Shown: piece by piece, positions 1 to 64,000 of the stretch | Numbering within the stretch: the first letter of the stretch is position 1 | How the letters are laid out: each line of letters opens with the position of its first letter | IMG/VR virus record: IMGVR_UViG_3300027759_006101 | Location: 1 to 64,000 of that record | Length of the DNA: 64,000 nucleotides | Direction: 5' to 3' (one strand) | Notes under the pieces: generated by a model | What the model saw: the letters and a program-made list of their open reading frames with translations, nothing else | What the model was told of the DNA's origin: nothing | Databases searched by the model: none | Made by a program: the position numbers and the translations under genes

Positions 1-2009
1 CTACTGTTTTCTATTTTTGAAAGTTTTATAATTTTTTGGATTTTTGTTTCATCAATTTTTATTTGAGCAACTTGTTTTATCGTGTTGTTTATTTGCTCAA
101 CACTTGAAAGATTTGAAGTTTTTAAGATACTTTGCGATATTAAATTAAAATTTTTAGACACTTCAGAAAAATTAGAGATTGCATAATTTTTTGATAATGA
201 TTCTGTCAAAGATAGCAAATTTTTTACATTAGAAATTTTTTCAGTGCTTAACTTTGCTGATGATATATTATTATTTTTAGTTACATTAATAATTTCAGAA
301 ATTTGCTTGATGTTTGCAGTACTGGAGTTACTTTGCCGCACTAGTGTTGTCAAAGAATTTAAAGTTTCTTCATTGTTTACTGCAGATAATAATTTTTTTA
401 TTTGAGTATTATTGGAGATATTACTTATCTTATTTAAAACAATATTTGAATATTCATCAGACAATTCTTTATTATTTAGAATATTTTTTACATCATTTGA
501 AATCTTATTTTCAGTCTTGTAATTCAATACTGAAACTTTTTGGTTTACGTAGTTTACATTATTTTGAACTACATTTAAACTTTCTTTAATTTTTTCAATA
601 TTATTTTGAATAAGTGTATTTGACTTATTTACAGTTTTTAAAATTGCGCTTCGGAAGTTATAATCAACTAAATTATTTTCAAAATTAATTTCTTTTGTAA
701 GATTTATAACACTCTTATTGTATTGATTTTTTTGCAAGAAATTATGCTGGTGAACATTTTGATAATTATTTCTTATCTTATATTCAGTATTTTTAAACTC
801 TTGATATATTTCATTCATAAAGTTTAAGTTTTGAATAAACTCACGATATCTGTTTTCGATACTTCTGTAAAAATTGTAAACGGAAGTTTGATTTCTTATG
901 TTAGTAGAATATTCTTTGGCAAAAGATTGATTTATTTGAGAAATAAATTCAAAGGAAATATTTCTGCTGTGTAAATTTATTTCTCTGTTGTAAAGATTTG
1001 TAACATCATTGCGTAGATTCAGATCTTTAAGTAGTTTATTAAAAATATCTTTAAAATCTGTCTGCTCTTGTAATACATCTTTTCTAAGTCTAATGTTATT
1101 ATAATTAGAAATATTTTTAGTATTATTGATAGATTGCAATAATATATTTTGGTTATTTTGTGTTGAGAAATTTGTAGCAGAATTTCTTATACTTTTTTCA
1201 ATTCTGTTATTTGAAAATAAATTTATATTATTTACATTCTCAATGTTTGACGTATTACTTATTTTGGTTAAGTTTGTAGATTCTTTTACGTCTTGAAGAA
1301 AAGGTGTAATTTGCTTGTCTTTAGCATTACCTGTTCTTACTTGAAAGTTTTTTTTTACCTTAGTATCATCTGGATTGAAACCTAATTTCTTCAAATGATA
1401 ATTTATCATTGATTGTTCAGAATCAGATGGTACAAAAGATTCTTGTTCTAATTCATCATCATAGTTTAAGTTTCCAGCAACATTTGATGATGAAACTAAC
1501 TGCTCCATATATCTGGGATAAAGTTGAAAAAAACCTTCCATAAGTTTTTCTTCAGTAATTTCAAACTGTTCAATATCCAGTTTTTTACTTACATCTTCAA
1601 CTTTTAAGTTTTTAAGATTCTTAAGTGCTAATAAGAAATCAATTTGGTCTTGGTTTAAGCCCATATCAGAATAATCATTTTCTACTTCTTTAATTTCTTT
1701 AGTAATTGTAGGAAAAATTATTTCAGGATCGACATTAGTTTTATGCAAATGCAATTGTTCTGCATAATTTTTGTGAAAAGGATTTATTCTGTAAAGTTTT
1801 TTAGGAGAGAGCTTGTCTTTTACATCTGGAACTTTATAGTCATTTGGATCTTCAGTTGTGCCAGCAGTATGCTTCTCTTTTTTTATGTTATATGAAAGAG
1901 CTTTAGTTGAGGGAATATATTGAAAATAACAACTCAAATCTTCTGATGTCACAAAGGCATCAGATTGAATTGAAATTTTATCGTAATCGATAAAATTTAT
2001 TTCTGACAT
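1..2009 (-). CDS. Partial (runs off the left edge) Asn/Lys/Ile/Ser-rich hypothetical protein, >=669 aa, absent from the ORF track
   Basis: Manual translation from ATG at 2009 (MSEINFIDYDKISIQSDAF...) stays open to position 1; co-oriented with and 19 nt from 2029-2691. Confidence 0.85.
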   Translation of the reverse strand, partial: MSEINFIDYDKISIQSDAFVTSEDLSCYFQYIPSTKALSYNIKKEKHTAGTTEDPNDYKVPDVKDKLSPKKLYRINPFHKNYAEQLHLHKTNVDPEIIFPTITKEIKEVENDYSDMGLNQDQIDFLLALKNLKNLKVEDVSKKLDIEQFEITEEKLMEGFFQLYPRYMEQLVSSSNVAGNLNYDDELEQESFVPSDSEQSMINYHLKKLGFNPDDTKVKKNFQVRTGNAKDKQITPFLQDVKESTNLTKISNTSNIENVNNINLFSNNRIEKSIRNSATNFSTQNNQNILLQSINNTKNISNYNNIRLRKDVLQEQTDFKDIFNKLLKDLNLRNDVTNLYNREINLHSRNISFEFISQINQSFAKEYSTNIRNQTSVYNFYRSIENRYREFIQNLNFMNEIYQEFKNTEYKIRNNYQNVHQHNFLQKNQYNKSVINLTKEINFENNLVDYNFRSAILKTVNKSNTLIQNNIEKIKESLNVVQNNVNYVNQKVSVLNYKTENKISNDVKNILNNKELSDEYSNIVLNKISNISNNTQIKKLLSAVNNEETLNSLTTLVRQSNSSTANIKQISEIINVTKNNNISSAKLSTEKISNVKNLLSLTESLSKNYAISNFSEVSKNFNLISQSILKTSNLSSVEQINNTIKQVAQIKIDETKIQKIIKLSKIENS

Positions 2010-2028
2010 AAGTTACTTGTAAAGCAGT

Positions 2029-2691
2029 TTATACTTTCTTGAATCTTTGAGATTTTGGTTTTTGACTTGCTTCTGTAGTTAATGTATGATGATAATCTTC
2101 AGGATGTTCTAAGATATCACCATAATTTGGACTACCCTCTGAATCATCATAAAGATCATTGTAATATTTTCTAGTAACTTTGTCTGCTTCTTTATCCATA
2201 TCATCTGCAGTTTTGATAAACAAAGAACTGTTACTTAATTTAGAAAAGCCTTTATTACTTAATAATCTCATCCAATATGCATCTAAAACTGCTCTATTCT
2301 TTTTCACATCACGTATCAAAGCCTGAACTGCTGCGAGTTGTCTCTTTAAGTCTTGTTCTTCGCTTCCATCGTCATAGTCAAGAGTTCTGTTTTGTCCACC
2401 AGTGCTTTTATATAAGTCTGTGTCAGTTATATAATTAAATTGGGATTTATCTGCTTTAGGATACTGAAAGTTAACTATTTTTTGCAATCTTGACTTGAAG
2501 CTCTTGATATCTTCATCAATGCCTTTTTCATTTTTGATAAAAGATTCTCCTGTAGCAATAATCTCATCCAATCTCTTAATTTCATTTGTAATTTTTTCTT
2601 TATTAGAAAGATCATTAGCTGTCAATAATGACTTAGAAAAATCTCTGTAATTAGGATCGTTAAAGTTAGATTGAGAAAACTTGTATTTCAT
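2029..2691 (-). CDS. Hypothetical protein, possibly virion-internal
   Basis: 220 aa ORF tightly packed in the operon; contains IKTAD and ends in RFKKV, a motif shared with head-module proteins. Confidence 0.7.
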   Translation of the reverse strand: MKYKFSQSNFNDPNYRDFSKSLLTANDLSNKEKITNEIKRLDEIIATGESFIKNEKGIDEDIKSFKSRLQKIVNFQYPKADKSQFNYITDTDLYKSTGGQNRTLDYDDGSEEQDLKRQLAAVQALIRDVKKNRAVLDAYWMRLLSNKGFSKLSNSSLFIKTADDMDKEADKVTRKYYNDLYDDSEGSPNYGDILEHPEDYHHTLTTEASQKPKSQRFKKV

Positions 2692-2694
2692 TTC

Positions 2695-5343
2695 TTACTT
2701 CACCATTTCTTGAGTTACTTTACCAGGCTGTCCAAGATTAACTTGACCAGACGTTGCTTGAGAATCTGTCTTAACTTCTGGAATGTTTAAGTTGAGAGGT
2801 GCATTTTTTTGCAAAAGTTCTGCTTCTTTATCTAGTAATTTGTCTAGCTGCACATCAAGATTTCCACGAGCTGCTTTGAAGACTTGAGCAAAACCATTAG
2901 GTTGGCTTATTACACCAAATAAATTAATTCCACCTTCGATAAAAGGTTCAAACTGCTCTTGCATACCTTCCAAAATATATCTCAATCTTTTTTGAAATTC
3001 TATTTCTTCTCTTATTATGTTAGTAGTTTTGTAATCATTGACTTTTTTCAAATATGACGTTAACTCATTTTCATAAGCAGTCATATTATTTACAAGAGTT
3101 CTTTTTTGATTTGCATCTAAAGTTTCAAACTCTCCGACTGACTGAAGCTTTTTATATTCTGCTACTAAAGTTCTTAGTAACTTAACGTGATCTTCTAACT
3201 TTTGAACAAAAAGTTCATAATTTTGTTTTACTTTAGGAGGAAATTCCATAGGAGCGCTTAAATTGCTAGCTTCTCCTAATCCAGTATCAACAGTTTGCTC
3301 AAGTTGAGATTTTATCTTAACTTCAAACTCTTGAAGAGCTTTTTTATTTCTATCTACAAGACTTTTTATCTTGAATATTTCTTGTCCAACTTGACCTAAA
3401 ACAGTCAAAACACTGTCTACTTCTGCAGCATTTTGAATAAGATTAGCACCTTCAGAAGTTAATTTACCTTGATCAAAAATTGATTGATCCTGTGGAGCCA
3501 ATCTTCCTCTTCCACCAACCTGTAAATCAAATTGTTGATAAAATGATTTTGATAAAACATCAAAATTTTGAAATAATTTAACTAAACCCAAATCACCACT
3601 TTGGAGAAATTGAACAATAGCATCAGCACTTAAAACTGTTTTTACTATATTCAACAATCCATTGATATTGCCAGATATAAGCTTGTTTTTATCAACTACT
3701 GCAGGTCTAGATGTCTGAGGCGTACCTTGAGCAATTACCTGTCTGTAATAAGCGGATGCTGGTCTTGTAGATGGATTGCCAAACAATTGCTTGAGAGCAT
3801 CATTATGAGCCTTTTGAAATGATAATGTAGCAGGATCTTGCATTTGTGAAGAAATTGAATCTCTTAATGTTTCAAAATATTTTGAAATAGAGCCTACTAT
3901 ACTCTGTTGGGTGTTTTGCAATTCGCTTGCACCAAGTGCTCTTCCTATTTTGTTTTGTATACTTGAACTATTTGTTGAAAGAAAGTTATCAATTCCATCA
4001 TTAATTTGCTTTATTAAAACAGGCCTGAACTGATCTAATTGACTAACAAACCCTTGAGCAACTTCCAAAATATATTGAGAATTGTCTTGCTCTTGAGCAA
4101 TTTTTACAAATCTTGTCCCATTTGAACTGCTGAAAAAAGTTCTATCTCTTCTTGATGGCATTGAGCTTTGATTTTGATTTTGCGCTCTTCCGGTCATATC
4201 AGAAATACTTTGTGGGTGAGCTCTAGATTCTTGAGGACTCAGACGAGCTGTCATTGGTTGAGTGTCAAGGTAAGTTGTCATCCAGGTATCTACAAGTCTT
4301 CTGCCAGCGTTGATAACATATTGGTATTGCTTCAAAGCTCTAAAAACAGGACTTGTAATAAGAGTTTTATATAACTCTCCGTACTTTTCAATTTCCTTAG
4401 TCAATGCTCTTTCAACTTGATTCGAATCTAAAGCACTAACAAGAGCTCTTTGCAAGTTAGTTCTTTCTTGCATAGATTGCAGAGCGTCACGAACACTTTG
4501 TCTTTCTCTTCGTACAGCTTCATTTTGTTCAACATTTCTGTGCTGAGATAGACTGAATATCATTCTTGCAAGTTCCATATCAGCACGATCATCAATGATA
4601 GCTAACTTGCCAATTTCAGGATTTCTACCTTGAGCGGATTTTCTGAGCATATCAAAAACATTAAGTTCAGGATATTTTTCTTGTAATTGAGCACCACCCT
4701 TAACTAAGTCTACAGTTACACCCTTAGAACGTCTTGTGGTGTAATGCTCTAAAGCAAACAATATAATAGTATCGACACTAGTGCCAGCTTGAACTGCAAT
4801 TTTCAGTATTTCATCAATAAAAGACAATATCTCTGATTGAGGAATACCAGCTTTGAAAATGAAATCAAAAATTTCACCCAAGTTTTGGTCAGAAAGACCA
4901 TAGCCCTTCAATCTATCGATAATAATGCTTCTATCTTCTAAAAGAGTAGAAGCATCTTCGAAAGGCTCATTTATTTTTTCAGCATCGTTTCTAATAGTAT
5001 CGATCACTGACTCAAATTTAGATTTTGCTTTACTTTCAGTTTTGTTTTCAGTTGTTGATTGTTTTGAGCCAATACTGTTAAAAAACTTAGTTTTATTAGC
5101 TTCTGTCCAACCAGAAGCACGTCCAGTGCCACTTTGAACTTCACCAGTAATAGCTAGTTTATCAATATCGGAAGGTGCATTATTATATAAATTAACAATA
5201 GAATTTATATATGAATCATTTGCAGATGTTACTGTCTTATTTTCGAAAATCAAATTTCCAGACACAAAAACAGATGATTCTTTAGTTTGTGTTTTGAACA
5301 AACTAGGATCGGCTGCAAAACTATCATTGAAAACAATTTTCAT
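2695..5343 (-). CDS. Large alpha-helical hypothetical protein, candidate internal virion/ejection protein
   Basis: 882 aa, Q/L/E-rich and coiled-coil-like, contains RFVKIAQ; no catalytic motif recognised. Confidence 0.6.
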   Translation of the reverse strand: MKIVFNDSFAADPSLFKTQTKESSVFVSGNLIFENKTVTSANDSYINSIVNLYNNAPSDIDKLAITGEVQSGTGRASGWTEANKTKFFNSIGSKQSTTENKTESKAKSKFESVIDTIRNDAEKINEPFEDASTLLEDRSIIIDRLKGYGLSDQNLGEIFDFIFKAGIPQSEILSFIDEILKIAVQAGTSVDTIILFALEHYTTRRSKGVTVDLVKGGAQLQEKYPELNVFDMLRKSAQGRNPEIGKLAIIDDRADMELARMIFSLSQHRNVEQNEAVRRERQSVRDALQSMQERTNLQRALVSALDSNQVERALTKEIEKYGELYKTLITSPVFRALKQYQYVINAGRRLVDTWMTTYLDTQPMTARLSPQESRAHPQSISDMTGRAQNQNQSSMPSRRDRTFFSSSNGTRFVKIAQEQDNSQYILEVAQGFVSQLDQFRPVLIKQINDGIDNFLSTNSSSIQNKIGRALGASELQNTQQSIVGSISKYFETLRDSISSQMQDPATLSFQKAHNDALKQLFGNPSTRPASAYYRQVIAQGTPQTSRPAVVDKNKLISGNINGLLNIVKTVLSADAIVQFLQSGDLGLVKLFQNFDVLSKSFYQQFDLQVGGRGRLAPQDQSIFDQGKLTSEGANLIQNAAEVDSVLTVLGQVGQEIFKIKSLVDRNKKALQEFEVKIKSQLEQTVDTGLGEASNLSAPMEFPPKVKQNYELFVQKLEDHVKLLRTLVAEYKKLQSVGEFETLDANQKRTLVNNMTAYENELTSYLKKVNDYKTTNIIREEIEFQKRLRYILEGMQEQFEPFIEGGINLFGVISQPNGFAQVFKAARGNLDVQLDKLLDKEAELLQKNAPLNLNIPEVKTDSQATSGQVNLGQPGKVTQEMVK

Positions 5344-5345
5344 AT

Positions 5346-5522
5346 TTACTCTGCTTTTGTAATTTTAAAAGTTGAGCAGGAACAATGGGGACACTTACCT
5401 TGAAGAGCGTGTCTGCTTGATTTCATAACTACTCTTTTTGGAGCAGTAACCATTACCATAGTTCTACACTTTACACAATACATTTTATGTGTGTTAGCTG
5501 CATCAGATAATTCTGAACTCAT
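5346..5522 (-). CDS. Small zinc-binding protein (DUF5679-like), 58 aa, absent from the ORF track
   Basis: MSSELSDAANTHKMYCVKCRTMVMVTAPKRVVMKSSRHALQGKCPHCSCSTFKITKAE*; YCVKCR...GKCPHC pattern; GGGAG SD upstream; stop 2 nt before the next ATG. Confidence 0.8.
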   Translation of the reverse strand: MSSELSDAANTHKMYCVKCRTMVMVTAPKRVVMKSSRHALQGKCPHCSCSTFKITKAE

Positions 5523-5545
5523 TTTATATTTTCTCCCTAATAGAT

Positions 5546-5572
5546 TTCATAGAATTTTGTACAAGTACCTTC
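5546..5572 (-). promoter_or_regulatory. Putative late promoter, variant GAAGG-N18-TGAA
   Basis: Same GG-N19-GAA geometry as five other intergenic sites; points into 5346-5522. Confidence 0.5.
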
Positions 5573-5574
5573 AT

Positions 5575-5922
5575 ATGCCACGTTATGAATTTGCTTGTAA
5601 TTGTGAAAATGAACCTAAATCTTTTGTAATTTCACTTTCTTTTAGTGAATACAAAGAAGAAATTCCTTGTCCGTGTGGAAAAGGTTTAGCGAAAAGAGTG
5701 TTTAATTCTTTTAATGTTCAAGATGGTCTGACAGCTAAAGAAAAACAATTTGGGACTACTCAAAATAGAAAACATATGGCTGACTTTGTCAAAGAACAAA
5801 AAAACGTAAGAAAACAATCTTACGACCCAAATTCAAGAGAATCTCAATCAAATGAATTATGGACTGGGAAAGAGGGTCTTGATGGTATTACTTCAATGCC
5901 AGTAGAAAGAAAAAAGGAATAA
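5575..5922 (+). CDS. FmdB-family zinc-ribbon protein
   Basis: MPRYEFACNC...IPCPCG...AKRVF matches the FmdB MPxYEYxC pattern; start reassigned from GTG 5491 to ATG 5575. Confidence 0.75.
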   Translation: MPRYEFACNCENEPKSFVISLSFSEYKEEIPCPCGKGLAKRVFNSFNVQDGLTAKEKQFGTTQNRKHMADFVKEQKNVRKQSYDPNSRESQSNELWTGKEGLDGITSMPVERKKE

Positions 5923-5926
5923 GATT

Positions 5927-6700
5927 ATGGAAGAAAATACAGAGCCTGAATCATTTATTGTTCAAAATGTTACTTTAGGTCCTCATTATGTAAGTGATAT
6001 TAGATTAAACTTTGGGCCACTTGAGGCTATTGATTTGACTTGGGAAGATTCTAAAGTTATCAAAGCGTCAAAGGATTTGAGAACATCTTTGCGTATGGGA
6101 TTCTTAAAAAAAATATCATCAGAACAATTTGATAGTATCGAAGAGAAAGCTGCGATTAGAGGAAAGAAAGAATTACTTAGACAGCAGAATGCAAACAACC
6201 TCAGAACAGTTGATGTTGATGGGAAGCAACTCGAAGTAGAAACAATTGATACCGAAAAAGTTTACAAGAAAGAAACTGAGGTATCAACAGCTGGGTATGC
6301 AAATGATTCACTATCATATGCAACAGCCTTTGACATTGCGCAAACACAAGCACAACTAAGGGGAGATGAATTGTCAATTGAAGAGTTTGCTGAACAAGTA
6401 AACAACAACGCAAATTTAGTGCAAAATTTGCTTAGACAACAAAAAAACTTAGATGAAAATTCATCAACTTCAGGTGACAGCAGAAGAGGCAAGGCATTTG
6501 TCGCAGAAGCATCAGACAACCCAGTTAATGGAACATCTGTTAAGCAAGTCAACTTGACGAATTATAACAGAGACAGAGTTGTTGCTGGTGCAGAAATGAA
6601 CTTTTTAGATGCTCCAGATGACGACGGTATTGCTGACACTATCGATTTAGAAACTGAGATTGACCTTGAAAGTGAAAAGGGCTCAATACGACGGGTTTAG
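5927..6700 (+). CDS. Hypothetical protein, probably morphogenesis-related
   Basis: 257 aa ORF with acidic C-terminus, at the head of the neck/tail operon. Confidence 0.7.
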   Translation: MEENTEPESFIVQNVTLGPHYVSDIRLNFGPLEAIDLTWEDSKVIKASKDLRTSLRMGFLKKISSEQFDSIEEKAAIRGKKELLRQQNANNLRTVDVDGKQLEVETIDTEKVYKKETEVSTAGYANDSLSYATAFDIAQTQAQLRGDELSIEEFAEQVNNNANLVQNLLRQQKNLDENSSTSGDSRRGKAFVAEASDNPVNGTSVKQVNLTNYNRDRVVAGAEMNFLDAPDDDGIADTIDLETEIDLESEKGSIRRV

Positions 6701-6702
6701 AA
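6676..6702 (+). promoter_or_regulatory. Exact AAAGG-N18-AGAA match overlapping the end of 5927-6700
   Basis: AAAGG GCTCAATACGACGGGTTT AGAA; could be chance because it lies in coding sequence just before a terminator. Confidence 0.35.
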
Positions 6703-6722
6703 AAGACTTAATAAGACTTGAT

Positions 6723-6755
6723 TAAGGCTATCTTGTCGGTAGCCTTATTTTTTTT
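6723..6755 (+). terminator. Rho-independent terminator
   Basis: TAAGGCTA-loop-TAGCCTTA followed by 8 T. Confidence 0.75.
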
Positions 6756-6764
6756 GGAGAAAAT

Positions 6765-7874
6765 ATGTCAGACGAAATACAAGCAATGTCATATACCCAG
6801 AGTGCATTAGTATATTATAATACTGCTACATCTACACCAGGAATTTTTATAGAATGGGAGCGTTCAGGTGCTAATGGAGTTGAATTTTACAAAATTCAAA
6901 AGTCTGATCAATTTGATGGAACTTACACCACAATAGAGACAGTTCCATTTCCAATCAATGAAGGATGGGATTCAAATGGCCATCCTAGTACTTATTATAG
7001 AATTCAAGAAGTAGATACAAATGGAACTGTACTAAATACAAGTTCTCCATTTTTGGGAGATGAGCTATTAATAAAATCTAGCATTAGATACGAGTTGGAA
7101 CATCTTTTAAATATTTCAATTTATGATGAAGAAGTTGTTTTTAGAAAAGATAGAAAAATTGCAACAGTAGCATTCCCATATTGGAATTATTCTCCAAGAC
7201 CCGATGTTAGAATCAGCGGACCATCAAATCAGGGTGATAGAGACCCAATGATTCAATTATCTGAAACTGCACCAATTTATACCACGATAAATGAAACATT
7301 TGACCCAATCATCAAAAATAGAGATGGGTACGAGTCAGGATTAACAAACGGACACAATTACCCAAATGGTTTAAGATACAAATGTGATTACAAAGGAAAT
7401 ATATATTTCATTGATGCAAATGGAAATTCTGTTTCAATACAATCATACGATAATGTGTTAGTTTCTTACAGTATCAAAATGTTCACAAATGATCATATAA
7501 ACAATGCTTTGTATATGTCTTTACAACAAATCAATGCTCAACCAGGTGCGTCAAAATACCAATCAGTAGCATCTACACCATTTTTCTATGAACCAGCAAT
7601 TGTTTATGGAGCAGTTTATTATCTCTTGAGAAGTCTCCTGATTAGTTTAACAAATAGACAAAGAAGATTATTGATTGAAGACCCTGATGCCCAATTTGTA
7701 GATCAATTAAGACAAACAGCAACTATGTACAAAGAAGATTTTGACAAGATGTTAGAAAAACTTCCAATTGCTACATATCCTGGTGTTAGGTCAGTTGTAG
7801 TTCCAGAATACAATATGCCAGGAGGAAGAAGTAGATTCTTCAGATACATTTGGAACATTGGAACTGGAGGATAG
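6765..7874 (+). CDS. Putative neck/head-completion protein with an N-terminal FN3-like beta segment
   Basis: 369 aa; N-terminal IEW...FYKIQKS..GTYTTIETV; helical C-terminus (YEPAIVYGAVYYLLRSL) resembling adaptor proteins; operon position. Confidence 0.45.
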   Translation: MSDEIQAMSYTQSALVYYNTATSTPGIFIEWERSGANGVEFYKIQKSDQFDGTYTTIETVPFPINEGWDSNGHPSTYYRIQEVDTNGTVLNTSSPFLGDELLIKSSIRYELEHLLNISIYDEEVVFRKDRKIATVAFPYWNYSPRPDVRISGPSNQGDRDPMIQLSETAPIYTTINETFDPIIKNRDGYESGLTNGHNYPNGLRYKCDYKGNIYFIDANGNSVSIQSYDNVLVSYSIKMFTNDHINNALYMSLQQINAQPGASKYQSVASTPFFYEPAIVYGAVYYLLRSLLISLTNRQRRLLIEDPDAQFVDQLRQTATMYKEDFDKMLEKLPIATYPGVRSVVVPEYNMPGGRSRFFRYIWNIGTGG

Positions 7875-8025
7875 ATTTTTTTAAAAATTTCTTTTAAAAT
7901 TAATCATTTAATTAAATTATTCTTTAATTTTTAAATGATCTTTTAAATTTAATGTTAATATATTAATATATACTTCCCTTAATTAATGGGTGTAAAAAAA
8001 CAGACTGAAAAGCAAGGAACACAAA
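7875..8025. other. Extremely AT-rich intergenic stretch with an imperfect inverted repeat
   Basis: ATCATTTAA (7903-7911) / TTAAATGAT (7931-7939) arms; almost no G/C over ~100 nt. Confidence 0.6.
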
Positions 8026-8427
8026 ATGAAGAAAGTAATTCGACTTTTAGAAAATATGCGAACAAAAGTAGCTCAAATGGATCCATCATTAGTAGACAAG
8101 ATTGATGATGCAATGATGACAGATCAACAAGAATTCAATCCAATGGTAAATAATATTCAAAATCCAAAGATTGAATCATTTGCTAAACCAATGTCAGAAG
8201 TGACTGTAAAGTCTGATGACGGTACTGTCCACAGTTTTGCTGTCGAAATCAAAGCTAAACACAATGGACCTATACCTGACACTCAATTGATGTCAAAAAT
8301 CCTTCAATCAATTGAAAGCCATTCTGACAATGTAAGTGAATATGCTTCTGGAGACAGCCCTGCTAATTCTTTTGAAGTAGTCAGTTTCAAATACGAAAGA
8401 AGAGACGATAAAAAGAACTCTAAGTAG
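8026..8427 (+). CDS. Hypothetical protein
   Basis: 133 aa; AAGGA SD; contains RTKVAQ. Confidence 0.75.
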   Translation: MKKVIRLLENMRTKVAQMDPSLVDKIDDAMMTDQQEFNPMVNNIQNPKIESFAKPMSEVTVKSDDGTVHSFAVEIKAKHNGPIPDTQLMSKILQSIESHSDNVSEYASGDSPANSFEVVSFKYERRDDKKNSK

Positions 8428-8433
8428 TATAAT
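8427..8433 (+). promoter_or_regulatory. GTATAAT -10 box 6 nt before ATG (putative leaderless promoter)
   Basis: GTATAAT TTCCTT ATG, no SD. Confidence 0.55.
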
Positions 8434-8439
8434 TTCCTT

Positions 8440-8988
8440 ATGGACGATGATCAGATCAAAGTATTAAGACACTCTTTTACAAACCCGCACCGTGAAGATT
8501 TACCAAAACCAAAAGTAAATAAATTTGGGCATACAGTTCTTGGTGAAGAAATGAAAATGTCTGATCAAGAAATTGATTTCAAAATCGATGAATTTGGGGC
8601 TTTAAGTGCAGAGCCTAAGCAAAGCCTTTTCGACAGCCCAGAATTTCAAAAATGGGCAGAAAATCAGCCTAATGCGAAGACTATTGAGCCTGAAGAACAA
8701 GCAACAGAATCTCAAATTTCAGAAAAAAGTTCAATACTTCCAAATAGTGTCAATATTGCAGATCTAATTTCTGAACTTGATAAAATGGATGGCACTAATG
8801 AACGTAAGCAAACTGAAGAACAATGGTACAAGAATTGCTTAAACAAAGACTGTATGTACAATCTCCCAAAAGATGCTAAATTCTGTCTTGAATGCGGTAC
8901 TCATCAGTTGCCCAAGTTTTGCACTGAATGTGGATATAGTTTCCCAGGAACGGAAAAGTTCTGCCCTGATTGTGGAAAGAAAAGATAA
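8440..8988 (+). CDS. Double zinc-ribbon (DZR) domain protein
   Basis: C-terminal CLNKDC...FCLECG...FCTECG...FCPDCG. Confidence 0.8.
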   Translation: MDDDQIKVLRHSFTNPHREDLPKPKVNKFGHTVLGEEMKMSDQEIDFKIDEFGALSAEPKQSLFDSPEFQKWAENQPNAKTIEPEEQATESQISEKSSILPNSVNIADLISELDKMDGTNERKQTEEQWYKNCLNKDCMYNLPKDAKFCLECGTHQLPKFCTECGYSFPGTEKFCPDCGKKR

Positions 8989-8989
8989 T

Positions 8990-9016
8990 CAAGGAACAAA
9001 AAGCTTAATTTGAGAA
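8990..9016 (+). promoter_or_regulatory. Putative late promoter CAAGG-N18-AGAA
   Basis: Intergenic, 9 nt upstream of ATG 9026. Confidence 0.6.
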
Positions 9017-9025
9017 AAATCTATT

Positions 9026-9703
9026 ATGTCTCCTTGGTACAAAACAGCTAAAGAATGTCTTGCTATTCGTAAAAATGTATTACGAGTTGATCTTTGTGTA
9101 TTTATTGACAAAGAAGAACAATTTACGAATAAAGATTATTTAAACTCAACAATTAAGTCTATTCTTACATCAGCAATAATTAATGGGTTGGACATTATTG
9201 GAGTGATATCTGCTGACAACCCAACTGTTGGATTGCTAGCTCAACAGATGTGTATAGAGCAAAAAATGGACTTAGTAGTAGTGCCTGGGCAAACGTATAT
9301 CACTAGAGATAATGAGTCTTTGTATGTTTACAATTTGTCAACTCCTATGCCTAAAAATCTTACCTTAGATAAAGCTTGTGAATTTGCTCACAAGAAAGGT
9401 GGATTTGTAATGGTTGCAAATGTTTCTAAACAAATTGCACAAAAAATTAATCGTTTGCAAGGAAGTCTTTATGCGCCAGATGCAGTTGAAGTATTCAATG
9501 CACAAACTGGTGGATATAGGGACATAGATATTGATTTCCCAAGATTTGTTTCTTCTGGAGCAACTTCAGCAAGTGACTTAGAAGAAACAAATGTTTTTAC
9601 TTTGTTAGAAAGAAAAAAAGCAGTAGAAATGGGATTTATTCACAATGAGCAAGGTGTAGATTATACGCCTAAATATTTACTGCCAAAAACTGGAGAAATC
9701 TAA
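9026..9703 (+). CDS. Degenerate PHP-fold protein lacking the metal ligands
   Basis: PHP motif order retained (DLCVF, GLDIIGV, VVPGQT, HKKGGFVMVAN, DAVEVFNA) but the His/Glu ligands are replaced. Confidence 0.65.
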   Translation: MSPWYKTAKECLAIRKNVLRVDLCVFIDKEEQFTNKDYLNSTIKSILTSAIINGLDIIGVISADNPTVGLLAQQMCIEQKMDLVVVPGQTYITRDNESLYVYNLSTPMPKNLTLDKACEFAHKKGGFVMVANVSKQIAQKINRLQGSLYAPDAVEVFNAQTGGYRDIDIDFPRFVSSGATSASDLEETNVFTLLERKKAVEMGFIHNEQGVDYTPKYLLPKTGEI

Positions 9704-10197
9704 TGCCAAGATCATATTGTTCAGTAAGTGATGTCAAACAGTATTTGCCGCCTAATGTTGTTACTGAAGGAGATAACCCAGTACCAAACTTTAGAAATCC
9801 TACGCCTGAATCTGCTTCGAATATCAATATTGATTTTTTTATTCAACAGGCTTCAGCAGACATTGACGCTAGTTTAGCAACAATTTATGATGTTCCTCTT
9901 AAACAAATAAATATGGGAGGAGATGTATCTTATCCTCACCCAATACCTGTTATTTGTGCAATATTATCTGCTCAAATGTATTATATGCAAGCATTACAAG
10001 GCTCAGATTCGCAATATTCGGAAGCTCAAAAAGTAAGATTTGATTTTGCACAAAATCAAATTGTAAGAATACAAAATGGAGAAATCAGGCTCTTTGGGCA
10101 GAGAAACCTTAGAGGTGATAGATTTGTCAGATCTACCTTAAGAGGAATATCAATAAATCCAACTGAAGGAAAAAGATCTAAGGGTCAAAATCAATAG
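9703..10197 (+). CDS. Head-tail adaptor, Mu gp36/DUF1320-like
   Basis: YCSVSDVKQYL...IQQASADIDASL..IYDVPL...ICAILS...AQNQIVRIQNGEIRL. Confidence 0.75.
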   Translation: MPRSYCSVSDVKQYLPPNVVTEGDNPVPNFRNPTPESASNINIDFFIQQASADIDASLATIYDVPLKQINMGGDVSYPHPIPVICAILSAQMYYMQALQGSDSQYSEAQKVRFDFAQNQIVRIQNGEIRLFGQRNLRGDRFVRSTLRGISINPTEGKRSKGQNQ

Positions 10198-10207
10198 GTG
10201 ATTATGA

Positions 10208-10984
10208 ATGCTTGAAAGAGTCTATGATACTTTGCGTGGCATTTTATATCACGAACTTCCTAAAAATGCCAAAGATCAGATTGTAATTTTTGACAGACCA
10301 GTTACAGGGTTTTACATTGGTGAGCAAGCGGTAAAACCAAACGGTATATCTTTTACATTTAAGGGTTCAAGTTCCCCGCTTAAAGATATAGCTTTTGGCC
10401 TTCAAGAATTTGAGCATTCAGTTACAATAGACATTACAGTTGGTGCAGATAATATAGAAACTACCGAAAGAGTAACCCAAGAAGCTGTAAGAATTGTTTT
10501 ATCAGTTTTACGTAAACACAGAAGAATGTGGGTTGTAGATGTTTGCCCTATATGCAAAAAATTTACATTGAACCCTCAGCATTTTACAGTTGATCATAAT
10601 GACATTTTGTCCACCTACGTAACTTCAGTAACAAGTGAATTTAATAATTTATGGACAGACACTCATGACCCAGATTTAGCTCCTCCTGCCTTACCTTCAT
10701 CAGGACTTGCAGCTGAAGCATTTATCAGAATGTATAACGATGTAGGAGCTGGCACAAGCGTATCAAACTTGACAACCACTTCAAGAAATAACATCTTAAG
10801 GATGCGAGCTGATAACGTTGAACCTGTTAGATTATTATATGATGTAATTTGCAATGACATCAAAGGTTCAGATGATGCTACAAATAGACAGCTTTTTAGA
10901 AATGGAACAATTACTATAAGAGCTAAAGAATTAGTCAGACAATTGTATTTCGGACCGGATAACGTTCCAACTACTGCATACTAG
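10208..10984 (+). CDS. Putative tail terminator/neck protein with an inserted CxxC
   Basis: Follows the adaptor; beta-rich N- and C-terminal segments (FEHSVTIDIT; FRNGTITIRA) flank an insertion starting CPIC. Confidence 0.45.
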   Translation: MLERVYDTLRGILYHELPKNAKDQIVIFDRPVTGFYIGEQAVKPNGISFTFKGSSSPLKDIAFGLQEFEHSVTIDITVGADNIETTERVTQEAVRIVLSVLRKHRRMWVVDVCPICKKFTLNPQHFTVDHNDILSTYVTSVTSEFNNLWTDTHDPDLAPPALPSSGLAAEAFIRMYNDVGAGTSVSNLTTTSRNNILRMRADNVEPVRLLYDVICNDIKGSDDATNRQLFRNGTITIRAKELVRQLYFGPDNVPTTAY

Positions 10985-10985
10985 A

Positions 10986-13900
10986 ATGAGTCAAGTAAAG
11001 AGAAAAGGACTTAAGTTCATAATCGACCAGATTGGTAAAGCCAAATATGCTTATAAGAATTTGGTTGGAGATTTGGCTGCCAATAGGGGATTGTTTTTAG
11101 ATTATGAAGCAATAGTCCCTAAAATAAAAGGCTCCACAATTTTTCACGATTACGATTTAGCTGGTAAAACTCTTTCAGGCACAATAACAACTCCTTATCA
11201 AATTTATAATTCAAATGAAAATATTTCTTTTGGATTTCAAGGTGGTCAATATGCAGTTGATCCCAAGATAGCAAGTTTTGGAAACTCAGGAGGATGGACT
11301 CCTCAGTATTATAATCCTCCAACAACTGAAGGATGGGAAGTTCTAGATTATAATGCTTGGTCTACTTTTATCCCACCATATAATGCAGCTGGAAATGCAA
11401 ATACAAGCTTAATTATTTACAACATAAATTCAGAACCTAGTACAGGCTCAAATAGAGTAAATTATAATTTTCCAGTAAGATACACAGGGACAGGATACAC
11501 TAGAGTTAATTTATTTAATTCTGCACGTTGGATTTCTCTTAAGAATACGACAGGCTCTTCAAGTGTCAATCAAGCAAGGATTATTATTCCTAAAAAATAT
11601 TTTGAAAATTGCTTACATTTTGACCCAAGAACAAATACTCCTAAAGATTTTGCAGTTTATTCTCATCAATATTTAATTACTGCTGGATTGGGTGCTACAT
11701 TTAGTTTAGCTGGTTCTATGGCTGGAATAGCATTGACTTTACTCCCGTTTACAATTCAAGAAGCAAGTAGTACAGGAAATACAACAGCAAGAATAAGAGA
11801 TAATTATTTAATTAATGTCAAGACACCAACAACTTGGACAAATAATTACTGGTTGCACTTTGGGTTTTACTGGGAAACATATGATTTATTTTTCCGAGAT
11901 TATATACCAGCATTTTCGACTGGCACAGCAACAACTTTTAATAGCAACAATTTAGATACTGTTTGGTCTATATATCCGAGAAAAACATTCTTCCAAAAAG
12001 ATATAACCAATTACTTGACTTTTGAAAAAACTGGAGTCAATGATAGTAGTATTTATTTATTCTCTTCAAACAAGGGTAATAATAATTTTTATGACGGAGA
12101 TAATCCTTATTCATTAAGTCCTTTTAGATATAAGTATCCTGAGACAATTGGTAAGACTTCATTAGGCGACACAAGTTCATTAAGCAATTTTCATACTATA
12201 AATAAAGATGAATTTCTTCCTTTGGTAATTACGTCTTCTAATGTAATTTCTGGAAATGAATTTGAAAATGGCGATAACGAAATATTTTTGTTTTTCGGAA
12301 AACCAATGCCAATTACTATGGCTCCATCAGACTGGGATAAATTTAACAATTATCCTGAAATAGATGAACAATACAATATTATAGCGAAAGTAATTCTTTC
12401 TTATCCATCATTATCAACTTCTAATACAATCAAGAAAATAACTGATACAACTTACAACTTGAACAATGCTTCAATCATCCATATAGATAGAAGAGCTAAT
12501 AACTTTGCAGTACCATCTTTAGGAGATACAGATTTTATTACCTATTGTCTTCAAGAAGTTTTAGCATTCACCCAGTTCACAAGATCTACAGAATTTGAAG
12601 ATAATTTTAATTCTCTTGCAATTAGACTACTTGTGCCATTTTCAAATTTTAAGTCAAAAGGTTTACAAAACATTTCTAACTTAAATGCAAGTAGCTTACA
12701 GTTATTGCATAATTTATTAAAATATCCCAATACTGATTTACTTCGCTCTAATAATGATTTTATATCTTGCCTTGGTTCAATAACAATTTCAGGCGGAACA
12801 AATGTAATTACTGGCACTAAAACTAGATTCCTAAGTGAAATTTCATCTGGAGATTATATTTATAGTTCAGATGGAACGATTTTATATGGGGTAGTTTCAA
12901 CTGTAATAAGCGATACTTATTTGCTTTTAGATACACAATATAAAAAGAATGTGTCAGACCAAAAATACAAAATAAAAACAAGTATATCTTTATTAGAGCC
13001 AGGTTTTATAGATTTTTCTGTAGATGGCAATAAAACCATATCTGATATAGGTGTAAATCCGCCAACTAAAACATTTTTTGAATATTCAAATGATGGTATT
13101 TTCCTGAATAAAGAACGTCTTAATACTGATACGCAATTTGAAGTTTATCAAAAAAACATTCCGCTCAAAGATTTAAGTAATCACCAAAATTCTGGAAATA
13201 AGCTGGTAAAAGACTACTCTATTTCTGTAAAGTTTAGAAATACTGAGCAAAATTTTACTACAAAAAATCTTTATATAAACTCAAGTAAATTTTTGATATC
13301 AGACCAAGAATATCAACAAAGAATTAATAAAAAATTATCATTGAGTGGATATTACAAAAAAGGTACTAGTCAAGAACAAAAAAATGCTTCGTTAGGAACG
13401 TTAAATAGCATAGAGCTTTATAGACTTTATGGTAATTCTTCAATAATTCCTGACTTACAAATGGGCGAAAATAGAACCATTCTAACAAAACAAGTCGCCC
13501 CAACTGATAATACAAAAATATCTAAAACTGATTATGTCAATAACTTAAAATCGACTAACCCAAATATAACACAGTCAGAAATTGATTCAAATGTAGCAAA
13601 TTATGAATTGACTCAATCCTTTTATTCCACTGACACATCTTCTCTGCCAAGTACATTTAATTCAATTGAAGAGTTAGGTATTACAGTTTCCGATTATTCG
13701 AATGTAGAAAACTACTGGATTTCAAATGTAGAACAAATCATCGGAGATTCAAATACCACAAAATTCTATACTCCCAATAATTTAGAAGATATTAGATCCG
13801 ACTCATTTTTGGTATGTATATCTGGTTTTGGTACAGCTGATTATTCAATTAATTCTATAGAAAATATATTTAAACAACAGATAGAAGTTGATAGCAGTGT

Positions 13901-15683
13901 CGGCATCAATGTATCAACAACAGCAGGTACAAAAAATCTGTCTTATCAAAAAATTGCATTTAAGTTTACTTCTGCAGAAAAACAAGACATTAAGTCTTTC
14001 AAACTTAAACTTGCAAAAACAGCATTATGGCTTAATGAACAAGCTTACATTCAATGTTCAATTTATGATAATTACAATAATTTACCATCAAATAAATTAG
14101 TAACAGGAAGTAAAGTTTTTTACAAAGATATTGAAAATGTTTTAAAAGATATTTACTTTTATATCAATTTTTCGCTTACAGAAAACAGAACATACTGGAT
14201 GGTTTTAGAATCCAATACACTGCAACCTCTTTACGATCAAAATACTTTAGGATTGATAAACGTAAATGACACATCAGTCACAGGTATTTATAATTCTGAA
14301 AATAATACATTTACTGATTTTACTAAATATTTAAAAAATGCAGAGATTGGAATTGGTGGCACATTAGCATCACAAATATCAACTTGGTACTCAATATCCA
14401 GCATTGGGTCAAGTACAAGTATGACTATTGCAAGTACTGGCACAACATTTTCAAATCAAAACTATGTTGTAAAGTATCAGTTTAATATTGCTATCCAAGA
14501 ATCATCTCCTAGCGCTGAAAATATTGCAGTTAATGATGGTTATAATTGGTCATATCAAACAGGAACACCTTACAGAATTTTTTACTCAAACGAAGAAGAA
14601 ATTTATGCTTCGTTCAACAGAGATTATAAAAATACTAACCTGACTATGGCTCAAGCTAATAAGACAAGAGAGACCAATGACTATTTTGTAGATGGATTTT
14701 GGTCCCTAAACAATAAAGATATTTTTACTCCAAGTCTTATAAAAATTTACCCAAGAAGTATTGTTCAAAGACTCACAGGCATTGCAGCAACTGGAACTGT
14801 TGGGACTAATTTGATAAATATAAACAAACAATATTTTGATGATATTGTAATGATAGGACTTGGTATAACTAGCACATCATTATCTGCGGGAACAGCCATA
14901 ACAAATATTATTTATGATGAGTCTCTAGAAAATTACAGAGTTTATCTCTCTAACAACACTACTGGTTCTGCAAATACAACATACTATTTTGGCGATAACA
15001 AAATAAGATTAGTCAAAAGAGCTAACGACATTCATTTGTATTTAAAATACTTTGTGAATGACACCTTGAATACATCTTACATAAAATTAGATAAATCACC
15101 AACTTGGATTTCATATTGGTACAAAAAAGAAGACTGGAATTATAACGACTTAAACTTAAATGAAAACTCTGATTTAATATCTACACACAATAAGTTAGAT
15201 ATTTCCAATTTTTCTGGGTTGGGACAAACAAACTATTTTAATGGAAAAATTATAGGTGACTTTATTTCAAAAGCCTCAATAGGTTCAACTTTTGATTTTA
15301 GAATTACTACTAATGGCGGAGTCAAACTTCTTATAAATGACGAAAGCGCTCCCTATATAAATCAATGGAAAAATAATAGCAATAATTCATTTACAACAGC
15401 ATATTCCGCAACTGGTTCTTCGTTGCCAATTAAACTATCAATTGAGTTTTGCAATCTTGAAAATGAACATTCAATTAAAGCAGAATGGAGACAAACAGGT
15501 ACATCAACCTGGTATGACATAGATTCATCGTTTTACTTTGAGTCAGACAATGCTCCAGTGCTCATAAATGCTAATAAAATAAAGAATCTATCTTATCTAG
15601 TAGTTGGAAAAACTTTTGACGAAATCAATACTCCAACTTTGGGATTTGCTGAAACAGATAGGATCGTTATAAGGAATAAGTAA
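10986..15683 (+). CDS. Large tail/baseplate structural protein with a C-terminal PA14-like domain
   Basis: 1565 aa, S/T/N-rich; fibre-type GSITISGGTNVITGTKTRF repeat; C-terminal FDFRITTNGGVKLLIN...INQW...IKLSIEF...IKAEW fits PA14. Confidence 0.6.
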   Translation: MSQVKRKGLKFIIDQIGKAKYAYKNLVGDLAANRGLFLDYEAIVPKIKGSTIFHDYDLAGKTLSGTITTPYQIYNSNENISFGFQGGQYAVDPKIASFGNSGGWTPQYYNPPTTEGWEVLDYNAWSTFIPPYNAAGNANTSLIIYNINSEPSTGSNRVNYNFPVRYTGTGYTRVNLFNSARWISLKNTTGSSSVNQARIIIPKKYFENCLHFDPRTNTPKDFAVYSHQYLITAGLGATFSLAGSMAGIALTLLPFTIQEASSTGNTTARIRDNYLINVKTPTTWTNNYWLHFGFYWETYDLFFRDYIPAFSTGTATTFNSNNLDTVWSIYPRKTFFQKDITNYLTFEKTGVNDSSIYLFSSNKGNNNFYDGDNPYSLSPFRYKYPETIGKTSLGDTSSLSNFHTINKDEFLPLVITSSNVISGNEFENGDNEIFLFFGKPMPITMAPSDWDKFNNYPEIDEQYNIIAKVILSYPSLSTSNTIKKITDTTYNLNNASIIHIDRRANNFAVPSLGDTDFITYCLQEVLAFTQFTRSTEFEDNFNSLAIRLLVPFSNFKSKGLQNISNLNASSLQLLHNLLKYPNTDLLRSNNDFISCLGSITISGGTNVITGTKTRFLSEISSGDYIYSSDGTILYGVVSTVISDTYLLLDTQYKKNVSDQKYKIKTSISLLEPGFIDFSVDGNKTISDIGVNPPTKTFFEYSNDGIFLNKERLNTDTQFEVYQKNIPLKDLSNHQNSGNKLVKDYSISVKFRNTEQNFTTKNLYINSSKFLISDQEYQQRINKKLSLSGYYKKGTSQEQKNASLGTLNSIELYRLYGNSSIIPDLQMGENRTILTKQVAPTDNTKISKTDYVNNLKSTNPNITQSEIDSNVANYELTQSFYSTDTSSLPSTFNSIEELGITVSDYSNVENYWISNVEQIIGDSNTTKFYTPNNLEDIRSDSFLVCISGFGTADYSINSIENIFKQQIEVDSSVGINVSTTAGTKNLSYQKIAFKFTSAEKQDIKSFKLKLAKTALWLNEQAYIQCSIYDNYNNLPSNKLVTGSKVFYKDIENVLKDIYFYINFSLTENRTYWMVLESNTLQPLYDQNTLGLINVNDTSVTGIYNSENNTFTDFTKYLKNAEIGIGGTLASQISTWYSISSIGSSTSMTIASTGTTFSNQNYVVKYQFNIAIQESSPSAENIAVNDGYNWSYQTGTPYRIFYSNEEEIYASFNRDYKNTNLTMAQANKTRETNDYFVDGFWSLNNKDIFTPSLIKIYPRSIVQRLTGIAATGTVGTNLININKQYFDDIVMIGLGITSTSLSAGTAITNIIYDESLENYRVYLSNNTTGSANTTYYFGDNKIRLVKRANDIHLYLKYFVNDTLNTSYIKLDKSPTWISYWYKKEDWNYNDLNLNENSDLISTHNKLDISNFSGLGQTNYFNGKIIGDFISKASIGSTFDFRITTNGGVKLLINDESAPYINQWKNNSNNSFTTAYSATGSSLPIKLSIEFCNLENEHSIKAEWRQTGTSTWYDIDSSFYFESDNAPVLINANKIKNLSYLVVGKTFDEINTPTLGFAETDRIVIRNK

Positions 15684-15684
15684 T

Positions 15685-16533
15685 ATGAATTACGCATCAG
15701 CCCTTATATTAAATAAAATGGTTTTAGCATTAGAGAAAACAAGATCTACTGTAGATTTAGCTTTGTCTTCGAGAGAATATGCTTTGGCAAATAATTCAGA
15801 AGAAAGAGATTTACAACTTTTATATGGATTGTCTGCTCTTAAATCGATAGCTTACAATTCTTATGATGACACTTTGTCTTTTGGAAAATCACTTTTAAAA
15901 TCAATAACATCAACTACTAATTTATCTTTTCCGACTGGCGATCAAATTGGTTTATCAGTTTATGATATGTTAGGGCCAATCGATGAAATGTCTGATGGTT
16001 ACGTATTCGGCGCAATTTACTTAGCTAATGACGAATTCGGAAGCTCACTTTATATTTCTTTAGCCAGACCAGCAAATGACTATAATGGCGACCCTCTTAT
16101 TATTTCAAAAGATATCGACCAAAAAACAGCTGAAGATATTTTATTGAATTCTAATGAAATTGTTTTTCCAGAATACAACCCTGACTATCATATTGTTGTT
16201 TACAAGTTCTTGGCAGACGTTCAATATTACGATCAAACGATAAATAATTCAAGAGTTTTCTTCAAATTATTCGACTTGAGACAGCCTAGAGGATATTTTG
16301 GATTTAATGACCAAACGTTAAATCAGTTTATTACACCAGTAGTAATAAGAAATTACGAACAAATTACAGAAATATATAATAGTCAACATAGTTTAGTCAA
16401 AACTATAATAGCAAATTGGGTTGGCAATTCTGGATGGGACCCAAACTTTACCACTTATTGGTCAGTTTCTGAAGACGGTTTACCAGCTGAACTTGCAGAC
16501 TTTATAGAAAAAGAGTTAGGTATAAATATTTAA
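15685..16533 (+). CDS. Hypothetical tail-module protein
   Basis: 282 aa ORF, 1 nt from both neighbours. Confidence 0.65.
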   Translation: MNYASALILNKMVLALEKTRSTVDLALSSREYALANNSEERDLQLLYGLSALKSIAYNSYDDTLSFGKSLLKSITSTTNLSFPTGDQIGLSVYDMLGPIDEMSDGYVFGAIYLANDEFGSSLYISLARPANDYNGDPLIISKDIDQKTAEDILLNSNEIVFPEYNPDYHIVVYKFLADVQYYDQTINNSRVFFKLFDLRQPRGYFGFNDQTLNQFITPVVIRNYEQITEIYNSQHSLVKTIIANWVGNSGWDPNFTTYWSVSEDGLPAELADFIEKELGINI

Positions 16534-16534
16534 A

Positions 16535-18988
16535 ATGGCCATATCATCAAAAATAGAAGAAATAATTTTAGAATTATCTAAAACAGCTGGTAACATTTAT
16601 GATGCTTTGACCTTAGGATTAGGTGACTTAAGCCAACCTAATTCTTCAATATTTGAAATCAATAACTTGTTAAGCTTAGCTAACACTGGGTACCCATATT
16701 TTGGTGTGGTAGAAACATCTCCTTTGGGATTTGGTCTAACTTATGACATAACAAATGACCCTTACTACCTTACAATAAATGGCGGTCAAGTAGCATATGA
16801 TGGAACAATTTTGCAAACTACAACTCAGAAAATTCCATTGCGAAAAGAATGGTCAAAAGACTATTCTAACACCTTTGTTGGTTCAGATGGATATAAATAT
16901 GGAATAACTATCGGTTTACCATTTGATGAAGTTCAAAAGGCTAAGCAATTTTATTTCACAACTGTTTCTCAAAACACAAATGCTAATTCAACTATTCTAT
17001 ATGTAAACGATACCCTTGTTGCTCAAAATCTTGGCTTTCCAATTCAAGGAGTTGTTGGCAATACAGTAATTACTTTTTCCGGTGTGAATGAAGATGGAAC
17101 TGCTCTTATCATAGATCCTTCTTATTATAATGGAAGTGCATTTGGCAAATTAGCTACTGCAGTTTTTGTAAATACGACGATTACTTTTATCTTTCAGCCA
17201 AAACTTAAATATATAACTGGGTTTCCTGTCGAAGAGCCATTAGAATACATTACTGGCTTTAAATATTTTCCACCACTGCCTCAAAGTTGGTTACCTGTTG
17301 CAAAAGTGTTGTGTAAAAACCCTGAAAATCCATTGGTAATATCTTCAGGAACAGGTTTCACAAGAACAGCTGTAGATATGCCTACATCAACATCTTCTGA
17401 CCCTATTTTAGGCACTGCAGATGACAATAACCTTATTATTCAAAGCTGCAATGATACTTTGAGCATCTTACAAAATTATAAATCAAATGATTATTTAAAT
17501 ATTTTAGTCAATGGGATTTTCAATTATATAAATTTCACCGCAAATAGTAGTGGATTGACTTTAAGGCAATTACTAGCTACACAACCATTTAGACCAAATG
17601 AATATTATTCAAAAGGACTATCAAGCAGTGGATTAGAAAGATTCGAGTTTCCATACAATTTTGCAAAAGCTTATTATCAATCTAGTGGGCAAGATCTCCA
17701 GCACACATTTGCTATTTTCAGAGGAGAATTGAATACTTATAGTTCAGCAATTGGGAGCACAATAAACTTTAGCGCAGTTGGACTTACAAATACAACCTAT
17801 AATTGCTCAAACTACATTTCATCTTTACATAGTGGAACTCAAATTTATGGCATTTCTGCTGTCTATAATATAACGGGCAATGAATATGTAGAGAGTAGCA
17901 ATACATATACCAATTTAATTTCTTCTAATACTACAACTACTAATTATTTGGTTGAGTTAAACTGGACAGGGACAGCTATTTCTAACGTCTTATTTTATAA
18001 CGTTTACAAAAAGCCAAGACTTACAGATGAGCTTTACGAAAGAAAAATTACTAATGTAGATGAAATTCAATATCCGCCATACAATACAATTCCTACATAT
18101 GCAGACGACACTAGTTTGTCTTTAGTAAATGGTCTGAACGCATTTTTATTCCAAGCTCCAGAAGATGCATACGTTGGTGGTGTGACTGTCAAACTATTAT
18201 ATGAAGCTGGTAGTCAAACTAATGGAATAGGAACTACAGGATTGTCAGTTTCAATTTATTCCGCTACTGGTTCAACACCAACATATAACGGAATGCTTTC
18301 AAGCCAAGCGACCTTAAGATATTCAGATATAGTACAAGGCACAAATACTTACACATTGAAATTTGATTCTGGAGTAAACATTACAGAAGATTCATTCTAT
18401 TATGTTATGATAAACAAACCAGAATCTTTCTCTACTGCATTAGGTTCTACTTCTTTATATATTAGAGCTAAAAGTGGTGTAAGTGGAGTCGCTAGAACAT
18501 CTATAGACAACGCCGGGTCTTGGACAGGCACAGGTGGTTCACTTTGGTTTGAAGCAAGAGGTTATTTAGATAATGGCAATATTGCTGGAGAAATAGTAAG
18601 AAAAGGCGTGACTCTTACAAATAGAGTATCTTTTGAACCAAGAAGACTTTCAGTATTTGTTCCTCCAGTAGATGATTTGTCAACCTCAGCAATTAGATTG
18701 AATGGTTCAGCTACAGGAATTGCAACAACTACAGATACCTCAATCAAGAATGATTTAATTGTTTATGTTACTGCTAGAAATGGTGACTTTGGCGAAATAA
18801 AAACTTTATCAGCGACTGTGCCACAAGGTACTTCAAGAAATACAAGATTCAATTTAGGATTGGAAACAGACATATTTGATCATGTTTTAGATGTTTATGT
18901 AGTGCCTGGGACAAATCTCAACAGAGAGAATAACGGCCCAATAATTTGGGATATTTATGACCTTATAACAGTAGAAACTGTTCCATAA
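16535..18988 (+). CDS. Large beta-rich tail/baseplate structural protein
   Basis: 817 aa, S/T/G-rich; shares a beta-sandwich pattern with 10986-15683. Confidence 0.55.
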   Translation: MAISSKIEEIILELSKTAGNIYDALTLGLGDLSQPNSSIFEINNLLSLANTGYPYFGVVETSPLGFGLTYDITNDPYYLTINGGQVAYDGTILQTTTQKIPLRKEWSKDYSNTFVGSDGYKYGITIGLPFDEVQKAKQFYFTTVSQNTNANSTILYVNDTLVAQNLGFPIQGVVGNTVITFSGVNEDGTALIIDPSYYNGSAFGKLATAVFVNTTITFIFQPKLKYITGFPVEEPLEYITGFKYFPPLPQSWLPVAKVLCKNPENPLVISSGTGFTRTAVDMPTSTSSDPILGTADDNNLIIQSCNDTLSILQNYKSNDYLNILVNGIFNYINFTANSSGLTLRQLLATQPFRPNEYYSKGLSSSGLERFEFPYNFAKAYYQSSGQDLQHTFAIFRGELNTYSSAIGSTINFSAVGLTNTTYNCSNYISSLHSGTQIYGISAVYNITGNEYVESSNTYTNLISSNTTTTNYLVELNWTGTAISNVLFYNVYKKPRLTDELYERKITNVDEIQYPPYNTIPTYADDTSLSLVNGLNAFLFQAPEDAYVGGVTVKLLYEAGSQTNGIGTTGLSVSIYSATGSTPTYNGMLSSQATLRYSDIVQGTNTYTLKFDSGVNITEDSFYYVMINKPESFSTALGSTSLYIRAKSGVSGVARTSIDNAGSWTGTGGSLWFEARGYLDNGNIAGEIVRKGVTLTNRVSFEPRRLSVFVPPVDDLSTSAIRLNGSATGIATTTDTSIKNDLIVYVTARNGDFGEIKTLSATVPQGTSRNTRFNLGLETDIFDHVLDVYVVPGTNLNRENNGPIIWDIYDLITVETVP

Positions 18989-18993
18989 TATTT

Positions 18994-20442
18994 ATGAGAA
19001 AACAAAACAATAATGTCAGAGCTTTTGCCGACGTTACGCTTAGTCCTACTGGTATTGCTACATCAGAATCAGTAGCAACTCAACACGTCTACAAAGAATC
19101 CTATGAAAACCTTCAAAGTTTAATTTCGTTTCCAGCTTACGAAATAGGCTCTTTTGATCTGATAGTCATATCTAAAGATTATGGTGAAGATCCAGATTAT
19201 AATCTTAATTTTAACAACATTGATAAAAATTATATTTTTTCTGTCGAGAACTTTACAATTGGAAAAAACCAAACAATTGGCACTGACAGATTTGCTGGAG
19301 AAGGTATCAATCCTCAAACTTTTTCCATTGGACATATTGATAACACTGTAACTATGAGATTCCCATTTAGAGTTGATTCTTGGGGCTATATGGATTTTTC
19401 TTTAGCAGCATTTTTTGATTACTGTATGCAAGCTAAATATGGTTCTCCTACTTCAGTTTTAGGAAGGTTTTCTTCGACTAATTCAGCAGTAGTTGGCTCA
19501 GGCACAACTGTTCTTTATGTGGACAATGTTGCAGAATTTTTGCCTTTGACATTACCTTTTTCAGCAAACATAAAGAATGACGACACTGAAGCAGCTATAA
19601 ATGTTCAAGTTACTGGTATTTCTAAAGCAAATAAAACATTAACTTTATCATCGGGAGCAGGGTCAACATTCAACAGAGATTCTAGTTACATAGCATCTTA
19701 TGTAAGAAATTATTCAAAAGAATCTACTTTCAATTTGTTTTCAGTGAAACAGGGTCTTTTATTTGGATGTATGGTTGATAAGTTTTCTATAAACTTTACT
19801 CCTGGAGAAACAGTCAATGTTGATATTGAACTTAAAGTTTTAGGAGTAGACAGAAAATATCAAACAAGTATTTACAATCAATTTGAAACTATTGTTCAAA
19901 AATACTTACAAAAAAAACCTAGCTACTTATTGAATGGGTACAGCCTTCAAGTAAGTAAAAACACTCCTGACTATGGTTACTTTGGTTTAGGGACAATAAG
20001 TGATAGCAAAGTGTTTCAGGGTTTTCAAAAAAGCAAATTAGATAGTATCTTCGTAGACAGCATTTCGTTATCAATTGAGAACTCTCTTACACCTGTCTAC
20101 ACTATGAATTCTAAATCATCATCTTCCGTCAAGAATAAAATGAAGAACTTGTTACCTTTTGCTTACTATAGTGAAGGAAGAAAAATTTCTGGCACACTTA
20201 CATATACTGGACCTATGAAACCTTATCTGATGGCAGAATTCTTGAGTGGTCCATCAAGCTTAAATAATGGTGGTATAAGTTTCAATATGGGGCCAGTAAA
20301 GCTTGATTTACCAGAAGTTGTTTGGACTGCTCAATCACAAGAACATAGCGCTGAACAATATCAAAAAAATACAGTAAATTTTCAAGTTGTTACTCAAAAT
20401 TATAATCAAGATTACACTCTTGAATCAACAGGAAATTATTGA
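18994..20442 (+). CDS. Tail tube-like protein with an inserted beta domain
   Basis: FGCMVDKFSINFTPGETVNVDIE...SISLSIENSL...GRKISGTLTY pattern typical of tail tube proteins. Confidence 0.65.
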   Translation: MRKQNNNVRAFADVTLSPTGIATSESVATQHVYKESYENLQSLISFPAYEIGSFDLIVISKDYGEDPDYNLNFNNIDKNYIFSVENFTIGKNQTIGTDRFAGEGINPQTFSIGHIDNTVTMRFPFRVDSWGYMDFSLAAFFDYCMQAKYGSPTSVLGRFSSTNSAVVGSGTTVLYVDNVAEFLPLTLPFSANIKNDDTEAAINVQVTGISKANKTLTLSSGAGSTFNRDSSYIASYVRNYSKESTFNLFSVKQGLLFGCMVDKFSINFTPGETVNVDIELKVLGVDRKYQTSIYNQFETIVQKYLQKKPSYLLNGYSLQVSKNTPDYGYFGLGTISDSKVFQGFQKSKLDSIFVDSISLSIENSLTPVYTMNSKSSSSVKNKMKNLLPFAYYSEGRKISGTLTYTGPMKPYLMAEFLSGPSSLNNGGISFNMGPVKLDLPEVVWTAQSQEHSAEQYQKNTVNFQVVTQNYNQDYTLESTGNY

Positions 20443-20852
20443 TGAGTATTTTCGTAGATGCCAGTAAAAGATTCGAATTAAAACTTAAGTGTGACATTAT
20501 CAAAGATCCAAATAATGAAATTATTTGTTACAAAATACATCAAAACGGAGAGACTGATATTTCTTGCGATGTAAAGGCAAGAAGTTTTAGTGAAATGTCA
20601 CATATTATTGAAGAATCTACAATTATAAATTCAGTAACAGGTAATCCTTTACTGAGAACTTCTGTCTTGTGCAAGATGATAGTTTACACTTTTTTTTCTA
20701 GCATACGAATAACTTCAAAAGTATTAATTGATGACGAGTTGAAAGAACAAACAGAAGTGCATTATCCTGATATCAATAATGTTAATTATATAAGATACGA
20801 ATTAGTCAAAGCTTTAGCTAAAAAATGGTTGGAGCTTACAGGCGGAAAGTAA
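20439..20852 (+). CDS. Hypothetical protein, possible tail assembly chaperone
   Basis: 137 aa directly after the tube-like gene, with overlapping stop/start. Confidence 0.45.
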   Translation: MMSIFVDASKRFELKLKCDIIKDPNNEIICYKIHQNGETDISCDVKARSFSEMSHIIEESTIINSVTGNPLLRTSVLCKMIVYTFFSSIRITSKVLIDDELKEQTEVHYPDINNVNYIRYELVKALAKKWLELTGGK

Positions 20853-20853
20853 A

Positions 20854-22179
20854 TTGCCAAACTATGTTTCAAATGTAATTAATAATACTCCAGCAGCTTC
20901 ACACAATATTTATTTATCAGATTTATTGAATAAATTTGATCCATTAGTTAATAATGTTGTTCCAGCTTTTCAAATGAAGTTATCCTATGGTGGGCATAGA
21001 GTTAACAAAGCTTCTAATGGCTCGAGAGCTTACATTTGGGACTTATATAGATTAGGATATTCTGCATCTAATAATAATAGAGAATTTGGTTTTTTTTCAA
21101 GATTTCCAATCATATCAGATCCAATGTTCAGTGATCCTGGAAATTTACTTGGAGCTCAAACTAATTACCATCCACTTTATTGTTCTCAATATACTGATAA
21201 TGCAGGCTCTTCTATATACGCACAATTAAAAAACTTTACCAAATTAGGAATTACAAACGTTCCTGTTTTTTCAAATCAAAAATTTACAGCAAATTTATCA
21301 TTTAGCCCACTTTTCTCTACTTCAAGAAATGTACAGTATCCCGCTGAAGCTTTAATTTATAAAGCTACAGTAATACCTTTCTATCCTATTATTTGTGCTT
21401 CTTCAATTCCAACTCACAGAACTTTTGGCCCAGCATTTGTAAGTAGATTTAGCATTAGTGTTGACGGTACTGATTCTCTCGGAGATGTACAAATACAAGT
21501 TAGTTTAGTTGGAGGCAAGTCGATGATTTCTCCAACAAACTTGCCTGCATACAAACCGTTTCAAAATCCAGAATTAAGAACTCCGATGGTCGATTTGTAT
21601 GGAAACAATTTACCTGAAACTAATTTTATTTTGCAAAATATAGGTCTACCCTCATCACCATTTTCGAATTATTATAGACCTACAAACTTATCAGATTGTT
21701 TTTTTGATGCTTCTAGATTTCACTTAAATTATGGTTCTTTTGTAAACTTTGTCCGAAATAGCAAAAATGTAAATTTCAGATTGATAAATATGACTTTAAA
21801 TGTTGAACAAAATATAAGTTTTGATTTTACTATGCCAGGTGGAGATCTTCTAGGAACAGGATCACCACCAGTTTATTTTGGAGATGTAGTTGGGCCAAGA
21901 TTTGCTCATTTAGAAAGCAGAGAAGTAACTGGTTCGATAAAAATTTTCAGCTATGTAAATACAAGTATAATTAACAAAAATACAACCTCATTAGCTATGG
22001 CATTTGGTCCAGTTTATTTTTACACAATAAAAAATGTAGATTGGTCAAATCCAGAAATAAGCATCAATCCTTCTGGTGGATATACTCACGAATACAATTT
22101 TATTGCAAGATTTGGAGAATTTACTACATTTTACAATTCTAATAATAATAGGCAGGTTTCGGAATTTTGGATACAATGA
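20854..22179 (+). CDS. Second tail tube-like protein (TTG start)
   Basis: FVSRFSISVD...VQIQVSLVG...MTLNVEQN...REVTGSIKIF mirrors the 18994 pattern. Confidence 0.5.
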   Translation: MPNYVSNVINNTPAASHNIYLSDLLNKFDPLVNNVVPAFQMKLSYGGHRVNKASNGSRAYIWDLYRLGYSASNNNREFGFFSRFPIISDPMFSDPGNLLGAQTNYHPLYCSQYTDNAGSSIYAQLKNFTKLGITNVPVFSNQKFTANLSFSPLFSTSRNVQYPAEALIYKATVIPFYPIICASSIPTHRTFGPAFVSRFSISVDGTDSLGDVQIQVSLVGGKSMISPTNLPAYKPFQNPELRTPMVDLYGNNLPETNFILQNIGLPSSPFSNYYRPTNLSDCFFDASRFHLNYGSFVNFVRNSKNVNFRLINMTLNVEQNISFDFTMPGGDLLGTGSPPVYFGDVVGPRFAHLESREVTGSIKIFSYVNTSIINKNTTSLAMAFGPVYFYTIKNVDWSNPEISINPSGGYTHEYNFIARFGEFTTFYNSNNNRQVSEFWIQ

Positions 22180-22763
22180 AAGAATTTATCGATTTTTATA
22201 ATACAGTAAAGTCTAATTACGTGCATATCTTAGAAGTTGATCCTGTAAAATTTATAATCAAAGAAATTACTTGGAAAGATGGCTTACTAATAGATGCCAA
22301 GTCTTTTAGAAAAAAAGATAATATAGTATACCAAAATACAGAGTTTGAAAAAAGAGAAATCTTGAATATAGCTATCTTGGGTGCTTTTGATACTCAGGAT
22401 AGTAAAATGTACTATCCTGAATTTAAAAGTTCATTAATCGATTTATTAGACCACACAATTGTTGAAAAACTTTGGGTCGAGTACCAAAAACATCTTTATC
22501 TTTCTGCAGATGAAGCAAACTTTTACTACATAGCAGCTAAAAAGTATTTCAATCCTAATGATCATGAAACATATCCAGTGCCACCAATAGTAGTTGAAAT
22601 TGACTATATGCTTAGAGGCTTGGTATCATTCAGCAAAGAAGAATTTTCAAATCTTAGTATGAAAGAATTTGAAACAATGCAACTTATTTTAGCTACTAAA
22701 AATGAATCTAAGCAAAAGTCTCTTGCTGATATTGATATTGATCTAGAGAAAGAACTTAAGTAA
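22176..22763 (+). CDS. Tail assembly chaperone-like protein
   Basis: DLLDHTIVEKLW and EFSNLSMKEFE segments resemble chaperone G/T-type motifs; start moved to the ATGA overlap at 22176. Confidence 0.45.
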   Translation: MKEFIDFYNTVKSNYVHILEVDPVKFIIKEITWKDGLLIDAKSFRKKDNIVYQNTEFEKREILNIAILGAFDTQDSKMYYPEFKSSLIDLLDHTIVEKLWVEYQKHLYLSADEANFYYIAAKKYFNPNDHETYPVPPIVVEIDYMLRGLVSFSKEEFSNLSMKEFETMQLILATKNESKQKSLADIDIDLEKELK

Positions 22764-23549
22764 ATCAGAACTTTCTTCTTTACGAATTTTATCAGCCACA
22801 GGAGTTCTATCCCATTGGTGAAAAACGTAATACTCTTCATCATTAGTACTTAGTACTTTCTTGTCATTATATTTGACTTGAACATTGTTTCTCTTGATAG
22901 CTTCTCCAGTTGCGCAAAAATTATCAACGTTTGGATTTGTAATTAATACTTTTGGATTCATAGCATAATATTGAGACAAATACCCCATAACTTGTTGGTC
23001 CTGAACTAAATACTTAGCTACTCTGTTTGTATTAGAGAAAAGCATCAAACAATGATTTACAAAATGCTCAATTTTTCCAGCAAACATTCCACCACTTAGT
23101 ACTAAATTATCAAGATAAGATTCATTGTGTGATCTTAGCAATGGACGATATGAATTTTCCCACATACTATTGCAATCGTTTTCAAGAATTTTCATTCCTT
23201 CTGCAACAAGAAATAAATTGTATTGCGGTCTTGACATCATAAACTCAAATGGGTCTCTTTGAAAAATAACATCTCTCAAATCTGTATTCATAACATATTC
23301 AAATTGGTCTTGTTTGTCAGATAGCCAATCATAAAATGCCATATATCCAGTATATAAGTTTTCTTCAGTTTCAATAATATAATCAAAGTATTTTTTCAAT
23401 TTCTCAATATTGTAAGGGCTAACTGATTTTACAAAAATTGCTTTTTTGAATGACTTAAACTTTGAAATAGACTCTAAAAATAAATCACCATCTCTTGAGT
23501 CTAAGCATTTGTCTCCAAAAGAATAGTTTATAAGTAAATTTTTTTTCAT
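22743..23549 (-). CDS. GT-A-like glycosyltransferase
   Basis: TDLRDVIFQRDPF (DxxD), LSGGMFAG, DQQVMG, HQWDR; start moved to the ATGA overlap at 23549. Confidence 0.65.
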   Translation of the reverse strand: MKKNLLINYSFGDKCLDSRDGDLFLESISKFKSFKKAIFVKSVSPYNIEKLKKYFDYIIETEENLYTGYMAFYDWLSDKQDQFEYVMNTDLRDVIFQRDPFEFMMSRPQYNLFLVAEGMKILENDCNSMWENSYRPLLRSHNESYLDNLVLSGGMFAGKIEHFVNHCLMLFSNTNRVAKYLVQDQQVMGYLSQYYAMNPKVLITNPNVDNFCATGEAIKRNNVQVKYNDKKVLSTNDEEYYVFHQWDRTPVADKIRKEESSDLLKFFL

Positions 23550-24379
23550 AAGTTTGTCTCCAATTTGATTTTTTTGTAACACTCTTCTATACCAGAAATG
23601 AGTCCTTTGAGGGATATATTCATTTTGTGCAAATCATACTTGCCTATATATGAATTCTTAAGCTCAGTGTTATCAAGGTCTATTTCAACTTTATGTTTGT
23701 CTAAATTGTTGATAATCTGTGCAATATCATATAGGGTGTACTTTTGTTGATAACTGCAATTACAATCTTTTTGAGGATTTTCTGATTCTATGTAATGTTT
23801 GATAATTTGCATAAAATCATCAAAAAACATAAAGTCCATATATCTATTGTCAAAAACACTAATATTTTCATTATTGATATATCTTAAGATGTTGCCTTTA
23901 ATCATCCGTGTCTTGAGTTCATTGTAATTGAAGATATTGAATATTCTAATGTTGTAAAACTTATCACAAAAATATCCTGATTTTGCAATTAAGTTTTTGC
24001 TAATTCCATATGGATCAAGTGGAAGTGAAGATAAATAATTTGAACTTTCATTCATTTGAAAAGCTCTGTCTAATTCAGCTCCAGAACCAAAAGATATATA
24101 TTTACCATAATGTTTTTCATTTCTTAGAATATTGAAATGCATAGAAAGATTAGTGTGGACATATTCTGGTAAATCTTCTGATAATCTGCTGCCACCTTTT
24201 ATCGCAGTGTGAAATACTACGTCAAAATATTTATCTTTGAAAAAATTATCAACTTGTTCAGCATTTGTAACTTCTAAATTTTGTCTTGTAGTTAAGGTCA
24301 AGTTGTAATCGTTCTTTAAGTTTTCTGCAATGTTTGAAGCAATATATCCATTAGCCCCTGTAATCAAAATAGATTTCAT
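23546..24379 (-). CDS. NAD-dependent epimerase/reductase (extended SDR)
   Basis: ITGANGYIA, YGISK; start at the TAATG overlap. Confidence 0.85.
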   Translation of the reverse strand: MKSILITGANGYIASNIAENLKNDYNLTLTTRQNLEVTNAEQVDNFFKDKYFDVVFHTAIKGGSRLSEDLPEYVHTNLSMHFNILRNEKHYGKYISFGSGAELDRAFQMNESSNYLSSLPLDPYGISKNLIAKSGYFCDKFYNIRIFNIFNYNELKTRMIKGNILRYINNENISVFDNRYMDFMFFDDFMQIIKHYIESENPQKDCNCSYQQKYTLYDIAQIINNLDKHKVEIDLDNTELKNSYIGKYDLHKMNISLKGLISGIEECYKKIKLETNL

Positions 24380-26106
24380 TACCAGTTTTCCGACCAAGAA
24401 ATATTTTCAAGCAAGCCTGGAATAAAGTTTCCATTTTCATCTAAACGAGCAATTACTTTAGGTTCATGAACTTCGTCAGGATGAGTCATAACTTCACAAA
24501 TAGCAGGACCGTCTATTTGAAAAAATTGTTGTAACTTTTCATCTATTTCATCATTGTTATAAACTCTAATGAACGGAAGATTGTATACATCTGCAACTTT
24601 TTCATAATCAGGGAATGTAACTCCACTGTTCCTATCAGCTGCAACTAATCTACCATTGAAGAAAATATTTTGTGTAATCTTCATAGAGAGATATCCGTCG
24701 TTGTTAATAAGTAATATCTTTAATGGCAAATTATTGTGTCTAACTGTCTGAAGCTCGTGGACATTCAAGTGAAGACTTCCATCACCTTCCATACAAAGAA
24801 TATTATGGTGTGTCGCAGCTCCCACAGCACATGGCAATCCATATCCAAGCGGAGCACCACCAGTATTTGTTATTAATCTTTGCCCATCTTTAAGCTTACA
24901 TACTTGCATAGTTACAACATTTGCAGAACCATCACTGGTTACAATATGATAATCGGATGGAATGTGATTGTTGAGTTTTTCAACTAATGCATACACAGAA
25001 GCTACGTCTTTCATATTCCTGTGTCTGTCTAAAACTACAGGTGCCTTGAAAGTATCGCAATGCTTTAGCCATGAATTAGATGCTGGTGTGATATTTTTTG
25101 AATTTAATTCTTTTAAAAATTCTTTTGCATCAGCAAGAACTTTAATATTTGGGAAAATAGTTGGCTTGTCAAGTTCCGCTGCGTCAATATCTACAACAAT
25201 TCTTTTTGCATTTTTAGCAAAGTTTTTAAAATTGTATCCAATTTGTCTTACATACAATCTACTGCCAATAGAAAGCATCAAGTCACATTCATTTAGTAAC
25301 TTATTTGCACACATTTGAGCATGTGTCCCAAATCTTCCATAGTATGATTGGTAAGATTCATTTACTAAATCATTGCCATTTACAGCTGTAATTACTGGTA
25401 TTTGAGTTTTTTCTAAGAGAGCGAATAGTTCGTCTACTCCTCCACTCAACCTAATTCCATTACCTAATACAAACAATGGTTTTTGAGCAGAATTAATAGC
25501 TTCTACAACCCTGTCAATCAATTCTGAATCAATCTTCAATGGTTCGGGTATATCAAAACCCTCAAGCTCTTCAGGTTCAATTTGCACAGTTTGTACATCC
25601 AAAGGAATATCTACCCAAACTGGCCCTGGTCTCCCAGATGTAGCTAAATAACACGCCTTTTCAAGTTCATACCTAATTCTTAAAGGATCGTTGACTTGGA
25701 CAGCATATTTTGTCATCGTTTTGACAGTTTCAATAATATTGAATTCTTGGTCACCTAATTGCCTTAAGGGTAAACCTGTAAAATTAGTACTCATAGGTCT
25801 ATTGACTTGCCCACTAAGATTCAACACAGGAATAGAATCTAGCCAGCTGCATAAAGTACCTGTCAGGGCATTTGTGCCTCCAGGGCCAGATGTCAATAAA
25901 CAAACTCCAAGTTTGTTGTTCATTCTTGCGTAGCCTTCAGCAGCTAATGCAGAAGCTTGCTCGTGATGGTTTGCAATAAAATTTACACCTTCTGCATTTC
26001 CCAAAGAATCAAGCAAGTGCATACAACCCGCACCACATAATGTAAAAATTGTGTCTACATTATAAGTGTCTCTTAAAAACTTAATTACATAATCAGATAA
26101 CTTCAT
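24379..26106 (-). CDS. ThDP-dependent enzyme, acetolactate synthase-like/YerE-like carboligase
   Basis: HHEQASALAAEGYAR, TSGPGGTN, RPGPVWVDIP, EGDGSLHLN...NNDGY. Confidence 0.9.
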   Translation of the reverse strand: MKLSDYVIKFLRDTYNVDTIFTLCGAGCMHLLDSLGNAEGVNFIANHHEQASALAAEGYARMNNKLGVCLLTSGPGGTNALTGTLCSWLDSIPVLNLSGQVNRPMSTNFTGLPLRQLGDQEFNIIETVKTMTKYAVQVNDPLRIRYELEKACYLATSGRPGPVWVDIPLDVQTVQIEPEELEGFDIPEPLKIDSELIDRVVEAINSAQKPLFVLGNGIRLSGGVDELFALLEKTQIPVITAVNGNDLVNESYQSYYGRFGTHAQMCANKLLNECDLMLSIGSRLYVRQIGYNFKNFAKNAKRIVVDIDAAELDKPTIFPNIKVLADAKEFLKELNSKNITPASNSWLKHCDTFKAPVVLDRHRNMKDVASVYALVEKLNNHIPSDYHIVTSDGSANVVTMQVCKLKDGQRLITNTGGAPLGYGLPCAVGAATHHNILCMEGDGSLHLNVHELQTVRHNNLPLKILLINNDGYLSMKITQNIFFNGRLVAADRNSGVTFPDYEKVADVYNLPFIRVYNNDEIDEKLQQFFQIDGPAICEVMTHPDEVHEPKVIARLDENGNFIPGLLENISWSENW

Positions 26107-27127
26107 AAACGTTTTCCAGTGCCTCTTTAATTATAGAATAATCTTCAATTTTTTGAATTAATGGTTGGTTATCTTTAATTAGCACCATGTTAACACAGCC
26201 AGTATTTTTCTTATCTGACATGACACATTCCATAAGGCTTTCATAATCAAACCATTCTTGATTAAAAGATACTGTATTTTCTAGAAGTTTTTTGACAATA
26301 TTTAATGTTGCAGAATAATCTTTGTAATTGTAGTTATAAAATAGTTCACTTACCCTCAAGGCTACAAGACATCCAATTGCCACTGCATATCCATGCGATA
26401 ACTTGTACTTTGAGGTAATTTCTAAAGCATGACCAAATGTATGACCAAAGTTCAGAAATTTACGTTCTTTTTTATCAAACTCATCAATCTCTAAAACAGA
26501 AATTTTATAATTAAGACTTTCATAAATGTGATGCAGAACATTTTTATTTTCAGAAATCAAATCAATGACTTTTGATTCTTGAATTTTATTTCTTAAGATA
26601 TCAAACTTCATTAATTCGCCTAAACCACTACAAAAGTTTTCTTTACTTAAGCCATCAAGCCATTCTTCACAAATAAGAATTTCACACGGAGGATAAAATG
26701 TACCAAGAATATTTTTTCTTGACCCATAATTGATAGAAGTTTTACCACCAATACAACTATCAATTTGAGAAAGCAATGTTGTTGGAACTAAATAATATTC
26801 AATGCCTCTACAATAAACAGAAGCACAAAAGCCCACTGCATCTTGTAAAACTCCACCACCAATAACTACAAGCTTAGTTTGCGTATTGACTTTTTTTTCA
26901 GCAAATTTATCAAATATTTTTTCTAGACCACGCCATGATTTTAAGTCTTCATTTGTGTCTGTAACTATGAGATCACCTAATCCAAATTCAGGAAAACAGT
27001 GAGCAACATTTTTGTCAACTACTGCAAGATGATAATCTTCTCCAATGAGTTTATATATTTCGCTCAAGCTTACAAAATTTACAGAATAATCTTTGATTTT
27101 TGATTTGACATTTATTTGGCTGTACAT
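26093..27127 (-). CDS. 3-dehydroquinate synthase-like sugar-phosphate cyclase
   Basis: GGGVLQD, VPTTLLSQIDSCIGGKT, KNILGTF, LNFGHTFGHALE, HGYAVAIG. Confidence 0.9.
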   Translation of the reverse strand: MYSQINVKSKIKDYSVNFVSLSEIYKLIGEDYHLAVVDKNVAHCFPEFGLGDLIVTDTNEDLKSWRGLEKIFDKFAEKKVNTQTKLVVIGGGVLQDAVGFCASVYCRGIEYYLVPTTLLSQIDSCIGGKTSINYGSRKNILGTFYPPCEILICEEWLDGLSKENFCSGLGELMKFDILRNKIQESKVIDLISENKNVLHHIYESLNYKISVLEIDEFDKKERKFLNFGHTFGHALEITSKYKLSHGYAVAIGCLVALRVSELFYNYNYKDYSATLNIVKKLLENTVSFNQEWFDYESLMECVMSDKKNTGCVNMVLIKDNQPLIQKIEDYSIIKEALENVYEVI

Positions 27128-27750
27128 GAATAACCACCATCTATAACTATATTTTGTCCTGATATATATGAATTTTGCACTGTCAAAAAATATACTAAAT
27201 CTGCAACTTCTTTTGTATATCCCAATCTACCAAGTGGAATTTTACTTCTTAAATTCTTCAAATCTTCTTCTGTATTATTTTGAAAAGTCATATCAGTGAT
27301 GAAAAATCCAGGAGACACAGTATTTGCCAAAATATTATAAGTACCATATTCAGCAGTTATAGCTTTTGTAAGAGAGTGTAAGGCATTTTTACTAGCACTA
27401 TATGAGGATCTTCCAGGTTTTGCATAATCTACCCATACGCTTCCAATATTTACAACCCTGCCATAATTTTGTTTTTTCATATAAGGTAAGCAAAGTTTGA
27501 ATAATCTCAAAGGTGAGAAATAATTTACTGTCATCATTTCTTCATATTTCTCACCTTCAAATATAGAGTCTATTATGTTAATTCCAGCATTATTTATCAA
27601 GATATCAATTTTGTCTGGAATAAAAGAAAAGGCTTGAGATAAATCAAGTTCTTCACGAGTTGGAGCAATAACTTCGTGACCATTTTTTTTGAAAATTTCA
27701 GAAATATCACTGCCTATGCCTCTTGACCCACCAGTGATAAGTATTTTCAT
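27112..27750 (-). CDS. Classical SDR oxidoreductase (FabG-like)
   Basis: TGGSRGIG, INNAG, YSASK, NTVSPG, IVIDGG. Confidence 0.9.
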   Translation of the reverse strand: MKILITGGSRGIGSDISEIFKKNGHEVIAPTREELDLSQAFSFIPDKIDILINNAGINIIDSIFEGEKYEEMMTVNYFSPLRLFKLCLPYMKKQNYGRVVNIGSVWVDYAKPGRSSYSASKNALHSLTKAITAEYGTYNILANTVSPGFFITDMTFQNNTEEDLKNLRSKIPLGRLGYTKEVADLVYFLTVQNSYISGQNIVIDGGYSCTAK

Positions 27751-28547
27751 AGTTCTGAAGCAGCTTGATTGATCCTAAATTGTATCATTTTAATTCTATT
27801 TTCATCTTGCAGTGAAAGTTTCTGATACAACTCCATTTTGTTAGTAAGCCATTCATATTCAAACATTTGAGCTTTAAAAAGAGCTCTTGATAAATTTTTC
27901 AACGCAACAGATGGATCAAAAATTGCATATCTTGTTTCAAATTTGTCTAAAAGTTTTTGTGAATGTAGTTTTTTCAAAAAATCTAAAGACTCAATAGATA
28001 CAGCTCCGCCAATACAAGCCTTGGCACCTAATTTCTTTGTTCTTTCAAAAACGTCATGAGCAATTTGGTAAACTTCTTCAGAATTTACAAAAGTTCTATC
28101 CTTTTTCATAGAAGATACTAAGTCAACTCTTCCCAATGTAACACCATATAATGATTCTGCAGCTTTTTGAGAAAGAATTTTATCAATGTTTGCAACAGCT
28201 GTTTGTGTTTCTATATTTACGTTCAATTGCAATGAATTTACTACTTCTGATGGCAGATTATTATGAATGGCATTTATGAATTTAGTTAGCCCAAATTCAG
28301 ACTCAACCATTGGAGCCACTAAACCCTTAACTCCAATTACCATTGAATCTTTAATATCTCTAATTGCTTCTGGACCACCAATTTTTAATGTGACTTTTGT
28401 ATTAGATTGATTGCAAATTTCTTTCAACCTTAAGACTTCGTTAAAAGTTGCACCCTCATCTTCAAAACTTGTTTTAATCCCAACTAGCCCATAGTTTTCA
28501 ACTAAATCTGTAAGGATATTTACGCACTTGAATTCTCTGTTGTTCAT
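27747..28547 (-). CDS. HpcH/HpaI aldolase/citrate lyase-family protein
   Basis: GIKTSFEDEG, VAPMVES, VNIET, VTLGRVDL. Confidence 0.8.
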   Translation of the reverse strand: MNNREFKCVNILTDLVENYGLVGIKTSFEDEGATFNEVLRLKEICNQSNTKVTLKIGGPEAIRDIKDSMVIGVKGLVAPMVESEFGLTKFINAIHNNLPSEVVNSLQLNVNIETQTAVANIDKILSQKAAESLYGVTLGRVDLVSSMKKDRTFVNSEEVYQIAHDVFERTKKLGAKACIGGAVSIESLDFLKKLHSQKLLDKFETRYAIFDPSVALKNLSRALFKAQMFEYEWLTNKMELYQKLSLQDENRIKMIQFRINQAASEL

Positions 28548-28556
28548 AGTTTTATT

Positions 28557-29507
28557 TTACCAAATGAATTTATTTTTGTAATAATTGACTATGTTTAAAA
28601 TCTCATTGTCAAAATTTACTTGTGGAGACCAACCTAAATTTTTAAGTTTAGAATCATCAATTGCATATCTGACATCTTGCCCTGGTCTCATAACGTCATA
28701 AGAGATATAATCATCATAGTTTACAGAAGATTCAAAGTATGCATCTATAATTTTTTTAATTGTATCAATATTCGATTGTTCAAAACCTCCGGCTACATTG
28801 TAAATCTCATTAGACTTACCTTTCTCTATAATTGCAATTATTGCTGATGCAGTATCACTTGCATGTAACCAATTACGTATAGGAGTTCCGTGATTGTGTA
28901 ATGGGATTTTTCTTTTCAAAGTTAAAAACTTACAAGCTTTAGGGATAAGTTTTTCAACATATTGACCAATACCGTAATTGTTAGTTGGTCTGACAATATT
29001 GTAATTTAGATCGAAAGTTCTAGCCCAAGCCACAATTAACATATCTGCAGAAGCTTTAGTTGCAGAGTAAGGATTGCTTGGTTTCAATAAGTCAGTTTCT
29101 TTATGACTCCCATCAACCACATCTCCGTATACTTCGTCAGTGCTGAAGTGAATAAATCTTGGTATTACATATCCTTCTGTTTTGTAATTTTTAAGAAGCT
29201 CTAAAATATTGTGAACACCTGTAATGTTTGAGTGTAAAAAAACATCACTTTTACGTATTGAGTTATCTACGTGAGTTTCTGCAGCAGTATTTATAAAAAC
29301 ATCACAATCAACTAATCTTTTTATATCGCAAATATCAGTTTTCTCAAATTTGAATTTTGGATTACAGAAAAAATCATCCAAAACACTTACATCAGAAGCA
29401 TAAGTACAGCTATCGATGCCATAAACATACCAGCCTTTGTCTAAACAAGCCTTAGTAATATATCTGCCTATAAAACCTAAGCATCCAGTTATATAAACGA
29501 TTTTCAT
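28557..29507 (-). CDS. rmlB: NDP(dTDP)-glucose 4,6-dehydratase
   Basis: TGCLGFIG, AAETHVDNSI, STDEVYG, PYSATK, RPTNNYG, EKLIP, RPGQD.RYA. Confidence 0.9.
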   Translation of the reverse strand: MKIVYITGCLGFIGRYITKACLDKGWYVYGIDSCTYASDVSVLDDFFCNPKFKFEKTDICDIKRLVDCDVFINTAAETHVDNSIRKSDVFLHSNITGVHNILELLKNYKTEGYVIPRFIHFSTDEVYGDVVDGSHKETDLLKPSNPYSATKASADMLIVAWARTFDLNYNIVRPTNNYGIGQYVEKLIPKACKFLTLKRKIPLHNHGTPIRNWLHASDTASAIIAIIEKGKSNEIYNVAGGFEQSNIDTIKKIIDAYFESSVNYDDYISYDVMRPGQDVRYAIDDSKLKNLGWSPQVNFDNEILNIVNYYKNKFIW

Positions 29508-29514
29508 TTAAAAT

Positions 29515-29538
29515 ATTATACGTTATAAGCGGTATAAT
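29515..29538. promoter_or_regulatory. Back-to-back divergent GTATAAT -10 boxes forming an inverted repeat
   Basis: ATTATAC-N10-GTATAAT; 7 nt from the left-arm ATG (29507) and 6 nt from the right-arm ATG (29545). Confidence 0.7.
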
Positions 29539-29544
29539 AAGTTT

Positions 29545-29946
29545 ATGAATCGCAAATATCTCCCAACTCTTTCCGAATTGATTGATAGGCTTTCGATTGT
29601 TCAACTAAAAGAAGTTTTTATTTCAGAACATAAAGCCGAATATGCTAAAGAAATATCAGATATTCTCCATGATATTCAAGAACATATTGATGAAAATAAT
29701 GCAGAAATTACAGCTGAAGTAATCCGAGCAGTAGTTGTCTTGTCACAGATGAATTTGCATATTTGGCACAATGAAACAAATTACCGCAAGGGAATCAAGG
29801 ATGGAAATAATCTTGAATTGACTCACGGCTTGAATGGAATTAGAAACACGGCAAAAAATAAAATTCAAGAAGTAGTTGGTGGACGAAAAGACTACAAAAT
29901 TGACTGTTTAGCTGCTGATTTTAAGGACTGGGAGATAAGCTGGTGA
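29545..29946 (+). CDS. DUF6165-like all-alpha protein
   Basis: SELIDRLSIVQLK...NLHIWHNETNYR...NGIRNTAKNKI. Confidence 0.5.
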   Translation: MNRKYLPTLSELIDRLSIVQLKEVFISEHKAEYAKEISDILHDIQEHIDENNAEITAEVIRAVVVLSQMNLHIWHNETNYRKGIKDGNNLELTHGLNGIRNTAKNKIQEVVGGRKDYKIDCLAADFKDWEISW

Positions 29947-30956
29947 ACAGACGTAAGGCTTTGTTGATTTACAGTAGATGGCAATACGGTGGACCTCCTG
30001 TGCTGTCTAATTTTGTAAATAATCTGACTGGCTCATATGAATATTTTTCTGCTGATAAGCCTGAATATGAAATTGAAAATGTTTATATTGGTCCTGAACC
30101 TGGTGAAATAAGCACAACAAAAGAATTGTCAGAAATTTTACTTACAAAAGATTATGACATAGCTGTTGTAAGCGAACTTGAAGATTGTGTCATTGATATA
30201 GATGTTGCAAAAAAAATTGGAAAAAAGTTATTTCTTTTAAATTGGGATTGCAATGTGAATATTTCTTCTCATTTAGAAACAAACTTTAGACTATTTTTGA
30301 AAAAACCTATAAATATTTCTTTTTTGAGAACTAAACATTCTTTGTGGGAATTGTCGCAATATTGCAATGTGCTCAATATGGATTATGGATATGGAGAAAT
30401 GTATCCAAATATTTATTGTTTTTCTACCCCGCAAGATGAAAGAATTTTCAAGAAAACTCCTGAGTCTGAAAAAGAATATGATGTTTTATTTTGCGGCTCA
30501 CTTCATATGCAAGAAAGAAATTCAATATTAAGTAAACTAATAAATTCTGGAGTAAACGTAAAGATTTCTGGAGGAAGATGGCCAGCAGAAAATACGATAC
30601 AGAATTTTGAAGATTATGCAAAAGAATTTGGCAAAGCTAAAATTTCTTTAAATTTTGCAGCTAGCCCTTATTGTAGATATTCACGTAAGGGAAGAGTTTT
30701 AGAGTCCCTATCTACAGGATCGTTATGTATTTCAACATATCCAGACATTTTTAAGTCAAGGCTTGGAACTTGGTTTGAGGTAGATAAACATTTTGCTGAA
30801 TTCAATTTAGATAATTGTGTTGATGTTGTAAATTACTATATCAATAATCAGACAGAAAGAAGAAGAATTGCTGATTCAGGTTATGAGCATTGGAAGAAAA
30901 CTTGTTCAGCTGATGTGTTTTGGCCAAAGCTTTTTGAAATTGCAGGTGTATTATGA
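29943..30956 (+). CDS. GT-B glycosyltransferase, CgeB/Glyco_trans_1_2-like (paralog 1)
   Basis: YDVLFCGS...ER...AKISLN...RKGRVLESL.TG...YINNQTERRRIA. Confidence 0.8.
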   Translation: MNRRKALLIYSRWQYGGPPVLSNFVNNLTGSYEYFSADKPEYEIENVYIGPEPGEISTTKELSEILLTKDYDIAVVSELEDCVIDIDVAKKIGKKLFLLNWDCNVNISSHLETNFRLFLKKPINISFLRTKHSLWELSQYCNVLNMDYGYGEMYPNIYCFSTPQDERIFKKTPESEKEYDVLFCGSLHMQERNSILSKLINSGVNVKISGGRWPAENTIQNFEDYAKEFGKAKISLNFAASPYCRYSRKGRVLESLSTGSLCISTYPDIFKSRLGTWFEVDKHFAEFNLDNCVDVVNYYINNQTERRRIADSGYEHWKKTCSADVFWPKLFEIAGVL

Positions 30957-31894
30957 TGGAAAAAGTTCTTATAACGGGTGGTGCTGGTTACCTTGGATCT
31001 GTGTTGACTGAAGTGCTACTTTTGAAAGGCTACGCAGTAACAGTTTTAGACAGCCTGGTTTACAAACAACTATCATTAACTTCTTTTTGCTACAATAAGA
31101 ATTTTAATTTAGTCGTTGGAGATGTACGAGATACAAAACTTCTTACAAGTCTGGTAGAAACTCATGACATCATCATTCCATTAGCTGCAATTGTAGGGAT
31201 GCCTGCTTGTAAAAAAGATCCAGAACTTACTGTAGCTGTAAATTATCAACAAATTAAAAACATTATTGAGATAATTCAGCCAAGTCAGAAATTGTTAGTT
31301 CCTAATACAAACTCTCAATATGGAAGTTCTGAAACAATTATCACAGAAGAAAGTCCTTTTAATCCACTGTCTCTATATGCTCAAACAAAATGTGATGCAG
31401 AAAAGCGTGTTTTAGAATCTGGTAATGGTATTTCTTTAAGACTTGCTACAGTCTTCGGTGTTTCATATAGACAAAGAATGGATTTACTTGTAAATGATTT
31501 TGTTTACCGAGCATTTACAGATGAATTTTTAGTTTTATTTGAATCACATTTCTTACGAAATTATGTTCACGTAAGAGACGTTGCTAAAGCATTTGTTCAT
31601 CTTATTGAGAACTACCATTCGCTAAATTTCAATGCCTATAATGTTGGTCTTACTTCAGCAAATATGTCAAAGCTTCAATTGGCTCAAAAAATCAAAGAAT
31701 ATGTTCCAAATTTAGTCATCATTGAAGAGCAATTCAAGGAAGATTTTGATAAGAGAAATTATGTCGTATCAAATGAAAAACTTGAAAAGACTGGATGGCA
31801 TTGTGACTTCTCTTTAGATTCAGGTATTGAAGAATTACTTTCTGCTTACAAGATGATTTCTAACTACAAGAATAAGGATTTCACAAATCTTTAA
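30953..31894 (+). CDS. NAD-dependent epimerase/dehydratase
   Basis: ITGGAGYLG, LAAIVG, LYAQTK, LRLATVFG, YVHVRD. Confidence 0.9.
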   Translation: MMEKVLITGGAGYLGSVLTEVLLLKGYAVTVLDSLVYKQLSLTSFCYNKNFNLVVGDVRDTKLLTSLVETHDIIIPLAAIVGMPACKKDPELTVAVNYQQIKNIIEIIQPSQKLLVPNTNSQYGSSETIITEESPFNPLSLYAQTKCDAEKRVLESGNGISLRLATVFGVSYRQRMDLLVNDFVYRAFTDEFLVLFESHFLRNYVHVRDVAKAFVHLIENYHSLNFNAYNVGLTSANMSKLQLAQKIKEYVPNLVIIEEQFKEDFDKRNYVVSNEKLEKTGWHCDFSLDSGIEELLSAYKMISNYKNKDFTNL

Positions 31895-32886
31895 TGAAAG
31901 TTTTATTTGTTTACAATCCCTGGAACACACGAAGGCCTAATGAGTCATCTTATGATATGAAGCTTAAAGGGAGTTTTGAAGCAGCTTTTGGTGAGACAAA
32001 CGAGCATACATATGAAGTTTTGCATTATGGTTTCGAAAATGATGTCATAAGAGATAATAAAACTCTCAATGAAGAAATATTGAAAAGAGATTTTGATGCA
32101 GTTTTTGTAAGTGAAGAGATGCAATTTCACATTACAAAAGAGACAGCAAAAAAACTTGGTAAAAAGCTTTTCAATATGCTTTGGGATACTTGGATTTCTA
32201 TATCTTCTAGTCCAGAAATAAACTTACGAATTGCTCTTAAACAACCTAAAATTTGGGGAGAACATTATAACCCTTGCTCTATGAAAGAATTATCTGAATA
32301 TTGCAATGTAATTGTATCTGATACTGCATATGGGAAAATAGACACTAACATTTATGCAATGTCATCCCCATATGATACTAGAATTTATTACCCAAATTTT
32401 GATGAAGAAAAAAGTATAGATATTTCTCACAATGGTAATATGTATATTCCAGAAAGAATTGAATTTGCAAAAATATTTCACAATGCTGGAGTTGATATTG
32501 ACTATGGCTCTAAAGCTAAGGGATATCTAACTAACTCTGACTATGCAAAAATTCATCGTTCTGCTAAAATATCATTGTGCTATACAAATTCAATATTTGG
32601 CCCAAATCATAAACAAAGAAAAGGAAGAATTGACGAAATCGCAGCTTGTGGCGGTTTTATGTTAATGACTAATCCTGAAGTAATGAAATGGAGAAATAAT
32701 TATTGGTTTAAGGATGGCGTACATTATGTTTCAATGGATCAGAGTAATTGTGTTGATAAAGTAAAATATTATCTTTCTAATGCTGATGAAAGATCAAGAA
32801 TTAGTAAGAATTTTTATGATGAGTGGAATACAAAATATTCACCAAGACCATATTGGGAAAAACTTTTTTCATTTATAAAGGATTAA
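31894..32886 (+). CDS. GT-B glycosyltransferase, CgeB-like (paralog 2)
   Basis: SAKISL...RKGRIDEIAACGGFMLM...KVKYYLSNADERSRI; clear similarity to 29943-30956. Confidence 0.8.
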   Translation: MKVLFVYNPWNTRRPNESSYDMKLKGSFEAAFGETNEHTYEVLHYGFENDVIRDNKTLNEEILKRDFDAVFVSEEMQFHITKETAKKLGKKLFNMLWDTWISISSSPEINLRIALKQPKIWGEHYNPCSMKELSEYCNVIVSDTAYGKIDTNIYAMSSPYDTRIYYPNFDEEKSIDISHNGNMYIPERIEFAKIFHNAGVDIDYGSKAKGYLTNSDYAKIHRSAKISLCYTNSIFGPNHKQRKGRIDEIAACGGFMLMTNPEVMKWRNNYWFKDGVHYVSMDQSNCVDKVKYYLSNADERSRISKNFYDEWNTKYSPRPYWEKLFSFIKD

Positions 32887-32892
32887 TTTTTA

Positions 32893-33864
32893 ATGTTTGA
32901 AGGCAAAAACGTTCTTATCACAGGTGGAGCTGGAATGATTGGAAGAGCTCTAACTGAAAAGTTGATAAATCTAAAAGCAAATATTACAATAGCTGATCTA
33001 CATTTTCCACTTGATTTAGAAAATAAAGTAAATTTTGTAAATAAGGACTTGAGATACTTACATAATTGTGAAGAAATTTGTCAAGGACAAGATTTTATTT
33101 TTAACTGCATTGGCGTAAAAGGTTCTCCTCAAGTATGTGCTTCACAGCCAGCAGATTTTATGGTACCAATGCTTCAATTCAACACAAATATGATGGAAGC
33201 TGCAAGAAGAGCTAATGTTCAGTGGTATTTATATACAAGCTCAGTAGGCGTTTATTCTCCTGCTGAAATCTTTTATGAAGATGATGTATGGTCAACTTTT
33301 CCATCTCCTAATGACAGATTTGCTGGGTGGGCAAAAAGAATGGGAGAATTGCAAGCTGAAGCATATTCAATCCAATATGGTTGGAATAAAGTTTCAATTG
33401 TCAGACCTGCAAATGTCTATGGAAAATTCGATAATTTCAATCCTGTAAATTCTATGGTGATTCCTTCACTTATTAGAAAAGTTCAAGAAAATGAAACTTT
33501 AGAAGTTTGGGGTGACGGTTCTCCAATTAGAGATTTTATTTTTGCTGATGATGTTGCTGAAGGTATGATTACCTGTGTTGAAAATAAAATCACAGAACCA
33601 ATTAATTTAGGTTCTGGTTCTGGTTATTCAATAAAGCAAATTGTTGACTTAGTGATAAAAGCTTCTAATAAAAACCCAAACGTAGAATGGCTTACTGACA
33701 AACCTTCTGGTGACAAAATTAGAATACTTAGTTCAACAAGAGCTAATTCACACGGTGTATTTCCAAAGACTAATTTGGAAAATGGTATCAAGATAGTTAC
33801 AGATTGGTTTGTTGAAAATAAGCAAGACATAGACAAAAAATATAATGTTTTTGTGAACCATTGA
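32893..33864 (+). CDS. Extended SDR, GDP-fucose synthase-like, catalytic Tyr position is Ala
   Basis: TGGAGMIG, FAGWAK, RPANVYG, VIPSLIRK, VWGDGSPIRDF. Confidence 0.8.
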   Translation: MFEGKNVLITGGAGMIGRALTEKLINLKANITIADLHFPLDLENKVNFVNKDLRYLHNCEEICQGQDFIFNCIGVKGSPQVCASQPADFMVPMLQFNTNMMEAARRANVQWYLYTSSVGVYSPAEIFYEDDVWSTFPSPNDRFAGWAKRMGELQAEAYSIQYGWNKVSIVRPANVYGKFDNFNPVNSMVIPSLIRKVQENETLEVWGDGSPIRDFIFADDVAEGMITCVENKITEPINLGSGSGYSIKQIVDLVIKASNKNPNVEWLTDKPSGDKIRILSSTRANSHGVFPKTNLENGIKIVTDWFVENKQDIDKKYNVFVNH

Positions 33865-33872
33865 GGATTTGT

Positions 33873-34826
33873 ATGAATTACTTTGAAAATAAAAAAATAG
33901 TTGTTACTGGAGGCAGTGGTTTTCTGGGAAGCAATTATATTGAGGGTTTACTCAAAAAAGGTGCAAGCGTCAAAACAAATACGCATAAGCGTTCTTTGCA
34001 AGTAAATGCTGAAAATCTCACGGTGCTTGAAAACTGTGATTTGACCCAATTAGATCATTGTATTGAATTAGTTGATGGGGCAGATTATGTAATTCATAGC
34101 GCAGGTAACATTGCACATCCTAGTACTGTAGCAACAGACATCCAAATATCTATTCAAAACATCAATGTTCTTGGAAATGTTTTAGATGCATGTAACAAAT
34201 GTTCAGTTAAAAAATTCTTAGACCTCAATAGTTCAACTGGATATCCTGATAGAAGATTACCAATTACAGAAGAAGAATTTTGGGAAGATGAGCCTTACGT
34301 TTCTTATTTTGGGTATGGATGGATGAGACGTTATAGAGAAAAGCTAATGGAGCATGTATCAAGATTCTCCAAAACCGAAATCTTAGTAACAAGAGGTACT
34401 GCGATTTTTGGCCCTTATGACAATTTTAACATTAAGACTTGCCATGTAGTACCAGCTCTGATTAATAGAGTCTTATCTGATGAAAATCCATTTATTGCTT
34501 GGGGTAGTCCAGATGTAGTAAGAGATTTTTTGTTTGTAGAGGATGTTGTAAACGCTTCTTTGCTTGTTCTTGAAAAAGGCGTACCTATGAGACCCTATAA
34601 TGTTGGGGCTGGCAAAGCAATTACTATCGGAGAAATTCTGGATGTCATATTGAAAACCACCAAAAAGTCACCAGAAATTATATGGGATAATTCTAAGCCT
34701 ACTACAATTCCTTTTAGAATGGTTAGCACAGAAAGAATTACAAATGAGTTGGGATTTTATCCAGAATACACATTTGAACAAGGCATTGAAAAAACTGTGG
34801 AATGGTACAAAAAAGTTTATAAATGA
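33873..34826 (+). CDS. Extended SDR, GDP-fucose synthase-like, YxxxR variant
   Basis: TGGSGFLG, YGWMR, HVVPALI, WGSPDVVRDF; start moved to ATG 33873 after a GAGG SD. Confidence 0.8.
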   Translation: MNYFENKKIVVTGGSGFLGSNYIEGLLKKGASVKTNTHKRSLQVNAENLTVLENCDLTQLDHCIELVDGADYVIHSAGNIAHPSTVATDIQISIQNINVLGNVLDACNKCSVKKFLDLNSSTGYPDRRLPITEEEFWEDEPYVSYFGYGWMRRYREKLMEHVSRFSKTEILVTRGTAIFGPYDNFNIKTCHVVPALINRVLSDENPFIAWGSPDVVRDFLFVEDVVNASLLVLEKGVPMRPYNVGAGKAITIGEILDVILKTTKKSPEIIWDNSKPTTIPFRMVSTERITNELGFYPEYTFEQGIEKTVEWYKKVYK

Positions 34827-35521
34827 TGAAGCAATTTTTAGTAACTGGAGTATCTGGAGGTTTGGGTAAATATTTATTTGATAATTTACCTGATTGCTCT
34901 GGGCTGCACAGAACAAATTTTGATGAAGTAAGTTCAGAATCTTACGATACTATAATTCACTGTGCCTACAATAAAGAAAATATAATTACTGATTACAAGC
35001 AGTATATTGAAGATAATATTTTTTTATTGCAAAAAGTTAAAAAAATTAAACATAAAAAATTTGTTTATATATCATCAATTGATGTTTATAATGAGCAGAA
35101 AAACAATTACTCATTATTTAAAATGTTTGCTGAATCTCTCTTAAATAGTGATGACTTAATTTTACGTCTTTCTTGTTTATTAGGTAAAACTTCAAAACCA
35201 AATCACGTTTCTAAAATAATTTCTAATGTTGAATATATAAGTCTTGAAGAAAATTCAACTTTCAATTACACACTTTATTCTGAGCTTTTAAGTTTTTTTT
35301 CTGAAAACCTACATATCAATAAAATTGGAATTTGTGATTTTGTTGCAAATGATTTTGTGTACTTAAAAGATGTCATCAGCTTTGCTAAATCTGATACCAA
35401 GACTGGGCAATATTGCTATAACTCAAAATATCAATTTGTAAATCCTATATACTTAGATCATCCAGAGTATAATAAAAGCTCTTTAGAAAAATTAAATCTC
35501 TTTATTAACAATCCTGAGTAA
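34823..35521 (+). CDS. Short NAD-dependent epimerase/reductase (RmlD-like)
   Basis: TGVSGGLG, SSIDVY, YSLFK. Confidence 0.75.
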   Translation: MMKQFLVTGVSGGLGKYLFDNLPDCSGLHRTNFDEVSSESYDTIIHCAYNKENIITDYKQYIEDNIFLLQKVKKIKHKKFVYISSIDVYNEQKNNYSLFKMFAESLLNSDDLILRLSCLLGKTSKPNHVSKIISNVEYISLEENSTFNYTLYSELLSFFSENLHINKIGICDFVANDFVYLKDVISFAKSDTKTGQYCYNSKYQFVNPIYLDHPEYNKSSLEKLNLFINNPE

Positions 35522-35542
35522 TTACAAAAAACAATTTCCACG

Positions 35543-35549
35543 GTATAAA
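35543..35549 (+). promoter_or_regulatory. Internal GTATAAA -10-like box 7 nt before ATG 35557
   Basis: CGGTATAAAT GTATTG ATG in a short intergenic gap. Confidence 0.45.
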
Positions 35550-35556
35550 TGTATTG

Positions 35557-36162
35557 ATGGAAAAATACTTACCTGAAGACCTAATTGCATTTGAAACAGA
35601 TATTGCAAATTGTTTCAATGAAGGCATTATCAAAGCACCCGTTCATTTATATGATGGCAATGAAGAACAAATCATAAAAGTTTTTCAAGATGTATCAGAA
35701 GATGATTGGGTTTTTTGCACTTGGCGTTCACATTATCAATGTTTGTTGAAAGGTGTGCCAAAAGAACAAGTGAAAACCGATATTTTAAATGGTAAATCTA
35801 TAACTTTATGCTATCCTGAACACAAAGTTTATTCTTCTGCTATTGTAACAGGAAGTATTCCAATTGCTACAGGGGTAGCTTTAGATATAAAGCGTAAAAA
35901 TCAAAATAACAAAGTATGGTGTTTTGTTGGAGATATGTCTTCTGAAACTGGTGTTTTTTTTGAAAACTGGAAATACGCAGTTAATCACGACTTACCAATT
36001 ACTTACGTAATTGAAGACAACAATAAATCAGTTTGTTCAGAAACTCGTAAGGTGTGGAATTGTGATAAGTTATTTTTTGAAAACGAAAATAGAAAAATAA
36101 TTTACTACTCATACACTTCTAAATATCCTCACGCTGGGGCTGGAAAAAGGATTCAATTTTAA
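35557..36162 (+). CDS. Minimal ThDP dehydrogenase E1-alpha-like subunit
   Basis: APVHL, TWRSHY, SAIVTG, GDMSSETG...EDNN; only ~200 aa. Confidence 0.85.
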   Translation: MEKYLPEDLIAFETDIANCFNEGIIKAPVHLYDGNEEQIIKVFQDVSEDDWVFCTWRSHYQCLLKGVPKEQVKTDILNGKSITLCYPEHKVYSSAIVTGSIPIATGVALDIKRKNQNNKVWCFVGDMSSETGVFFENWKYAVNHDLPITYVIEDNNKSVCSETRKVWNCDKLFFENENRKIIYYSYTSKYPHAGAGKRIQF

Positions 36163-36698
36163 TGAAATACTTTGATGAACTTAAAAGATCAATGGAATGG
36201 CTTGCTGAAAAAGAAGATACTTTATTTTTAGGCCAAGCTGTTGAGTATCCAGGCACAGCACTTACAAATACTATTGCAAATGTAGACAAAAGTAAGTTGC
36301 TAGAAATGCCAGTAAACGAAGAAATGCAAATGGGTATGACTTTAGGTATGGCGTTAAATGGTAGTGTTCCTGTATCTTTTTTCCCAAGATGGAATTTTCT
36401 TATATTAGCAGCCAATCAACTAGTAAATCACATCGATAAAATAAATATAATGTCAGATGGTGGATATAAGCCAAAAATCATTATCAGAACAGCTATAGGT
36501 TCACAAAGACCATTGCATCCTCAACACCAACATATTTCCGATTTTACTGCAGGTTTTAAGGCTCTTTGTGATTATGTTGATATAATTAGACTGGAAGAAC
36601 CACATCAAGTTTTTAATGCTTATAAATATGCCTATGAAAGAACAGATAATAGGCCAACATTATTGGTAGAATGGGGAGATTTTTACAGTGAAAAATAA
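36162..36698 (+). CDS. Minimal E1-beta/transketolase pyrimidine-binding subunit, no C-terminal domain
   Basis: FLGQAV, LEMPVNEEMQMG, NQLVN, HPQH; 178 aa. Confidence 0.85.
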   Translation: MKYFDELKRSMEWLAEKEDTLFLGQAVEYPGTALTNTIANVDKSKLLEMPVNEEMQMGMTLGMALNGSVPVSFFPRWNFLILAANQLVNHIDKINIMSDGGYKPKIIIRTAIGSQRPLHPQHQHISDFTAGFKALCDYVDIIRLEEPHQVFNAYKYAYERTDNRPTLLVEWGDFYSEK

Positions 36699-37863
36699 CT
36701 TATCTCATCCTCTTATGAATGACAATATTGATAGAGAAGATATTAATTCTGTAATTGATTTCTTGTCAGGTGAAAATATCCCCAAGCTTACAAATGGACC
36801 TAAAGTTGTTGAATTTGAAAACGCTTGGGGCAACTGGCTTGGAACTAAATATAATCTTTTTGTAAATTCAGGAGCTTCAGCAAATGAGTTAACTATGCTG
36901 GCAATTGCTCATATGATAGGTGAGGGAGAAATTATTGTCCCACCTCTTACTTGGATTTCTGACATTTCTTCAGTCTTATTCGCAGGGCATAAATTAGTTT
37001 TTGTGGATGTAAATTTCACAAATCTTTCTTTTGATATAGACAAGCTTAAAGCAGCAATTACACCAAACACTAAAGCAATTTTCTTAACTCATGTTCTTGG
37101 AATTAACGCTATCACAAAAGAACTCTTAGAAATTTGTGAAAAAAATAATATTCTGCTAATCGAAGATGTATGCGAATCTCACGGTACAACTTATCAAGGA
37201 TGCAAAGTTGGTAATTTTGGATTCGCAAGTAATTTTAGTTTTTATTTTGCACATCATATGTCAACAATTGAAGGTGGCATGATATCCACTAACAATTTTG
37301 AATTTTATCAAGTTTGTCGTGCATTAAGATCTCATGGTATGGTTAGAGAAATGACAAGTTCAGCTATGAAAAACTCTGTCATTGAAGCTAATCCAGACTT
37401 AAATCCTGATTTTATTTTCTTGCGTCCAGCTCATAATTTTAGAAGCACTGAAATCAATGCTGTCATTGGCTTATCACAGTTACCAAAGCTTGATGATAAA
37501 AATCAAGAAAGAATAGATAATTTTGATTTATTTATATCAAATTTAAATTCTGAAAAGTATCATATCGCAATTAACACTGAAGGCAATTGTAACTATGCTT
37601 TTATAGTGATTCTGAAAGAGCCAAATTTTGATAAACGAAATGCTCTGGAAAATAAACTTGCTGAAAATGGAATTGAGTTTAGAAGAGGACTGTCTGGTGG
37701 TGGCAATCAAATGAGACAGCCTTTTTTCAAATCTATTTATCAAGACTTTTCTGATTATCCAGTTATTGAGCATGTGCATAATTTTTCTTGGTATATTGGA
37801 AACTACCCAGGTCTGGAAAAAGAAAAGATTAATTTTTTACTTGAGATTTTAAATAGTGACTAA
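36688..37863 (+). CDS. DegT/DnrJ-family PMP-dependent 3-dehydratase (ColD-type)
   Basis: NSGASAN, IEDVCESHG, SFYFAHHMSTIEGG (His at the Schiff-base Lys position); no Fe-S Cys insertion. Confidence 0.85.
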   Translation: MKNNLSHPLMNDNIDREDINSVIDFLSGENIPKLTNGPKVVEFENAWGNWLGTKYNLFVNSGASANELTMLAIAHMIGEGEIIVPPLTWISDISSVLFAGHKLVFVDVNFTNLSFDIDKLKAAITPNTKAIFLTHVLGINAITKELLEICEKNNILLIEDVCESHGTTYQGCKVGNFGFASNFSFYFAHHMSTIEGGMISTNNFEFYQVCRALRSHGMVREMTSSAMKNSVIEANPDLNPDFIFLRPAHNFRSTEINAVIGLSQLPKLDDKNQERIDNFDLFISNLNSEKYHIAINTEGNCNYAFIVILKEPNFDKRNALENKLAENGIEFRRGLSGGGNQMRQPFFKSIYQDFSDYPVIEHVHNFSWYIGNYPGLEKEKINFLLEILNSD

Positions 37864-37865
37864 AA

Positions 37866-38636
37866 ATGAAAAAAAATTACAGTAATATTAAGATATTAGT
37901 CATAGGCGATTCTTGCACAGATGTTTTTGTGTATGGTAATGCCTTTAGATTAGCACCCGAAGGCCCAGTACCCGTATTCAATCCGGAATCTGAAAAACAG
38001 AATGGGGGAATGGCTTTAAATGTCAAGCATAATATCGAAGCAATTGGGGCAAATGCAACACTCTTGACTCAAAATGAAGACATATTCAAAACAAGATATG
38101 TTGACTCAAGAACAAATAGTCTTTTACTACGTGTAGATACTAATGACACAGCCACTAGAATAAGTAGAGATGTTATTCAAAGCATCACTAATAACACATA
38201 TTTAGATGTTGTATATGATGCAATCATTATTAGTGATTATTGCAAAGGTTTTTTGACAGAAGAAGATATTGATGAAATTTCACTTAATAATTTTAACATT
38301 TTTTTAGATACAAAAAAAATACTAGGTGATTGGTGCAAATACGTTACTTTTATAAAAATTAACTTTTCAGAGTTTGAGCGAACCAAACATACAATTGATA
38401 AATTAGATATTTCTGAAAAACTTATAATAACTAAGTCTGACGATGGTTGTGATTATCAAGGTGAAAATTTTCCAGTAGAAAAAGTGAATATCAAAGATGT
38501 TTCCGGAGCTGGTGATACATTTATTTCTGGGCTTGTATGTGAATATGTCAATTCTTATTCTGTAAAAAATGCGATATTGTTTGCTCAAGAATGTGCCACT
38601 AAAGTTGTTCAAAAAAAGGGAGTTTGTACTATATGA
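37866..38636 (+). CDS. PfkB-family sugar kinase, HldE/RfaE kinase domain only
   Basis: ILVIGD, LAPEGPVPV, GGMALNV, ISDYCKG, KDVSGAGDTF. Confidence 0.85.
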   Translation: MKKNYSNIKILVIGDSCTDVFVYGNAFRLAPEGPVPVFNPESEKQNGGMALNVKHNIEAIGANATLLTQNEDIFKTRYVDSRTNSLLLRVDTNDTATRISRDVIQSITNNTYLDVVYDAIIISDYCKGFLTEEDIDEISLNNFNIFLDTKKILGDWCKYVTFIKINFSEFERTKHTIDKLDISEKLIITKSDDGCDYQGENFPVEKVNIKDVSGAGDTFISGLVCEYVNSYSVKNAILFAQECATKVVQKKGVCTI

Positions 38637-38923
38637 TTATGAAAGAATATTACGCTATGTATTTGACACTTCACCAAAATAAAGTTTGTAGAAGACTTCA
38701 CGTACTTGGCCAAATCATGACTTTATTGTGGATTGCCGGATGTTTGAATTATGGCTATTTTTGGTTTTTGTTATTGACGCCATTTATTGTTTATCCTTTT
38801 GCTTGGAGCGGACACTATTTTTTTGAAAAGAATCAACCAGCAGCATTTAAAGATCCAGTCAAGGCTAAAATTAGTGATTGGATGATGCTTTTTGATATCT
38901 TAAGAGGAAAAATAGATTTTTAA
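38633..38923 (+). CDS. DUF962/Mpo1-like small membrane protein
   Basis: YLTLHQNKVCRRLHV...FAWSGHYFFEKNQPAAF...SDW; start at the ATGA overlap. Confidence 0.8.
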   Translation: MIMKEYYAMYLTLHQNKVCRRLHVLGQIMTLLWIAGCLNYGYFWFLLLTPFIVYPFAWSGHYFFEKNQPAAFKDPVKAKISDWMMLFDILRGKIDF

Positions 38924-39795
38924 TGTCTAACTTAGATTCTTTGATTAGAAACAATTTAGATTTGCCAATATCTGAAGATGTCTCCATTTATAAGGATGTT
39001 GAAAACAGAAAAAAGTTCACAAACGAAATATGTAAAGTTGTAAACACAGAAATTGATAAAACTTTGCATCCCTATGATAAAGATATACTTGAAGATATCA
39101 GAACTAATGGATACGCTATAGTTGAAAATTTTATATCTCCAGACGAAATAGAAGAACTCAAGAAGTACATAAGTAATTTTAAGGGTTACCAATTTCATAT
39201 TCCAAATAGATCCTTTAACAAAATACCTGAAAAATATTCATCTGATTTAAATTGGAATGTTTGCTCTTATAAAACAAATCACTTATTACATAATCCTTTT
39301 TTGCTCAAGCTAATGACAAAACCTGATATAATCTCTTTAGTTCAAGAGTATTTAGGCTGTCTTCCAATGATATCGGGCTTAAATATCTGGTGGAATAAAT
39401 ATACAGGACAAGAGTTTCACACTCAAAAGCTACACAGAGACTATGATGATTTCAAGTTCATAACTATGTTTATTTATCTCACTGATGTAAACACTAAGAA
39501 CGGTCCTCACGTTTACTATCCGAAGACCCATAATGGCGAAGAACCATCTACAGAACCAATCGAAATTACAGCAAAAGCAGGCACAGCAATTTTTGGTGAC
39601 ACATATGCTTTACACTATGGAAAACCCCTAGAAGAAGGCGAAAGGCTTATGTTTTGGACAAGATTCTCTTTGCATAAAAATAATAATTTTTACAGAGATG
39701 GGTCTGAAGAATATATTCAAGAGCCAAGTGTTTTTTTTGATGTTATTGATGACAGTGATATCAATAGACATGTTTTGAGAGCATTTACTAAATAA
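38923..39795 (+). CDS. PhyH-like Fe(II)/2-oxoglutarate dioxygenase
   Basis: NGYAIVENF, LHRDYD (HxD), YLTDV..KNGPH, GDTYALHYG. Confidence 0.8.
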   Translation: MSNLDSLIRNNLDLPISEDVSIYKDVENRKKFTNEICKVVNTEIDKTLHPYDKDILEDIRTNGYAIVENFISPDEIEELKKYISNFKGYQFHIPNRSFNKIPEKYSSDLNWNVCSYKTNHLLHNPFLLKLMTKPDIISLVQEYLGCLPMISGLNIWWNKYTGQEFHTQKLHRDYDDFKFITMFIYLTDVNTKNGPHVYYPKTHNGEEPSTEPIEITAKAGTAIFGDTYALHYGKPLEEGERLMFWTRFSLHKNNNFYRDGSEEYIQEPSVFFDVIDDSDINRHVLRAFTK

Positions 39796-39804
39796 GGAGA
39801 AAAT

Positions 39805-40395
39805 ATGGAAGAAATAGATTATCTTAAAGTTAATCCGGAATACGGAGACACAATGATGGATCTTGTTTTTGCTCAAAGAGTTAAAGAAATTATTGATGAG
39901 TATAAAATTACAACTTGGTTTGAAACTGGAGTTGATGTAGGAACAACAGCATTAACAGTTACAAAAATGGTCGAAAAGTGGATTGGTGTTGAAATTCGTG
40001 AAACTTCTTGTGAAAGAGTAGCTAAAAGATTTTCTGACAATAATGTAACTAATGTTGAAATAATTCAAGGAAACTCTCCTATCGTATTATTGAATAAAAT
40101 GCATACATTAGATGTTGACCATACTATATTTTTTCTGGATGCTCATTGGGGAGCCTACTGGCCACTATTAGATGAAATTGACACAATTTCAAGGGGTAAA
40201 GGAATACTCATAATGCACGATGTGCAAGTACCAGGTCACCCAGAACTAGGCTATGACCAATATGGTGGAAAAATATTAAATTACGATTATGTCAAGGATG
40301 CTCTCGCAAGATGGAGTCCTACGCACAGAATTGAATATAATTCTGAGACTAAGTATATTCATCCCAGGGGAATAATGTACGCATTTCCAAAATAA
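39805..40395 (+). CDS. Class I SAM-dependent methyltransferase-like protein
   Basis: WFETGVDVGTT, IIQGNSP, IFFLDAHW, ILIMHD. Confidence 0.75.
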   Translation: MEEIDYLKVNPEYGDTMMDLVFAQRVKEIIDEYKITTWFETGVDVGTTALTVTKMVEKWIGVEIRETSCERVAKRFSDNNVTNVEIIQGNSPIVLLNKMHTLDVDHTIFFLDAHWGAYWPLLDEIDTISRGKGILIMHDVQVPGHPELGYDQYGGKILNYDYVKDALARWSPTHRIEYNSETKYIHPRGIMYAFPK

Positions 40396-40430
40396 AAAAA
40401 GAGGAGTAAAAAATACTCCTCTTTTTTTTT
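40394..40430. terminator. Bidirectional Rho-independent terminator between the island and MCP
   Basis: A7-GAGGAGTA-AAAAA-TACTCCTC-T9. Confidence 0.9.
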
Positions 40431-40445
40431 GTGACTAGTTTAGAA

Positions 40446-41300
40446 TTAGCTTACGGTAATTCTTGAAACTGCATAGTCATTGATGAGCGCAAAACCGAGC
40501 TCTTCGTAAACAACCCATCCAAGTCTAAGTCTCTTTGGATCGTCTGCTGGGAGAACAGTAATGTCTTGGCGAACTGGCATTGCACCAACGAATTGGGCAG
40601 GAGCAAGAACGTAAACACTGTTCTTTGGAACCATTGTGGAGACATGGATGTCTGCGGAATAAATATGTCCGTAGAGACCAGTCATAAGGATATCTCTTTG
40701 AGTTGCCTCATCGAAGAATTCCTTACCCCAGTTTCTGATATCCTTGTATCTTTGCGGGTGAAGAACAACCTTAGCGCCGATTAACTCGTGCTCTTCGATG
40801 AGGGTCAACGCAAGGTTGACGTTCTCTGGTTGAAGAGTACCAGAAACGGAGATTGATTGGTCAGTTGGAACACCAGCATTGATGACCTTGAAGACTTCAG
40901 TATCTTCTTGTCTTTGGAGGGAGTCCTTAGCACGGACTTGAGCTCTATCGACGATGTAGAATCTTCTTTGGCGAATCTCATTGAGTCTGATCTGTGGATG
41001 AGCAGCCAACTCAATGGTTGGAACAAGAAGCTCTTCTGCTTCAACTTCTGCAGCAGGAACAGCACCACGCTTAGGAATAACGTATGACTTTACAGCCACG
41101 TCTCTCTCATAGCGAGCTAAAGCACCTTGTGGGAGCTCATCGACCATAAGAAGCTTACGGCCAATTGCTTGGTACATAAGGGAGGTCTTGATTGGCTCAA
41201 CCATTGCTTGTGCAAGTGCTGTGCGTCCCTCTGGAGTCTCAAGAGCCATTGCAATAATGGACTCTCTTTGCTCATTTGTGTTTCTCTTAATCATTGACAT
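40446..41300 (-). CDS. Major capsid protein, HK97 fold
   Basis: 284 aa, last gene of the head operon, AGGAG SD; VVLHPQRYKDIR, GLYGHIYSADIHVS and GWVVYEELG fit the HK97 A/P-domain pattern. Confidence 0.85.
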   Translation of the reverse strand: MSMIKRNTNEQRESIIAMALETPEGRTALAQAMVEPIKTSLMYQAIGRKLLMVDELPQGALARYERDVAVKSYVIPKRGAVPAAEVEAEELLVPTIELAAHPQIRLNEIRQRRFYIVDRAQVRAKDSLQRQEDTEVFKVINAGVPTDQSISVSGTLQPENVNLALTLIEEHELIGAKVVLHPQRYKDIRNWGKEFFDEATQRDILMTGLYGHIYSADIHVSTMVPKNSVYVLAPAQFVGAMPVRQDITVLPADDPKRLRLGWVVYEELGFALINDYAVSRITVS

Positions 41301-41332
41301 TTGATTTTTTCTCCTTTAATTTACGCTACTGA

Positions 41333-41986
41333 TTATCTTGCACCAAGTTGGGTGAAGTAAATAAGACCAGCGGCTGAATCGTATGAATCGACTCTACCAA
41401 CGATGATTCCATCGGTTCCAACTGCACCTGGGTCTAATTGAACAAGTTTACCTGCACTACCAGAAGCTGCTGCAACGGTAAGAAGGTCACCAATAGCAGG
41501 GACCCAAGTACCACCGTCAGCGGAAACAGTTGAGGATGCAGTGCCTGACCATCTGTCAGTAACGAATTGACCGCCAGGAGTATTGAAAACTCCAACGCCT
41601 CTTCTTGGGCCTTCATATCCTGAAGAACCTGCAGTTGGGTTTGTAACACCATTGACGTTCTCAGCTAAGAAGTCGCCAATAGCTCTCTTTGATACAACAT
41701 AGAAACCATTGTTGTTAGCAACAAAGTTACCTGATGTATCAGTGTAAGAAGAACCAACTGGATCTGCTAAGATCATTGTGTTACCAGTTCTTGCTGTATC
41801 ATCAGCGGAAAATCCAACGAATCTACCTAATTGCTCAGCAACTGTGTCGAATGCACCTGCAGCTCTATAAGCAGCAGCAACATTACCATCAGTTCCGATC
41901 ATAAGAGCATCGCCTGCAAGGAATGAAGCGCTTGATGCTGTTGGGTAGTTAGCAACAATTGCAGTATTTAATGCACGAATAGCCAT
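41333..41986 (-). CDS. Capsid decoration/cement protein
   Basis: Directly upstream of MCP; A/G-rich; FLAGDALMI...GRFVGF...IGDLLTV...IIVGRV; AGGAG SD. Confidence 0.65.
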   Translation of the reverse strand: MAIRALNTAIVANYPTASSASFLAGDALMIGTDGNVAAAYRAAGAFDTVAEQLGRFVGFSADDTARTGNTMILADPVGSSYTDTSGNFVANNNGFYVVSKRAIGDFLAENVNGVTNPTAGSSGYEGPRRGVGVFNTPGGQFVTDRWSGTASSTVSADGGTWVPAIGDLLTVAAASGSAGKLVQLDPGAVGTDGIIVGRVDSYDSAAGLIYFTQLGAR

Positions 41987-42019
41987 TTTCTATTTCTCCT
42001 AAATTTTTAAGTGAGGAAA

Positions 42020-43708
42020 CTAATCCTCGAGTTTTGGCATTGTCCAAGTGCCCTTGAGAGCACCTTGGATGTCAAGAGCTGCACTGTTAGAAGCAAAGCT
42101 TCCGTGGAATGCAGGGGATGTAGATACGCCTAAAGTTGAAGCAGTTTTTGTCATTTTTTCTGCAGCAGCAGCAGCGACTCTTTCAGTTGATGTTTGTGCA
42201 GACTTGAGTAAAAGTTTAGTTTGTCTAATCATTGAATCTGCTTTCAAGCCATCATTAAGCATTTGCTCTGCATATGAATCTACTTCGTCAGAAGTGATAA
42301 TTCCTGCAAGTGCAAGTTTAGATGCACAACCATAAGATGTTTTGATTCTAGCTAAGTCGAGTGAACTAGCGGCTAATTCTTTTCCAACATCTTGTGTCAT
42401 TTTATTGACTTCAATCGCTGTGTTTTTACCTTGTTGCATAGTCATTGATGCATCACCGATTTGTTTTGTATCAATTGTTGCAGATGCTTTTTCCATATCA
42501 TGGTCTTTGCCAGATTCTTTGTTGGTTGGACAGTCGTTATTTGCACATCTGGTAGAATCTCTTTCCATTTCTTCATCAGACATAGACATTCTTGTACCGC
42601 AAGAAGTGCACTCAACTGTGTTTTTCTTGTCTTTCTCAGCAATTCTGTTGTTACCAGCATTTGCACGAGTGGTCTTGTGTGGCATATTTGGCATTTGAGT
42701 TGGAACTTCAAAAAGATTTGCATCTTCAAGTCCCTCTGATGGATTCTCGAGAGATTCCCAATTAACAACGTACTCTAATGAGCCATCGCCTGAACCTTCA
42801 AACTTCATAGGCTTTGTTACATCTGGAAATTGAAGTGAATCTGGGTTGTTTGTAGGAACTCTTTGCTCAGCCCAGCTTGGGTTTTGCTCTTTGAGTGAGT
42901 TGCCTTCGCCACCCTCAAAACTCATTGAAGGGTAATCGATTTCACCTTCCATATTAACCATATCTTCGTTGTATTTGAATGTGCTGTGCGCTGGATATGC
43001 CTCTTCTTCAGCAGCGAGCTTCATAAGAATTTCTTCTCTTTCTGCTCTTCTTAAAAGGGCTTCTCTTTGTGCCTTGCGCTCAGCTAATGCTTGTTTAGTC
43101 ATATTTCTAACCTCATTGCTGTTTTTTGTAAATTTTTCAGTATTTTCATCTTCAATTTCATCTTCATCATCAGAATCCATATCTTCCATGTCATCCATGT
43201 CTTCCATTTCATCTTCTGAAGAATCTAAATCTCCGCCAAGAAGATTATCTAGCGCCTCTTGCACAGCTTTTTGTGCTTGATCAACCATATCAGCGGGAAC
43301 TTCAATTTCAAAAGTTGCTACATCGTCACTTTCATCTGCTTCGTCACTGTCTTCCATGTCATCATCTGACATCTCATCATCATCTTCATCAAGTTCTTCT
43401 TCATCACTTTCAAAGTGATGAAATTCCATTTCTTCATCGTCGGATTCATCGTTTGCGAAGTCAACAGTCTCTTTGCCATCCTCTAAATCTAAACCAGCAA
43501 GCTTTATTCCGGCTTGTTTAGCAATATTAGGAAGATACTTTGCTCTGATTGCACTTGCCACAACTACAGCTTCATCATCATTCAATGATGCAGTTCTAGC
43601 CATATCATTTGTACATTGAACAAAATCTTCTTTGTCTGTTGCTTGAATTTCTGCCAATTTTAAAGCTGCAAATTTAGCATTTTCGGCATTTTTCGAATTT
43701 TTATTCAT
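42020..43708 (-). CDS. Putative capsid scaffolding protein
   Basis: Between protease and decoration/MCP; long D/E tract, Zn ribbon (CTSC..C..C), Ala-rich C-terminus, multiple KxAS-like motifs. Confidence 0.6.
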   Translation of the reverse strand: MNKNSKNAENAKFAALKLAEIQATDKEDFVQCTNDMARTASLNDDEAVVVASAIRAKYLPNIAKQAGIKLAGLDLEDGKETVDFANDESDDEEMEFHHFESDEEELDEDDDEMSDDDMEDSDEADESDDVATFEIEVPADMVDQAQKAVQEALDNLLGGDLDSSEDEMEDMDDMEDMDSDDEDEIEDENTEKFTKNSNEVRNMTKQALAERKAQREALLRRAEREEILMKLAAEEEAYPAHSTFKYNEDMVNMEGEIDYPSMSFEGGEGNSLKEQNPSWAEQRVPTNNPDSLQFPDVTKPMKFEGSGDGSLEYVVNWESLENPSEGLEDANLFEVPTQMPNMPHKTTRANAGNNRIAEKDKKNTVECTSCGTRMSMSDEEMERDSTRCANNDCPTNKESGKDHDMEKASATIDTKQIGDASMTMQQGKNTAIEVNKMTQDVGKELAASSLDLARIKTSYGCASKLALAGIITSDEVDSYAEQMLNDGLKADSMIRQTKLLLKSAQTSTERVAAAAAEKMTKTASTLGVSTSPAFHGSFASNSAALDIQGALKGTWTMPKLED

Positions 43709-43789
43709 TTTATTGCTGCTTCCCTTAATAAAATCAAATCTTTTATCAAAGTGTGTTATAAAAGTATTCCTTTATAAACTGATTATTTT

Positions 43790-43816
43790 TTCTTGATAAA
43801 TAGGTTTTACACCTTT
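43790..43816 (-). promoter_or_regulatory. Putative late promoter AAAGG-N18-AGAA
   Basis: AAAGG TGTAAAACCTATTTATCA AGAA, intergenic upstream of the scaffold. Confidence 0.7.
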
Positions 43817-43823
43817 TTTATCT

Positions 43824-43853
43824 ATTTACGGGGAGATAAATCTCCCCATAAAT
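43824..43853 (-). terminator. Stem-loop after the protease gene
   Basis: GGGGAGA-4 nt-TCTCCCC with an extended AT stem; no clear U tract on the minus strand. Confidence 0.5.
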
Positions 43854-43854
43854 C

Positions 43855-46800
43855 TTAGTCAATCCAAGTAATTGAGACATCCAATTTTGATGGATCTTTT
43901 TTGCTTGTTTTTACAGATGTTCTAGAATAGTTTCCACAGCTATGGCAGAAAGTATTATTCTTTACTTTATTTGCTTTTCTATTTCCACAACTTGGACAAA
44001 TCATACCGACAGGAAGCATTTTAGATGCTGTTCTGTCAAAGTCAGGCATTGCAGTTTTTAAGTAAACATCTGAATCAACTGTTGCTGAAAGTCTAACCAT
44101 TGTCTTGATTGAGTTTGCAACTGTTCCTAAAGCAGGAGGCGCAGGAGAAGCAGCTGGAACCTCAGTTGGAGCTGTTGCTGCACCAAGGCCCATATCAGGT
44201 CCTAAACCACCAAGGTCTTCAGACTCTGGAGATTCTTTACCCTTGTCACCCATAGATATAAGCTCAATTGATTGAAGAATCTTGTATGTTGTTCCGCAGT
44301 TTTGACAATCTGCATTTGATTCAGAAATATTTACATCATCTGATCCGCAAACTGGGCAAACACTTCCCCAAGGTTTCTTTTCACCTGGCTCTGTCATTGC
44401 ATCAAGATCTGATGTTTCGTTCATTTCTGTACCAGTCATAGCAGAGATTCCTAAATCTCCGCCAATAGGAGCCATAGCGCCTAAATTAGGGTCTACAGGG
44501 CCTGCAGCAGGAGAAGCGGGAGCTGGAGCACCCATAGGAGGAGCTACTTGTGCATATTTAGATAAAACTTCATCTCTTCTATTTTTTCTAGCAATTCTTG
44601 CACCTTCAGTCATTACTACAGGTAATTCTTCAGCAATTACTTCTGCATCCGCATTTTCTTCGTCAACCTTGAAAGTTTTGGATGACATTGTTGAAACTGT
44701 TGCGGTTACATCACCATTTTCTGAAACAACTAAATCAGTAAATGAGAAAGTGTTTGGATCTACTGTAAATCCGTGACCTTGAAGAACTTCCATTGCTTTT
44801 TGTTTGAATGCTTCATCAAAGCTATCGTCTCCAGGAGACATTCCGTTCAAATCTTCAGCAACGCACATAAATCTAAGGCAATCTGATTTTGTGTGTGTAA
44901 CAGTCATTCCAGCAGTTCTGTCTGCTTCTTGTTTTGCTTCAATAGCTCTTGAAACTAATTTTTCTGCCAAATCGAAATCTTGGCAAAGTCTTTTTGCTGC
45001 TAATGCAATTTTGCGAGTTGGAATATTGAAGTTTGTTGAATAATCAGCAAGCCATCCAATCAAATTATTCTCAATTTTTTCTGCACTGGCAGTCTTGACT
45101 CCCCAAAACTCTCTTCTTGCTCTAGATCTTAATCTACCTTCAGTTGCAGTGGTGGTTTTTGCTCTATCAATTGCTGCCATAAGTTGTTTTTCTGGCATTG
45201 AGTCAACGACATCAACACCTTCACCTGGTGCAGTTCTTGTTTCTTCAGAGGACATTGCCATAGCACTAATTGCAGATTTCAAATCGTCTTTAGAAATTAA
45301 GTCACCAGCTCCGTCTACAGCTGATCTAAGCGCTGATCTGAGTTCTTCATTCTTTGAAGGTTGAGTATCAACATCAAGGCCAGTTTCAGGAGCAGCAGCC
45401 CCAGCCATCAAAAGTTCTGCAATTCTAGTGACACCTTCTTTGGTGATTTCGCCTTCTTCAACAGCAACCGAAAGTGCTTGCGAAAGGTCTTGAGCAGTTA
45501 CTTCTGAAGTTACAGCAGCGCCTAATTGTTTGAGGACAGCTGTGACTGGATTATCAACAGAAGATTGTCCAAAAAATTCTTCTTTCTCAGTATTTGCTGC
45601 ATCCATTTCTGTACCAGCAGCAGCAGTTCCAATCATTTCTGGAAGCATTGGTTCTTCAGATAAAACTTGTGCAACTCTCAAAATTGTCTTTGGAGTTTCA
45701 AACGAAGAAACAACTGCTTTGCCTAATGCTTCAATTGTCTTGACCATGATAAGTTGTGCAGGAGCACTTCCTTCAGATCTGTGCTTAGAAAGTCTATTTT
45801 CTAAAACTTCAGTTGGAACACCCTTAGTTACTTCATCAACAAGTTCAGTCAGAGATTTTCTAACTTCATCATCCTTGACTCTTCTTCCATAAAGTCCAGC
45901 TTTACCAAGTAAAATTTCCTTGACAGCTTCGGCACCTTCGCCTGTTCTTTTAGTATCAAGTTGTTGTTCTTTGCCAACAGTAGGAGCACCAGTATTTTTA
46001 GTTTTCACACCGTCTTGTAAATTACTATATGACTCACCAGATCTTACTTCTTCTAAAAGACTTTCTCTGTCGCCATCTCTGTCCTTAACATCAAGTAAAG
46101 CTGTTCTGACAAATGATGAATAATCTTTTAACAGTTCTGCAGCAACTCTTGTGCCTTGTCCTGATTCCATCATAGAAATTTGATTTTCATTGAGGATAGG
46201 TTCCCAAGAAGTTCTTTTACCATTAGTAAATCCGGTTATCGATCCATCAGTTGAAAGAACAACTCTATTACCCGCACTGTCTTCAACCTTAAAATCGATT
46301 GTGACAGCAGCAGCTAATTTTTTTCTTTGCTCTGATGCAATCTTAGCAAAATGATCCATTTGATTTCTGCTCCCCGCCTCTATAGGCTTGTTTGTTTTTA
46401 TGTTTTTATTTCTCTCATTAGCAATTCTAATGACATTTTGAATACTTTGATTGACTTGTTCTACGTTATTCAAATTATTTTTTAAACTCAGAATACTTTG
46501 TGCAAAGTTTCCAAATTTATCAACAGTTTTATGATTTGTACTTGCAAAAACTTCTCTTCTACCATCTTTAGAAGCCCAAACTAAATTATAGTTTGTAGAT
46601 GCTAATGCAACTCCACTTCCAATAGGATTTGGATTACTGAAGTTAGTCATATCCATAACTTTTCCAACTGATTCAGTTGGAGAATAATTAGCTAAACCAA
46701 TTTGTGGGCTTGCCATTTGTTGCGATGGATTTGGTTGTGCAGCTTGTGGCATACTTTGAGGTTGATTTATTGGCTGTGGTCTTTGACCACTACCAACGTC

Positions 46801-47994
46801 AACTCCATCGTCGATCATGTCTTGCATAGTAGACTGAAGTTCAGCCATTGACTTAGTGATTTTGCCTACGTGTCCTAAATCAACATTGTCTTTACGTGCA
46901 AACATATTCATTACAGCAACTTCTAAAAAGTTCAAAGAAAGATTGATAAGATCAAGAATGTTAAGGCCAGATCTTGGATCAATTCCTAAGGCTCCCAAAA
47001 CTGCTGCAACTGTTGAATTTTGATTAGCTCCCTGACCAGCTAATAGTTGTCCGCCAACTAATGTGCCTGCTTGTTGTGCAAGTCTGATAGCAACATTGGT
47101 AGTTTGATTTGCTTGTCTCAAACAGCTTTCATATGCTGTTCTTTCATTAATATTTTCAGGGATTTCTTGTAAAGCTAAAACAATATTTGAATTTATTTCA
47201 TTAGCTTTCTTTTCTAAATTTGTTGCTGCACTTAAAACGTCATCAACATCATAAATTTCTTGAATTTCACAAGACTCAAAAGCACCATCACCTACACAGC
47301 TTAATTCTATAAACTTAACTCCATAGTTTTTTTCATAAGCTTTCTTGCCGGTTTCAGGATAAGTCTTGCCTTTATATTTTTTCAAGTGCTCACAATAGTC
47401 TCTTTCAGTATAGGCTTTATTGTTACAAATGGAACAAACGCCCCACTCAACACTTGCACCCATACTTACATCGTGAATAACACCTGTTCTAATATTTCTT
47501 GCGATATCAGGATATGCTTCCTCATCTACAAAGAAAGTACAGTAAACACAGTTTTCTTTTTCGTCCCATTCAGCGTAAACAACCATTCCTTTAGCTTGTT
47601 CAATATCATCATTTTTATGATTTGTATATATTGGAACACCTTCGAAAGATTTATATGCTGGGATTTTTTGACCTTTTAATTCAACTTCTTTAAGTAATTC
47701 TTCTTTAGAAAACAAGTCACCGTTTGCATTAACAACGTCTGCATCAATTGCTCTGGCTCTTACCCAAAGTAATTTAGCACCTTTACGAGCTTGCATTTCT
47801 TTAACGATATCAAAATCTTTGTATTTTTCTAATACTTCTTTAGGATCAGCATAGAGTGATTGTAAACCAATTTTTGCTGCTTCCCTCATATTTGAAGAAG
47901 CAGTTTTTATTAAGTGCTCTCTTGCCGCAACTCTGTCGTTTTCATTAAGAAAACTTTGCACAGTTATAGCACCACCTTTTGCAACTCTATACAT
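43855..47994 (-). CDS. Prohead (maturation) serine protease polyprotein with a long C-terminal extension
   Basis: N-terminal NANGDLF...YTNH...GMV...IRTGVIHDVSMG...IELSCV assemblin/HK97-like domain; ~1100 aa extension ending in two CxxC pairs. Confidence 0.75.
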   Translation of the reverse strand: MYRVAKGGAITVQSFLNENDRVAAREHLIKTASSNMREAAKIGLQSLYADPKEVLEKYKDFDIVKEMQARKGAKLLWVRARAIDADVVNANGDLFSKEELLKEVELKGQKIPAYKSFEGVPIYTNHKNDDIEQAKGMVVYAEWDEKENCVYCTFFVDEEAYPDIARNIRTGVIHDVSMGASVEWGVCSICNNKAYTERDYCEHLKKYKGKTYPETGKKAYEKNYGVKFIELSCVGDGAFESCEIQEIYDVDDVLSAATNLEKKANEINSNIVLALQEIPENINERTAYESCLRQANQTTNVAIRLAQQAGTLVGGQLLAGQGANQNSTVAAVLGALGIDPRSGLNILDLINLSLNFLEVAVMNMFARKDNVDLGHVGKITKSMAELQSTMQDMIDDGVDVGSGQRPQPINQPQSMPQAAQPNPSQQMASPQIGLANYSPTESVGKVMDMTNFSNPNPIGSGVALASTNYNLVWASKDGRREVFASTNHKTVDKFGNFAQSILSLKNNLNNVEQVNQSIQNVIRIANERNKNIKTNKPIEAGSRNQMDHFAKIASEQRKKLAAAVTIDFKVEDSAGNRVVLSTDGSITGFTNGKRTSWEPILNENQISMMESGQGTRVAAELLKDYSSFVRTALLDVKDRDGDRESLLEEVRSGESYSNLQDGVKTKNTGAPTVGKEQQLDTKRTGEGAEAVKEILLGKAGLYGRRVKDDEVRKSLTELVDEVTKGVPTEVLENRLSKHRSEGSAPAQLIMVKTIEALGKAVVSSFETPKTILRVAQVLSEEPMLPEMIGTAAAGTEMDAANTEKEEFFGQSSVDNPVTAVLKQLGAAVTSEVTAQDLSQALSVAVEEGEITKEGVTRIAELLMAGAAAPETGLDVDTQPSKNEELRSALRSAVDGAGDLISKDDLKSAISAMAMSSEETRTAPGEGVDVVDSMPEKQLMAAIDRAKTTTATEGRLRSRARREFWGVKTASAEKIENNLIGWLADYSTNFNIPTRKIALAAKRLCQDFDLAEKLVSRAIEAKQEADRTAGMTVTHTKSDCLRFMCVAEDLNGMSPGDDSFDEAFKQKAMEVLQGHGFTVDPNTFSFTDLVVSENGDVTATVSTMSSKTFKVDEENADAEVIAEELPVVMTEGARIARKNRRDEVLSKYAQVAPPMGAPAPASPAAGPVDPNLGAMAPIGGDLGISAMTGTEMNETSDLDAMTEPGEKKPWGSVCPVCGSDDVNISESNADCQNCGTTYKILQSIELISMGDKGKESPESEDLGGLGPDMGLGAATAPTEVPAASPAPPALGTVANSIKTMVRLSATVDSDVYLKTAMPDFDRTASKMLPVGMICPSCGNRKANKVKNNTFCHSCGNYSRTSVKTSKKDPSKLDVSITWID

Positions 47995-48032
47995 ATAAAA
48001 ATTCCTTTAAAATAAAGTTTCTGATACCTGTA

Positions 48033-48059
48033 TTCTAAAAATGTACTCTTTAAACCTTT
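48033..48059 (-). promoter_or_regulatory. Putative late promoter AAAGG-N18-AGAA
   Basis: AAAGG TTTAAAGAGTACATTTTT AGAA, intergenic upstream of the protease. Confidence 0.7.
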
Positions 48060-48072
48060 GATTACTTAAAGC

Positions 48073-48098
48073 TAAACCCGTCGGTTTCGACGGGTTTA
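48073..48098. terminator. Perfect 11-bp stem-loop after the portal gene
   Basis: TAAACCCGTCG-GTTT-CGACGGGTTTA. Confidence 0.75.
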
Positions 48099-48117
48099 TT
48101 GTACAGTTTAGTTAAAA

Positions 48118-50499
48118 TTATAAATATTTTTCACCATCTCCATTTGAACTTTGACCTGTACGTTTTTTAATTGCATTTATCAAGACGTTCAAACAATCTT
48201 GAGGATGATCTTGTAGCTCTTTATCAGTAAATCTAATTATAATCCAACCATTGACTGCTAATTCTGAATCTCTTCTCTTATCTTTAGCAATTTTATCTGG
48301 ATTGTTGTGCCAAATTTCTCCATCTGCTTCAACACCAATTTTCAAGTTTGGAATTGCTCCATCCAATTGATAATCCATTGTTGGACCAGCTGAATATTGA
48401 GCATAAAGTGGGAAAGGCATATTCAATGACATCAATAATCCATATAATTTCTTTTCTAAAGACGTAAACATCTTTGGTTGATTAATGTTTTCTAATTTTT
48501 TTGCAATAACCTGTCTGATAGATTCATTTTTGTTATTTGCATAATGATGCATTTCATTCATAGCATAATTATTCAATGGGTAAGAAAGCGAACCGCCAAT
48601 AAACGGTGTATCAATTACTCCAAAAAGACCATCATACTCAACTGGCAGAGGGCCTAAATTAGCTCTACCAGTAACAGGTTTCAGACTCATTAAGAAAGCT
48701 TCGTGAGCTGAAGATTTTATTTTCTTACTTGCGGTTCTAATTTTATCTGATTTATTTAAGTCGTCTAGTCTATTTTGATATATACTATTTACAATGTCTG
48801 ATGCGAGCCTATAATTTTCAAGCATAGATTTTGCTGTAGGCGCTGGAGCTTCTGGCATTGGGGCCGGAGGAGCTGCTCCAGCTGGAGAAGCACCAGGAGC
48901 TCCACCAACACCAAGGTCTGGTGCAGGAGGGGCTGCGCCCATGTCTGCACCTCCAGATGCGCCAAACCCTTGACCTGTTACGCCACCACTTTGAAAACTT
49001 AATGATATATTTGGTGTTCCAAAACTTTGGTCGCTCATAAAATTAGCGCCTTGTTCATATCTAAGTCTTTCAATTTCTTGGTCAGAATCAAGACCAAATG
49101 CTTCAATCAAGGAAACATTTGAAATTACACCATTCTGATTTGCTGTTACAAGCATCTGCAATTTGCCAGTGTCGTCTCTTAACTGCAGGTCATCAAATTT
49201 AATACGTGGATAAACAATTTCTTCTTGCCCACGTTCTCCTTCAATAACAAATCCATTCCATTTTGCAACGGGCATGAAAATATTCATTTCTACCCAGTGA
49301 GCAACTTCTCTTCGGAATGTTTCTAGTCTTTGAGCCATTGCAAGAAGACCAACTTGAGCGTTTCCGTAAGTAGGTCCTTCACCATTCAACAAGGCTTTAT
49401 TAAGCATGACACCATCAAGAATTTCTTGTTCGATAAGTTCAAATTCACCAGTCAAAGGGTGAATTTTTCCAGTTGCACCATACCACTCTAGATCAAAGTT
49501 ATGGTGAGTAACAAGAGTTAGGTTTGGATCATTCGCAATTGACGCTAATTCATCTTGAACATTGTCGATGTCTTCTTGAGATGCTGGTCTTGTATCGCTA
49601 CCAATCTTTACAACTTTGATTGGTAAAATAAGGCGTTCAGCAATCATATACTGAGCTTGTCTCAGTTTATCTTTGTATGTCAAAATTGGGAATAATGGTC
49701 TTATCATAGAGATGCCATAATCTTCCCAAGGATTTGAACCATACTTAAAGTGATGTATGGAAATCTGGTTTAATTTGATAGGATCGCCCTTGAGAATAAG
49801 TTTCTTAATTCCGTCTGGGATAGAATCATAAATATCTTTAGGATGTCTTTCGTTTACAATTCGGATTTCTTCAGCAGACGGTCTGTAAGCATAGCTACCC
49901 TGCTGGTCAATCATCCCTGGAGTCTTAATTACATTATCAGGGTTTAAAATAGAAATGGATTTCCAAGAAGCTCCATCGTGTTGACATTCTTGATTTTTAT
50001 CTTCGTCCCAGTTTGAACCGTGGCAGTGAGGGCAATCAATAGATAACAGAACAAAAGCATCACCTAATAAATGATATACTTTTGAAATTTCAGGAAGCCA
50101 TTTTTGAAAATTAAGTTTTTCTACTAATTTTTCAAAATAATCTTTAACGTAAGAAGATGAACATTCTAATTTCCAACCAGAGAATGGATAATTGGTATAG
50201 AAGTTAATTGCTGCAGAAACTTTTGGTTCATTGTTCTTCCACCAGTTTGCCCATAGATACACTTCACGTCGAGCATTTGGGATTTGAAATGAAGATGGAG
50301 TAAGGAATGGAGAATAGAAGTTAGGAGCAGTTGTGATAGAATTGATACTGGCAGATCTTGTAACACCAGGACCTAATCCTAAGCCAATACGACTACTTGC
50401 ATATGCTTGTTTTGATTCTGAAGTGGCTGTACTAGTCGAGCCTGAAACTTGTGTTGCTGCTGTTCTAATAGCAGATGCAAGAGATGTTTTTGTTGCCAT
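48118..50499 (-). CDS. Portal protein fused to a C-terminal DUF559/Vsr-like endonuclease
   Basis: Portal-like core (KVSAAINFYTNYP, YHLLGDAF, HHFKY...PWEDYGISMI, IKFDDLQL), P/A/G linker, then FTSLEKKL...QY...LDGAI...VEADGEIWH...DKRRD..L..NGWIIIRF. Confidence 0.8.
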   Translation of the reverse strand: MATKTSLASAIRTAATQVSGSTSTATSESKQAYASSRIGLGLGPGVTRSASINSITTAPNFYSPFLTPSSFQIPNARREVYLWANWWKNNEPKVSAAINFYTNYPFSGWKLECSSSYVKDYFEKLVEKLNFQKWLPEISKVYHLLGDAFVLLSIDCPHCHGSNWDEDKNQECQHDGASWKSISILNPDNVIKTPGMIDQQGSYAYRPSAEEIRIVNERHPKDIYDSIPDGIKKLILKGDPIKLNQISIHHFKYGSNPWEDYGISMIRPLFPILTYKDKLRQAQYMIAERLILPIKVVKIGSDTRPASQEDIDNVQDELASIANDPNLTLVTHHNFDLEWYGATGKIHPLTGEFELIEQEILDGVMLNKALLNGEGPTYGNAQVGLLAMAQRLETFRREVAHWVEMNIFMPVAKWNGFVIEGERGQEEIVYPRIKFDDLQLRDDTGKLQMLVTANQNGVISNVSLIEAFGLDSDQEIERLRYEQGANFMSDQSFGTPNISLSFQSGGVTGQGFGASGGADMGAAPPAPDLGVGGAPGASPAGAAPPAPMPEAPAPTAKSMLENYRLASDIVNSIYQNRLDDLNKSDKIRTASKKIKSSAHEAFLMSLKPVTGRANLGPLPVEYDGLFGVIDTPFIGGSLSYPLNNYAMNEMHHYANNKNESIRQVIAKKLENINQPKMFTSLEKKLYGLLMSLNMPFPLYAQYSAGPTMDYQLDGAIPNLKIGVEADGEIWHNNPDKIAKDKRRDSELAVNGWIIIRFTDKELQDHPQDCLNVLINAIKKRTGQSSNGDGEKYL

Positions 50500-50506
50500 A
50501 ACATAT

Positions 50507-50513
50507 ATTATAC
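50507..50513 (-). promoter_or_regulatory. GTATAAT -10 box 7 nt before the portal ATG
   Basis: CGGTATAAT ATATGTT ATG, no SD. Confidence 0.6.
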
Positions 50514-50527
50514 CGTTCTATTTTTTA

Positions 50528-51055
50528 TTAGAACCAAGTTTGATTAGATGGAAGTTGTCCGAAGAGTTTTGGATCTTGTTTGCCACTTAATGCTTGTGTA
50601 TAACCTTCACCATTCTTTAAGTGCAAAAATCCTTCACCTTTTTTGTAAGCATTAGAATCTGCTGGACTGACATTATTGTTTTGTTGCCTTGAGCCATCTA
50701 AAAGATTTTCAAGAGTAGTTTCTTCAGGGTTGGAGTGATGTTCAGAATGTCTTCTCGCTTCATTGGATGCTGACTGTGGACCAGTAATAAATTGACCATT
50801 ATTGTCCATATTCATTCTATGAGGTCTCTTTACAAGTAACTCCCAAATTTCTGCCTGCTGCTCTTTTGTCATATGATAATAATCATCGACAGTTTTGTTC
50901 ATTTTTTTAAGAATACCAGGTAGTTCATCGTAAAGACCTTGTGGCTGATTGTCAATATCTTTAACAATGTCAATTCCGGCATTTTGCTCATTAGTAGATT
51001 CATTTCTTGAAAAATCTACTCCACCGCCAAATGATACGACTTTTCTATACCACAT
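50528..51055 (-). CDS. Hypothetical head-associated protein
   Basis: 175 aa, starts MWYRKVVS. Confidence 0.65.
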   Translation of the reverse strand: MWYRKVVSFGGGVDFSRNESTNEQNAGIDIVKDIDNQPQGLYDELPGILKKMNKTVDDYYHMTKEQQAEIWELLVKRPHRMNMDNNGQFITGPQSASNEARRHSEHHSNPEETTLENLLDGSRQQNNNVSPADSNAYKKGEGFLHLKNGEGYTQALSGKQDPKLFGQLPSNQTWF

Positions 51056-52628
51056 CGTCGTATTCTTCTCTTTTAGATTGCATTACATAATCTAAGCCGA
51101 GTTCATTTGCAAAGTTTTTAAGATCGTCTTCAGAAAATTGATGACCCCAATCATCATCATCAGTATCACTCAATAGTTGTTCGATACTTTTGTCATTTTT
51201 GTTGTTTTGTCTATGGGATTCTAATTCTTCTTCTTTTGAATCTTCGCTAACTTTCTTTGATGCAGATATATTTTTATTGAGTAAATTACTTACTGACTCT
51301 TTAGGCTCAGCTTTATTTTTATTGAGTTCATTTCTATAATTCTTTGGTTCTTTGCTATCAAGCAGTTGTTCAGCGTATGATTTCTCCATTTCGCCTTTTC
51401 TTGAATAAAGACCATCTTCGAGTTGTTCTTCTCGAGTAGTCTCAGTATCAGAATCTACATCATTGAGTTTTCTTAATAAAGCCTCAAGATAGTCACTACC
51501 GCTTTGCTCTTCTCTAGGTAATTGAGAATCTATAGTTTTCATAGAATCAGATTGAGCTTGCTTTGGTCTTAGAACAGGTTTACTACCTTGCTGATGGCCA
51601 TAACTTGACTCTTTTGTCTCAGAAAGTTGTTTTTCTCTAGAGTCTGATTCGTTATGTTTACCTCTAACTTTATTTGCGCCTCTATCAGAATTCTCAAATC
51701 TTGCTTCAAAACCAACTTCACCGTCAGTCAGTTTTTTAGATCTTTCACCTTCAGCAAGATTAAGTAAATTGGCTTCATTATCAGGATGCCTATGGACATC
51801 AAGTTTGCCCATAACTTGATCATGTGATTGGAAAGCTGTTTTCATCCAGTCAGCATATGCACAAGTCACAGTTCCATCTTTACCAATTCTTGAGTCAATG
51901 CAGTTTTCTCTACACTTAGAAATCTCCATTGGTACAGGGCCTTTACCTTGAAGTTTTCCTTTAGGGCATAAAAGATAAGGCTCATTGTCTTGTGTTGATA
52001 ATGTAGTGTATGCAACTCTTTTCATTTCAGATGGAGTTATGCTTGAAAATGTCTGTTTTACTTTTTCGGCAACTTCTGATACGGCTTCTTTGTTGCCAGA
52101 AAGAACTAAAGTTCTTGCTTTATCTAAAAATGATTTAGAAATAACATTATCAGCAAATCTATACAAATTATCTAAAGAATTAATGGACTCAATCTGCCAA
52201 TATCCAGTAGATTTGTCTTCTTTTTTGTATGCAACTCTTTCAAATTTAACAGCAGAGGATTCTTTGTTTAAAAAACTTTGAAGAGACACGTATGCATATC
52301 TTAGAAGATTTCTTTGTTGTGCTAATTTGATATTATTTAATGTTTTGTATGCGCTATGAACTTTTGATGCTGGTAAAGCAACAATAATTTCAGGTCCACC
52401 CATTGACTTAAAGCTATTTGTTATAGGATCGTCACCAAAATCATCAGCACTTAAAACATGAAAAGGAGAAGAGTGTGGAATTCTTTCTCCATCACCAACA
52501 TTTGACAAAGTATCTTGGAGCATTTGCAACAATCCCATACCGCCAATCTTGGAATTCCCCAAAATTTTCTCAACTTTGTTTGGATCGTGTGTTTCATACT
52601 TAGTAGTGATTTTGTATCCGTGTTCCAT
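51045..52628 (-). CDS. Hypothetical head-associated protein with a Cys cluster and repeated ExQL motifs
   Basis: 527 aa; LLCPKG...CRENC...C; KLAQ and RVAY x2. Confidence 0.65.
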   Translation of the reverse strand: MEHGYKITTKYETHDPNKVEKILGNSKIGGMGLLQMLQDTLSNVGDGERIPHSSPFHVLSADDFGDDPITNSFKSMGGPEIIVALPASKVHSAYKTLNNIKLAQQRNLLRYAYVSLQSFLNKESSAVKFERVAYKKEDKSTGYWQIESINSLDNLYRFADNVISKSFLDKARTLVLSGNKEAVSEVAEKVKQTFSSITPSEMKRVAYTTLSTQDNEPYLLCPKGKLQGKGPVPMEISKCRENCIDSRIGKDGTVTCAYADWMKTAFQSHDQVMGKLDVHRHPDNEANLLNLAEGERSKKLTDGEVGFEARFENSDRGANKVRGKHNESDSREKQLSETKESSYGHQQGSKPVLRPKQAQSDSMKTIDSQLPREEQSGSDYLEALLRKLNDVDSDTETTREEQLEDGLYSRKGEMEKSYAEQLLDSKEPKNYRNELNKNKAEPKESVSNLLNKNISASKKVSEDSKEEELESHRQNNKNDKSIEQLLSDTDDDDWGHQFSEDDLKNFANELGLDYVMQSKREEYDDVV

Positions 52629-52630
52629 AA

Positions 52631-53497
52631 TTAATTTCCTAACCCAAGCATTGACAATTCTTCTTTATCAAATCCTCTGTCAGTTAATGCTTTTTTGATT
52701 TCTGCCAATTCTTCTTTAGCACCCTTTTTATTTGCTGGATCCTTGAAATCACCTTGAGGAGTTGACTTACTGTAATCAAGTAAATCCATCAAGAAACAAG
52801 CTCTTAAAATTAATTCTGAAGTAGATCTTTTGTGGAAATTTGGAGATTCGTCATAATTCAAAGATGCAGTTTTGACAGCTTCTTTTTTTGAATCTTCTTT
52901 TTCGTCTTTATCGTCATCTTTTTTTAGTTTCCTGTTATAATCTTTGACGATATCTACCGCACGTTCAATTGTTTCTTTATTCCAATACTTAAGCTTGGCA
53001 ATATATCTTACAATATCGTTTTTCTCTACACCGTGATCTAGAAGTTTTCCAACCTTGCCCATCAAAACTCTGAATGGATTTCCACGAGTTTTTTTCTTTT
53101 TCTTTTGTGCTGCTCTTGAATTATTGTACACTTTGTCTTCCTTCTTAGATGTGATATAGAGTTCATATATTTCTCTACCAATATCTTGATAAGTAGGGTC
53201 CAATTCACCTGTAAGTGGGTCTTTAGTTCTAGTTCTTCCACTATTAGAATGCATTAATGCTTTAGATAATTTATCAAGTTTATGTTTAAGATTTTCATCA
53301 ACAATTCTTACGCTTACATTTGCAACTTGATCTGCCATTACTTGAAAATCGTCTTTACATGCTAATACTTCTTGCAGTAAAGTTTGCAATTCTGATTCTG
53401 TAACGCCTTCAATTTGTTCCCCTCCAAGTGGAATATTATTGATTCCATTTGCAGGATTTGATGCTAATGCCGGTCCTTCAGAATTGTTTGGTTCCAT
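52631..53497 (-). CDS. Hypothetical head-associated protein
   Basis: 288 aa; basic KKKKKTRGNPFRVLMG segment; VKTAS. Confidence 0.65.
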   Translation of the reverse strand: MEPNNSEGPALASNPANGINNIPLGGEQIEGVTESELQTLLQEVLACKDDFQVMADQVANVSVRIVDENLKHKLDKLSKALMHSNSGRTRTKDPLTGELDPTYQDIGREIYELYITSKKEDKVYNNSRAAQKKKKKTRGNPFRVLMGKVGKLLDHGVEKNDIVRYIAKLKYWNKETIERAVDIVKDYNRKLKKDDDKDEKEDSKKEAVKTASLNYDESPNFHKRSTSELILRACFLMDLLDYSKSTPQGDFKDPANKKGAKEELAEIKKALTDRGFDKEELSMLGLGN

Positions 53498-53499
53498 TT

Positions 53500-54306
53500 T
53501 TATCTTAAGTCTAAATCAATATTGTTGTAAATGTCAGAAACAGTTTGCGCTCTATTTTTAGATTTTTCTATCATTTGATCTTGAAAATTCTTTTGTATGG
53601 AGAGTCTTTCATTTCTAACACGGTCTTGGTTAGCAATACGCATACTTTCTCTTTGGTCTAAACTTTCAGGATCAATCATTCCAAATGTTGAGTTGAATTC
53701 ATTATCTGATGAAGTTCTCAAAATAGAATGAGCTCTGGAATTAACAACATTTGCTTTCTTAATTTTGTTAATGTTTTTCTCTTCCCAAGATTGATGCCTA
53801 GATGCTTTAGCTTCTCTCAATCTTTGTTGTTCTACAACTGCTTGTTCAGTTGTTGATTCTTGGGAATTCAAAAATTCTTTTGAAATTGAAATCATATCAG
53901 GATTGAAAATATTAGAAGATCCTCTGAGCATACAATCCATATATTCCTCAGATGAATATGCCTTCAAACCACTTGTTGTAGTTCTTGCACTTTCACCGTC
54001 ATCATAAAAAGAACCTGATCTCTTAATAGCAGAAAAATCTTGTGCTAAAAGTCTATCTTCTACAGTTTCTTGTCTTAAGTCATTGTAAAGAGATGGGCCG
54101 GAAATTTTTTCCCATGATTTGCTGAAAGAATTAGCTTCTTTAGTAAATCCTATGTTTTGCTTAGAAATTTTCATTCTATTTTCAGCAGAATTCATTCTCA
54201 ATTCAGCATATGGGTCTTCTTCAACTTCAACTTGAGCACCAACAAATTTTTTCTCTAAAAAACTTGGTATATTTTCAATTTCTGATACTTTTTTAAATCT
54301 ACTCAT
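53500..54306 (-). CDS. Hypothetical head-associated protein
   Basis: 268 aa, starts MSRFKKVS. Confidence 0.65.
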   Translation of the reverse strand: MSRFKKVSEIENIPSFLEKKFVGAQVEVEEDPYAELRMNSAENRMKISKQNIGFTKEANSFSKSWEKISGPSLYNDLRQETVEDRLLAQDFSAIKRSGSFYDDGESARTTTSGLKAYSSEEYMDCMLRGSSNIFNPDMISISKEFLNSQESTTEQAVVEQQRLREAKASRHQSWEEKNINKIKKANVVNSRAHSILRTSSDNEFNSTFGMIDPESLDQRESMRIANQDRVRNERLSIQKNFQDQMIEKSKNRAQTVSDIYNNIDLDLR

Positions 54307-54333
54307 TTTTTCATCCTTAATTTATTCAAGAAT

Positions 54334-54357
54334 GTCCCAAGGCCTAAACCTTGGGAC
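54334..54357. terminator. Stem-loop between 54374-55408 and 53500-54306
   Basis: GTCCCAAGG-CCTAAA-CCTTGGGAC. Confidence 0.65.
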
Positions 54358-54373
54358 TTTTCTTCTTGAGGAA

Positions 54374-55408
54374 TTAATTTTTCTTGTCGTATTTCTTGGT
54401 AAATAAGGCGTCGATCCAATCTTGGTCGCCATAGCCTAAATCATTTTTCCAATAATCAATGAGTCTTGAATAATCAGCATCAGAAAGTGTTGCTGTCTTA
54501 ATCATTGATGACGCTGCAGCAATCTTAGTACTGTGATCGAGCTTTGATGCTAAAACACTTCTGATTTTTGCTGTATTGTCAACCTTTTTAGTAGCAACTT
54601 CGCCAATTCTTGCTTGGATATACTCAACTGGGAAACCCTCTGCAAGAGCCTTTTGTGCAAAAGCTGTTTTCATAGCAGGAGTCATTCCAGAATTTTGAGT
54701 CTTTCTAGATGCAGTCTTAACTGGTTGTGGTTGAACTGATTGCTCTTCAACACTTTGAACAAGTGCTTCTCTGTAAGCTCTTCTTTGTGCTAATCTAACA
54801 GACTTTTCTTTTTCAGAAGCAATTCTTGTTTCAATTTGTGAAGCAAGTCTGATTCTTCTGTCGTGTCTAGCAGCAAGAATAGCACTCTTTAAGTGCTCAT
54901 CGCCAGCAGCTTCTGCAGCTTCAACTGCTTCTGCGGAAAGTTGTGAAGGATGGTTGAAGACATATGCTTTCTTAACTTTCTCATCTTTCTTAGGACCTTT
55001 TCTCTTCATCGGGCCCTTTGCATGATCTTCGTGATCTTCTTCTTCTTCGTCTTCGTGATCTTCGTCTTCGTGATCTTCAGATTTGTTTTTCTTGCCTTTC
55101 TTGTTCTCTTCAAGCCACTTAGCTAAGCCAGGATTAAGGCCTTTCTTAGCCATTTTGGTTGAATTGTGATACATAGATTCATCTTCCACATCTTCATTTG
55201 CGTAAGAAGAACCAGCTTCTTGTAACATATCAACCTTTTCTTTGCCAATAGAGTCTAAGAGTGCTTTAAGACCTTTATCTTTGTCTTCCTCACCATTTTC
55301 AGCAGCTGCTAATCTTTGGTTAAAGTTATCCCAGTCAATTCCTTGAAAAACAAGGTCAGAATCAAGAGGGTCTTCTTGATATCTGTTTGGGAAAATTCTA
55401 TCTGCCAT
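54374..55408 (-). CDS. Highly charged head-associated (scaffold-like) protein
   Basis: 344 aa; DHEDE repeats; RLAS, RLAQ, KTAS, KTAT; GAGGAG SD. Confidence 0.65.
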   Translation of the reverse strand: MADRIFPNRYQEDPLDSDLVFQGIDWDNFNQRLAAAENGEEDKDKGLKALLDSIGKEKVDMLQEAGSSYANEDVEDESMYHNSTKMAKKGLNPGLAKWLEENKKGKKNKSEDHEDEDHEDEEEEDHEDHAKGPMKRKGPKKDEKVKKAYVFNHPSQLSAEAVEAAEAAGDEHLKSAILAARHDRRIRLASQIETRIASEKEKSVRLAQRRAYREALVQSVEEQSVQPQPVKTASRKTQNSGMTPAMKTAFAQKALAEGFPVEYIQARIGEVATKKVDNTAKIRSVLASKLDHSTKIAAASSMIKTATLSDADYSRLIDYWKNDLGYGDQDWIDALFTKKYDKKN

Positions 55409-55448
55409 AATTTTGTTTTCTCCTCAAGAAAAAATACATTAAAAAAAC

Positions 55449-55475
55449 TTCTTAAATTTAAAGGGTAATTCCTTT
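55449..55475 (-). promoter_or_regulatory. Putative late promoter AAAGG-N18-AGAA
   Basis: AAAGG AATTACCCTTTAAATTTA AGAA. Confidence 0.7.
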
Positions 55476-55482
55476 AATGCAT

Positions 55483-55866
55483 CTATTTATTTTCTTTATC
55501 TAAAATCAGTTTGTTGCCCTTCATTATAAGCTTATCGCCTATTTTTATACCCAATTTGTCAAAAGTTCCCTTATTTGCTTCTACAACAAAAATAATCTTT
55601 GAACTTTCAGGATAAACAGATTTAGGATCATCTGCTTCCATATCTTTAATGTCTCGAATTCTGTACTTATCATCTAAAAAAGCTAATGATAATGGAAAAC
55701 TAACATTTTTATTCCAAAAAGAGTAACAGTCAGGATAATCAAACTTGAAAACGACAACTTCGAAGTTTTCTAAAGGCTCCGCAAACATTAAGCCTTTTGT
55801 TCGTAATTTGTCATTATTTGCTAAAAATCTAATTTCAAATTCATCACGGAATTTGTCTTTAGTGAG
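55483..55866 (-). CDS. DUF192-family domain whose N-terminus lies upstream of the first ATG, in frame after the UGA of the previous gene
   Basis: LTKDKFRDEFEIRFLANNDKLRTKGL-MFAEPL...FWNKNVSFPLSLAFLD...VVEANKG...IKIGD. Confidence 0.75.
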   Translation of the reverse strand, partial: LTKDKFRDEFEIRFLANNDKLRTKGLMFAEPLENFEVVVFKFDYPDCYSFWNKNVSFPLSLAFLDDKYRIRDIKDMEADDPKSVYPESSKIIFVVEANKGTFDKLGIKIGDKLIMKGNKLILDKENK

Positions 55867-56358
55867 TCAAGAACCAACTTTCTTAAATTTATTAGCAGAA
55901 GCCTTTACACTTCTTGCAGCTTCTAAATCAAATCTATCTTTAGTTCTTTGTTTTCTAAACTCATTGACATTTTCTGTTGAGAGAAAATGATCTCTAAGAG
56001 CTAATTTTGCCCTATCTGTCAGTTCTACAGATCTGCCATAGCCTGTTATTAATCCAGCTGTTTTCAATGCAAGCAAATCATTATCAGAAATATTGTTTGG
56101 AACACTGCAGACTTTTCCATCTTTGTTTAAGGCCAATTGAGACGCTGCAGTAACAAGTTCGTCAGTAGAAGCATCTATAGTCCTAAGCATATCAATATAT
56201 CTAGTGCTCAATTTAGCTGCTTCTGCCTTTTTAGGTTGTTGGGAAACTCCTAATAGTTGAATTTGGATGTCTGATAATCCAAGTCCTTCCATTGATGGGC
56301 CGTCAAATAATTCTGCGTGTAAATCTAAACTATGTACTGGTTTAATTGGTATTGGCAT
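55867..56358 (-). CDS. Hypothetical head-associated protein, possible read-through fusion to DUF192
   Basis: Start moved to ATG 56358 after an AAGGAG SD; winged-helix-like LLALKTAGLITGYGRSVELTDRAK; ends KFKKVGS-TGA. Confidence 0.7.
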   Translation of the reverse strand: MPIPIKPVHSLDLHAELFDGPSMEGLGLSDIQIQLLGVSQQPKKAEAAKLSTRYIDMLRTIDASTDELVTAASQLALNKDGKVCSVPNNISDNDLLALKTAGLITGYGRSVELTDRAKLALRDHFLSTENVNEFRKQRTKDRFDLEAARSVKASANKFKKVGS

Positions 56359-56368
56359 AATAATCTCC

Positions 56369-56809
56369 TTATCTGTTTGGTAATCTATTTTTCCAAGCAT
56401 TGCCTTCGTCTACATTTTTCTGATATGTTTCTTCCCAAGTAAAAGATAAAGTATCTCCCGCCATAGATGGGCTTGATGCTAAATTTCCTGGATCGATATA
56501 TGCTGGACCTGGAACACTATCTGGGCCGTGCAATAAGCCTTCAATGTTTGGACCATCTTGCTCTCCACCCAAATCAAAATAATCTCTAACAAATCTATTG
56601 GGTTTTATCTTTTGTCTAAAGTAGTCATTTTCTTTATATTCATCTTCAATTTCTTCATATTCAACAAAATGAACGTGTGGCACCTTAGTTACCGACTGTT
56701 GAGGATAGTATTGAGCAAATTTGTTGAATAATTTGTCAGACTGAGCGAATTTGCCTGATGAATCTAATTTTTCACAAAGGTCCAGCAAAAGTAAAATTTG
56801 TTTATTCAT
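56369..56809 (-). CDS. Hypothetical protein
   Basis: Start moved to ATG 56809, 1 nt after the upstream stop; MNKQILLLLDLCEKLDSSGKFAQSDKLFNKFAQ. Confidence 0.65.
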   Translation of the reverse strand: MNKQILLLLDLCEKLDSSGKFAQSDKLFNKFAQYYPQQSVTKVPHVHFVEYEEIEDEYKENDYFRQKIKPNRFVRDYFDLGGEQDGPNIEGLLHGPDSVPGPAYIDPGNLASSPSMAGDTLSFTWEETYQKNVDEGNAWKNRLPNR

Positions 56810-56810
56810 T

Positions 56811-57800
56811 TTAAAATGTTGGTCCCATAAATCCACTTAATAATGTGTCATATTGCTCTTCGACACTTGCATCTTCAGTTGGTGTTGGTTTTACAAAATT
56901 AAAATAAGAAGAAGGCATTTTTGGTTGACGTATATTACTTTCAATAGATTGGAATGGGTCTATTTGTTTTAATTCTGCACTTTCTTCACCAGTAAACTTT
57001 CTAGGAGTTAAATTGACATTTGCATCAGGATTTGGATAAGTCAATAAGGTGTCTTTCAATTGGTATTCTTGATAACCGTCTTGATCTGGTGTATTGACAT
57101 TTATCAAATCATCAAAGTATTGTTCTAAATCAGATCCGTGTTCTAACAATGGGGTTTTACCTAACGGTTCATTACTGATTTGTTCTACATCATATCTATT
57201 TCTTGGCTCAGCATATTCTTCAGTAATTCTATTTCTTCTTTTGATTTGATAGTCTTCTGCTACACGGTTTATGTCATTTTCTGAAATTGCAAAGTGAATT
57301 CTTGATGGTTTGTCTGGATCTTTGTATTCTTCTCCCATAAACTTATAATCTTTTTTGTATTTATGCCTGTCTTCTAAAGACTGTTCCATAGTCATAAGAT
57401 GCTCAGGTTTAGCATTAAAATTTTGTTTTATGTACTGGGGAGAGTTTTTATGTAAATCGTTAGCTGCATTTTCTAAAGACTGTTTGTAATTATGAAGTTG
57501 AGCACGAAGTTTAGCTCTCATTCTTTCTTCAGGGGTTAAATTGTATGGAATTGATTCTTCGTAATGTTTATGTTGTGGAGTAAGACGGCTTTCGATATTT
57601 GCATCTCTGCCATCAAATTCCATATGGGTTTTACGGAGCAACTTATCAAAATTTGCGTCTTCATCGACATACAAATTTATCTCATGTCCGCCTCTATTGT
57701 TACCACCCTTACCAATAGGACTTTTTCCAGGCATGAATGGAGACACTTGTCCGCCGCCACCAACGCCTCCAAATTGTGCTATACGAATATTTTCAGACAT
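56811..57800 (-). CDS. Hypothetical head-associated protein
   Basis: 329 aa, starts MSENIRIAQFGG. Confidence 0.65.
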   Translation of the reverse strand: MSENIRIAQFGGVGGGGQVSPFMPGKSPIGKGGNNRGGHEINLYVDEDANFDKLLRKTHMEFDGRDANIESRLTPQHKHYEESIPYNLTPEERMRAKLRAQLHNYKQSLENAANDLHKNSPQYIKQNFNAKPEHLMTMEQSLEDRHKYKKDYKFMGEEYKDPDKPSRIHFAISENDINRVAEDYQIKRRNRITEEYAEPRNRYDVEQISNEPLGKTPLLEHGSDLEQYFDDLINVNTPDQDGYQEYQLKDTLLTYPNPDANVNLTPRKFTGEESAELKQIDPFQSIESNIRQPKMPSSYFNFVKPTPTEDASVEEQYDTLLSGFMGPTF

Positions 57801-57809
57801 AATGATTTT

Positions 57810-57836
57810 TTCTTATTTTAAAATTTATAATCCTTT
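57810..57836 (-). promoter_or_regulatory. Putative late promoter AAAGG-N18-AGAA
   Basis: AAAGG ATTATAAATTTTAAAATA AGAA, 9 nt before ATG 57800. Confidence 0.7.
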
Positions 57837-57845
57837 ATACTTTAA

Positions 57846-59957
57846 TCATCTTCTGTTCAAATTGACCATTTTTGATTTAGGCAATCTTGCGATAATTTTA
57901 GAAGTAAGACATTCAAAAGAAACTGCGGCAACACAGTCACATATGTCGTCTTTGTAACCAGACAATGCTTCGATATAGTATCTTTTGCCTTTCCATTTTT
58001 TTTGCAAGAATAAAAACTGAGTTTTTGCTTCTTGAACTTCATTTAGTGGTTGTAGTGTATTGTGCATATCTGCGTAACTACCACCTGATAAATCATAGAC
58101 ATCAATCCTGTCATCTCTAATTAATTGAGCTAATTCTGTATAGATTTTTTCTTTATATTCTTTATTAAATTGTCTCTCTATAATTGGAACGCCATAACTT
58201 TGAAGCTTTATAACTGATGATTGTGAATTCCAGTGATCAATTGAAACTTGCTTAAATCTAAATCTACGATGTAAATCAATTACATAGTCTTCAACTTCTT
58301 TTTCTTTGACAGGTTGATTTCTTGTAAGAGGATTCCAAAAATGGATATGATCTATGACAACTCTCTTAAGAGGTGTATGGTCAGGCCCAATAGTCCCATA
58401 CATTGTCTCTGTATGAGCAATGACAAGAGCATAATAGTCAGATGTTCTCGCAGGGTCAATATGGCAAAAATATTCGAAAAGACCGTCTGGCATTTCTTTT
58501 CTTTTAACCATATTTTGACTTTTGAACATTTTATCTATATCTTCGGACATAAACATAGGGTCTGATGATGAAGCACCAAACTCAGCTCCATATTGCATTT
58601 GAAATTCTTGTGGGTCTTTTCTCTTTTGCCCATCAAGCCATTCTTTATCAATGTTTGGATTAGTAAGCCAAGTAGGAAGTCTCATCACAAGAGTTGTTGG
58701 ATCTTCCTGTCTATTTTCATGCAAGTCATATAGCAATCCAATAGGGCCTTTGGGGTTGGAAAGAAGCATCATTTTGCCATCTTTACCAAATGTAGCTAGT
58801 GATGGCTTCAAATCATCATAAAGACCGTAGTCAACGCCAGAATCTGGATTATCTCCTGCCATGGCTGCAACTTCGTCCATAATAATAGACCAACAAGTAA
58901 GACCAACAAGACCTGAAGCATTACTACTACCACATCTTAGGACTAATGATCCAGCAAAAGGATTGATTTTATCTTCTGCTCTTCTGACATTTTCTTCCCT
59001 ATCGTGTTCAGTATAAAACCTCATTTCAAGTTCAGTATCTTTACCTATATATGGAGCAAAAAATGGAGAAGCCAGAACTGTCTGTTTGATTTTTGAGAAG
59101 ATTGCTTTTTTAGCCTGTTCTTCATTTCTAGCAACGTTCAAGAGTACAATCTCATCAAATTCCATTAGTCCATATCTTGCTTGTGGATGACCCATAGATA
59201 TTAAACGATATAATTCATAAAGAGCCATAGCAGATACAAGGAACGATTTGCCAGAACGTCTCCCCAGTACTAAGACTAATTCTTCAAACTTGTATCTTTT
59301 TGTGCATTTTTCTTGAACTTGCATCCTTAGTTTTGGATCAAATTCCTCAGAATACAATAAATCGTTTTCTGTTTGAAACCCATCTATTATTGGCCTTGAT
59401 TCTAATACTTCTACCTGTCTTTCAGCATCTGGATTAGTTGCTTCTTGACGAGCATATCTATATCTTTCATCTCTTACGTTACTGTCAAGCCTAGAACACT
59501 GTAAACAAGGCGAATTTACAACGTTAAAAATAGTTTTAAATTGCTTTTCTTGTTCTCTAGCTTTAAAGAAAGCAGTTTCATTTTTATGGACATAATTCCA
59601 TACGCAACCATTACATCCAGAATCTGATTTATCATCTAAAATTGTAAGACTGGTATTTCCTTCCTGACCCATATAAAAACATTTCAAAATTAATTTTTGC
59701 CAAGGATAAGGCCTTAAATTACAAAAATACGGATGCTCAATAAATGTAATAATGTCTACAATTTGGTCAGGATTGAATCTATCTTTTGCAGGTTTGGCAG
59801 GAGGTGCAACTTCTTGTCTTCTTGCTGGAACAATTTCATCAGCAAAATCATTTGCATATTCAGTATCTTTGAAAAGTTCAGTTACAGAATTGGCTTGTTG
59901 TAGAAGCTGACTTCTAAGTTCATTGGAAGACTTGACTACAGGAGTTGGTTTTCTCAT
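57846..59957 (-). CDS. terL: Terminase large subunit
   Basis: Walker A LGRRSGKS, Walker B IIMDE, LSNP coupling motif, FQMQYGAEF, nuclease HIDPA and KDDICD. Confidence 0.95.
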   Translation of the reverse strand: MRKPTPVVKSSNELRSQLLQQANSVTELFKDTEYANDFADEIVPARRQEVAPPAKPAKDRFNPDQIVDIITFIEHPYFCNLRPYPWQKLILKCFYMGQEGNTSLTILDDKSDSGCNGCVWNYVHKNETAFFKAREQEKQFKTIFNVVNSPCLQCSRLDSNVRDERYRYARQEATNPDAERQVEVLESRPIIDGFQTENDLLYSEEFDPKLRMQVQEKCTKRYKFEELVLVLGRRSGKSFLVSAMALYELYRLISMGHPQARYGLMEFDEIVLLNVARNEEQAKKAIFSKIKQTVLASPFFAPYIGKDTELEMRFYTEHDREENVRRAEDKINPFAGSLVLRCGSSNASGLVGLTCWSIIMDEVAAMAGDNPDSGVDYGLYDDLKPSLATFGKDGKMMLLSNPKGPIGLLYDLHENRQEDPTTLVMRLPTWLTNPNIDKEWLDGQKRKDPQEFQMQYGAEFGASSSDPMFMSEDIDKMFKSQNMVKRKEMPDGLFEYFCHIDPARTSDYYALVIAHTETMYGTIGPDHTPLKRVVIDHIHFWNPLTRNQPVKEKEVEDYVIDLHRRFRFKQVSIDHWNSQSSVIKLQSYGVPIIERQFNKEYKEKIYTELAQLIRDDRIDVYDLSGGSYADMHNTLQPLNEVQEAKTQFLFLQKKWKGKRYYIEALSGYKDDICDCVAAVSFECLTSKIIARLPKSKMVNLNRR

Positions 59958-60637
59958 TAATTGTCTTGTTGAATTTTATTTCTAAGAGCAACAATCTCTT
60001 CTCTGATGATTCTCTTATCGTTTTCATTTTCCATTCTTTCATGCAATGTGGCAAGAATTTCGAAAATATTGATGTTGTAGATTCCTTGATTATCTCTTGA
60101 ATCTTTGACCATTAATATTTTGGTGATAAGTTTTTCTACCATTGATGCTCTTTTAAGTTTCATTTCTGAATTTTTTGAGCAATCAATTCCTCTTACATCA
60201 TCAAGTTCTACAAGCAAAGCCGTTAGCGCTAAATGATGTTCTCTAAATATCCAAGGAGCAATAAGTTCTTCTCTTTGCTCGTAGTTTTTTAATCCTGATG
60301 TGGAAATCTTTTTTAAATCGCAGTGTTGCTCCATATGGGTATTGATCTGCATCCAGTTTAATTGGGCATCATAATACTCGGCAAAAAATCTTATAACTGC
60401 TTGGTTTTTTCTTCCAGATTCAAGATAAACGTGTTCTAATAAATCACGGAATGGAGATGTGCATAAAGCGCATCTTGGCTCGACAAATTGAGGATAAGAA
60501 ATATCGCTCATACTGTCAGGAGGAAGAGGCTTGAGTGGCTTGTCTGTTTCTTTTAGATCTCTGAAATATCTAGTGGGTTTTTTTGGACCATCATCGGGAA
60601 CAATCAAAGCGTCAATTGTTTCTTTATTATCTTCCAT
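59957..60637 (-). CDS. Putative terminase small subunit
   Basis: Stop overlaps the TerL start (TAATG); CALC...H...HC Zn motif followed by a helical region. Confidence 0.55.
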   Translation of the reverse strand: MEDNKETIDALIVPDDGPKKPTRYFRDLKETDKPLKPLPPDSMSDISYPQFVEPRCALCTSPFRDLLEHVYLESGRKNQAVIRFFAEYYDAQLNWMQINTHMEQHCDLKKISTSGLKNYEQREELIAPWIFREHHLALTALLVELDDVRGIDCSKNSEMKLKRASMVEKLITKILMVKDSRDNQGIYNINIFEILATLHERMENENDKRIIREEIVALRNKIQQDN

Positions 60638-60643
60638 TTACTC

Positions 60644-60650
60644 ATTATAC
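60644..60650 (-). promoter_or_regulatory. GTATAAT -10 box 6 nt before the TerS-candidate ATG
   Basis: TTGTATAAT GAGTAA ATG. Confidence 0.55.
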
Positions 60651-60652
60651 AA

Positions 60653-60686
60653 AATAAACAAGCCGCATATTTGCGGCTTGTTTATT
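60653..60686. terminator. Rho-independent terminator, 15-bp perfect stem
   Basis: AATAAACAAGCCGCA-TATT-TGCGGCTTGTTTATT. Confidence 0.85.
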
Positions 60687-60701
60687 AATTTCAAGATATA
60701 A

Positions 60702-61415
60702 CTAATCTGCTAAAGCTCTTTTAAGCCTTTGATATGGAGAAACTGAATCTGCTGCCTTGACAAGATACTCATCTGCTAGGCCGAAATCAGCGTAGTTCCC
60801 TTCGTTAAATTTATTGCTTGAAGAAGTTGCTGAAGACAAATCAACTTCAGCTGTGCCTTTTCTCATTGATACAACATACTTATTGTTTGATGCTGTTTTG
60901 ATTTCTGCATCTTGTGATTGAGCAATTAAGACATTGTTCAATAAAGTTTCTTCAATGAAAGGCTTGAGGGCAACGTGTAAATTGTCCATGCCAACTCTTG
61001 TAGACTTAGCCATTTCAGCCCATCTTTGCCATTGAGATAAACCCTTTTCATCTGTCTTAACAATTGAATGTGGTCCAGTGCAAAGTTTCTTGACAAATTC
61101 TTTAGCTGACAATTTAGTAAGAGTTTTTTCAATTATAGGAGCGCAATCAGAGTACCTAGTAGGAACGACAGAAACTTCAATCGCATCTCTTTGTTTGACT
61201 TTTTCAGCAGAGTCAAATAACTTGGAAGCAACTCTATTAGCAATGTCCAAATCAAAATTGTCGGCTGCAAGTAATTCTACAACTTCGGACTTATCAAAAC
61301 CTTGATTTTTATATTTTTGTGCTTGGCTATTGGCTACAACAAAAACACCATCATGATGTGAGCGTAATTCATTGCGCCAGTTGTAAATCATGTCATTTGA
61401 ATTGTTTTCAGACAT
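60702..61415 (-). CDS. Hypothetical protein with KxAS motifs
   Basis: 237 aa; NRVASK, IKTASN; GGGGA SD. Confidence 0.7.
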   Translation of the reverse strand: MSENNSNDMIYNWRNELRSHHDGVFVVANSQAQKYKNQGFDKSEVVELLAADNFDLDIANRVASKLFDSAEKVKQRDAIEVSVVPTRYSDCAPIIEKTLTKLSAKEFVKKLCTGPHSIVKTDEKGLSQWQRWAEMAKSTRVGMDNLHVALKPFIEETLLNNVLIAQSQDAEIKTASNNKYVVSMRKGTAEVDLSSATSSSNKFNEGNYADFGLADEYLVKAADSVSPYQRLKRALAD

Positions 61416-61469
61416 TATCTTTCCCCTAAGATTTTTTTTTGAATTCCACTAAAAAGGACTTAAATAAAT

Positions 61470-61507
61470 AAAACCTCTAGACGTACTTTTAATGTCTCAG
61501 AGGTTTT
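61470..61507. other. Interrupted stem-loop in the divergent intergenic region
   Basis: AAAACCTCT AGAC-N11-GTCT C AGAGGTTTT. Confidence 0.55.
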
Positions 61508-61552
61508 TGTGGAACATATTTATATAATACGAGAATTTCAAAAATATATTCC

Positions 61553-61579
61553 AAAGGTTAAGATAGTAGATTTGTAAAA
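61553..61579 (+). promoter_or_regulatory. Near-match late promoter AAAGG-N18-AAAA
   Basis: One mismatch to the motif, 10 nt before ATG 61590. Confidence 0.4.
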
Positions 61580-61589
61580 TAAGAAATGT

Positions 61590-64000
61590 ATGTGGTACTC
61601 AAGAATTATCGAATCTGCAACAGCGTGGGACGTTTTATCTACTAAAGAAGTAACTTGGGCTGGATCCTTCTCCAGAACATTCAAAGATTTTTCATTTTAC
61701 GATGCAAATGAAATGCCAACAATGACTGCTTTGCTAAAACTCATAGGAGAAGTTGAAAAAGGCAAGGGCAATGATTCAATACTAGAAAAATATTTTGAAA
61801 AAGCAAAAGTCGATATTAATGCTTTATCAGATATTTCTATATTTTGTCATAGTATGTCAAAATTTATTGATAGTGAGATGAAAAAACAAGGAAGTTCTGC
61901 AAATACAGATATGATGAAAGTTTTAGACTTTCTTGGAAAACTTAATGAATTTATTAGGTCGCAAGGCCAAGAAGGTTTGGAATTAGGTCAAAAAATTACA
62001 GACTATAATAGTCTGAAGTATTCTGTAAATAGTACATTAGGTATGGGCTACACCACACTTAACTTACTTTTACGAAAAGGCACAAATCTAAATGAATCTT
62101 TAGCTATGTTTGTTTTACGTGGAGATGATATCACGAGATTAGGATATCCATCAAGCGAACAGAGAGATTTGCTCCTTGATCAAATTATAGAGGCTAAACC
62201 AGAATTACAATATTTTCAAGATCATACAAGTGTAATCAACTTAATCAGACGTGGTGAAGGAAATTTTTACTTACCGCAAATAGAAGAATATATTTATTCA
62301 GGAATTGATGAAAGCAAAGTTTTAGAAGTTCTTTTTAAATTATTGTTACATGGTACTCCACAAGATAAAGTTGCATCATTATTATCTTTACTTCCTAACA
62401 AATATAGACTAGCAGTTGCAATAAAAATAGATGAGTACAAAGATTTTGAAAACTTCTCTAAAATTATGGCTTCTAAACTGTATTCAAGCATATCTGAACA
62501 TGATTTCAATAGTGAAACTTCTTTTCTTGCAAAATTAAAATCTTTCAAAACTTTTCTTGAACTAATTTACAGTAAAGGAGACGAATGTACTCCGCTTTTC
62601 ATACAAATGGGGCTTGCAAAACCTGAAGTTATAATTAGATATTTAGAAAAAAATCCAGAAGACTTTGAAAAATTTTCTGAGGATATTTTAGATAGTCTTG
62701 GTGCTGAAGTTAAAAATAAAGTTGTTAAAAATGGTGTTCAAGCAAAAACAAGAATACAAAATGATGGTTTTGCTGCTTTAGAAAAAGCACAATCAGAAAA
62801 AGTTATTGAAGTTAAAAAAGCAACTGAAACTTCCCTTAACTGGGCATATGGTAAAAATCCAAATAAAGTGACTGCTCCTAATGGTATGTCTGAAAGTGAG
62901 CTCAGACAGAAACAAAAAACAGATGAAGTTTTCGATAAATTTATGATTTCTTACGAAGACCGTATGAAGCAAGAATCACCTTTTGCTGGTGTCAGTGAAG
63001 AAAACATTGAAAAATATTCTGATCAAATGGTCATTATAGAGTTTAGCACTTGGGCTCTCAAAGATTTTATGAGAAGGAATAATATTCCTAAGTTGAAATT
63101 AGGTCCAGTTGATTTCACCGAAGAAAAATGGGGAGGATTATTTGTACCAAGATTTCCAACAAAGGATAGAGGTCCTGTTCCTGCAATCATTATCAAAACA
63201 GATATATGGCAACAATTAGCATATCACAAAGCATTAGCAGAAAATATAGGTATGGATGCTCAGCATTATCTTGAAGCAACAAAAAGACACGAAGTTGCTC
63301 ACGCCTTACAATATCTTCAGTCTGGTGATTTTTCATTGCAAGATTCTGTTGAATTAAATCCAGAATTAACTCCAGAAGAAGCATATATTGCAAACCCGTC
63401 AGAACTTTATGCAAGAGTTCACGGAGATATTCCTTATCTCTCTAAAATATTTGATGCTCATATTGGTAAATTAATGTCAGATCCAAAGATATATCAAGCA
63501 GCCAAAGAACAATGGATACTTGATATTCAAGACGAAATGGTTCACTTAATGTCTGGTGGCACTAACGCCAAAAGATTACTTGAGGATATGGAAACTGGCA
63601 GATTTGGTAGTTACACAACATCTACTGGTCAAACAATAAAATTATCAGATCCTCTTGAAGCAATTAATAAAATGTTGCAACGTCAAAGGAATAGATTAGA
63701 AATGATCTTCCATGAGACATTCCAAATTCAAGGAAGAAGAGATTATAGAAGAGGTTTAATAGGTAAAAAAAATCAACTTGCTAGACAAATTGAATCTTCT
63801 CCAATTGATAGTCCTGAAAGAACAAAATTAGAAAAAGAATTAAAAGAAGTGCAATCAAAATTAGTTGAATCTGGAAAAATGTTAATCTTTGACGTAAAGG
63901 ATGTTACTGAAGGAGTGATCGAAGGATACCTAGCAGATTACTTTGGTAAAATTGCAAAGGCCGTAGCAGATGGTTTGCTCACTACTGATGTTGTAAATCC
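61590..64000 (+). CDS. Partial (runs off the right edge) large protein with a zincin HExxH metallopeptidase motif, >=803 aa, absent from the ORF track
   Basis: Manual translation MWYSRIIESATAW... open to 64000; EATKRHEVAHALQY (HEVAH at 63288-63302) then NPSELYAR. Confidence 0.8.
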   Translation, partial: MWYSRIIESATAWDVLSTKEVTWAGSFSRTFKDFSFYDANEMPTMTALLKLIGEVEKGKGNDSILEKYFEKAKVDINALSDISIFCHSMSKFIDSEMKKQGSSANTDMMKVLDFLGKLNEFIRSQGQEGLELGQKITDYNSLKYSVNSTLGMGYTTLNLLLRKGTNLNESLAMFVLRGDDITRLGYPSSEQRDLLLDQIIEAKPELQYFQDHTSVINLIRRGEGNFYLPQIEEYIYSGIDESKVLEVLFKLLLHGTPQDKVASLLSLLPNKYRLAVAIKIDEYKDFENFSKIMASKLYSSISEHDFNSETSFLAKLKSFKTFLELIYSKGDECTPLFIQMGLAKPEVIIRYLEKNPEDFEKFSEDILDSLGAEVKNKVVKNGVQAKTRIQNDGFAALEKAQSEKVIEVKKATETSLNWAYGKNPNKVTAPNGMSESELRQKQKTDEVFDKFMISYEDRMKQESPFAGVSEENIEKYSDQMVIIEFSTWALKDFMRRNNIPKLKLGPVDFTEEKWGGLFVPRFPTKDRGPVPAIIIKTDIWQQLAYHKALAENIGMDAQHYLEATKRHEVAHALQYLQSGDFSLQDSVELNPELTPEEAYIANPSELYARVHGDIPYLSKIFDAHIGKLMSDPKIYQAAKEQWILDIQDEMVHLMSGGTNAKRLLEDMETGRFGSYTTSTGQTIKLSDPLEAINKMLQRQRNRLEMIFHETFQIQGRRDYRRGLIGKKNQLARQIESSPIDSPERTKLEKELKEVQSKLVESGKMLIFDVKDVTEGVIEGYLADYFGKIAKAVADGLLTTDVVN

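What the first reader, a model, noticed from the sequence alone, without database searches (positions are those of the whole stretch)
5546..61579. Fixed-spacing phage promoter motif AAAGG-N18-AGAA before morphogenesis genes
Exact 18-nt spacing is seen at intergenic sites 48033-48059, 43790-43816, 55449-55475 and 57810-57836 (all minus), 8990-9016 (plus, CAAGG), with variants at 5546-5572 and 61553-61579. All point into structural genes, and I noticed none at the sugar island's promoter. The AGG(A/T)...GAA shape resembles the established sigma-H -35 AGGA / -10 GAAT consensus. Inference: a phage-encoded sigma-H/ECF-like late sigma factor lies outside this window.
Basis: partly seen in the sequence, partly recalled or inferred. 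Interest (0 to 1): 0.65.

Follow-up and report, generated by a model that had tools for sequence, protein, structure and literature searches.

The report
Sigma-H-type late promoters of jumbo phage
The repeated AAAGG-N18-AGAA signal is real and conserved, has the shape of a promoter, and sits before the head and packaging genes of an uncultivated 358-kb freshwater phage, which also encodes a sigma-H-like factor 4.6 kb beyond the window that probably reads it.

Summary
Observation confirmed. AAAGG-N18-AGAA occurs 7 times in the window against 1.3 expected. Its core is AGG-N19-GAA.

- **Enrichment.** In the intergenic DNA of the whole 358,269-bp phage record, the two boxes are enriched only at this spacing. 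AAGG..AGAA gives 13 at gap 18 against about 1.5 at other gaps, and no shuffle of 300 reaches that count.
- **Replication.** The same spike appears in five related phage contigs with 55-80% protein identity.
- **Conservation.** Upstream of orthologous genes the boxes and the spacing are kept (pairwise identity 0.94 and 1.00). Spacer and flanks drift (about 0.65-0.69).
- **Targets.** In the window the sites precede the scaffold-like/major-capsid operon, the protease-fusion gene, a 344-aa gene leading towards the portal gene, and a 329-aa gene next to the terminase gene.
- **Geometry.** It equals the published Bacillus subtilis sigma-H promoter, AGGAATT-N14-CGAAT.
- **Sigma factors.** The phage encodes four small sigma-70-family factors and no RNA polymerase detectable by Pfam. 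The factor at 68,634-69,344 is specifically SigH-like: E 3.6e-29 to true SigH, with a near-identical region 4.2 helix.

Recognition, late timing and transcription start sites remain untested. This is a new member of a known kind: a phage-encoded sigma factor with cognate promoters.

The parts
57810..57836 (-). Class-1 site AAAGG-N18-AGAA. The ATG of the 329-aa gene (56811-57800) lies 9 nt after GAA with no Shine-Dalgarno (SD) sequence, so a leaderless mRNA is predicted.
   Evidence: Boxes, spacing and the 9-nt distance are kept in 6 of 6 genomes while the spacer changes.
55449..55475 (-). Class-1 site reading AGGAATT-N14-AGAAG. It lies 40 nt before the 344-aa gene (54374-55408), with a GAGGAG SD in the leader. 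It heads the unit running towards the portal gene.
   Evidence: Conserved in all 16 distinct related loci and in G001-G005.
48033..48059 (-). Class-1 site 38 nt before the 1379-aa gene that carries a prohead-protease domain (43855-47994). It follows a hairpin.
   Evidence: AGG/AGAA and spacing are kept in 6 of 6 genomes; AAAGG becomes ACAGG in the relatives.
48074..48097 (-). G+C-rich hairpin (AAACCCGTCG-AAAC-CGACGGGTTT) after the portal gene and just upstream of the 48033 site. This is a terminator-then-promoter layout.
   Evidence: Read from the sequence. Conserved in the relatives.
43790..43816 (-). Class-1 site 81 nt before the acidic scaffold-like 562-aa gene. It heads the unit 42020-43708, 41333-41986 and 40446-41300 (major head protein).
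   Evidence: Conserved in 5 of 5 genomes.
43830..43847 (-). [quoted passage not shown]
   Evidence: Read from the sequence.
5546..5572 (-). Variant site GAAGG-N18-TGAA (AGG-N19-GAA kept), 23 nt before the 58-aa ORF.
   Evidence: The orthologous site in G005 at 63797 keeps the boxes.
5346..5522 (-). Conserved 58-aa Cys-rich (zinc-ribbon-like) ORF, followed by the 882-aa gene (2695-5343). It is the first gene behind the 5546 site.
   Evidence: The coding sequence is conserved in G001, G003 and G005.
8990..9016 (+). Site CAAGG-N18-GAGAA, with the ATG of the 225-aa gene (9026-9703) 9 nt after GAA. It is specific to this genome.
   Evidence: No AGG-N19-GAA before the orthologues in G001, G003 or G005.
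61553..61579 (+). Variant AAAGG-N18-AAAA(T) before the 914-aa gene (61590 onwards). The G of the second box is replaced by A.
   Evidence: AAGG-N18-AAAAT is kept before the orthologue in G001-G004.
55880..55906 (-). Exact AAAGG-N18-AGAA match inside the 3' end of the 177-aa ORF, 91 nt before the DUF192 gene (55483-55788). Doubtful; possibly an internal promoter.
   Evidence: The region is coding, so its conservation is not informative.
40446..41300 (-). Major head protein gene, last gene of the unit behind the 43790 site.
   Evidence: phrog_2522 major head protein, E 4.8e-68.
48118..50499 (-). Portal protein gene, with a C-terminal nuclease-like domain. It lies downstream in the unit behind the 55449 site.
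   Evidence: phrog_16240 portal, E 1.4e-28; PF06074 Portal_Mu; PF18741/PF04480 at residues 706-777.
57846..59957 (-). Large terminase gene. It marks the module as head and packaging. It has no class-1 site of its own.
   Evidence: phrog_2 terminase large subunit, E 9.6e-29.

Best explanation
The motif wAAAGGww-N(about 14)-TwAGAAwAA, with invariant core AGG-N19-GAA, is the -35/-10 pair of a phage-specific promoter class.

It occurs in an uncultivated 358-kb freshwater jumbo phage and its relatives. About 19 oriented intergenic copies exist in this genome, and six or seven of them lie in the window. They head the transcription units for head, packaging and other virion genes.

Proposed mechanism, all of it inferred:
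1. Host RNA polymerase with host primary sigma transcribes early genes from TTGACA-N17-TGnTATACT promoters. These include a long operon that holds two phage sigma genes.
2. The 236-aa SigH-like sigma factor, encoded at genome position 68,634-69,344, replaces the host sigma on the host core enzyme.
3. Its region 4.2 helix reads AGG(A/T) at -35, and its region 2 reads (A)GAA at -10.
4. Transcription starts about 8-10 nt after GAA.

Where the start codon lies 9-11 nt after GAA and there is no Shine-Dalgarno (SD) sequence, the mRNA would be leaderless. Elsewhere a 23-81-nt leader carries a strong SD.

What is shown: the motif, its statistics, its conservation, the identities of the genes behind it, the sigma genes, and the similarity of one of them to SigH. 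What is inferred: recognition of the motif by that sigma factor, late timing, and the start sites.
For: - **Enrichment and spacing.**, replicated in five related contigs.
- **Orientation and position.** Every intergenic site points into a gene 9-81 nt away. Two sites follow terminator-like hairpins.
- **Footprint.** Across six ortholog groups, pairwise identity is 0.94 and 1.00 in the boxes, 0.65 in the spacer and 0.67/0.69 in the flanks. Spacing never changes.
- **Extra conserved positions.** Positions not used to pick the sites are biased: A at -2 and -1 in 14 of 19 each, A before GAA in 14 of 19, and an A-rich stretch after it.
- **Tight distance class.** The start codon lies 9-11 nt after GAA, without SD, at 5 of 19 sites here. 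The distance is kept in the orthologues.
- **Gene identities.** Major head protein, prohead-protease domain, portal, terminase, a LysM protein and an Ig-like structural protein.
- **Not sigma-70-type.** No sigma-70-type promoter sits at these gaps. The scan gave 52 found against 61 expected in the module. Sigma-A-type promoters cluster elsewhere, at 155-173 kb.
- **Polymerase and sigma genes.** Pfam finds no phage RNA polymerase. Four sigma ORFs are present.
- **SigH similarity.** The 236-aa sigma has SigH models as its best NCBIfam hits, at 105-110 bits. It is 32% identical to bona fide SigH, E 3.6e-29, whereas the other three give E >= 1e-5.
- **Region 4.2 helix.** KCVDNALTRIRKK in the phage against KSIDNALQRVKRK in SigH.
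- **Conservation of the sigma.** It is 75-100% identical across the clade and syntenic in all five relatives.
- **Published sigma-H motif.** AGGAATT-N14-CGAAT (PMC6849360) and RNAGGAWWW / RNNGAATWW (PMC8510167) give the same AGG-N19-GAA geometry.
Against: - No transcription start site data. The only RNA evidence is metatranscriptome contigs. These cannot show 5' ends or strand and may contain DNA, and some span the 55449 site.
- The sigma factor falls below NCBIfam's SigH equivalog cut-offs.
- The fourth base of the -10 box is T, as in GAAT, at only 6 of 19 sites.
- Three other phage sigma factors could be the reader of the motif.
- Not all targets are structural. PhoH and several unknown genes carry the site. 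The terminase operon and most tail genes have no site of their own.
- The 8990 site is not conserved.
- The host is unknown. The only binning hint points to a Bacteroidetes MAG, a phylum without SigH. That conflicts with the Shine-Dalgarno and TTGACA signals.
- In some groups the whole short intergenic region is conserved, for example at the 344-aa gene. The footprint there is less discriminating.
Confidence: 0.62

Rival explanations
1. The motif is a promoter class, but a different sigma factor reads it. Candidates are one of the other three phage sigma factors (188 aa at 64,302-64,868; 191 aa at 203,372-203,947; 189 aa at 219,958-220,527) or the host's own sigma-H.
For: - Four sigma genes exist.
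- The 188-aa sigma is also syntenic beside the head module in all five relatives.
- If the host is a Bacillota member, its own SigH would read AGGA..GAAT-type promoters.
- A second box pair, AAGT-N18-GAAT, shows that more than one specificity is in play.
Against: - Only the 236-aa protein resembles SigH in the DNA-reading helices.
- The other three have unrelated region 4.2 helices.
- Reliance on host SigH would make the highly conserved phage copy redundant.
Confidence: 0.2
2. The two boxes are half-sites of a phage DNA-binding regulator, either an activator or a repressor, and not -35/-10 elements. The real promoter elements lie elsewhere or are weak.
For: - The boxes are similar purine-rich words (AAAGG and AAGAA) about two helical turns apart.
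- No start-site data exist.
Against: - The spacing is exactly that of sigma-H promoters.
- The conserved 9-11-nt distance to start codons without SD leaves no room for another promoter downstream.
- No sigma-70-type promoter accompanies the sites.
- The orientation is strictly towards the gene.
Confidence: 0.08
3. The pattern is a by-product of composition. On this view it reflects Shine-Dalgarno-like AAGGA words plus A-rich leaders in AT-rich intergenic DNA, or inheritance of duplicated upstream regions, and has no function of its own.
For: - AAGG and AGAA are common words in these intergenic regions: 200 and 341 copies in 38 kb.
- Two target genes, 9026 and 289367, look like paralogues with similar N-termini.
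Against: - A single-spacing spike remains against dinucleotide shuffles and against all other spacings, in six genomes.
- The boxes stay invariant while the spacers diverge.
- The first box is not followed by a start codon at Shine-Dalgarno distance.
Confidence: 0.03

Closest known systems
Sigma-H (SigH, Spo0H) promoters of Bacillus subtilis and other Bacillota
   Same: - The -35 core is AGGA(W) and the -10 core is GAA.
- The geometry is identical: AGGAATT-N14-CGAAT equals AGG-N19-GAA (PMC6849360; PMC8510167).
- The candidate reader is a two-domain sigma factor whose nearest cellular relatives are SigH.
   Different: - The -10 box is AGAA(A/T), not RNNGAAT.
- The sigma factor is phage-encoded, about 32% identical to SigH and below the equivalog cut-offs.
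- The regulon is virion morphogenesis, not the transition state or sporulation.
- The host is unknown and the habitat is freshwater.
Bacillus phage SPO1 sigma cascade (gp28 for middle genes, gp33/gp34 for late genes)
   Same: Phage-encoded sigma factors redirect the host core RNA polymerase from sigma-A early promoters to phage-specific promoters (abstract of PMC13401047, listed, not read further). From my own knowledge, the SPO1 middle -35 box is AGGAGA-like.
   Different: - No sequence relationship to gp28 or gp34 was tested here.
- The -10 boxes differ.
- This phage carries four sigma genes, and none was matched to the SPO1 factors.
Sigma factors of 'group 2' jumbo phages (Iyer et al. 2021, PMC7824862)
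   Same: A jumbo phage with no RNA polymerase of its own but with phage-encoded sigma factors that recruit the host enzyme (here).
   Different: Group 2 sigma factors are described there as minimal single-HTH or RpoD-like, partnered with T4 gp33/gp55-type late machinery. Here the candidate is SigH-like and has a two-box promoter.
Phage-borne homologues of sporulation sigma factors (sigF/sigG-like; Schwartz et al. 2022, cited in PMC10294663)
   Same: Phages carry homologues of Bacillota alternative sigma factors. JGI labels this clade's protein 'sporulation-specific sigma factor'.
   Different: Those homologues are discussed as manipulators of host sporulation. Here about 19 cognate-looking sites lie in the phage's own genome, before virion genes. 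That points to a role in the phage's own programme.
ECF (group 4) sigma promoters (AAC at -35, CGT at -10)
   Same: The sigma factor is small and has only regions 2 and 4. TIGR02937 sigma70-ECF is matched above its cut-off.
   Different: The boxes are AGG and GAA, not AAC and CGT (from my own knowledge of the ECF consensus). No anti-sigma partner was sought.

Membership tests
Sigma-H-type promoter (AGGAATT-N14-CGAAT; RNAGGAWWW / RNNGAATWW) | -35 core AGGA followed by A/T | tested here: met
   AGG is invariant by selection. The next base is A or T at 16 of 19 sites and the following base at 15 of 19. The site at 55449 reads AGGAATT.
Sigma-H-type promoter (AGGAATT-N14-CGAAT; RNAGGAWWW / RNNGAATWW) | Fixed distance between the boxes, equal to AGG-N19-GAA | tested here: met
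   The spacing histograms spike only at this gap in six genomes. The published motif gives the same distance.
Sigma-H-type promoter (AGGAATT-N14-CGAAT; RNAGGAWWW / RNNGAATWW) | -10 core GAAT | tested here: inconclusive
   GAA is invariant. The fourth base is T at 6, A at 10, G at 2 and C at 1 of 19 sites. The preceding base is A at 14 of 19, where B. subtilis has C or N.
Sigma-H-type promoter (AGGAATT-N14-CGAAT; RNAGGAWWW / RNNGAATWW) | Transcription starts a few bases downstream and depends on a SigH-family sigma factor | not testable with these tools
   Only metatranscriptome contigs were available, and they cannot show 5' ends.
SigH protein family (NCBIfam TIGR02859, NF006148, NF006145) | Score above the curated equivalog cut-off | tested here: not met
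   105-110 bits against cut-offs of 208-295 bits. These are nonetheless the best-scoring families. Bona fide SigH controls score 243-363 bits.
SigH protein family (NCBIfam TIGR02859, NF006148, NF006145) | SigH-like promoter-reading segments in regions 2 and 4.2 | tested here: met
   The alignment shows ...REDV.QE..G..KA...K..F..F...R...TAI..A.R.K...LN...SLD.P and SY.EIS..L....K.[IV]DNAL.R[IV][KR][KR]K shared with SigH. The other three phage sigma factors lack these segments.
Sigma-70 family, two-domain (ECF-size) sigma factors | Regions 2 and 4 present, region 3 absent, about 190-240 aa | tested here: met
   PF04542 plus PF08281/PF04545 are found in three of the four ORFs. In the 188-aa ORF region 2 is weak and below the cut-off. 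TIGR02937 is above its cut-off for all four.
Canonical sigma-70/sigma-A promoter (TTGACA-N17-TATAAT) | Both hexamers at 16-18 nt spacing at the motif sites | tested here: not met
   No such match falls at the gaps 43.7-43.9, 48.0-48.1, 55.4-55.5 or 57.8 kb. The module as a whole gave 52 matches against 61 expected.
Phage late promoter class | Precedes virion and lysis genes and is absent from the early region | tested here: met
   13 of 19 sites lie in the structural super-module, at 278-358 kb plus 1-64 kb, which is contiguous in relative G003. None lies in the sigma-A-rich region at 155-173 kb. Some targets are non-structural or unknown.
Phage late promoter class | Activated late in infection | not testable with these tools
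   No time-resolved expression data are available.

The most novel reading that the evidence does not exclude
A widespread clade of uncultivated freshwater jumbo phages (contigs up to about 380 kb, found in many lake metagenomes) has captured a SigH-family sigma factor. The clade uses it as the master switch of its own virion-gene programme. A sizeable share of its late mRNAs are leaderless, starting at the A of the ATG 9-11 nt after the -10 box. A second related box pair, AAGT-N18-GAAT, is read by another of its four sigma factors, giving a multi-sigma cascade. If the host is not a Bacillota member, a SigH-type factor would be working with a foreign core enzyme.
Probability: 0.35. Interest if true: 0.65.

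Novelty: new member of a known kind. Interest (0 to 1): 0.5.

Why it matters
- **Annotation of a poorly known genome.** The motif gives a concrete, testable promoter code and a candidate cognate sigma factor for a large clade of environmental jumbo phages whose genes are mostly unannotated. The motif alone marks about 19 transcription units. It therefore flags unknown genes as probable virion or late genes.
- **A different role for a phage-borne sporulation-type sigma factor.** SigH-family factors would join the list of sigma types that phages use to run their own programme, in contrast to manipulating host sporulation.
- **Leaderless late mRNAs.** The predicted leaderless subset is checkable with a single 5'-end mapping experiment.
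- **Host prediction.** The Shine-Dalgarno, extended -10 and SigH-type signals point to a Bacillota-like transcription and translation apparatus, which constrains the host.

Tried and rejected
- **PWM extension.** A position weight matrix built from 11 seed sites found no further strong members; it only recovered its seeds. I returned to the dyad core and spacing tests.
- **Inflated AGG-N19-GAA count.** Part of the count comes from an unrelated hairpin repeat family at 154-172 kb (AGGAATGGTAnnTACCATTCCTGAA). I identified these and set them aside. My mask removed only two of them.
- **Close relatives among deposited phages.** A megablast of 6 kb of the window against 50,697 phage records found nothing. 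Terminase tblastn gave only matches at 27% identity or less.
- **RNA evidence.** Four lake metatranscriptome runs were laid on 52500-58400 (5,901 letters, within the operators' limit). They are contigs only and give no usable 5' ends. Contigs in two runs break at 55442 and 55444, close to the predicted start of the 344-aa gene's mRNA, but this cannot be interpreted.
- **Primary sigma-H regulon paper.** It could not be fetched by PubMed id or by a PMC id that I guessed. The consensus was taken from two later papers.
- **Promoters of the sigma genes.** Nothing lies directly upstream, because the genes sit inside operons. Only one sigma-A-like promoter was seen, at about 72.45 kb at the head of the operon.
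- **The 562-aa gene as major capsid protein.** Rejected. It is an acidic, coiled-coil, zinc-ribbon protein. The capsid gene is 40446-41300. Structure prediction was therefore not run.
- **Host from the 'provirus' flag on relative G003.** All its genes are phage-like and there is no host flank.
- **Searches deliberately not run or not needed.** No other genetic code was used.

Full report
**What the window is.** The window is the first 64 kb of a single 358,269-bp IMG/VR virus record. The record has 33.7% G+C, nine tRNA genes and a CheckV completeness estimate of 89%. Near-identical DNA is held by many freshwater and lake metagenome runs. No close relative exists among 50,697 deposited phage records.

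The minus-strand block from 40.4 to 61.4 kb is a head and packaging module:
- large terminase at 57846-59957;
- portal at 48118-50499;
- a 1379-aa protein with a prohead-protease domain at 43855-47994;
- an acidic scaffold-like 562-aa protein at 42020-43708;
- the major head protein at 40446-41300.

AAAGG-N18-AGAA has 7 exact matches in the window against 1.31 expected, and no shuffle of 100 reaches 7.

I called genes roughly over the whole record and ran an unbiased dyad scan of the 164 oriented upstream regions. AAGG-N18-AGAA came out among the top signals, at 12 against 1.7 expected. It stood beside a sigma-70-type pair (CTTGACA-N17-ATACT) and a hairpin family.

The cleanest test is the spacing histogram, which needs no composition model:
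- AAGG..AGAA gives 13 pairs at gap 18 and 0-4 at every other gap from 5 to 35.
- AGG..GAA gives 30 at gap 19 against about 7 elsewhere.
- Dinucleotide shuffles give 8.1 +/- 2.7 for AGG-N19-GAA (observed 28) and 1.1 for AAGG-N18-AGAA (observed 13). No shuffle of 300 reaches either count.

A few of the AGG-N19-GAA hits belong to an unrelated hairpin repeat at 154-172 kb.

- The 5546-5572 'variant' is on the minus strand (GAAGG-N18-TGAA). It lies 23 nt before a conserved 58-aa Cys-rich ORF (5346-5522) that my ORF caller and the plain ORF list both missed. The overlapping plus-strand ORF probably starts at 5575.
- The 8990 site exists, but three relatives lack it.
- The 61553 site has A in place of the G of the second box. 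This variant is itself conserved in four relatives.
- The matches at 6676 and 17612 are in coding sequence. The match at 55880 is in the 3' end of a coding region and is doubtful.

**Independent replication in relatives.** The 344-aa protein behind the 55449 site found 41 related loci in IMG/VR at 52-100% identity. In all 16 distinct upstream sequences AGG, GAA and the spacing are kept while the spacer changes.

I fetched five long related contigs, G001-G005, of 106-169 kb.
- Each shows the same single-gap spike and passes the shuffle test.
- Sites found independently in each genome sit before the same orthologues. The counts are 6 of 6 for the 329/330-aa gene, 6 of 6 for the protease-fusion gene, 6 of 6 for the 344-aa gene, 5 of 5 for the scaffold/capsid operon, 4 of 4 for a 1450-aa gene and 3 of 3 for an 848-aa gene.
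- Mean pairwise identity is 0.94 and 1.00 in the two boxes, 0.65 in the spacer, and 0.67 and 0.69 in the flanks.

**Anatomy.** Nineteen oriented intergenic sites in this genome give the consensus wAAAGGww-N-TwAGAAwAA. Positions not used for selection are biased: A at -2 and -1 in 14 of 19 each, and A before GAA in 14 of 19.

- Two window sites directly follow G+C-rich hairpins that end the preceding gene, a terminator-then-promoter layout.
- The distance from GAA to the start codon falls into two classes. One is 23-81 nt with a strong Shine-Dalgarno (SD) sequence in between (GAGGAG, AAAGGA, GGGAG). The other is a tight 9-11 nt with no SD (57810, 8992, 145484, 286259, 289859).
- The short distance is conserved to the base in orthologues; AGAAcaaatcattATG occurs in five relatives.
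- The short class is what a promoter whose start site coincides with the ATG would look like. It leaves no room for any other promoter.

Thirteen of the 19 sites lie in 278-358 kb plus 1-64 kb. This is one contiguous structural region, because relative G003 joins the two ends of the record. None lies in the early-looking region at 155-173 kb, where sigma-A-type promoters with an extended -10 (TTGACA-N17-TGnTATACT) and strong SD sequences cluster. No sigma-70-type pair sits at the motif gaps.

**The predicted sigma factor exists.** Pfam sigma-70 regions 2 and 4 find four ORFs of 188-236 aa, all outside the window:
- 64,302-64,868(-);
- 68,634-69,344(-);
- 203,372-203,947(-);
- 219,958-220,527(+).

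Pfam models for multisubunit RNA polymerase find nothing. The single-subunit model also found nothing, but that control did not ring anywhere, so it is uninformative. The phage must therefore use the host core enzyme.

The 236-aa protein at 68,634-69,344 has SigH models as its five best NCBIfam matches (E about 1e-30, 92-110 bits). These are below the equivalog cut-offs.
- A scan of bacterial genomes returned true SigH proteins as its nearest cellular relatives. I confirmed two of them as SigH, at 243-363 bits.
- The phage protein matches them at 32% identity over 188 residues, E 3.6e-29. The other three phage sigma factors give E of 1e-5 or worse.
- In the alignment the region 4.2 recognition helix is KCVDNALTRIRKK in the phage and KSIDNALQRVKRK in SigH. 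Region 2 also shares a long SigH signature. The other three sigma factors differ there.
- The protein is 75-100% identical across the clade, more conserved than the virion proteins. It is syntenic in all five relatives.

**Match to sigma-H promoters.** PMC6849360 gives the B. subtilis sigma-H motif as AGGAATT(-35)-N14-CGAAT(-10). PMC8510167 gives RNAGGAWWW and RNNGAATWW. AGGAATT-N14-CGAAT is AGG-N19-GAA, which is exactly the invariant geometry found here. The strongest window site, 55449, reads AGGAATT-N14-AGAAG. The phage -10 box differs in preferring A before GAA and in having A or T after it.

**Most likely mechanism (inferred).**
1. Host sigma-A holoenzyme transcribes the early genes. A TTTACA-N17-TATAAT promoter at about 72.45 kb heads the long minus-strand operon that contains two of the sigma genes.
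2. The SigH-like factor then directs the host core enzyme to the AGG-N19-GAA promoters that head the virion-gene units.
3. Some of those units yield leaderless mRNAs.

I put about 0.85 on 'this is a promoter class' and about 0.6 on 'the 236-aa SigH-like factor reads it'.

The rivals are:
- another phage sigma factor or host SigH as the reader of the motif;
- a two-half-site regulator;
- a composition artefact, which the spacing and conservation tests largely exclude.

**What could not be shown.** The metatranscriptome runs available are assembled contigs. They cover most of 52.5-57.6 kb but cannot give 5' ends, strand or level, and may include DNA.

The host is unknown. The SD usage, the TGn-extended -10 and the SigH-type factor suggest a Bacillota-like apparatus. 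The only binning hint, a 6.9-kb contig in a 'Bacteroidetes' MAG with a 93% identical sigma factor, points elsewhere and is weak.

**Comparison and novelty.** Phage-encoded sigma factors with their own promoters are a known kind. Examples are SPO1, T4 and the 'group 2' jumbo phages. Phage-borne homologues of sporulation sigma factors are also known.

Only 9 of 50,697 deposited phage records show any SigH-like match. All are at about 30% identity and all are short fragments. A SigH-family factor with about 19 cognate-looking sites before a phage's own virion genes therefore appears to be a new member of that kind, not a new kind.

Noticed in passing
G000:C1 108658(-), 192733(+), 230974(+), 232202(+), 278630(-), 310666(-); outside the window: A second two-box class, wAAGT-N18-GAATa, occurs 8 times in intergenic DNA against 0.6 expected. 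Pooled over six genomes the spacing histogram gives 15 at gap 18 against about 3 elsewhere. Two ortholog pairs keep the boxes with different spacers. Three times it sits back to back with a class-1 site in a divergent gap. It could be the target of another of the four sigma factors.
   Followed up: partly
G000:C1 about 154000-173000; outside the window: The early-looking region holds small genes, tRNA genes and repeated cassettes. Each cassette is a hairpin (AGGAATGGTAnnTACCATTCCT), then TGAAAA..TTGTCAAATAAA, then a sigma-A-type promoter (TTGACA-N17-TGnTATACT) and a strong Shine-Dalgarno sequence.
   Followed up: partly
window 5346-5522 (-): A conserved 58-aa Cys-rich (CxxC...CxxC) ORF is hidden under the longest-ORF call 5491-5922(+). 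The plus-strand gene probably starts at the ATG at 5575. That leaves a 52-nt divergent gap, which holds the 5546 site.
   Followed up: partly
window 29508-29544: The divergent gap of the 'sugar island' has no class-1 site. It does have TATAAT 6 nt before the ATG at 29545, a sigma-A-like -10 box in a leaderless geometry.
   Followed up: no
window 48118-50499 (-), residues 706-777: The portal protein carries a C-terminal nuclease-like domain: PF18741 REase_MTES_1575 (below its cut-off), PF04480 DUF559 (above its cut-off), and phrog_503.
   Followed up: no
window 42020-43708 (-): The 562-aa protein before the capsid gene is extremely acidic, with long D/E runs. It also has a coiled-coil segment and a CxxC...CxxC motif. 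JGI labels its relatives 'ssDNA-binding Zn-finger/Zn-ribbon topoisomerase 1'. It looks like a scaffold or internal head protein.
   Followed up: partly
window 55431-55444 and 55541/55677: Metatranscriptome contigs from two lake runs break or jump at 55442 and 55444 (skipping 98 and 232 nt) and diverge at 55431. These positions are close to the start predicted for the 344-aa gene's mRNA. The breaks may reflect strain variants or assembly chimeras.
   Followed up: no
L113 (VEQB01000117.1, MAG 'Bacteroidetes bacterium ZLKRG02', 6,960 bp): A short contig binned into a Bacteroidetes MAG encodes a sigma factor 93% identical to the phage's SigH-like protein. It is probably a phage fragment. As a host hint it conflicts with the Shine-Dalgarno and TTGACA signals.
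   Followed up: no
G003 (IMG/VR contig of 122,087 bp, flagged provirus): Every called gene is phage-like and there is no host flank. Its gene order joins the region homologous to 333-358 kb of this record directly to the region homologous to 1-64 kb. The ends of the record are therefore arbitrary.
   Followed up: partly
G000:C1 141289-141313 (+); orthologues G002 112138 and G004 18692: Here the AGG box is part of the 3' arm of a terminator hairpin (GAAGCCCTCC-AATAA-AGGGGGGCTTC plus a T run). Terminator and putative promoter overlap, and the arrangement is conserved in two relatives.
   Followed up: no

Follow-up and report, generated by a model that had tools for sequence, protein, structure and literature searches.

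Why should otherwise unrelated proteins of a single phage begin, or end, with nearly the same short peptide of aromatic and basic residues? The question arises from a window of 64,000 bp, the first 64 kb of the 358,269-bp genome of a phage-G-like jumbo phage. Its major capsid protein shares 47.5% identity with gp27 of Bacillus phage G, matches phrog_2522 (phage G and mycobacteriophage HK97 type) and is small (284 aa, HK97-type, without a delta domain). Most tagged genes of the window lie in a head module on the minus strand (40446..59957), identified by PHROG matches and by the capsid-gp27 identity. The module encodes the large terminase (57846-59957), the portal (48118-50499), a prohead protease fusion of 1379 aa (43855-47994), a putative scaffold (42020-43708), a putative decoration protein (41333-41986) and the major capsid protein (40446-41300). 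The original prediction had proposed one class of terminal tag on unrelated proteins, citing seven termini (at 9026, 51055, 61590, 47994, 54306, 2029 and 55867). All seven read exactly as stated, and the proposed class was borne out; it extends to the whole genome, to related phages and to phage G.

The tag is real, position-specific, selected at the protein level and kept in relatives. About 20 unrelated proteins of the phage, looser variants counted, open with a six-residue peptide of the form M-W-Y-R/K-x-A; an exact M-W-Y start is found on 15 long ORFs genome-wide, and one further protein starts with MSPWY. The sequence ATGTGGTAY occurs at 17 sites in the 358-kb genome, 15 of which open ORFs of at least 74 aa at the first possible start codon, while called genes contain no in-frame internal copy. 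WYR was the top N-terminal tripeptide in an unbiased scan, with 10 observed vs 0.07 expected (p about 3e-19). Among the 16 proteins carrying WY, blastp returned no mutual matches at E<0.01. The carriers include NUDIX, ART-PolyVal, PcfJ-like and PHP-like proteins and many others without a known family. In the pooled consensus of ~47 tags, WY-[RK]-x-A-[KQ], conservation ends after residue 6-7. Behind the tag the sequence turns polar, acidic or glycine-rich, and residues 9-40 show lower hydrophobicity than those of other proteins (p=0.001 for this phage, p=0.0005 for phage G). A search of the literature returned no description of the tag.

Conservation of the nucleic acid itself, as a translation-initiation or regulatory element over the start codon or as a recombination site, could in principle produce such a pattern, as could chance or hidden paralogy. 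ATGTGGTAY is expected about 7 times from composition alone (an estimate), an A-rich stretch, GAATAAAA, stands directly upstream of a few tagged genes, and an AAGG-type element further upstream, a pattern picked by eye, is commoner before tagged genes (4/11 vs 12/178). Such explanations are nevertheless largely refuted and scarcely credible, given the placement of the ATGTGGTAY sites exactly at ORF starts and the missing similarity among the carriers. Moreover, the codons within the tags vary (AGA, AGG or CGA for R, TAT or TAC for Y, four codons for A, and synonymous variation at K as well), and the DNA upstream of the tagged ORFs differs from gene to gene, with no conservation found; selection thus acts on the peptide. 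The peptide is also kept in the relative G008, at 49% GC and despite an extra residue behind Met.

Several versions of the tag occur in the window. A 225-aa protein (gene 9026-9703) opens with MSPWYKTAK (9026..9052, plus strand), a two-residue offset, and its W-Y is kept in the orthologue of the relative G001. MWYSRIIES (61590..61616, plus strand) begins a 914-aa protein whose gene (61590-64334) extends beyond the window; a distant homologue of 915 aa in G001 starts with M-W-Y too. In the head module, MWYRKVV (51035..51055, minus strand) is the N-terminus of a 175-aa protein (gene 50528-51055) that adjoins the portal gene on its upstream side. Its 15 orthologues, at 25-63% identity, leave only six invariant columns, among them M1, W2 and Y3, and position 4 holds R or K. 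The prohead protease fusion starts with the tag-like MYRVAK (47977..47994, minus strand), which is weak alone, but M-[YKL]-[RK]-x-A-K-G-G is kept in about 25 protease orthologues. Its protease domain spans residues 52-242 and matches the head maturation protease family phrog_18299 (E=3.7e-20), which confirms one of the carrier labels originally assigned. The PHP label of the 225-aa protein has language-model (atlas) features as its sole support (score 0.94), and no support was found for the metalloprotease label. An addition to the original list is the 329-aa protein encoded directly downstream of the terminase gene, with the tag-like N-terminus MSENIRIAQFGG (57765..57800, minus strand), in which [IL]-[RK]-x-A-Q precedes a glycine run; its orthologues read I-[RK]-[IT]-A-Q-F-G-G, and that of the relative G006 K-R-I-A-Q-F-G-G.

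The remaining termini carry a F-K/R-K/R-V motif. MSRFKKVS (54283..54306, minus strand) opens a 268-aa head-module protein (gene 53500-54306), whose orthologues at 50-88% identity keep an N-terminal [SKN]-F-[KR]-[KR]-V-[SQ]; the G006 orthologue reads I-R-K-V-S. At the other end, NKFKKVGS precedes the stop codon (55867..55893, minus strand) of a head-module protein of 163-177 aa (gene 55867-56400, with a likely true start at 56358). This C-terminal tail has low pLDDT in a structure model, and [KR]-F-[KR]-[KR]-V is C-terminal in 8/9 orthologues; in G006 the motif is internal, ahead of an extension. A 220-aa protein (gene 2029-2691) ends with QRFKKV and stop (2029..2049, minus strand); the sole close relative found (45% identity) likewise ends with K-R-F-K-K-V, and the homologous region of G001 is without the C-terminal motif. 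All three cases, one N-terminal and two C-terminal, are conserved in orthologues at 45-70% identity. Genome-wide, the terminal enrichment foreseen by the original prediction held for WY and failed for F-K-K-V, which showed 5 matches per end vs 1.9 expected; KKV at C-termini gave p=3.5e-4, uncorrected for thousands of tests. The two motif types interchange, as the G001 orthologue of the WY-tagged ADP-ribosyltransferase (ART) opens with M-P-F-F-R-R-I-S.

Similar tags were found in related genomes. G001 (40.6% GC) and G006 each encode about 10 WY-tagged proteins. In G008, the capsid protein of which is 60% identical, one residue is inserted behind Met to give M-x-W-Y-[RKQ], a form also present on a tandem five-gene cluster. 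A more distant relative, Tunturi_5, had no obvious common tag among 26 head-region proteins. Phage G itself carries KRL-x-KK-[AS] or SRLKK on ~24 proteins (KRL 19 vs 1.2 expected), 9/24 of which fall near the head genes, within its first 40 kb (p=6e-5). Enzyme types tagged in both phages are NUDIX (gp334 in phage G) and ART (PARP-like in phage G, ART-PolyVal here). Orthology between the head-module proteins of the two phages was not detectable, even with profiles; the assignment to one signal is therefore based on resemblance between the motifs and on common carrier types, which suggest that the phage G tag is a different version of it. As the one proteomic hint, the tagged, ferritin-like gp346 is reported in the phage G particle proteome, in which 104/668 proteins were detected, replication enzymes included (PMC12484599).

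Taken together, M-W-Y-[RK]-x-A-[KQ] and the looser (hydrophobic)-[RK]-[RK/x]-[V/A], e.g. S-R-F-K-K-V-S, are best explained as a short linear sorting signal specific to the lineage of phage-G-like jumbo phages. For the further step, that it directs proteins to the prohead in the manner of the capsid-targeting sequence (CTS) of phage T4, we see roughly an even chance. The link to the head is supported by the conserved tag-like N-terminus of the prohead protease, which is bound to enter the prohead, and by the conserved terminal motifs of four further head-module proteins. In the 21-kb head block, tagged termini account for 6/20 vs 1.2 expected (p=8e-4) in a count that takes in looser variants, whereas the strict WY tags by themselves show no enrichment in it (2/16, p=0.24); WY genes are mostly scattered outside the head module. 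Targeting is further supported by the carrier domains, which are known or predicted as packaged and injected (ART as in T4 Alt, NUDIX and polyvalent-protein domains), and by a tandem cluster of tagged genes at 225735-229228. Homologues of this cluster were not detected in four related genomes; such rapid turnover resembles that of the variable genes for T4 internal proteins. When the capsid protein was co-folded with residues 1-40 of the 175-aa protein, the score was 0.00, which speaks neither for nor against binding.

Under prohead targeting, the tag would be a hook of 5-7 aromatic and basic residues at a free terminus, often with a glycine-rich or polar tether behind it. During head assembly the hook would dock on an internal prohead component, which may be the scaffold or core, the protease-scaffold fusion or the inner face of the HK97-fold shell. 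Assembly proteins, namely the protease fusion and the head-module proteins of 175, 268, 329 and 177 aa, would be built into the prohead in this way. Diverse, fast-evolving effectors (ADP-ribosyltransferase, NUDIX, PcfJ-like, PHP-like and many of no known family) would be loaded likewise and later pass into the host along with the DNA. The conserved A-[KQ] may double as a cut site at which the prohead protease removes the hook, as in T4.

The same [RK]-x-A-[KQ] could instead be a prohead protease cleavage site and nothing else, W-Y serving as a specificity determinant of the protease. The consensus does terminate in A-[KQ], [RK]-x-A-[KQ] with glycine runs recurs at the N-termini of head-module proteins in several genomes, and T4 propeptides end in a gp21 cleavage site (PMC9026906). 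Trimming 5-6 residues would however be purposeless unless the peptide had acted beforehand, and cytoplasmic enzymes such as NUDIX would meet a prohead-confined protease only if targeted there. The C-terminal copies at 2029 and 55867 stay unexplained, and [RK]-x-A-[KQ] without WY is weakly enriched at N-termini (8 vs 3.8 expected, p=0.04), so that we hold cleavage without targeting to be very unlikely. A docking motif for a partner outside the capsid, such as a hub protein of phage or host (chaperone, RNA polymerase, ribosome or modifying enzyme), or an address that directs proteins to some other compartment or to export, is unlikely. In its favour, the data prove no more than that many unrelated proteins share a conserved short linear motif, and the majority of WY genes are located away from the head module. 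A second, different N-terminal tag in G006 (M-[RW]-Y-T-x-x-M), carried by at least 20 small proteins, also hints that proteins of such phages are sent to more than one place. On the other hand, the prohead protease and four further proteins of the head module carry the motif in conserved form, and the carrier domains are typical of injected effectors. Against another compartment also counts that phage-G-like phages have no known chimallin-type nucleus (PMC13282480). A Sec, Tat or lipoprotein signal peptide was rejected, since the hydrophobic h-region (~10-15 residues) expected behind a basic n-region is missing and residues 9-40 are even less hydrophobic than in other proteins.

The main rival, which we consider quite unlikely, is a degradation signal by which an AAA+ protease (phage or host ClpXP, or a ClpS-type N-degron pathway after Met removal) limits the lifetime of effectors and assembly factors. 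Like the tag, ClpX and N-degron signals are very short, terminal, hydrophobic-basic, active at either end and found on unrelated proteins. The N-terminal signal classes of ClpX are hydrophobic-basic, the C-terminal signal R-R-K-K-A-I of MuA resembles the C-terminal R-F-K-K-V, and W and Y are N-degron residues. The reading stays alive for this phage because its genome encodes its own ClpP (206392-206925, E=3.9e-68) and a ClpX-like ATPase (286298-287350); phage G too encodes ClpP and ClpX (PMC12484599). Yet the complete relatives G006 and G008 are tagged and have no ClpP or ClpX match, so the tag is independent of phage clpP and clpX; G001 has a ClpX-like gene and lacks ClpP, and a tag co-occurring with a phage-encoded ClpXP was rejected accordingly. 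In addition, the carriers include conserved head-module proteins and the prohead protease, which has to last until assembly, W-Y is near-invariant and far more sharply defined than the degenerate known degrons, and Met before W or K is normally retained.

The proposed prohead targeting by a terminal peptide would have counterparts in other shells. Encapsulin cargo peptides and the C-terminal tail of the HK97 prohead protease combine a short terminal peptide with a flexible linker, load an HK97-fold shell with unrelated cargo and may stand at either terminus. Ferritin-like proteins are classical encapsulin cargo, and phage G has one that is tagged. The tag differs from the G-S-L-type peptides of encapsulins. 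An encapsulation peptide of the microcompartment type was rejected, as it needs an amphipathic helix of ~18 residues and conservation of the tag stops after residue 6-7.

The parallel drawn by the original prediction was T4, in which the packaged Alt, an ART, has a 7-residue propeptide and otherwise divergent internal proteins share a common CTS (PMC9026906). The T4 CTS (IPI, IPII and IPIII; Alt and gp21 propeptides) and the present tag are alike as short N-terminal peptides common to unrelated, fast-evolving proteins, with an ADP-ribosyltransferase among the carriers and a motif whose last position is small, conserved and possibly cleavable; here the tag-like N-terminus extends to the prohead protease. 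In contrast, the T4 leader comprises 10-19 residues ending in a protease cleavage site, whereas the tag has 6-7 of aromatic-basic character (W-Y-R/K-x-A), is found on far more carriers (~16-20 per genome, 4-5% of genes), has look-alike copies at C-termini and accompanies the small HK97-type capsid protein rather than one of gp23 type. Membership in the T4 CTS family was rejected, the motif being unlike the T4 leader and the head not of gp23/gp21/gp22 type; the tag would work like a CTS without belonging to that family. The effector repertoire (ART-PolyVal, NUDIX, peptidase-like and large polyvalent-protein-associated domains) is also that of polyvalent proteins and MuF/portal fusions, for whose domains delivery by the capsid has been predicted (Iyer et al. 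2017, PMC5512222), with pre-made effectors entering the host together with the DNA as the predicted logic. In those systems the domains are strung together in one giant polypeptide or fused to MuF or portal for entry into the head, whereas here each domain is a separate gene with its own six-residue tag.

The window comprises the first 64 kb of a virus contig of 358,269 bp with a GC content of 33.7%, an estimated completeness of about 89% (CheckV) and 402 genes in a crude ORF call. Its minus strand carries a head module at 40.4-61.4 kb, which encodes the large terminase (57846-59957, -), the portal (48118-50499, -), a putative scaffold of 562 aa, a 1379-aa protein with the head maturation protease as residues 52-242 (43855-47994, -) and an HK97-type major capsid protein of 284 aa (40446-41300, -). 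The capsid protein shares 47.5% identity with gp27 of Bacillus (Lysinibacillus) phage G; its remoter relatives belong to an uncultured 485-kb phage, Tunturiibacter phage Tunturi_5 and cluster-C-type actinophages. Related stretches in IMG/VR number at least 156, including complete genomes of 350-490 kb. IMG/VR also contains near-identical contigs, for example from 3300027974. Judged by these capsid protein and IMG/VR relatives, the source of the window is an uncultured phage-G-like jumbo phage. Besides its protease domain, the 1379-aa fusion contains about 1100 residues without known function, of which residues 615-727 share 35% identity with part of a second protein (143701-145011). Orthologues of the fusion range from 833 to 1890 aa, and the protease of phage G is a separate protein of 300 aa.

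The original prediction placed an aromatic-basic tag on the termini of seven otherwise unrelated window proteins, and all seven termini match the sequence as described: the N-termini of a 225-aa protein (9026), a 175-aa protein (51055), a 914-aa protein (61590), the protease fusion (47994) and a 268-aa protein (54306), and the C-termini of a 177-aa (55867) and a 220-aa protein (2029). The occurrence on unrelated proteins holds genome-wide for the form M-W-Y-[RK]-x-A-[KQ], the WY tag. Its 16 carriers, MSPWYK at 9026 included, showed no similarity to one another in blastp after removal of their first eight residues. In a scan that compared all tripeptides at residues 2-10 with the remaining proteome and preselected no motif, WYR ranked first with 10 observed versus 0.07 expected occurrences (p~3e-19), and no C-terminal tripeptide came near this enrichment. 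The looser F-K-K-V class (e.g. S-R-F-K-K-V-S), which the prediction had grouped with the tag, is not enriched genome-wide, with 5 occurrences versus 1.9 expected at each end.

At the DNA level, the genome contains 17 copies of ATGTGGTAY, counting both strands. Fifteen copies open ORFs of 74-914 aa at the earliest possible start codon, one opens an ORF of 29 aa and only one appears random; an internal M-W-Y is present in none of the genome's called proteins. The codons of the tag vary (TAT or TAC for Tyr, AGA, AGG or CGA for Arg, and all four codons for Ala) and the DNA upstream of the tagged genes differs from gene to gene, hence selection acts on the peptide and not on the DNA. A nucleic-acid-level signal, chance and paralogy are largely ruled out by the codon variation, the GC shift and the dissimilarity of the carriers. 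The 29-aa ORF (118970-119056, -; positions 14970-15056 of locus L003) starts with M-W-Y-S-R-I-K, is identical in its first 17 nt to the start of the gene at 61590 and ends exactly at the start of a 155-aa gene in another frame (118503-118970). It could represent a tagged gene that has been frameshifted or split, or result from a sequencing error.

Pooling some 47 tags of this genome and of three relatives gave the consensus W-Y-[R 23/K 13]-x-[A 27, otherwise I/L/S/V]-[K 12/Q 11]. No conservation was observed beyond it in the pooled tags, and the tag is thus 6-7 residues long, starting nearly always at residue 2. The 30 residues that follow are less hydrophobic than in other proteins, both in this genome (p=0.001) and in phage G (p=0.0005), and many carriers have a glycine-, proline- or acid-rich stretch ahead of their first domain. 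Pfam domains begin at residue 9 in a NUDIX hydrolase (137894) and at residue 61 in an ADP-ribosyltransferase of the ART-PolyVal type (139862). These two carriers and a PcfJ-like protein (72846), all outside the window, were assigned by family scans, and the remaining WY carriers had no family match. Within the window, Pfam and PHROG scans of the tagged proteins returned nothing beyond the protease domain, and searches of the PDB with the sequences of the 9026 and 61590 proteins gave no match. The predicted PHP identity of the 9026 protein stands on language-model features and on these only, while the "metalloprotease" among the carriers could not be confirmed. The 61590 protein matched the LPD23 cluster of the atlas at 0.84, which serves as a lead only. 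AlphaFold predicted a small helix-strand-strand-helix unit with a disordered C-terminal tail for the 177-aa protein (mean pLDDT 63) and long helices with a disordered N-terminus for the 268-aa protein (pLDDT 56), both models being of low confidence. Five consecutive genes at 225735-229228 (-; positions 1735-5228 of locus L009), coding for proteins of 386, 259, 74, 213 and 232 aa, all start with M-W-Y-[RK]. No homologues of this cluster were detected in phage G or in the related jumbo phage genomes G001, G006 and G008.

The tag is conserved among relatives. In the 175-aa protein encoded upstream of the portal, M1, W2 and Y3 account for three of only six columns invariant across 15 orthologues of 25-63% identity, and residue 4 is R or K in every orthologue. 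About ten WY-[RK]-x-A proteins each are encoded by the complete genomes G001 (40.6% GC, capsid protein 90% identical) and G006 (IMGVR_UViG_3300029922_000001, capsid protein 72% identical). The tags of G008 (49% GC, capsid protein 60% identical) read M-x-W-Y-[RKQ], with one additional residue after Met, and include a tandem cluster of five tagged genes (225434-228865) similar to that at 225735-229228. The orthologues of the protease fusion keep an N-terminal M-[YKL]-[RK]-x-A-K-G-G, and a 329-aa protein adjoining the terminase, absent from the original prediction, carries I-[RK]-x-A-Q-F-G-G. The 268-aa head-module protein retains an N-terminal [SKN]-F-[KR]-[KR]-V-[SQ] down to 50% identity (I-R-K-V-S in G006), eight of nine orthologues of the 177-aa protein end in [KR]-F-[KR]-[KR]-V, and the sole close relative found for the 220-aa protein (45% identity) likewise ends in K-R-F-K-K-V. 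The F-K-K-V class hence rests on conservation in orthologues and not on enrichment. Within one protein family, the two motif types stand in for each other: the G001 orthologue of the ADP-ribosyltransferase starts with M-P-F-F-R-R-I-S instead of M-W-Y-K-L-A-Q. A further N-terminal tag, M-[RW]-Y-T-x-x-M, is present on at least 20 small proteins of G006 (~241-437 kb; loci L171-L180), with RYT observed 14 times versus 0.44 expected and WYT nine times versus 0.31. It was not seen in the genome of the window and may mark a second sorting class.

Phage G appears to use its own version. ATGTGGTAY occurs there five times, the same as in the control, and the same unbiased scan ranked KRL first (19 observed versus 1.2 expected, p~4e-17). 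About 24 phage G proteins start with M-K-R-L-x-K-K-[AS] or contain S-R-L-K-K near the start, among them gp334 (NUDIX), a PARP-like protein, a GNAT and the ferritin-like DNA-binding gp346; nine of the 24 are encoded near the head genes in the initial 40 kb (p=6e-5). Common to both versions is a core in which two hydrophobic residues precede one or two basic ones and then Ala or Ser, and the S-R-F-K-K-V-S of the window resembles the phage G version. The gp10 sequence S-R-L-K-K-V-S-F-D-G-G-G-G is similar to the M-W-Y-R-K-V-V-S-F-G-G-G of the window, a likeness only. Profiles of 11 head-module proteins retrieved no orthologues from the full set of phage G ORFs, and the equivalence of the two versions is therefore graded as likely. 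Two phage G proteins, gp5 (4706-5851) and the protein encoded at 81739-82587 (NC_023719.1), carry an R-L-K-K-type motif at each of their two termini.

The closest precedent for the tag is, by analogy, the capsid targeting sequence (CTS) of phage T4. In T4, otherwise divergent internal proteins carry short N-terminal propeptides that direct them to the core of the prohead and are later removed by the protease gp21, which has a candidate N-terminal propeptide of its own; Alt is a packaged ADP-ribosyltransferase with a 7-residue propeptide, and the genes of internal proteins are poorly kept among related phages while CTS-like leaders persist (PMC9026906). Similarly, one leader is shared here by unrelated proteins, an ADP-ribosyltransferase and a NUDIX hydrolase are among the carriers, the prohead protease has a conserved tag-like N-terminus and the tandem tagged cluster turns over quickly. 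By sequence and by lineage the tag falls outside the T4 CTS family, although its mode of action may well be similar. The carrier domains belong to the repertoire assigned by Iyer et al. to effectors delivered with the DNA (PMC5512222). The distant relative Tunturi_5 encodes a NUDIX domain in a 1362-aa protein within its structural module. In the head block, tagged termini are enriched when the looser variants are counted (6 of 20 versus 1.2 expected, p=8e-4), whereas the strict WY tags alone show no enrichment. On account of the T4 parallels, the effector-type carrier domains, the Tunturi_5 NUDIX protein and the head-block enrichment, we favor the tag as a capsid-targeting hook on a flexible tether, at roughly even odds of being correct. 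The hook would be bound by a receptor in the head and cleaved after Ala, and the carriers would be ejected into the host. The capsid protein and residues 1-40 of the 175-aa protein were co-folded with a score of 0.00, a result that gives no answer either way.

The serious rival is a degradation signal. ClpX reads terminal hydrophobic-basic peptides, and the genome encodes ClpP (206392-206925, -, E=3.9e-68) as well as a ClpX-like ATPase without the N-terminal part of the ClpX model (286298-287350, -); ClpP and ClpX are also encoded by phage G (PMC12484599). However, the complete, tag-using genomes G006 and G008 have no match to either protein, G001 has none to ClpP, and conserved assembly proteins carry the tag as well. 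Degradation might instead be performed by host proteases. The tag may also be a docking motif for another hub or destination, and the second tag on at least 20 small proteins of G006 may reflect protein sorting to more than one place. If [RK]-x-A-[KQ] were a cleavage site without a targeting role, the C-terminal copies would be left unexplained. Among the complete related genomes, G004, G006, G007 and G008 contain neither ClpP nor ClpX and G001 contains a ClpX-like gene only.

Beyond the capsid-targeting hook itself, a joint reading, which we regard as rather improbable in its entirety, would describe a proteome-wide "postcode" of mega- and jumbo phages of the phage G type: the inside of the HK97-fold prohead shell, or the scaffold, would read a terminal peptide of six residues and with it load 4-5% of the phage proteins into the capsid for delivery to the host. 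The peptide would exist in lineage versions (WY-R/K-x-A, KRL-x-KK-A), and the orthogonal tag of at least one relative, G006, would send another set of proteins to a different destination. If true, no larger set of tag-sorted virion cargo would be known, and phage capsids would be linked mechanistically to the cargo loading of encapsulins. As a head-loading signal, the tag would identify the proteins that a large and predominantly uncultured clade of jumbo phages injects; about 20 proteins per genome, mostly "hypothetical", could be annotated as virion cargo by their sequence, yielding a shortlist of candidate effectors for host takeover and anti-defence. The T4 CTS is already useful as a tool for protein packaging and delivery, and a 6-residue tag could likewise serve for arbitrary proteins in a very large capsid. 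Phage G is growable and has its own version of the tag, so that the idea is directly testable. Should the tag lead elsewhere than to the capsid, a sharp terminal motif on 4-5% of the phage proteome would still constitute an unexplained sorting or turnover system. The kind of signal is known from the T4 CTS, encapsulin cargo peptides and the HK97 protease tail; new, should the predicted function hold, would be its sequence, the lineage of phages that use it, how many proteins carry it, its lineage-specific versions and its apparent use at N- and C-termini alike. The tag strings were found in no paper of the literature searched, and neither a 2025 multi-omics study of phage G (PMC12484599) nor a 2026 review of jumbo phages (PMC13282480) contains a targeting signal or N-terminal motif for the phage-G-like group.

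An AAGG[ATC][AT]T[AT] element is located 20-100 nt upstream of several head-module and several tagged genes, in the window at 43709-43854, 47995-48117, 54307-54373, 55409-55482, 57801-57845, 60638-60701 and 61416-61589. It is commoner before tagged genes (4/11 versus 12/178, p=0.008) and before head genes, but these statistics are circular, the pattern having been picked by eye from the same genes, and are therefore not counted; the element may be a shared, possibly late, promoter element.

The C-terminus E-W-Y-K-K-V-Y-K of an epimerase (33861-34826, +) was rejected as a further copy of the tag. It is probably a chance look-alike within the enzyme's own tail, W-Y close to the C-terminus being presumably typical of this family, and it counts as a false positive for motif scans. 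Between the tail-fibre region and the head module, about 17.7 kb of the window (22743-40395) are occupied by genes for nucleotide-sugar and polysaccharide biosynthesis. They encode several NAD-dependent epimerases/dehydratases, a GDP-mannose-dehydratase-like enzyme, a thiamine-pyrophosphate enzyme, a dehydroquinate-synthase-like cyclase, a short-chain dehydrogenase, a glycosyltransferase, a DegT-type aminotransferase and a PfkB kinase, a sugar pathway unusually large for a phage.

Follow-up and report, generated by a model that had tools for sequence, protein, structure and literature searches.

A hypervariable sugar-biosynthesis and glycosyltransferase island between the capsid and tail genes of phage-G-like jumbo phages

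Introduction

Why would a tailed phage carry, between its capsid gene and its tail genes, a set of genes for making and attaching rare sugars? The locus lies in a 358-kb environmental phage related to Bacillus phage G and was examined within a 64-kb window (the whole stretch of DNA analysed, 64,000 nucleotides). A preliminary description, made from sequence alone, had read positions 22743-40395 as a self-contained, divergent, 21-gene rare-sugar biosynthesis and glycosylation cassette between the head and tail modules. It proposed that 3,6-dideoxy, branched and carbocyclic sugars are built into a virion glycan coat or modified DNA. Here, we show that the observation holds, whereas its interpretation is only partly supported. 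Moreover, we found that the locus is a replacement island whose content differs among related phages, a feature that had been missed.

Results

The locus contains 21 tightly packed genes in two divergent arms

Seven genes lie on the minus strand (22743-29507) and 14 on the plus strand (29545-40395), packed tightly with overlapping stops and starts. Pfam and NCBIfam profile searches reproduced 19 of the proposed family assignments, and a third glycosyltransferase was supported by fold. The features of the locus and its flanks are as follows.

20854..22179 (+): tail-tube-fold protein (predicted), flank on the tail side. AlphaFold pLDDT 62, pTM 0.68; Foldseek matches T5 tail tip and tube, DT57C baseplate and P74-26 tube at 4e-9 to 9e-8.
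22743..23549 (-): conserved predicted GT-A-fold glycosyltransferase (retaining-type, GT6/GT8-like), last gene of the left arm, which anchors the island next to the tail module. Homologues suggest that the real start is Met12, at 23549.
23546..24397 (-): extended SDR, RmlD/Fcl-like reductase or epimerase (PF01370, 1.5e-19). Homologues of 40-54% identity sit next to GT-A in relatives.
24379..26106 (-): YerE-like, three-domain, ALS-like ThDP carboligase, predicted to add a carbon branch to a keto-sugar (TPP_enzyme_N/M/C domains; GDG-X-NN motif at residue 441).
26093..27127 (-): DHQS-superfamily sugar-phosphate cyclase-like enzyme (PF01761 and PF24621; TIGR04425 at 4e-89, below its cutoff; PDB dehydroquinate synthases at 4e-42).
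27112..27750 (-): classical SDR, FabG-like, 212 aa (adh_short, 7.8e-37; GxxxGxG and YxxxK motifs).
27747..28547 (-): HpcH/HpaI-type aldolase (PF03328, 1.1e-10).
28557..29507 (-): RmlB-type NDP-hexose 4,6-dehydratase, first gene of the left arm (TIGR01181, 1.7e-88); 69-73% identical in most relatives.
29505..29547 (no strand): 37-bp divergent control region holding two back-to-back GTATAAT-N6/7-ATG boxes, one for each arm.
29545..29946 (+): 133-aa protein of unknown function, extremely conserved, first gene of the right arm.
29943..30956 (+): glycosyltransferase, GT-B-like (PF13524, 2.6e-12).
30953..31894 (+): extended SDR, GalE/4,6-dehydratase-like, part of the conserved island backbone (PF01370, 6e-33); 86-92% identical in relatives.
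31894..32886 (+): second PF13524 glycosyltransferase (7.6e-12), with recombination breakpoints at its two ends.
32893..33864 (+): extended SDR, GDP-fucose-synthase-like (NF047922, 8e-42).
33861..34826 (+): extended SDR, Fcl/RmlB-like (PF01370, 6.6e-42).
34823..35521 (+): short (232 aa) SDR-like protein, counted with the extended SDRs; only weak HMM hits, but Rossmann (GxxGxxG) and YxxxK motifs.
35543..36162 (+): internal GTATAAA-N7-ATG box plus a minimal E1alpha-like ThDP (PP-domain) subunit (PF00676, 1.8e-13; GDM-X-NN motif). The reading frame was listed from 35554, but the start is probably the ATG at 35557, which gene callers use.
36162..36698 (+): minimal E1beta-like (Pyr-domain) subunit (PF02779, 6e-9).
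36688..37863 (+): ColD-type PMP-dependent NDP-4-keto-6-deoxyhexose 3-dehydratase, DegT/RfbH-like (DegT, 2.6e-68).
37866..38636 (+): PfkB kinase, closest to the heptose-7-phosphate 1-kinase domain (domain I) of RfaE/HldE (TIGR02198, 4e-35, below its cutoff).
38624..38923 (+): Mpo1-like (DUF962) small protein with a hydrophobic core, role unknown (PF06127, 2.4e-28); present in 15 of 29 relatives' islands.
38923..39795 (+): PhyH-family Fe(II)/2OG oxygenase (PF05721, 2.9e-11).
39805..40395 (+): small class-I SAM methyltransferase (weak: PF02390, 1.8e-5).
40394..40430 (no strand): bidirectional intrinsic terminator (A-run, 9-bp stem, 5-nt loop, T-run), shared by the right arm and the capsid gene.
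40446..41300 (-): major capsid protein, flank on the head side (phrog_2522, 4.8e-68).

The GT-A gene has no Pfam, PHROG or PDB sequence hit. However, the family, of about 268 aa, has invariant D90 and D93, and its AlphaFold model (pLDDT 93) matches BoGT6a, glycogenin and UGGT at E about 1e-8 in Foldseek searches, as well as viral GT-A proteins with TM up to 0.8. One assignment was not reproduced. The 133-aa product of gene 29545, described as DUF6165-like, has no DUF6165 hit, and its only hit is DUF4254 at E 0.07. It has more than 8000 homologues, of which the top 120 are all at least 89% identical and carry no Pfam domain.

The locus belongs to a phage and is not an assembly chimera

The major capsid protein is 47.5% identical to gp27 of Bacillus phage G. 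Portal, protease and terminase lie on one side of the cassette and the tail-tube-fold protein lies on the other, confirming the proposed position between head and tail modules.

Evidence that the segment is a chimeric bacterial contig had been named beforehand as grounds for rejecting the reading. The gene families are typically bacterial, and no megablast match to any deposited phage was found. Nevertheless, the same 21-gene layout occurs at 100% identity in IMG 3300027974 and 3300009184, so that identical joins are present in three independent metagenome assemblies, and a collinear strain with the same 21 genes, at 93.3% nucleotide identity, was found in ENA ERZ27257036. The G+C content is about 31%, like the flanks, and the best cellular match to the ColD-like protein among 185,579 species genomes is only 34% identical. 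In addition, dozens of related phage contigs have islands at the same site.

Against the 93%-identical strain, 20 of the 21 genes are under strong purifying selection, with dN/dS of 0.00-0.16 and a pooled value of 0.072, similar to the tail flank at 0.02-0.04. Gene 29545 shows no amino-acid change at pS 0.21. Therefore, an artefact, either a mis-joined bacterial fragment or a decaying recent capture, is effectively refuted.

The site is a replacement island

Synteny in related phages had been suggested as a check on the cassette, and this comparison gave the main new result. Between the capsid gene and the conserved GT-A gene, relatives carry about 75 bp (in the related phage L019), 5.6, 6.2, 7.35, 7.4, 11.7, 16.3, 20.0, 21.6, 22.6 and 22.7 kb, against 16.9 kb in the window, as calculated from contig coordinates. 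A total of 257 island ORFs from 29 relatives fall into about 110 clusters, with more than 70 Pfam families.

The breakpoints are sharp. Identity of about 91-92% through the left arm stops at window position 31919 in the relatives L125-127 and at 32868 in the relative L128, and a different right arm follows. In the relative L031, the island genes are 75-92% identical while its core genes are 50-70% identical. The GT-A gene is present next to the tail genes in most relatives, including L019, which has no other island gene and in which GT-A sits directly after the capsid gene.

The enzymes support 3,6-dideoxy branched sugars, but the cassette is not self-contained

3-Deoxygenation is supported. 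The DegT-like protein matches ColD at 1.4e-44 against 1e-32 for E1, and has His where aminotransferases have Lys. This His is aligned to ColD His188, the position that differs in the ColD variant entries 3b8x (Asn) and 2r0t (Lys). Branching is also supported, since the best solved relative of the ThDP enzyme is the YerE-like JanthE (8rph) at 1.1e-112, against 1e-68 for acetolactate synthases. In contrast, the carbocyclic claim rests on a DHQS-superfamily match alone and is supported only at the family level. The substrate nucleotide and the hexose or heptose identity are unknown, and all equivalog-level HMM scores are below cutoff.

The claim that the cassette is self-contained is not supported. 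No RmlA/GalU-type sugar-1-phosphate nucleotidyltransferase was found anywhere in the 64-kb window (best E 0.17 against an HMM built from relatives' enzymes); for the other 294 kb of the genome, the question was not settled. The reported absence of exporters was reproduced: no Wzx, Wzy, ABC or Gtr family was found, and no protein has a transmembrane-grade hydrophobic segment pattern.

Promoter-like boxes are shared with morphogenesis genes

The GTATAAW-N6/7-ATG pattern occurs 6 times in the window against 0.97 expected, and every match ends on a start codon. Three copies lie in the cassette, two in the divergent control region and one before the E1alpha-like gene, and the others precede the portal, the gene before terminase, and a tail-operon gene. 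Promoter activity of the box was not tested. The capsid gene has its own terminator, and equivalent hairpins follow the capsid gene in L019 and in the relative L025, so island genes are not simply co-transcribed with it.

Discussion

Taken together, our data indicate that this locus is one allele of a hypervariable glycan island, which a widespread clade of phage-G-like jumbo phages keeps at a fixed site between the capsid gene's terminator and a conserved GT-A gene that abuts the tail module. The analysis itself demonstrates that the island encodes soluble nucleotide-sugar tailoring enzymes and three glycosyltransferases, that the genes are functional in the phage as judged by purifying selection, that the content is exchanged by recombination among related phages, and that the island starts from three promoter-like boxes of the type preceding the portal, terminase-side and tail operons; the pathway and its target are inferred.

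In the inferred pathway, an NDP-hexose (or NDP-heptose) is supplied by the host or by phage genes outside the window, 4,6-dehydrated by the RmlB-like enzyme, and 3-deoxygenated by the ColD-type PMP enzyme. It would then be C-branched by the YerE-like ThDP enzyme and/or the minimal E1alpha/beta pair, reduced or epimerised by five to six SDRs, and further hydroxylated and methylated. The aldolase, FabG-like and DHQS-like trio would add chain extension or cyclisation of unknown kind.

What does the island modify? Virion glycosylation is the best reading, with a probability of about 0.5, but no glycan or acceptor has been directly observed. It is somewhat strengthened by the conserved GT-A gene next to the capsid gene and by the boxes shared with the portal operon. 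Additionally, GT-A resembles the protein-directed retaining glycosyltransferases glycogenin and UGGT, and no exporter or membrane protein is present. On the other hand, the nucleotide-activating enzyme is missing from the window, the capsid gene has its own terminator, and capsid Ser/Thr polymorphisms show no association with island type.

The step from the lack of an exporter to a cytoplasmic acceptor, made in the preliminary description, is weak. Soluble phage glycosyltransferases, for example prophage TarP, can act on host wall precursors that the host then exports. Host envelope remodelling is therefore a possible but less likely alternative. Here, an unusual NDP-sugar would be added to lipid-linked O-antigen, capsule or teichoic-acid precursors and exported by the host's own flippase and ligase, for example to block superinfection or to stop progeny sticking to debris. 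The enzyme families are those of bacterial O-antigen and capsule loci, the missing nucleotidyltransferase implies dependence on another pathway for activation, comparable gene sets in cyanomyoviruses are interpreted this way (PMC12801897), and hypervariability is also typical of surface-polysaccharide loci (PMC4033161). However, no initiating polyprenyl-phosphate transferase, flippase, polymerase or ligase is present, and the fixed position between capsid and tail genes, the box shared with the portal operon and the conservation of GT-A where no sugar-synthesis genes are present (L019) argue against it.

It seems unlikely that the island makes a small molecule, such as a free or nucleotide-linked cyclitol or branched-sugar metabolite resembling an aminocyclitol-type natural product or a signalling or inhibitory compound. 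The DHQS-like cyclase, kinase, aldolase, ThDP enzymes and oxygenase would fit, and relatives' islands hold B12-radical SAM, NeuB, RuBisCO-large-like, ketopantoate hydroxymethyltransferase, and HMGL-like plus acetaldehyde dehydrogenase genes. Yet there are three glycosyltransferases in the window and one to three in nearly every allele, the backbone of RmlB, ColD and Fcl-like SDRs is classic NDP-sugar chemistry, and no transporter or resistance gene is present.

DNA hypermodification, in which hydroxymethylated bases are glycosylated to evade restriction after the methyltransferase and 2OG oxygenase prepare the base, is still less likely. The adjacent methyltransferase and oxygenase genes at 38923-40395 loosely recall the methyltransferase plus 5mYOX plus glycosyltransferase systems described for phages (bioRxiv 10.1101/2023.12.21.572611). 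However, the oxygenase is PhyH-type, not TET/JBP, and the methyltransferase is a small TrmB/RlmD-like class-I enzyme with no DNA C5-methyltransferase match. Both genes are variable accessories absent from most relatives, GT-A resembles protein- or glycan-directed retaining enzymes, and the location is in the morphogenesis region.

The suggestion that such complexity is unusual in a tailed phage was overstated, since tailed phages with about 22 carbohydrate genes have been described, for example the cyanomyoviruses S-SCSM2R and P-SSM2 (PMC12801897). These sets, including that of S-SCSM1, contain many glycosyltransferases and NDP-sugar epimerases of untested function. No ColD-type, YerE-like/E1alpha-beta or DHQS-like enzyme is listed among the genes described there, and no allelic replacement was described, in the passages we consulted.

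Virion glycosylation has a precedent in mycobacteriophages, where glycosyltransferase (and methyltransferase) genes are embedded in the structural-gene region and glycans go onto capsid and tail-tube subunits in the cytoplasm (Freeman et al. 2023, cited in PMC12619734). The capsid protein here belongs to the same PHROG (phrog_2522) as many actinophage capsids. The mycobacteriophage cassettes are a few transferases using host sugar nucleotides; this island, where glycosylation is unproven, adds about 17 sugar-tailoring enzymes, is up to 22.7 kb long and is swapped between related phages. Megavirinae giant viruses, which infect eukaryotes, also encode their own pathways for rare, bacterial-like sugars and their own glycosyltransferases, with clade-specific content and the virion surface as target (PMC10117803), and the GT-A model matches giant-virus GT-A proteins. 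Different sugars are reported for those viruses, and the variation here is at strain to genus scale with clear recombination breakpoints.

A split E1-like ThDP pair next to deoxysugar genes also occurs in antibiotic deoxysugar pathways, as with the two-carbon branching enzymes AviB1/AviB2. The subunits here are much shorter (202 and 178 aa, PP and Pyr domains only), although no sequence comparison to those enzymes was run.

The chemistry is that of bacterial O-antigen loci for colitose (ColD/ColC) and yersiniose (YerE/YerF): a 4,6-dehydratase, a PMP-dependent 3-dehydratase with His in place of Lys, Fcl-like reductases and a YerE-like ThDP carboligase. The island lacks a nucleotidyltransferase, initiating transferase, Wzx/Wzy and ABC exporter, sits in a virus between head and tail genes, and carries a second ThDP system and a DHQS-like, aldolase and SDR trio that those loci do not have. 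Replacement between conserved flanks is shared as well, so that related phages hold different gene sets, or almost none, at the same spot, much as bacteria swap O-antigen loci. If the main reading is correct, the glycosyltransferases would attach the product to virion proteins (capsid, decoration and/or tail tube) in the cytoplasm during assembly, giving each phage strain its own surface glycan type.

Genomic context of the island

The window is the first 64 kb of IMGVR_UViG_3300027759_006101, a 358,269-bp viral contig, which it matches at 100% identity over the same coordinates. The genes flanking the sugar cassette in the 64-kb window are those of a phage, and the features referred to below are as follows.

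1-2000: contig start, AT-rich (G+C 0.246), with only short ORFs
5491-22763 (+): long tail-side operon
8440-8988 (+): double zinc-ribbon protein (PF12773, 1.7e-9) inside that operon, behind one of the GTATAAT boxes
10986-15683 (+): weak tail-fibre match (7e-5) in the same operon
20854-22179 (+): 441-aa protein, predicted tail-tube fold
26093-27127 (-): DHQS-like protein
29545-29946 (+): 133-aa protein of unknown function
30953-31894 (+): extended SDR
38624-38923 (+): 99-aa Mpo1-like (DUF962) protein
40394-40430: bidirectional terminator
40446-41300 (-): major capsid protein (phrog_2522, 4.8e-68)
43855-47994 (-): 1379-aa protein with an N-terminal prohead-protease domain
48118-50499 (-): portal
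57846-59957 (-): large terminase

The capsid protein is 47.5% identical to gp27 of Bacillus phage G and is more distantly related to many actinophage capsids. The tail-side operon also gave a weak Mu gp36/head-tail adaptor match. The model of the 441-aa protein (pLDDT 62, pTM 0.68) matches duplicated tail-tube folds, namely T5 tail tip and tube, the DT57C baseplate and the P74-26 tube, at 4e-9 to 9e-8. Therefore, the placement of the cassette between the head and tail modules in the preliminary description is correct, although the tail side rests on fold evidence of moderate quality. In the 1379-aa protein, the prohead-protease-like domain covers only residues about 52-243, and the long remainder is unannotated. 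Pfam and PHROGs left most tail-side and head-side accessory proteins without annotation, and PDB sequence searches found nothing for a 1565-aa and an 817-aa protein. No tRNA genes are present in the window. The AT-rich contig start may be a terminal or regulatory region of the genome.

The cassette encodes sugar-tailoring enzymes and glycosyltransferases

The observation in the preliminary description holds: all 21 ORFs exist, 7 on the - strand and 14 on the + strand, and Pfam and NCBIfam reproduce the families proposed for 19 of them. The third proposed glycosyltransferase (GT-A, 22743-23549) is the last gene of the left arm. It has no HMM or PDB sequence match and belongs to a family of about 268 aa with invariant D90 and D93. 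Its model (pLDDT 93) matches retaining GT-A enzymes, namely bacterial GT6, glycogenin and UGGT, at about 1e-8, and also viral GT-A proteins with TM up to 0.8. By contrast, the assignment of the 133-aa gene as "DUF6165-like" was not reproduced, since a Pfam search gave no DUF6165 hit at E up to 1. This protein, at the centre of the island, is extraordinarily conserved and abundant: at least 8000 candidate homologues were found, the top 120 clusters are all at least 89% identical and carry no Pfam domain, and no amino-acid change is seen against a strain with pS 0.21. Its function is unknown and it may not be an enzyme. PDB sequence searches also found nothing for the PF13524 glycosyltransferase, and only a marginal EctD hit (E 0.058) for the PhyH-like protein.

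The DegT-family protein (PF01041, 2.6e-68) is a dehydratase and not an aminotransferase. It aligns best to ColD (2gms, 1.4e-44 over residues 32-388), and its His-His pair aligns to ColD His188, so that the catalytic Lys is replaced by His; the ColD variant entries 3b8x and 2r0t differ from wild type exactly at this column. We also considered the E1 subtype, which has a [2Fe-2S] site and a partner reductase (E3). The protein scores higher against ColD (156 bits) than against the Fe-S-dependent E1 (117 bits) and the cassette contains no ferredoxin-reductase-type gene, but the Cys motif was not inspected, and these observations leave the subtype undecided.

The 575-aa ThDP enzyme has three ThDP-enzyme domains (PF02776, PF00205 and PF02775) and an intact GDG-X-NN motif at residue 441. 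It is closer to the YerE-like carboligase JanthE (8rph, 1.1e-112, 381 bits) than to the best acetolactate synthase (1e-68, 236 bits); acyl transfer from a 2-oxoacid to an NDP-ketosugar was not assayed. The E1alpha/E1beta pair is minimal (202 and 178 aa) but keeps a ThDP-binding motif.

The DHQS-like protein has both the N- and C-terminal DHQS domains (PF01761, 6e-34; PF24621, 3e-27). However, it scores 299 against a cutoff of 400 for TIGR04425 and 244 against 305 for aroB, so that no specific carbocycle-forming reaction can be assigned and the "carbocyclic" sugars of the preliminary description are supported at superfamily level only. The RmlB-like and RfaE-kinase-like proteins likewise score below the curated cutoffs of specific equivalogs, which leaves substrate identity open. 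The Mpo1-like protein is one of the most conserved island genes, present in 15 of 29 relatives and always next to the PfkB kinase, but no role in sugar pathways is known to us.

The cassette was also described as self-contained, and this is not supported. An HMM built from the NTP_transferase proteins of relatives' islands found no sugar-1-phosphate nucleotidyltransferase in a six-frame translation of the whole window (best E 0.17). Some relatives carry HAD-nucleotidyltransferase fusions, GHMP kinases and RmlC-like epimerases in their islands. A scan for a nucleotidyltransferase elsewhere on the 358-kb contig returned more than 480 viral hits, and this contig was not among the best 80, which does not settle whether the other 294 kb supplies the activating enzyme. 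The reported absence of export functions was confirmed: we found no initiating phosphoglycosyl transferase, flippase, ABC exporter or polymerase family and no multi-transmembrane protein among the 21 products. The locus therefore lacks the defining components of Wzx/Wzy- or ABC-dependent surface polysaccharide loci.

The cassette is phage-resident and under purifying selection

A chimeric bacterial contig had been put forward in advance as a finding that would overturn the reading, but the same joins occur in other assemblies. A 45-kb contig from IMG 3300027974 is 100.000% identical over window 16614-51300, and an 80.5-kb contig from IMG 3300009184 is 100% identical over 19545-39946. A 73-kb ENA contig (ERZ27257036) is collinear at 93.3% nucleotide identity with all 21 genes. 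Against that strain, Nei-Gojobori dN/dS is 0.00-0.16 for 20 cassette genes, pooled 0.072 (pN 0.023, pS 0.258), and the adjacent tail genes give 0.02-0.04. The G+C of the cassette, about 0.31, matches the flanks, and the best cellular match to the ColD-like protein among species-representative genomes is 34% identical. An artefact is thus effectively excluded, although megablast of the cassette against deposited phages found no match.

The site is a replacement island

Comparison with related phages, also proposed beforehand as a test, revealed our main new finding. Eighty related viral contigs were retrieved with the capsid protein and 34 with the GT-A alignment; a single-sequence scan with the 441-aa tail protein had found only the same phage. 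In relatives whose capsid protein is 95-99% identical (portal 64-88%, so roughly genus-level), the space between the capsid gene and the GT-A gene, from contig coordinates, is about 75 bp (relative L019), then 5.6, 6.2, 7.35, 7.4, 11.7, 16.3, 16.9 (window), 20.0, 21.6, 22.6 and 22.7 kb. One relative (L025) has neither an island nor GT-A. Bacillus phage G has no sugar genes near its capsid gene, so the island is not ancestral to the G-like group. Among the relatives in which the capsid protein stays 95-99% identical and the portal is 64-88%, the neighbouring 217-aa (41333-41986) and 562-aa proteins are 44-90% identical; the capsid protein is unusually constrained, or is homogenised by recombination.

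The 257 island ORFs from 29 relatives form about 110 clusters at 40% identity or more. These cover DegT aminotransferases, RmlC-like epimerases, nucleotidyltransferases, methyltransferases, GT2 enzymes, B12-radical SAM enzymes, NeuB, GHMP kinases, aldolases, further ThDP enzymes, LAGLIDADG endonucleases and others. Unexpected families among the island genes of relatives L004-L049 include RuBisCO large-chain-like, NeuB, ketopantoate hydroxymethyltransferase, HMGL-like plus acetaldehyde dehydrogenase, DJ-1/PfpI and B12-radical SAM; the individual loci for some of these were not traced. LAGLIDADG homing-endonuclease genes sit immediately downstream of the capsid gene in several relatives' islands (10904-12115 of relative L005 and three other loci) and are a possible driver of recombination at this site.

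Within this variation, a backbone recurs. It consists of the divergent junction of the 133-aa gene plus SDR 30953 (82-93% identical) facing RmlB (69-73%); the block E1alpha/beta, ColD-like, PfkB and Mpo1-like (64-89%); and an SDR plus GT-A next to the tail genes. ThDP-dependent branching enzymes of one kind or another appear in most alleles examined. A comparison restricted to 10-kb flanks suggested that the DHQS, FabG and aldolase trio was unique to the window, but wider comparison ruled this out, because relatives L091-L093 have it at 82-95% identity.

Identity steps sharply between neighbouring genes. In L091 the FabG-like and DHQS-like genes are 94-95% identical, but the ThDP enzyme is 63% and GT-A 57%. 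In relative L031, island genes are 75-92% identical while core genes are 50-70%, which indicates exchange between lineages. In strain L124, otherwise about 98% identical at the protein level, the DHQS-like gene is only 77.7% identical and SDR 30953 is 91.4% (pS 0.5), indicating single-gene allelic replacement inside the island. At strain scale, contigs about 91-92% identical from the tail genes through the whole left arm lose collinearity at window 31919 (contigs L125-127) or 32868 (contig L128) and then continue with different right arms. One has DJ-1/PfpI, longer E1 subunits and a relocated PhyH; the other has a split transketolase, an RmlC-like gene, a B12-radical SAM gene and an extra glycosyltransferase. 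The locus thus shows the fixed site between conserved flanks, the non-homologous content and the abrupt identity breakpoints of replacement flexible genomic islands.

Regulatory signals

The right arm and the capsid gene end at a shared bidirectional terminator (40394-40430), and equivalent hairpins follow the capsid gene in L019 and L025. A sigma-70 promoter and terminator consensus scan of 22-41.5 kb was uninformative: it gave 105 promoter-like sites against 92.6 expected and missed the clear hairpin at 40.4 kb. In contrast, the pattern GTATAAW-N6/7-ATG occurs six times in the window (8427-8442, 29505-29521, 29532-29547, 35543-35559, 50497-50513 and 60635-60650) against 0.97 expected, and none of 100 shuffles reached six. 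Every match ends on the start codon of a gene that follows an intergenic gap, and none of these genes has a Shine-Dalgarno motif. The six genes are RmlB (left arm), the 133-aa gene (right arm), E1alpha (internal), the portal gene, the gene upstream of terminase, and a tail-operon gene. In L019 the same box precedes the GT-A gene. These data suggest that the island is expressed from the same promoter class as the morphogenesis operons, possibly as leaderless or near-leaderless transcripts, which could hint at the host type; the function of the box is inferred from sequence alone.

Interpretation

Taken together, our data establish a functional, phage-resident, recombining sugar-tailoring and glycosyltransferase island at a fixed site in the morphogenesis region, whereas its product and its target are inferences. 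The interpretation in the preliminary description, a virion glycan coat or modified DNA built from 3,6-dideoxy, branched and carbocyclic sugars by a self-contained pathway, is only partly supported. The inferred product is a 3,6-dideoxy, carbon-branched NDP-sugar of the colitose/yersiniose kind, further reduced, hydroxylated and methylated. The aldolase, SDR and DHQS-like trio, the PfkB kinase and the Mpo1-like protein are not placed in this scheme.

We infer that the target is virion proteins, with a probability of about 0.5. The GT-A gene lies between the capsid and tail genes in the window and in relatives, as expected of phage virion-glycosylation systems, and it is retained beside the capsid gene even in the minimal-site phage L019. 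The GT-A model also resembles protein-directed retaining glycosyltransferases, the promoter-like boxes are shared with the morphogenesis operons, and there is precedent in mycobacteriophages (PMC12619734); no glycan on a capsid or tail protein was measured here. Polymorphic Ser/Thr sites of the capsid protein, tested as candidate glycosites, show no association with island type. The main rival, which we consider less probable, is host-envelope remodelling: a soluble glycosyltransferase could act on host precursors, and the cyanophage literature reads similar genes that way (PMC12801897). A small-molecule product is unlikely, and DNA hypermodification slightly more so.

Virus-encoded glycosylation is established for giant viruses and a few mycobacteriophages, and large carbohydrate gene sets are known in cyanophages, although their purpose in tailed phages is mostly unknown. 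Three things appear new here, in that literature searches found no description of them or of this island or lineage: the O-antigen-like allelic replacement at a fixed head-tail junction in an abundant jumbo-phage clade, the natural empty-site and GT-only relatives, and the recurrent ThDP-branching and ColD-type chemistry. The locus offers a clean natural experiment, wherein closely related, environmentally abundant phages carry no island, a lone glycosyltransferase, or 6-23 kb alleles with different chemistry at one fixed site beside the capsid gene, with breakpoints that can be mapped to within a gene. This makes such questions directly testable. It also points to compact enzymes of interest for rare-sugar biocatalysis, namely a ColD-type dehydratase, YerE-like and minimal E1alpha/beta carboligases, and a DHQS-like enzyme.

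More tentatively, we hypothesize that these abundant jumbo phages have "serotypes", wherein a recombination-driven, O-antigen-like replacement island gives each strain a different coat of rare 3,6-dideoxy, ThDP-branched (and possibly cyclitol-containing) sugars on capsid and/or tail. This would imply that something in the environment selects on virion surface glycans, such as host receptors or defence sensors that recognise capsid proteins, grazers, or lectin-like traps. It would also make tailed-phage virions a new reservoir of unusual carbohydrate chemistry.
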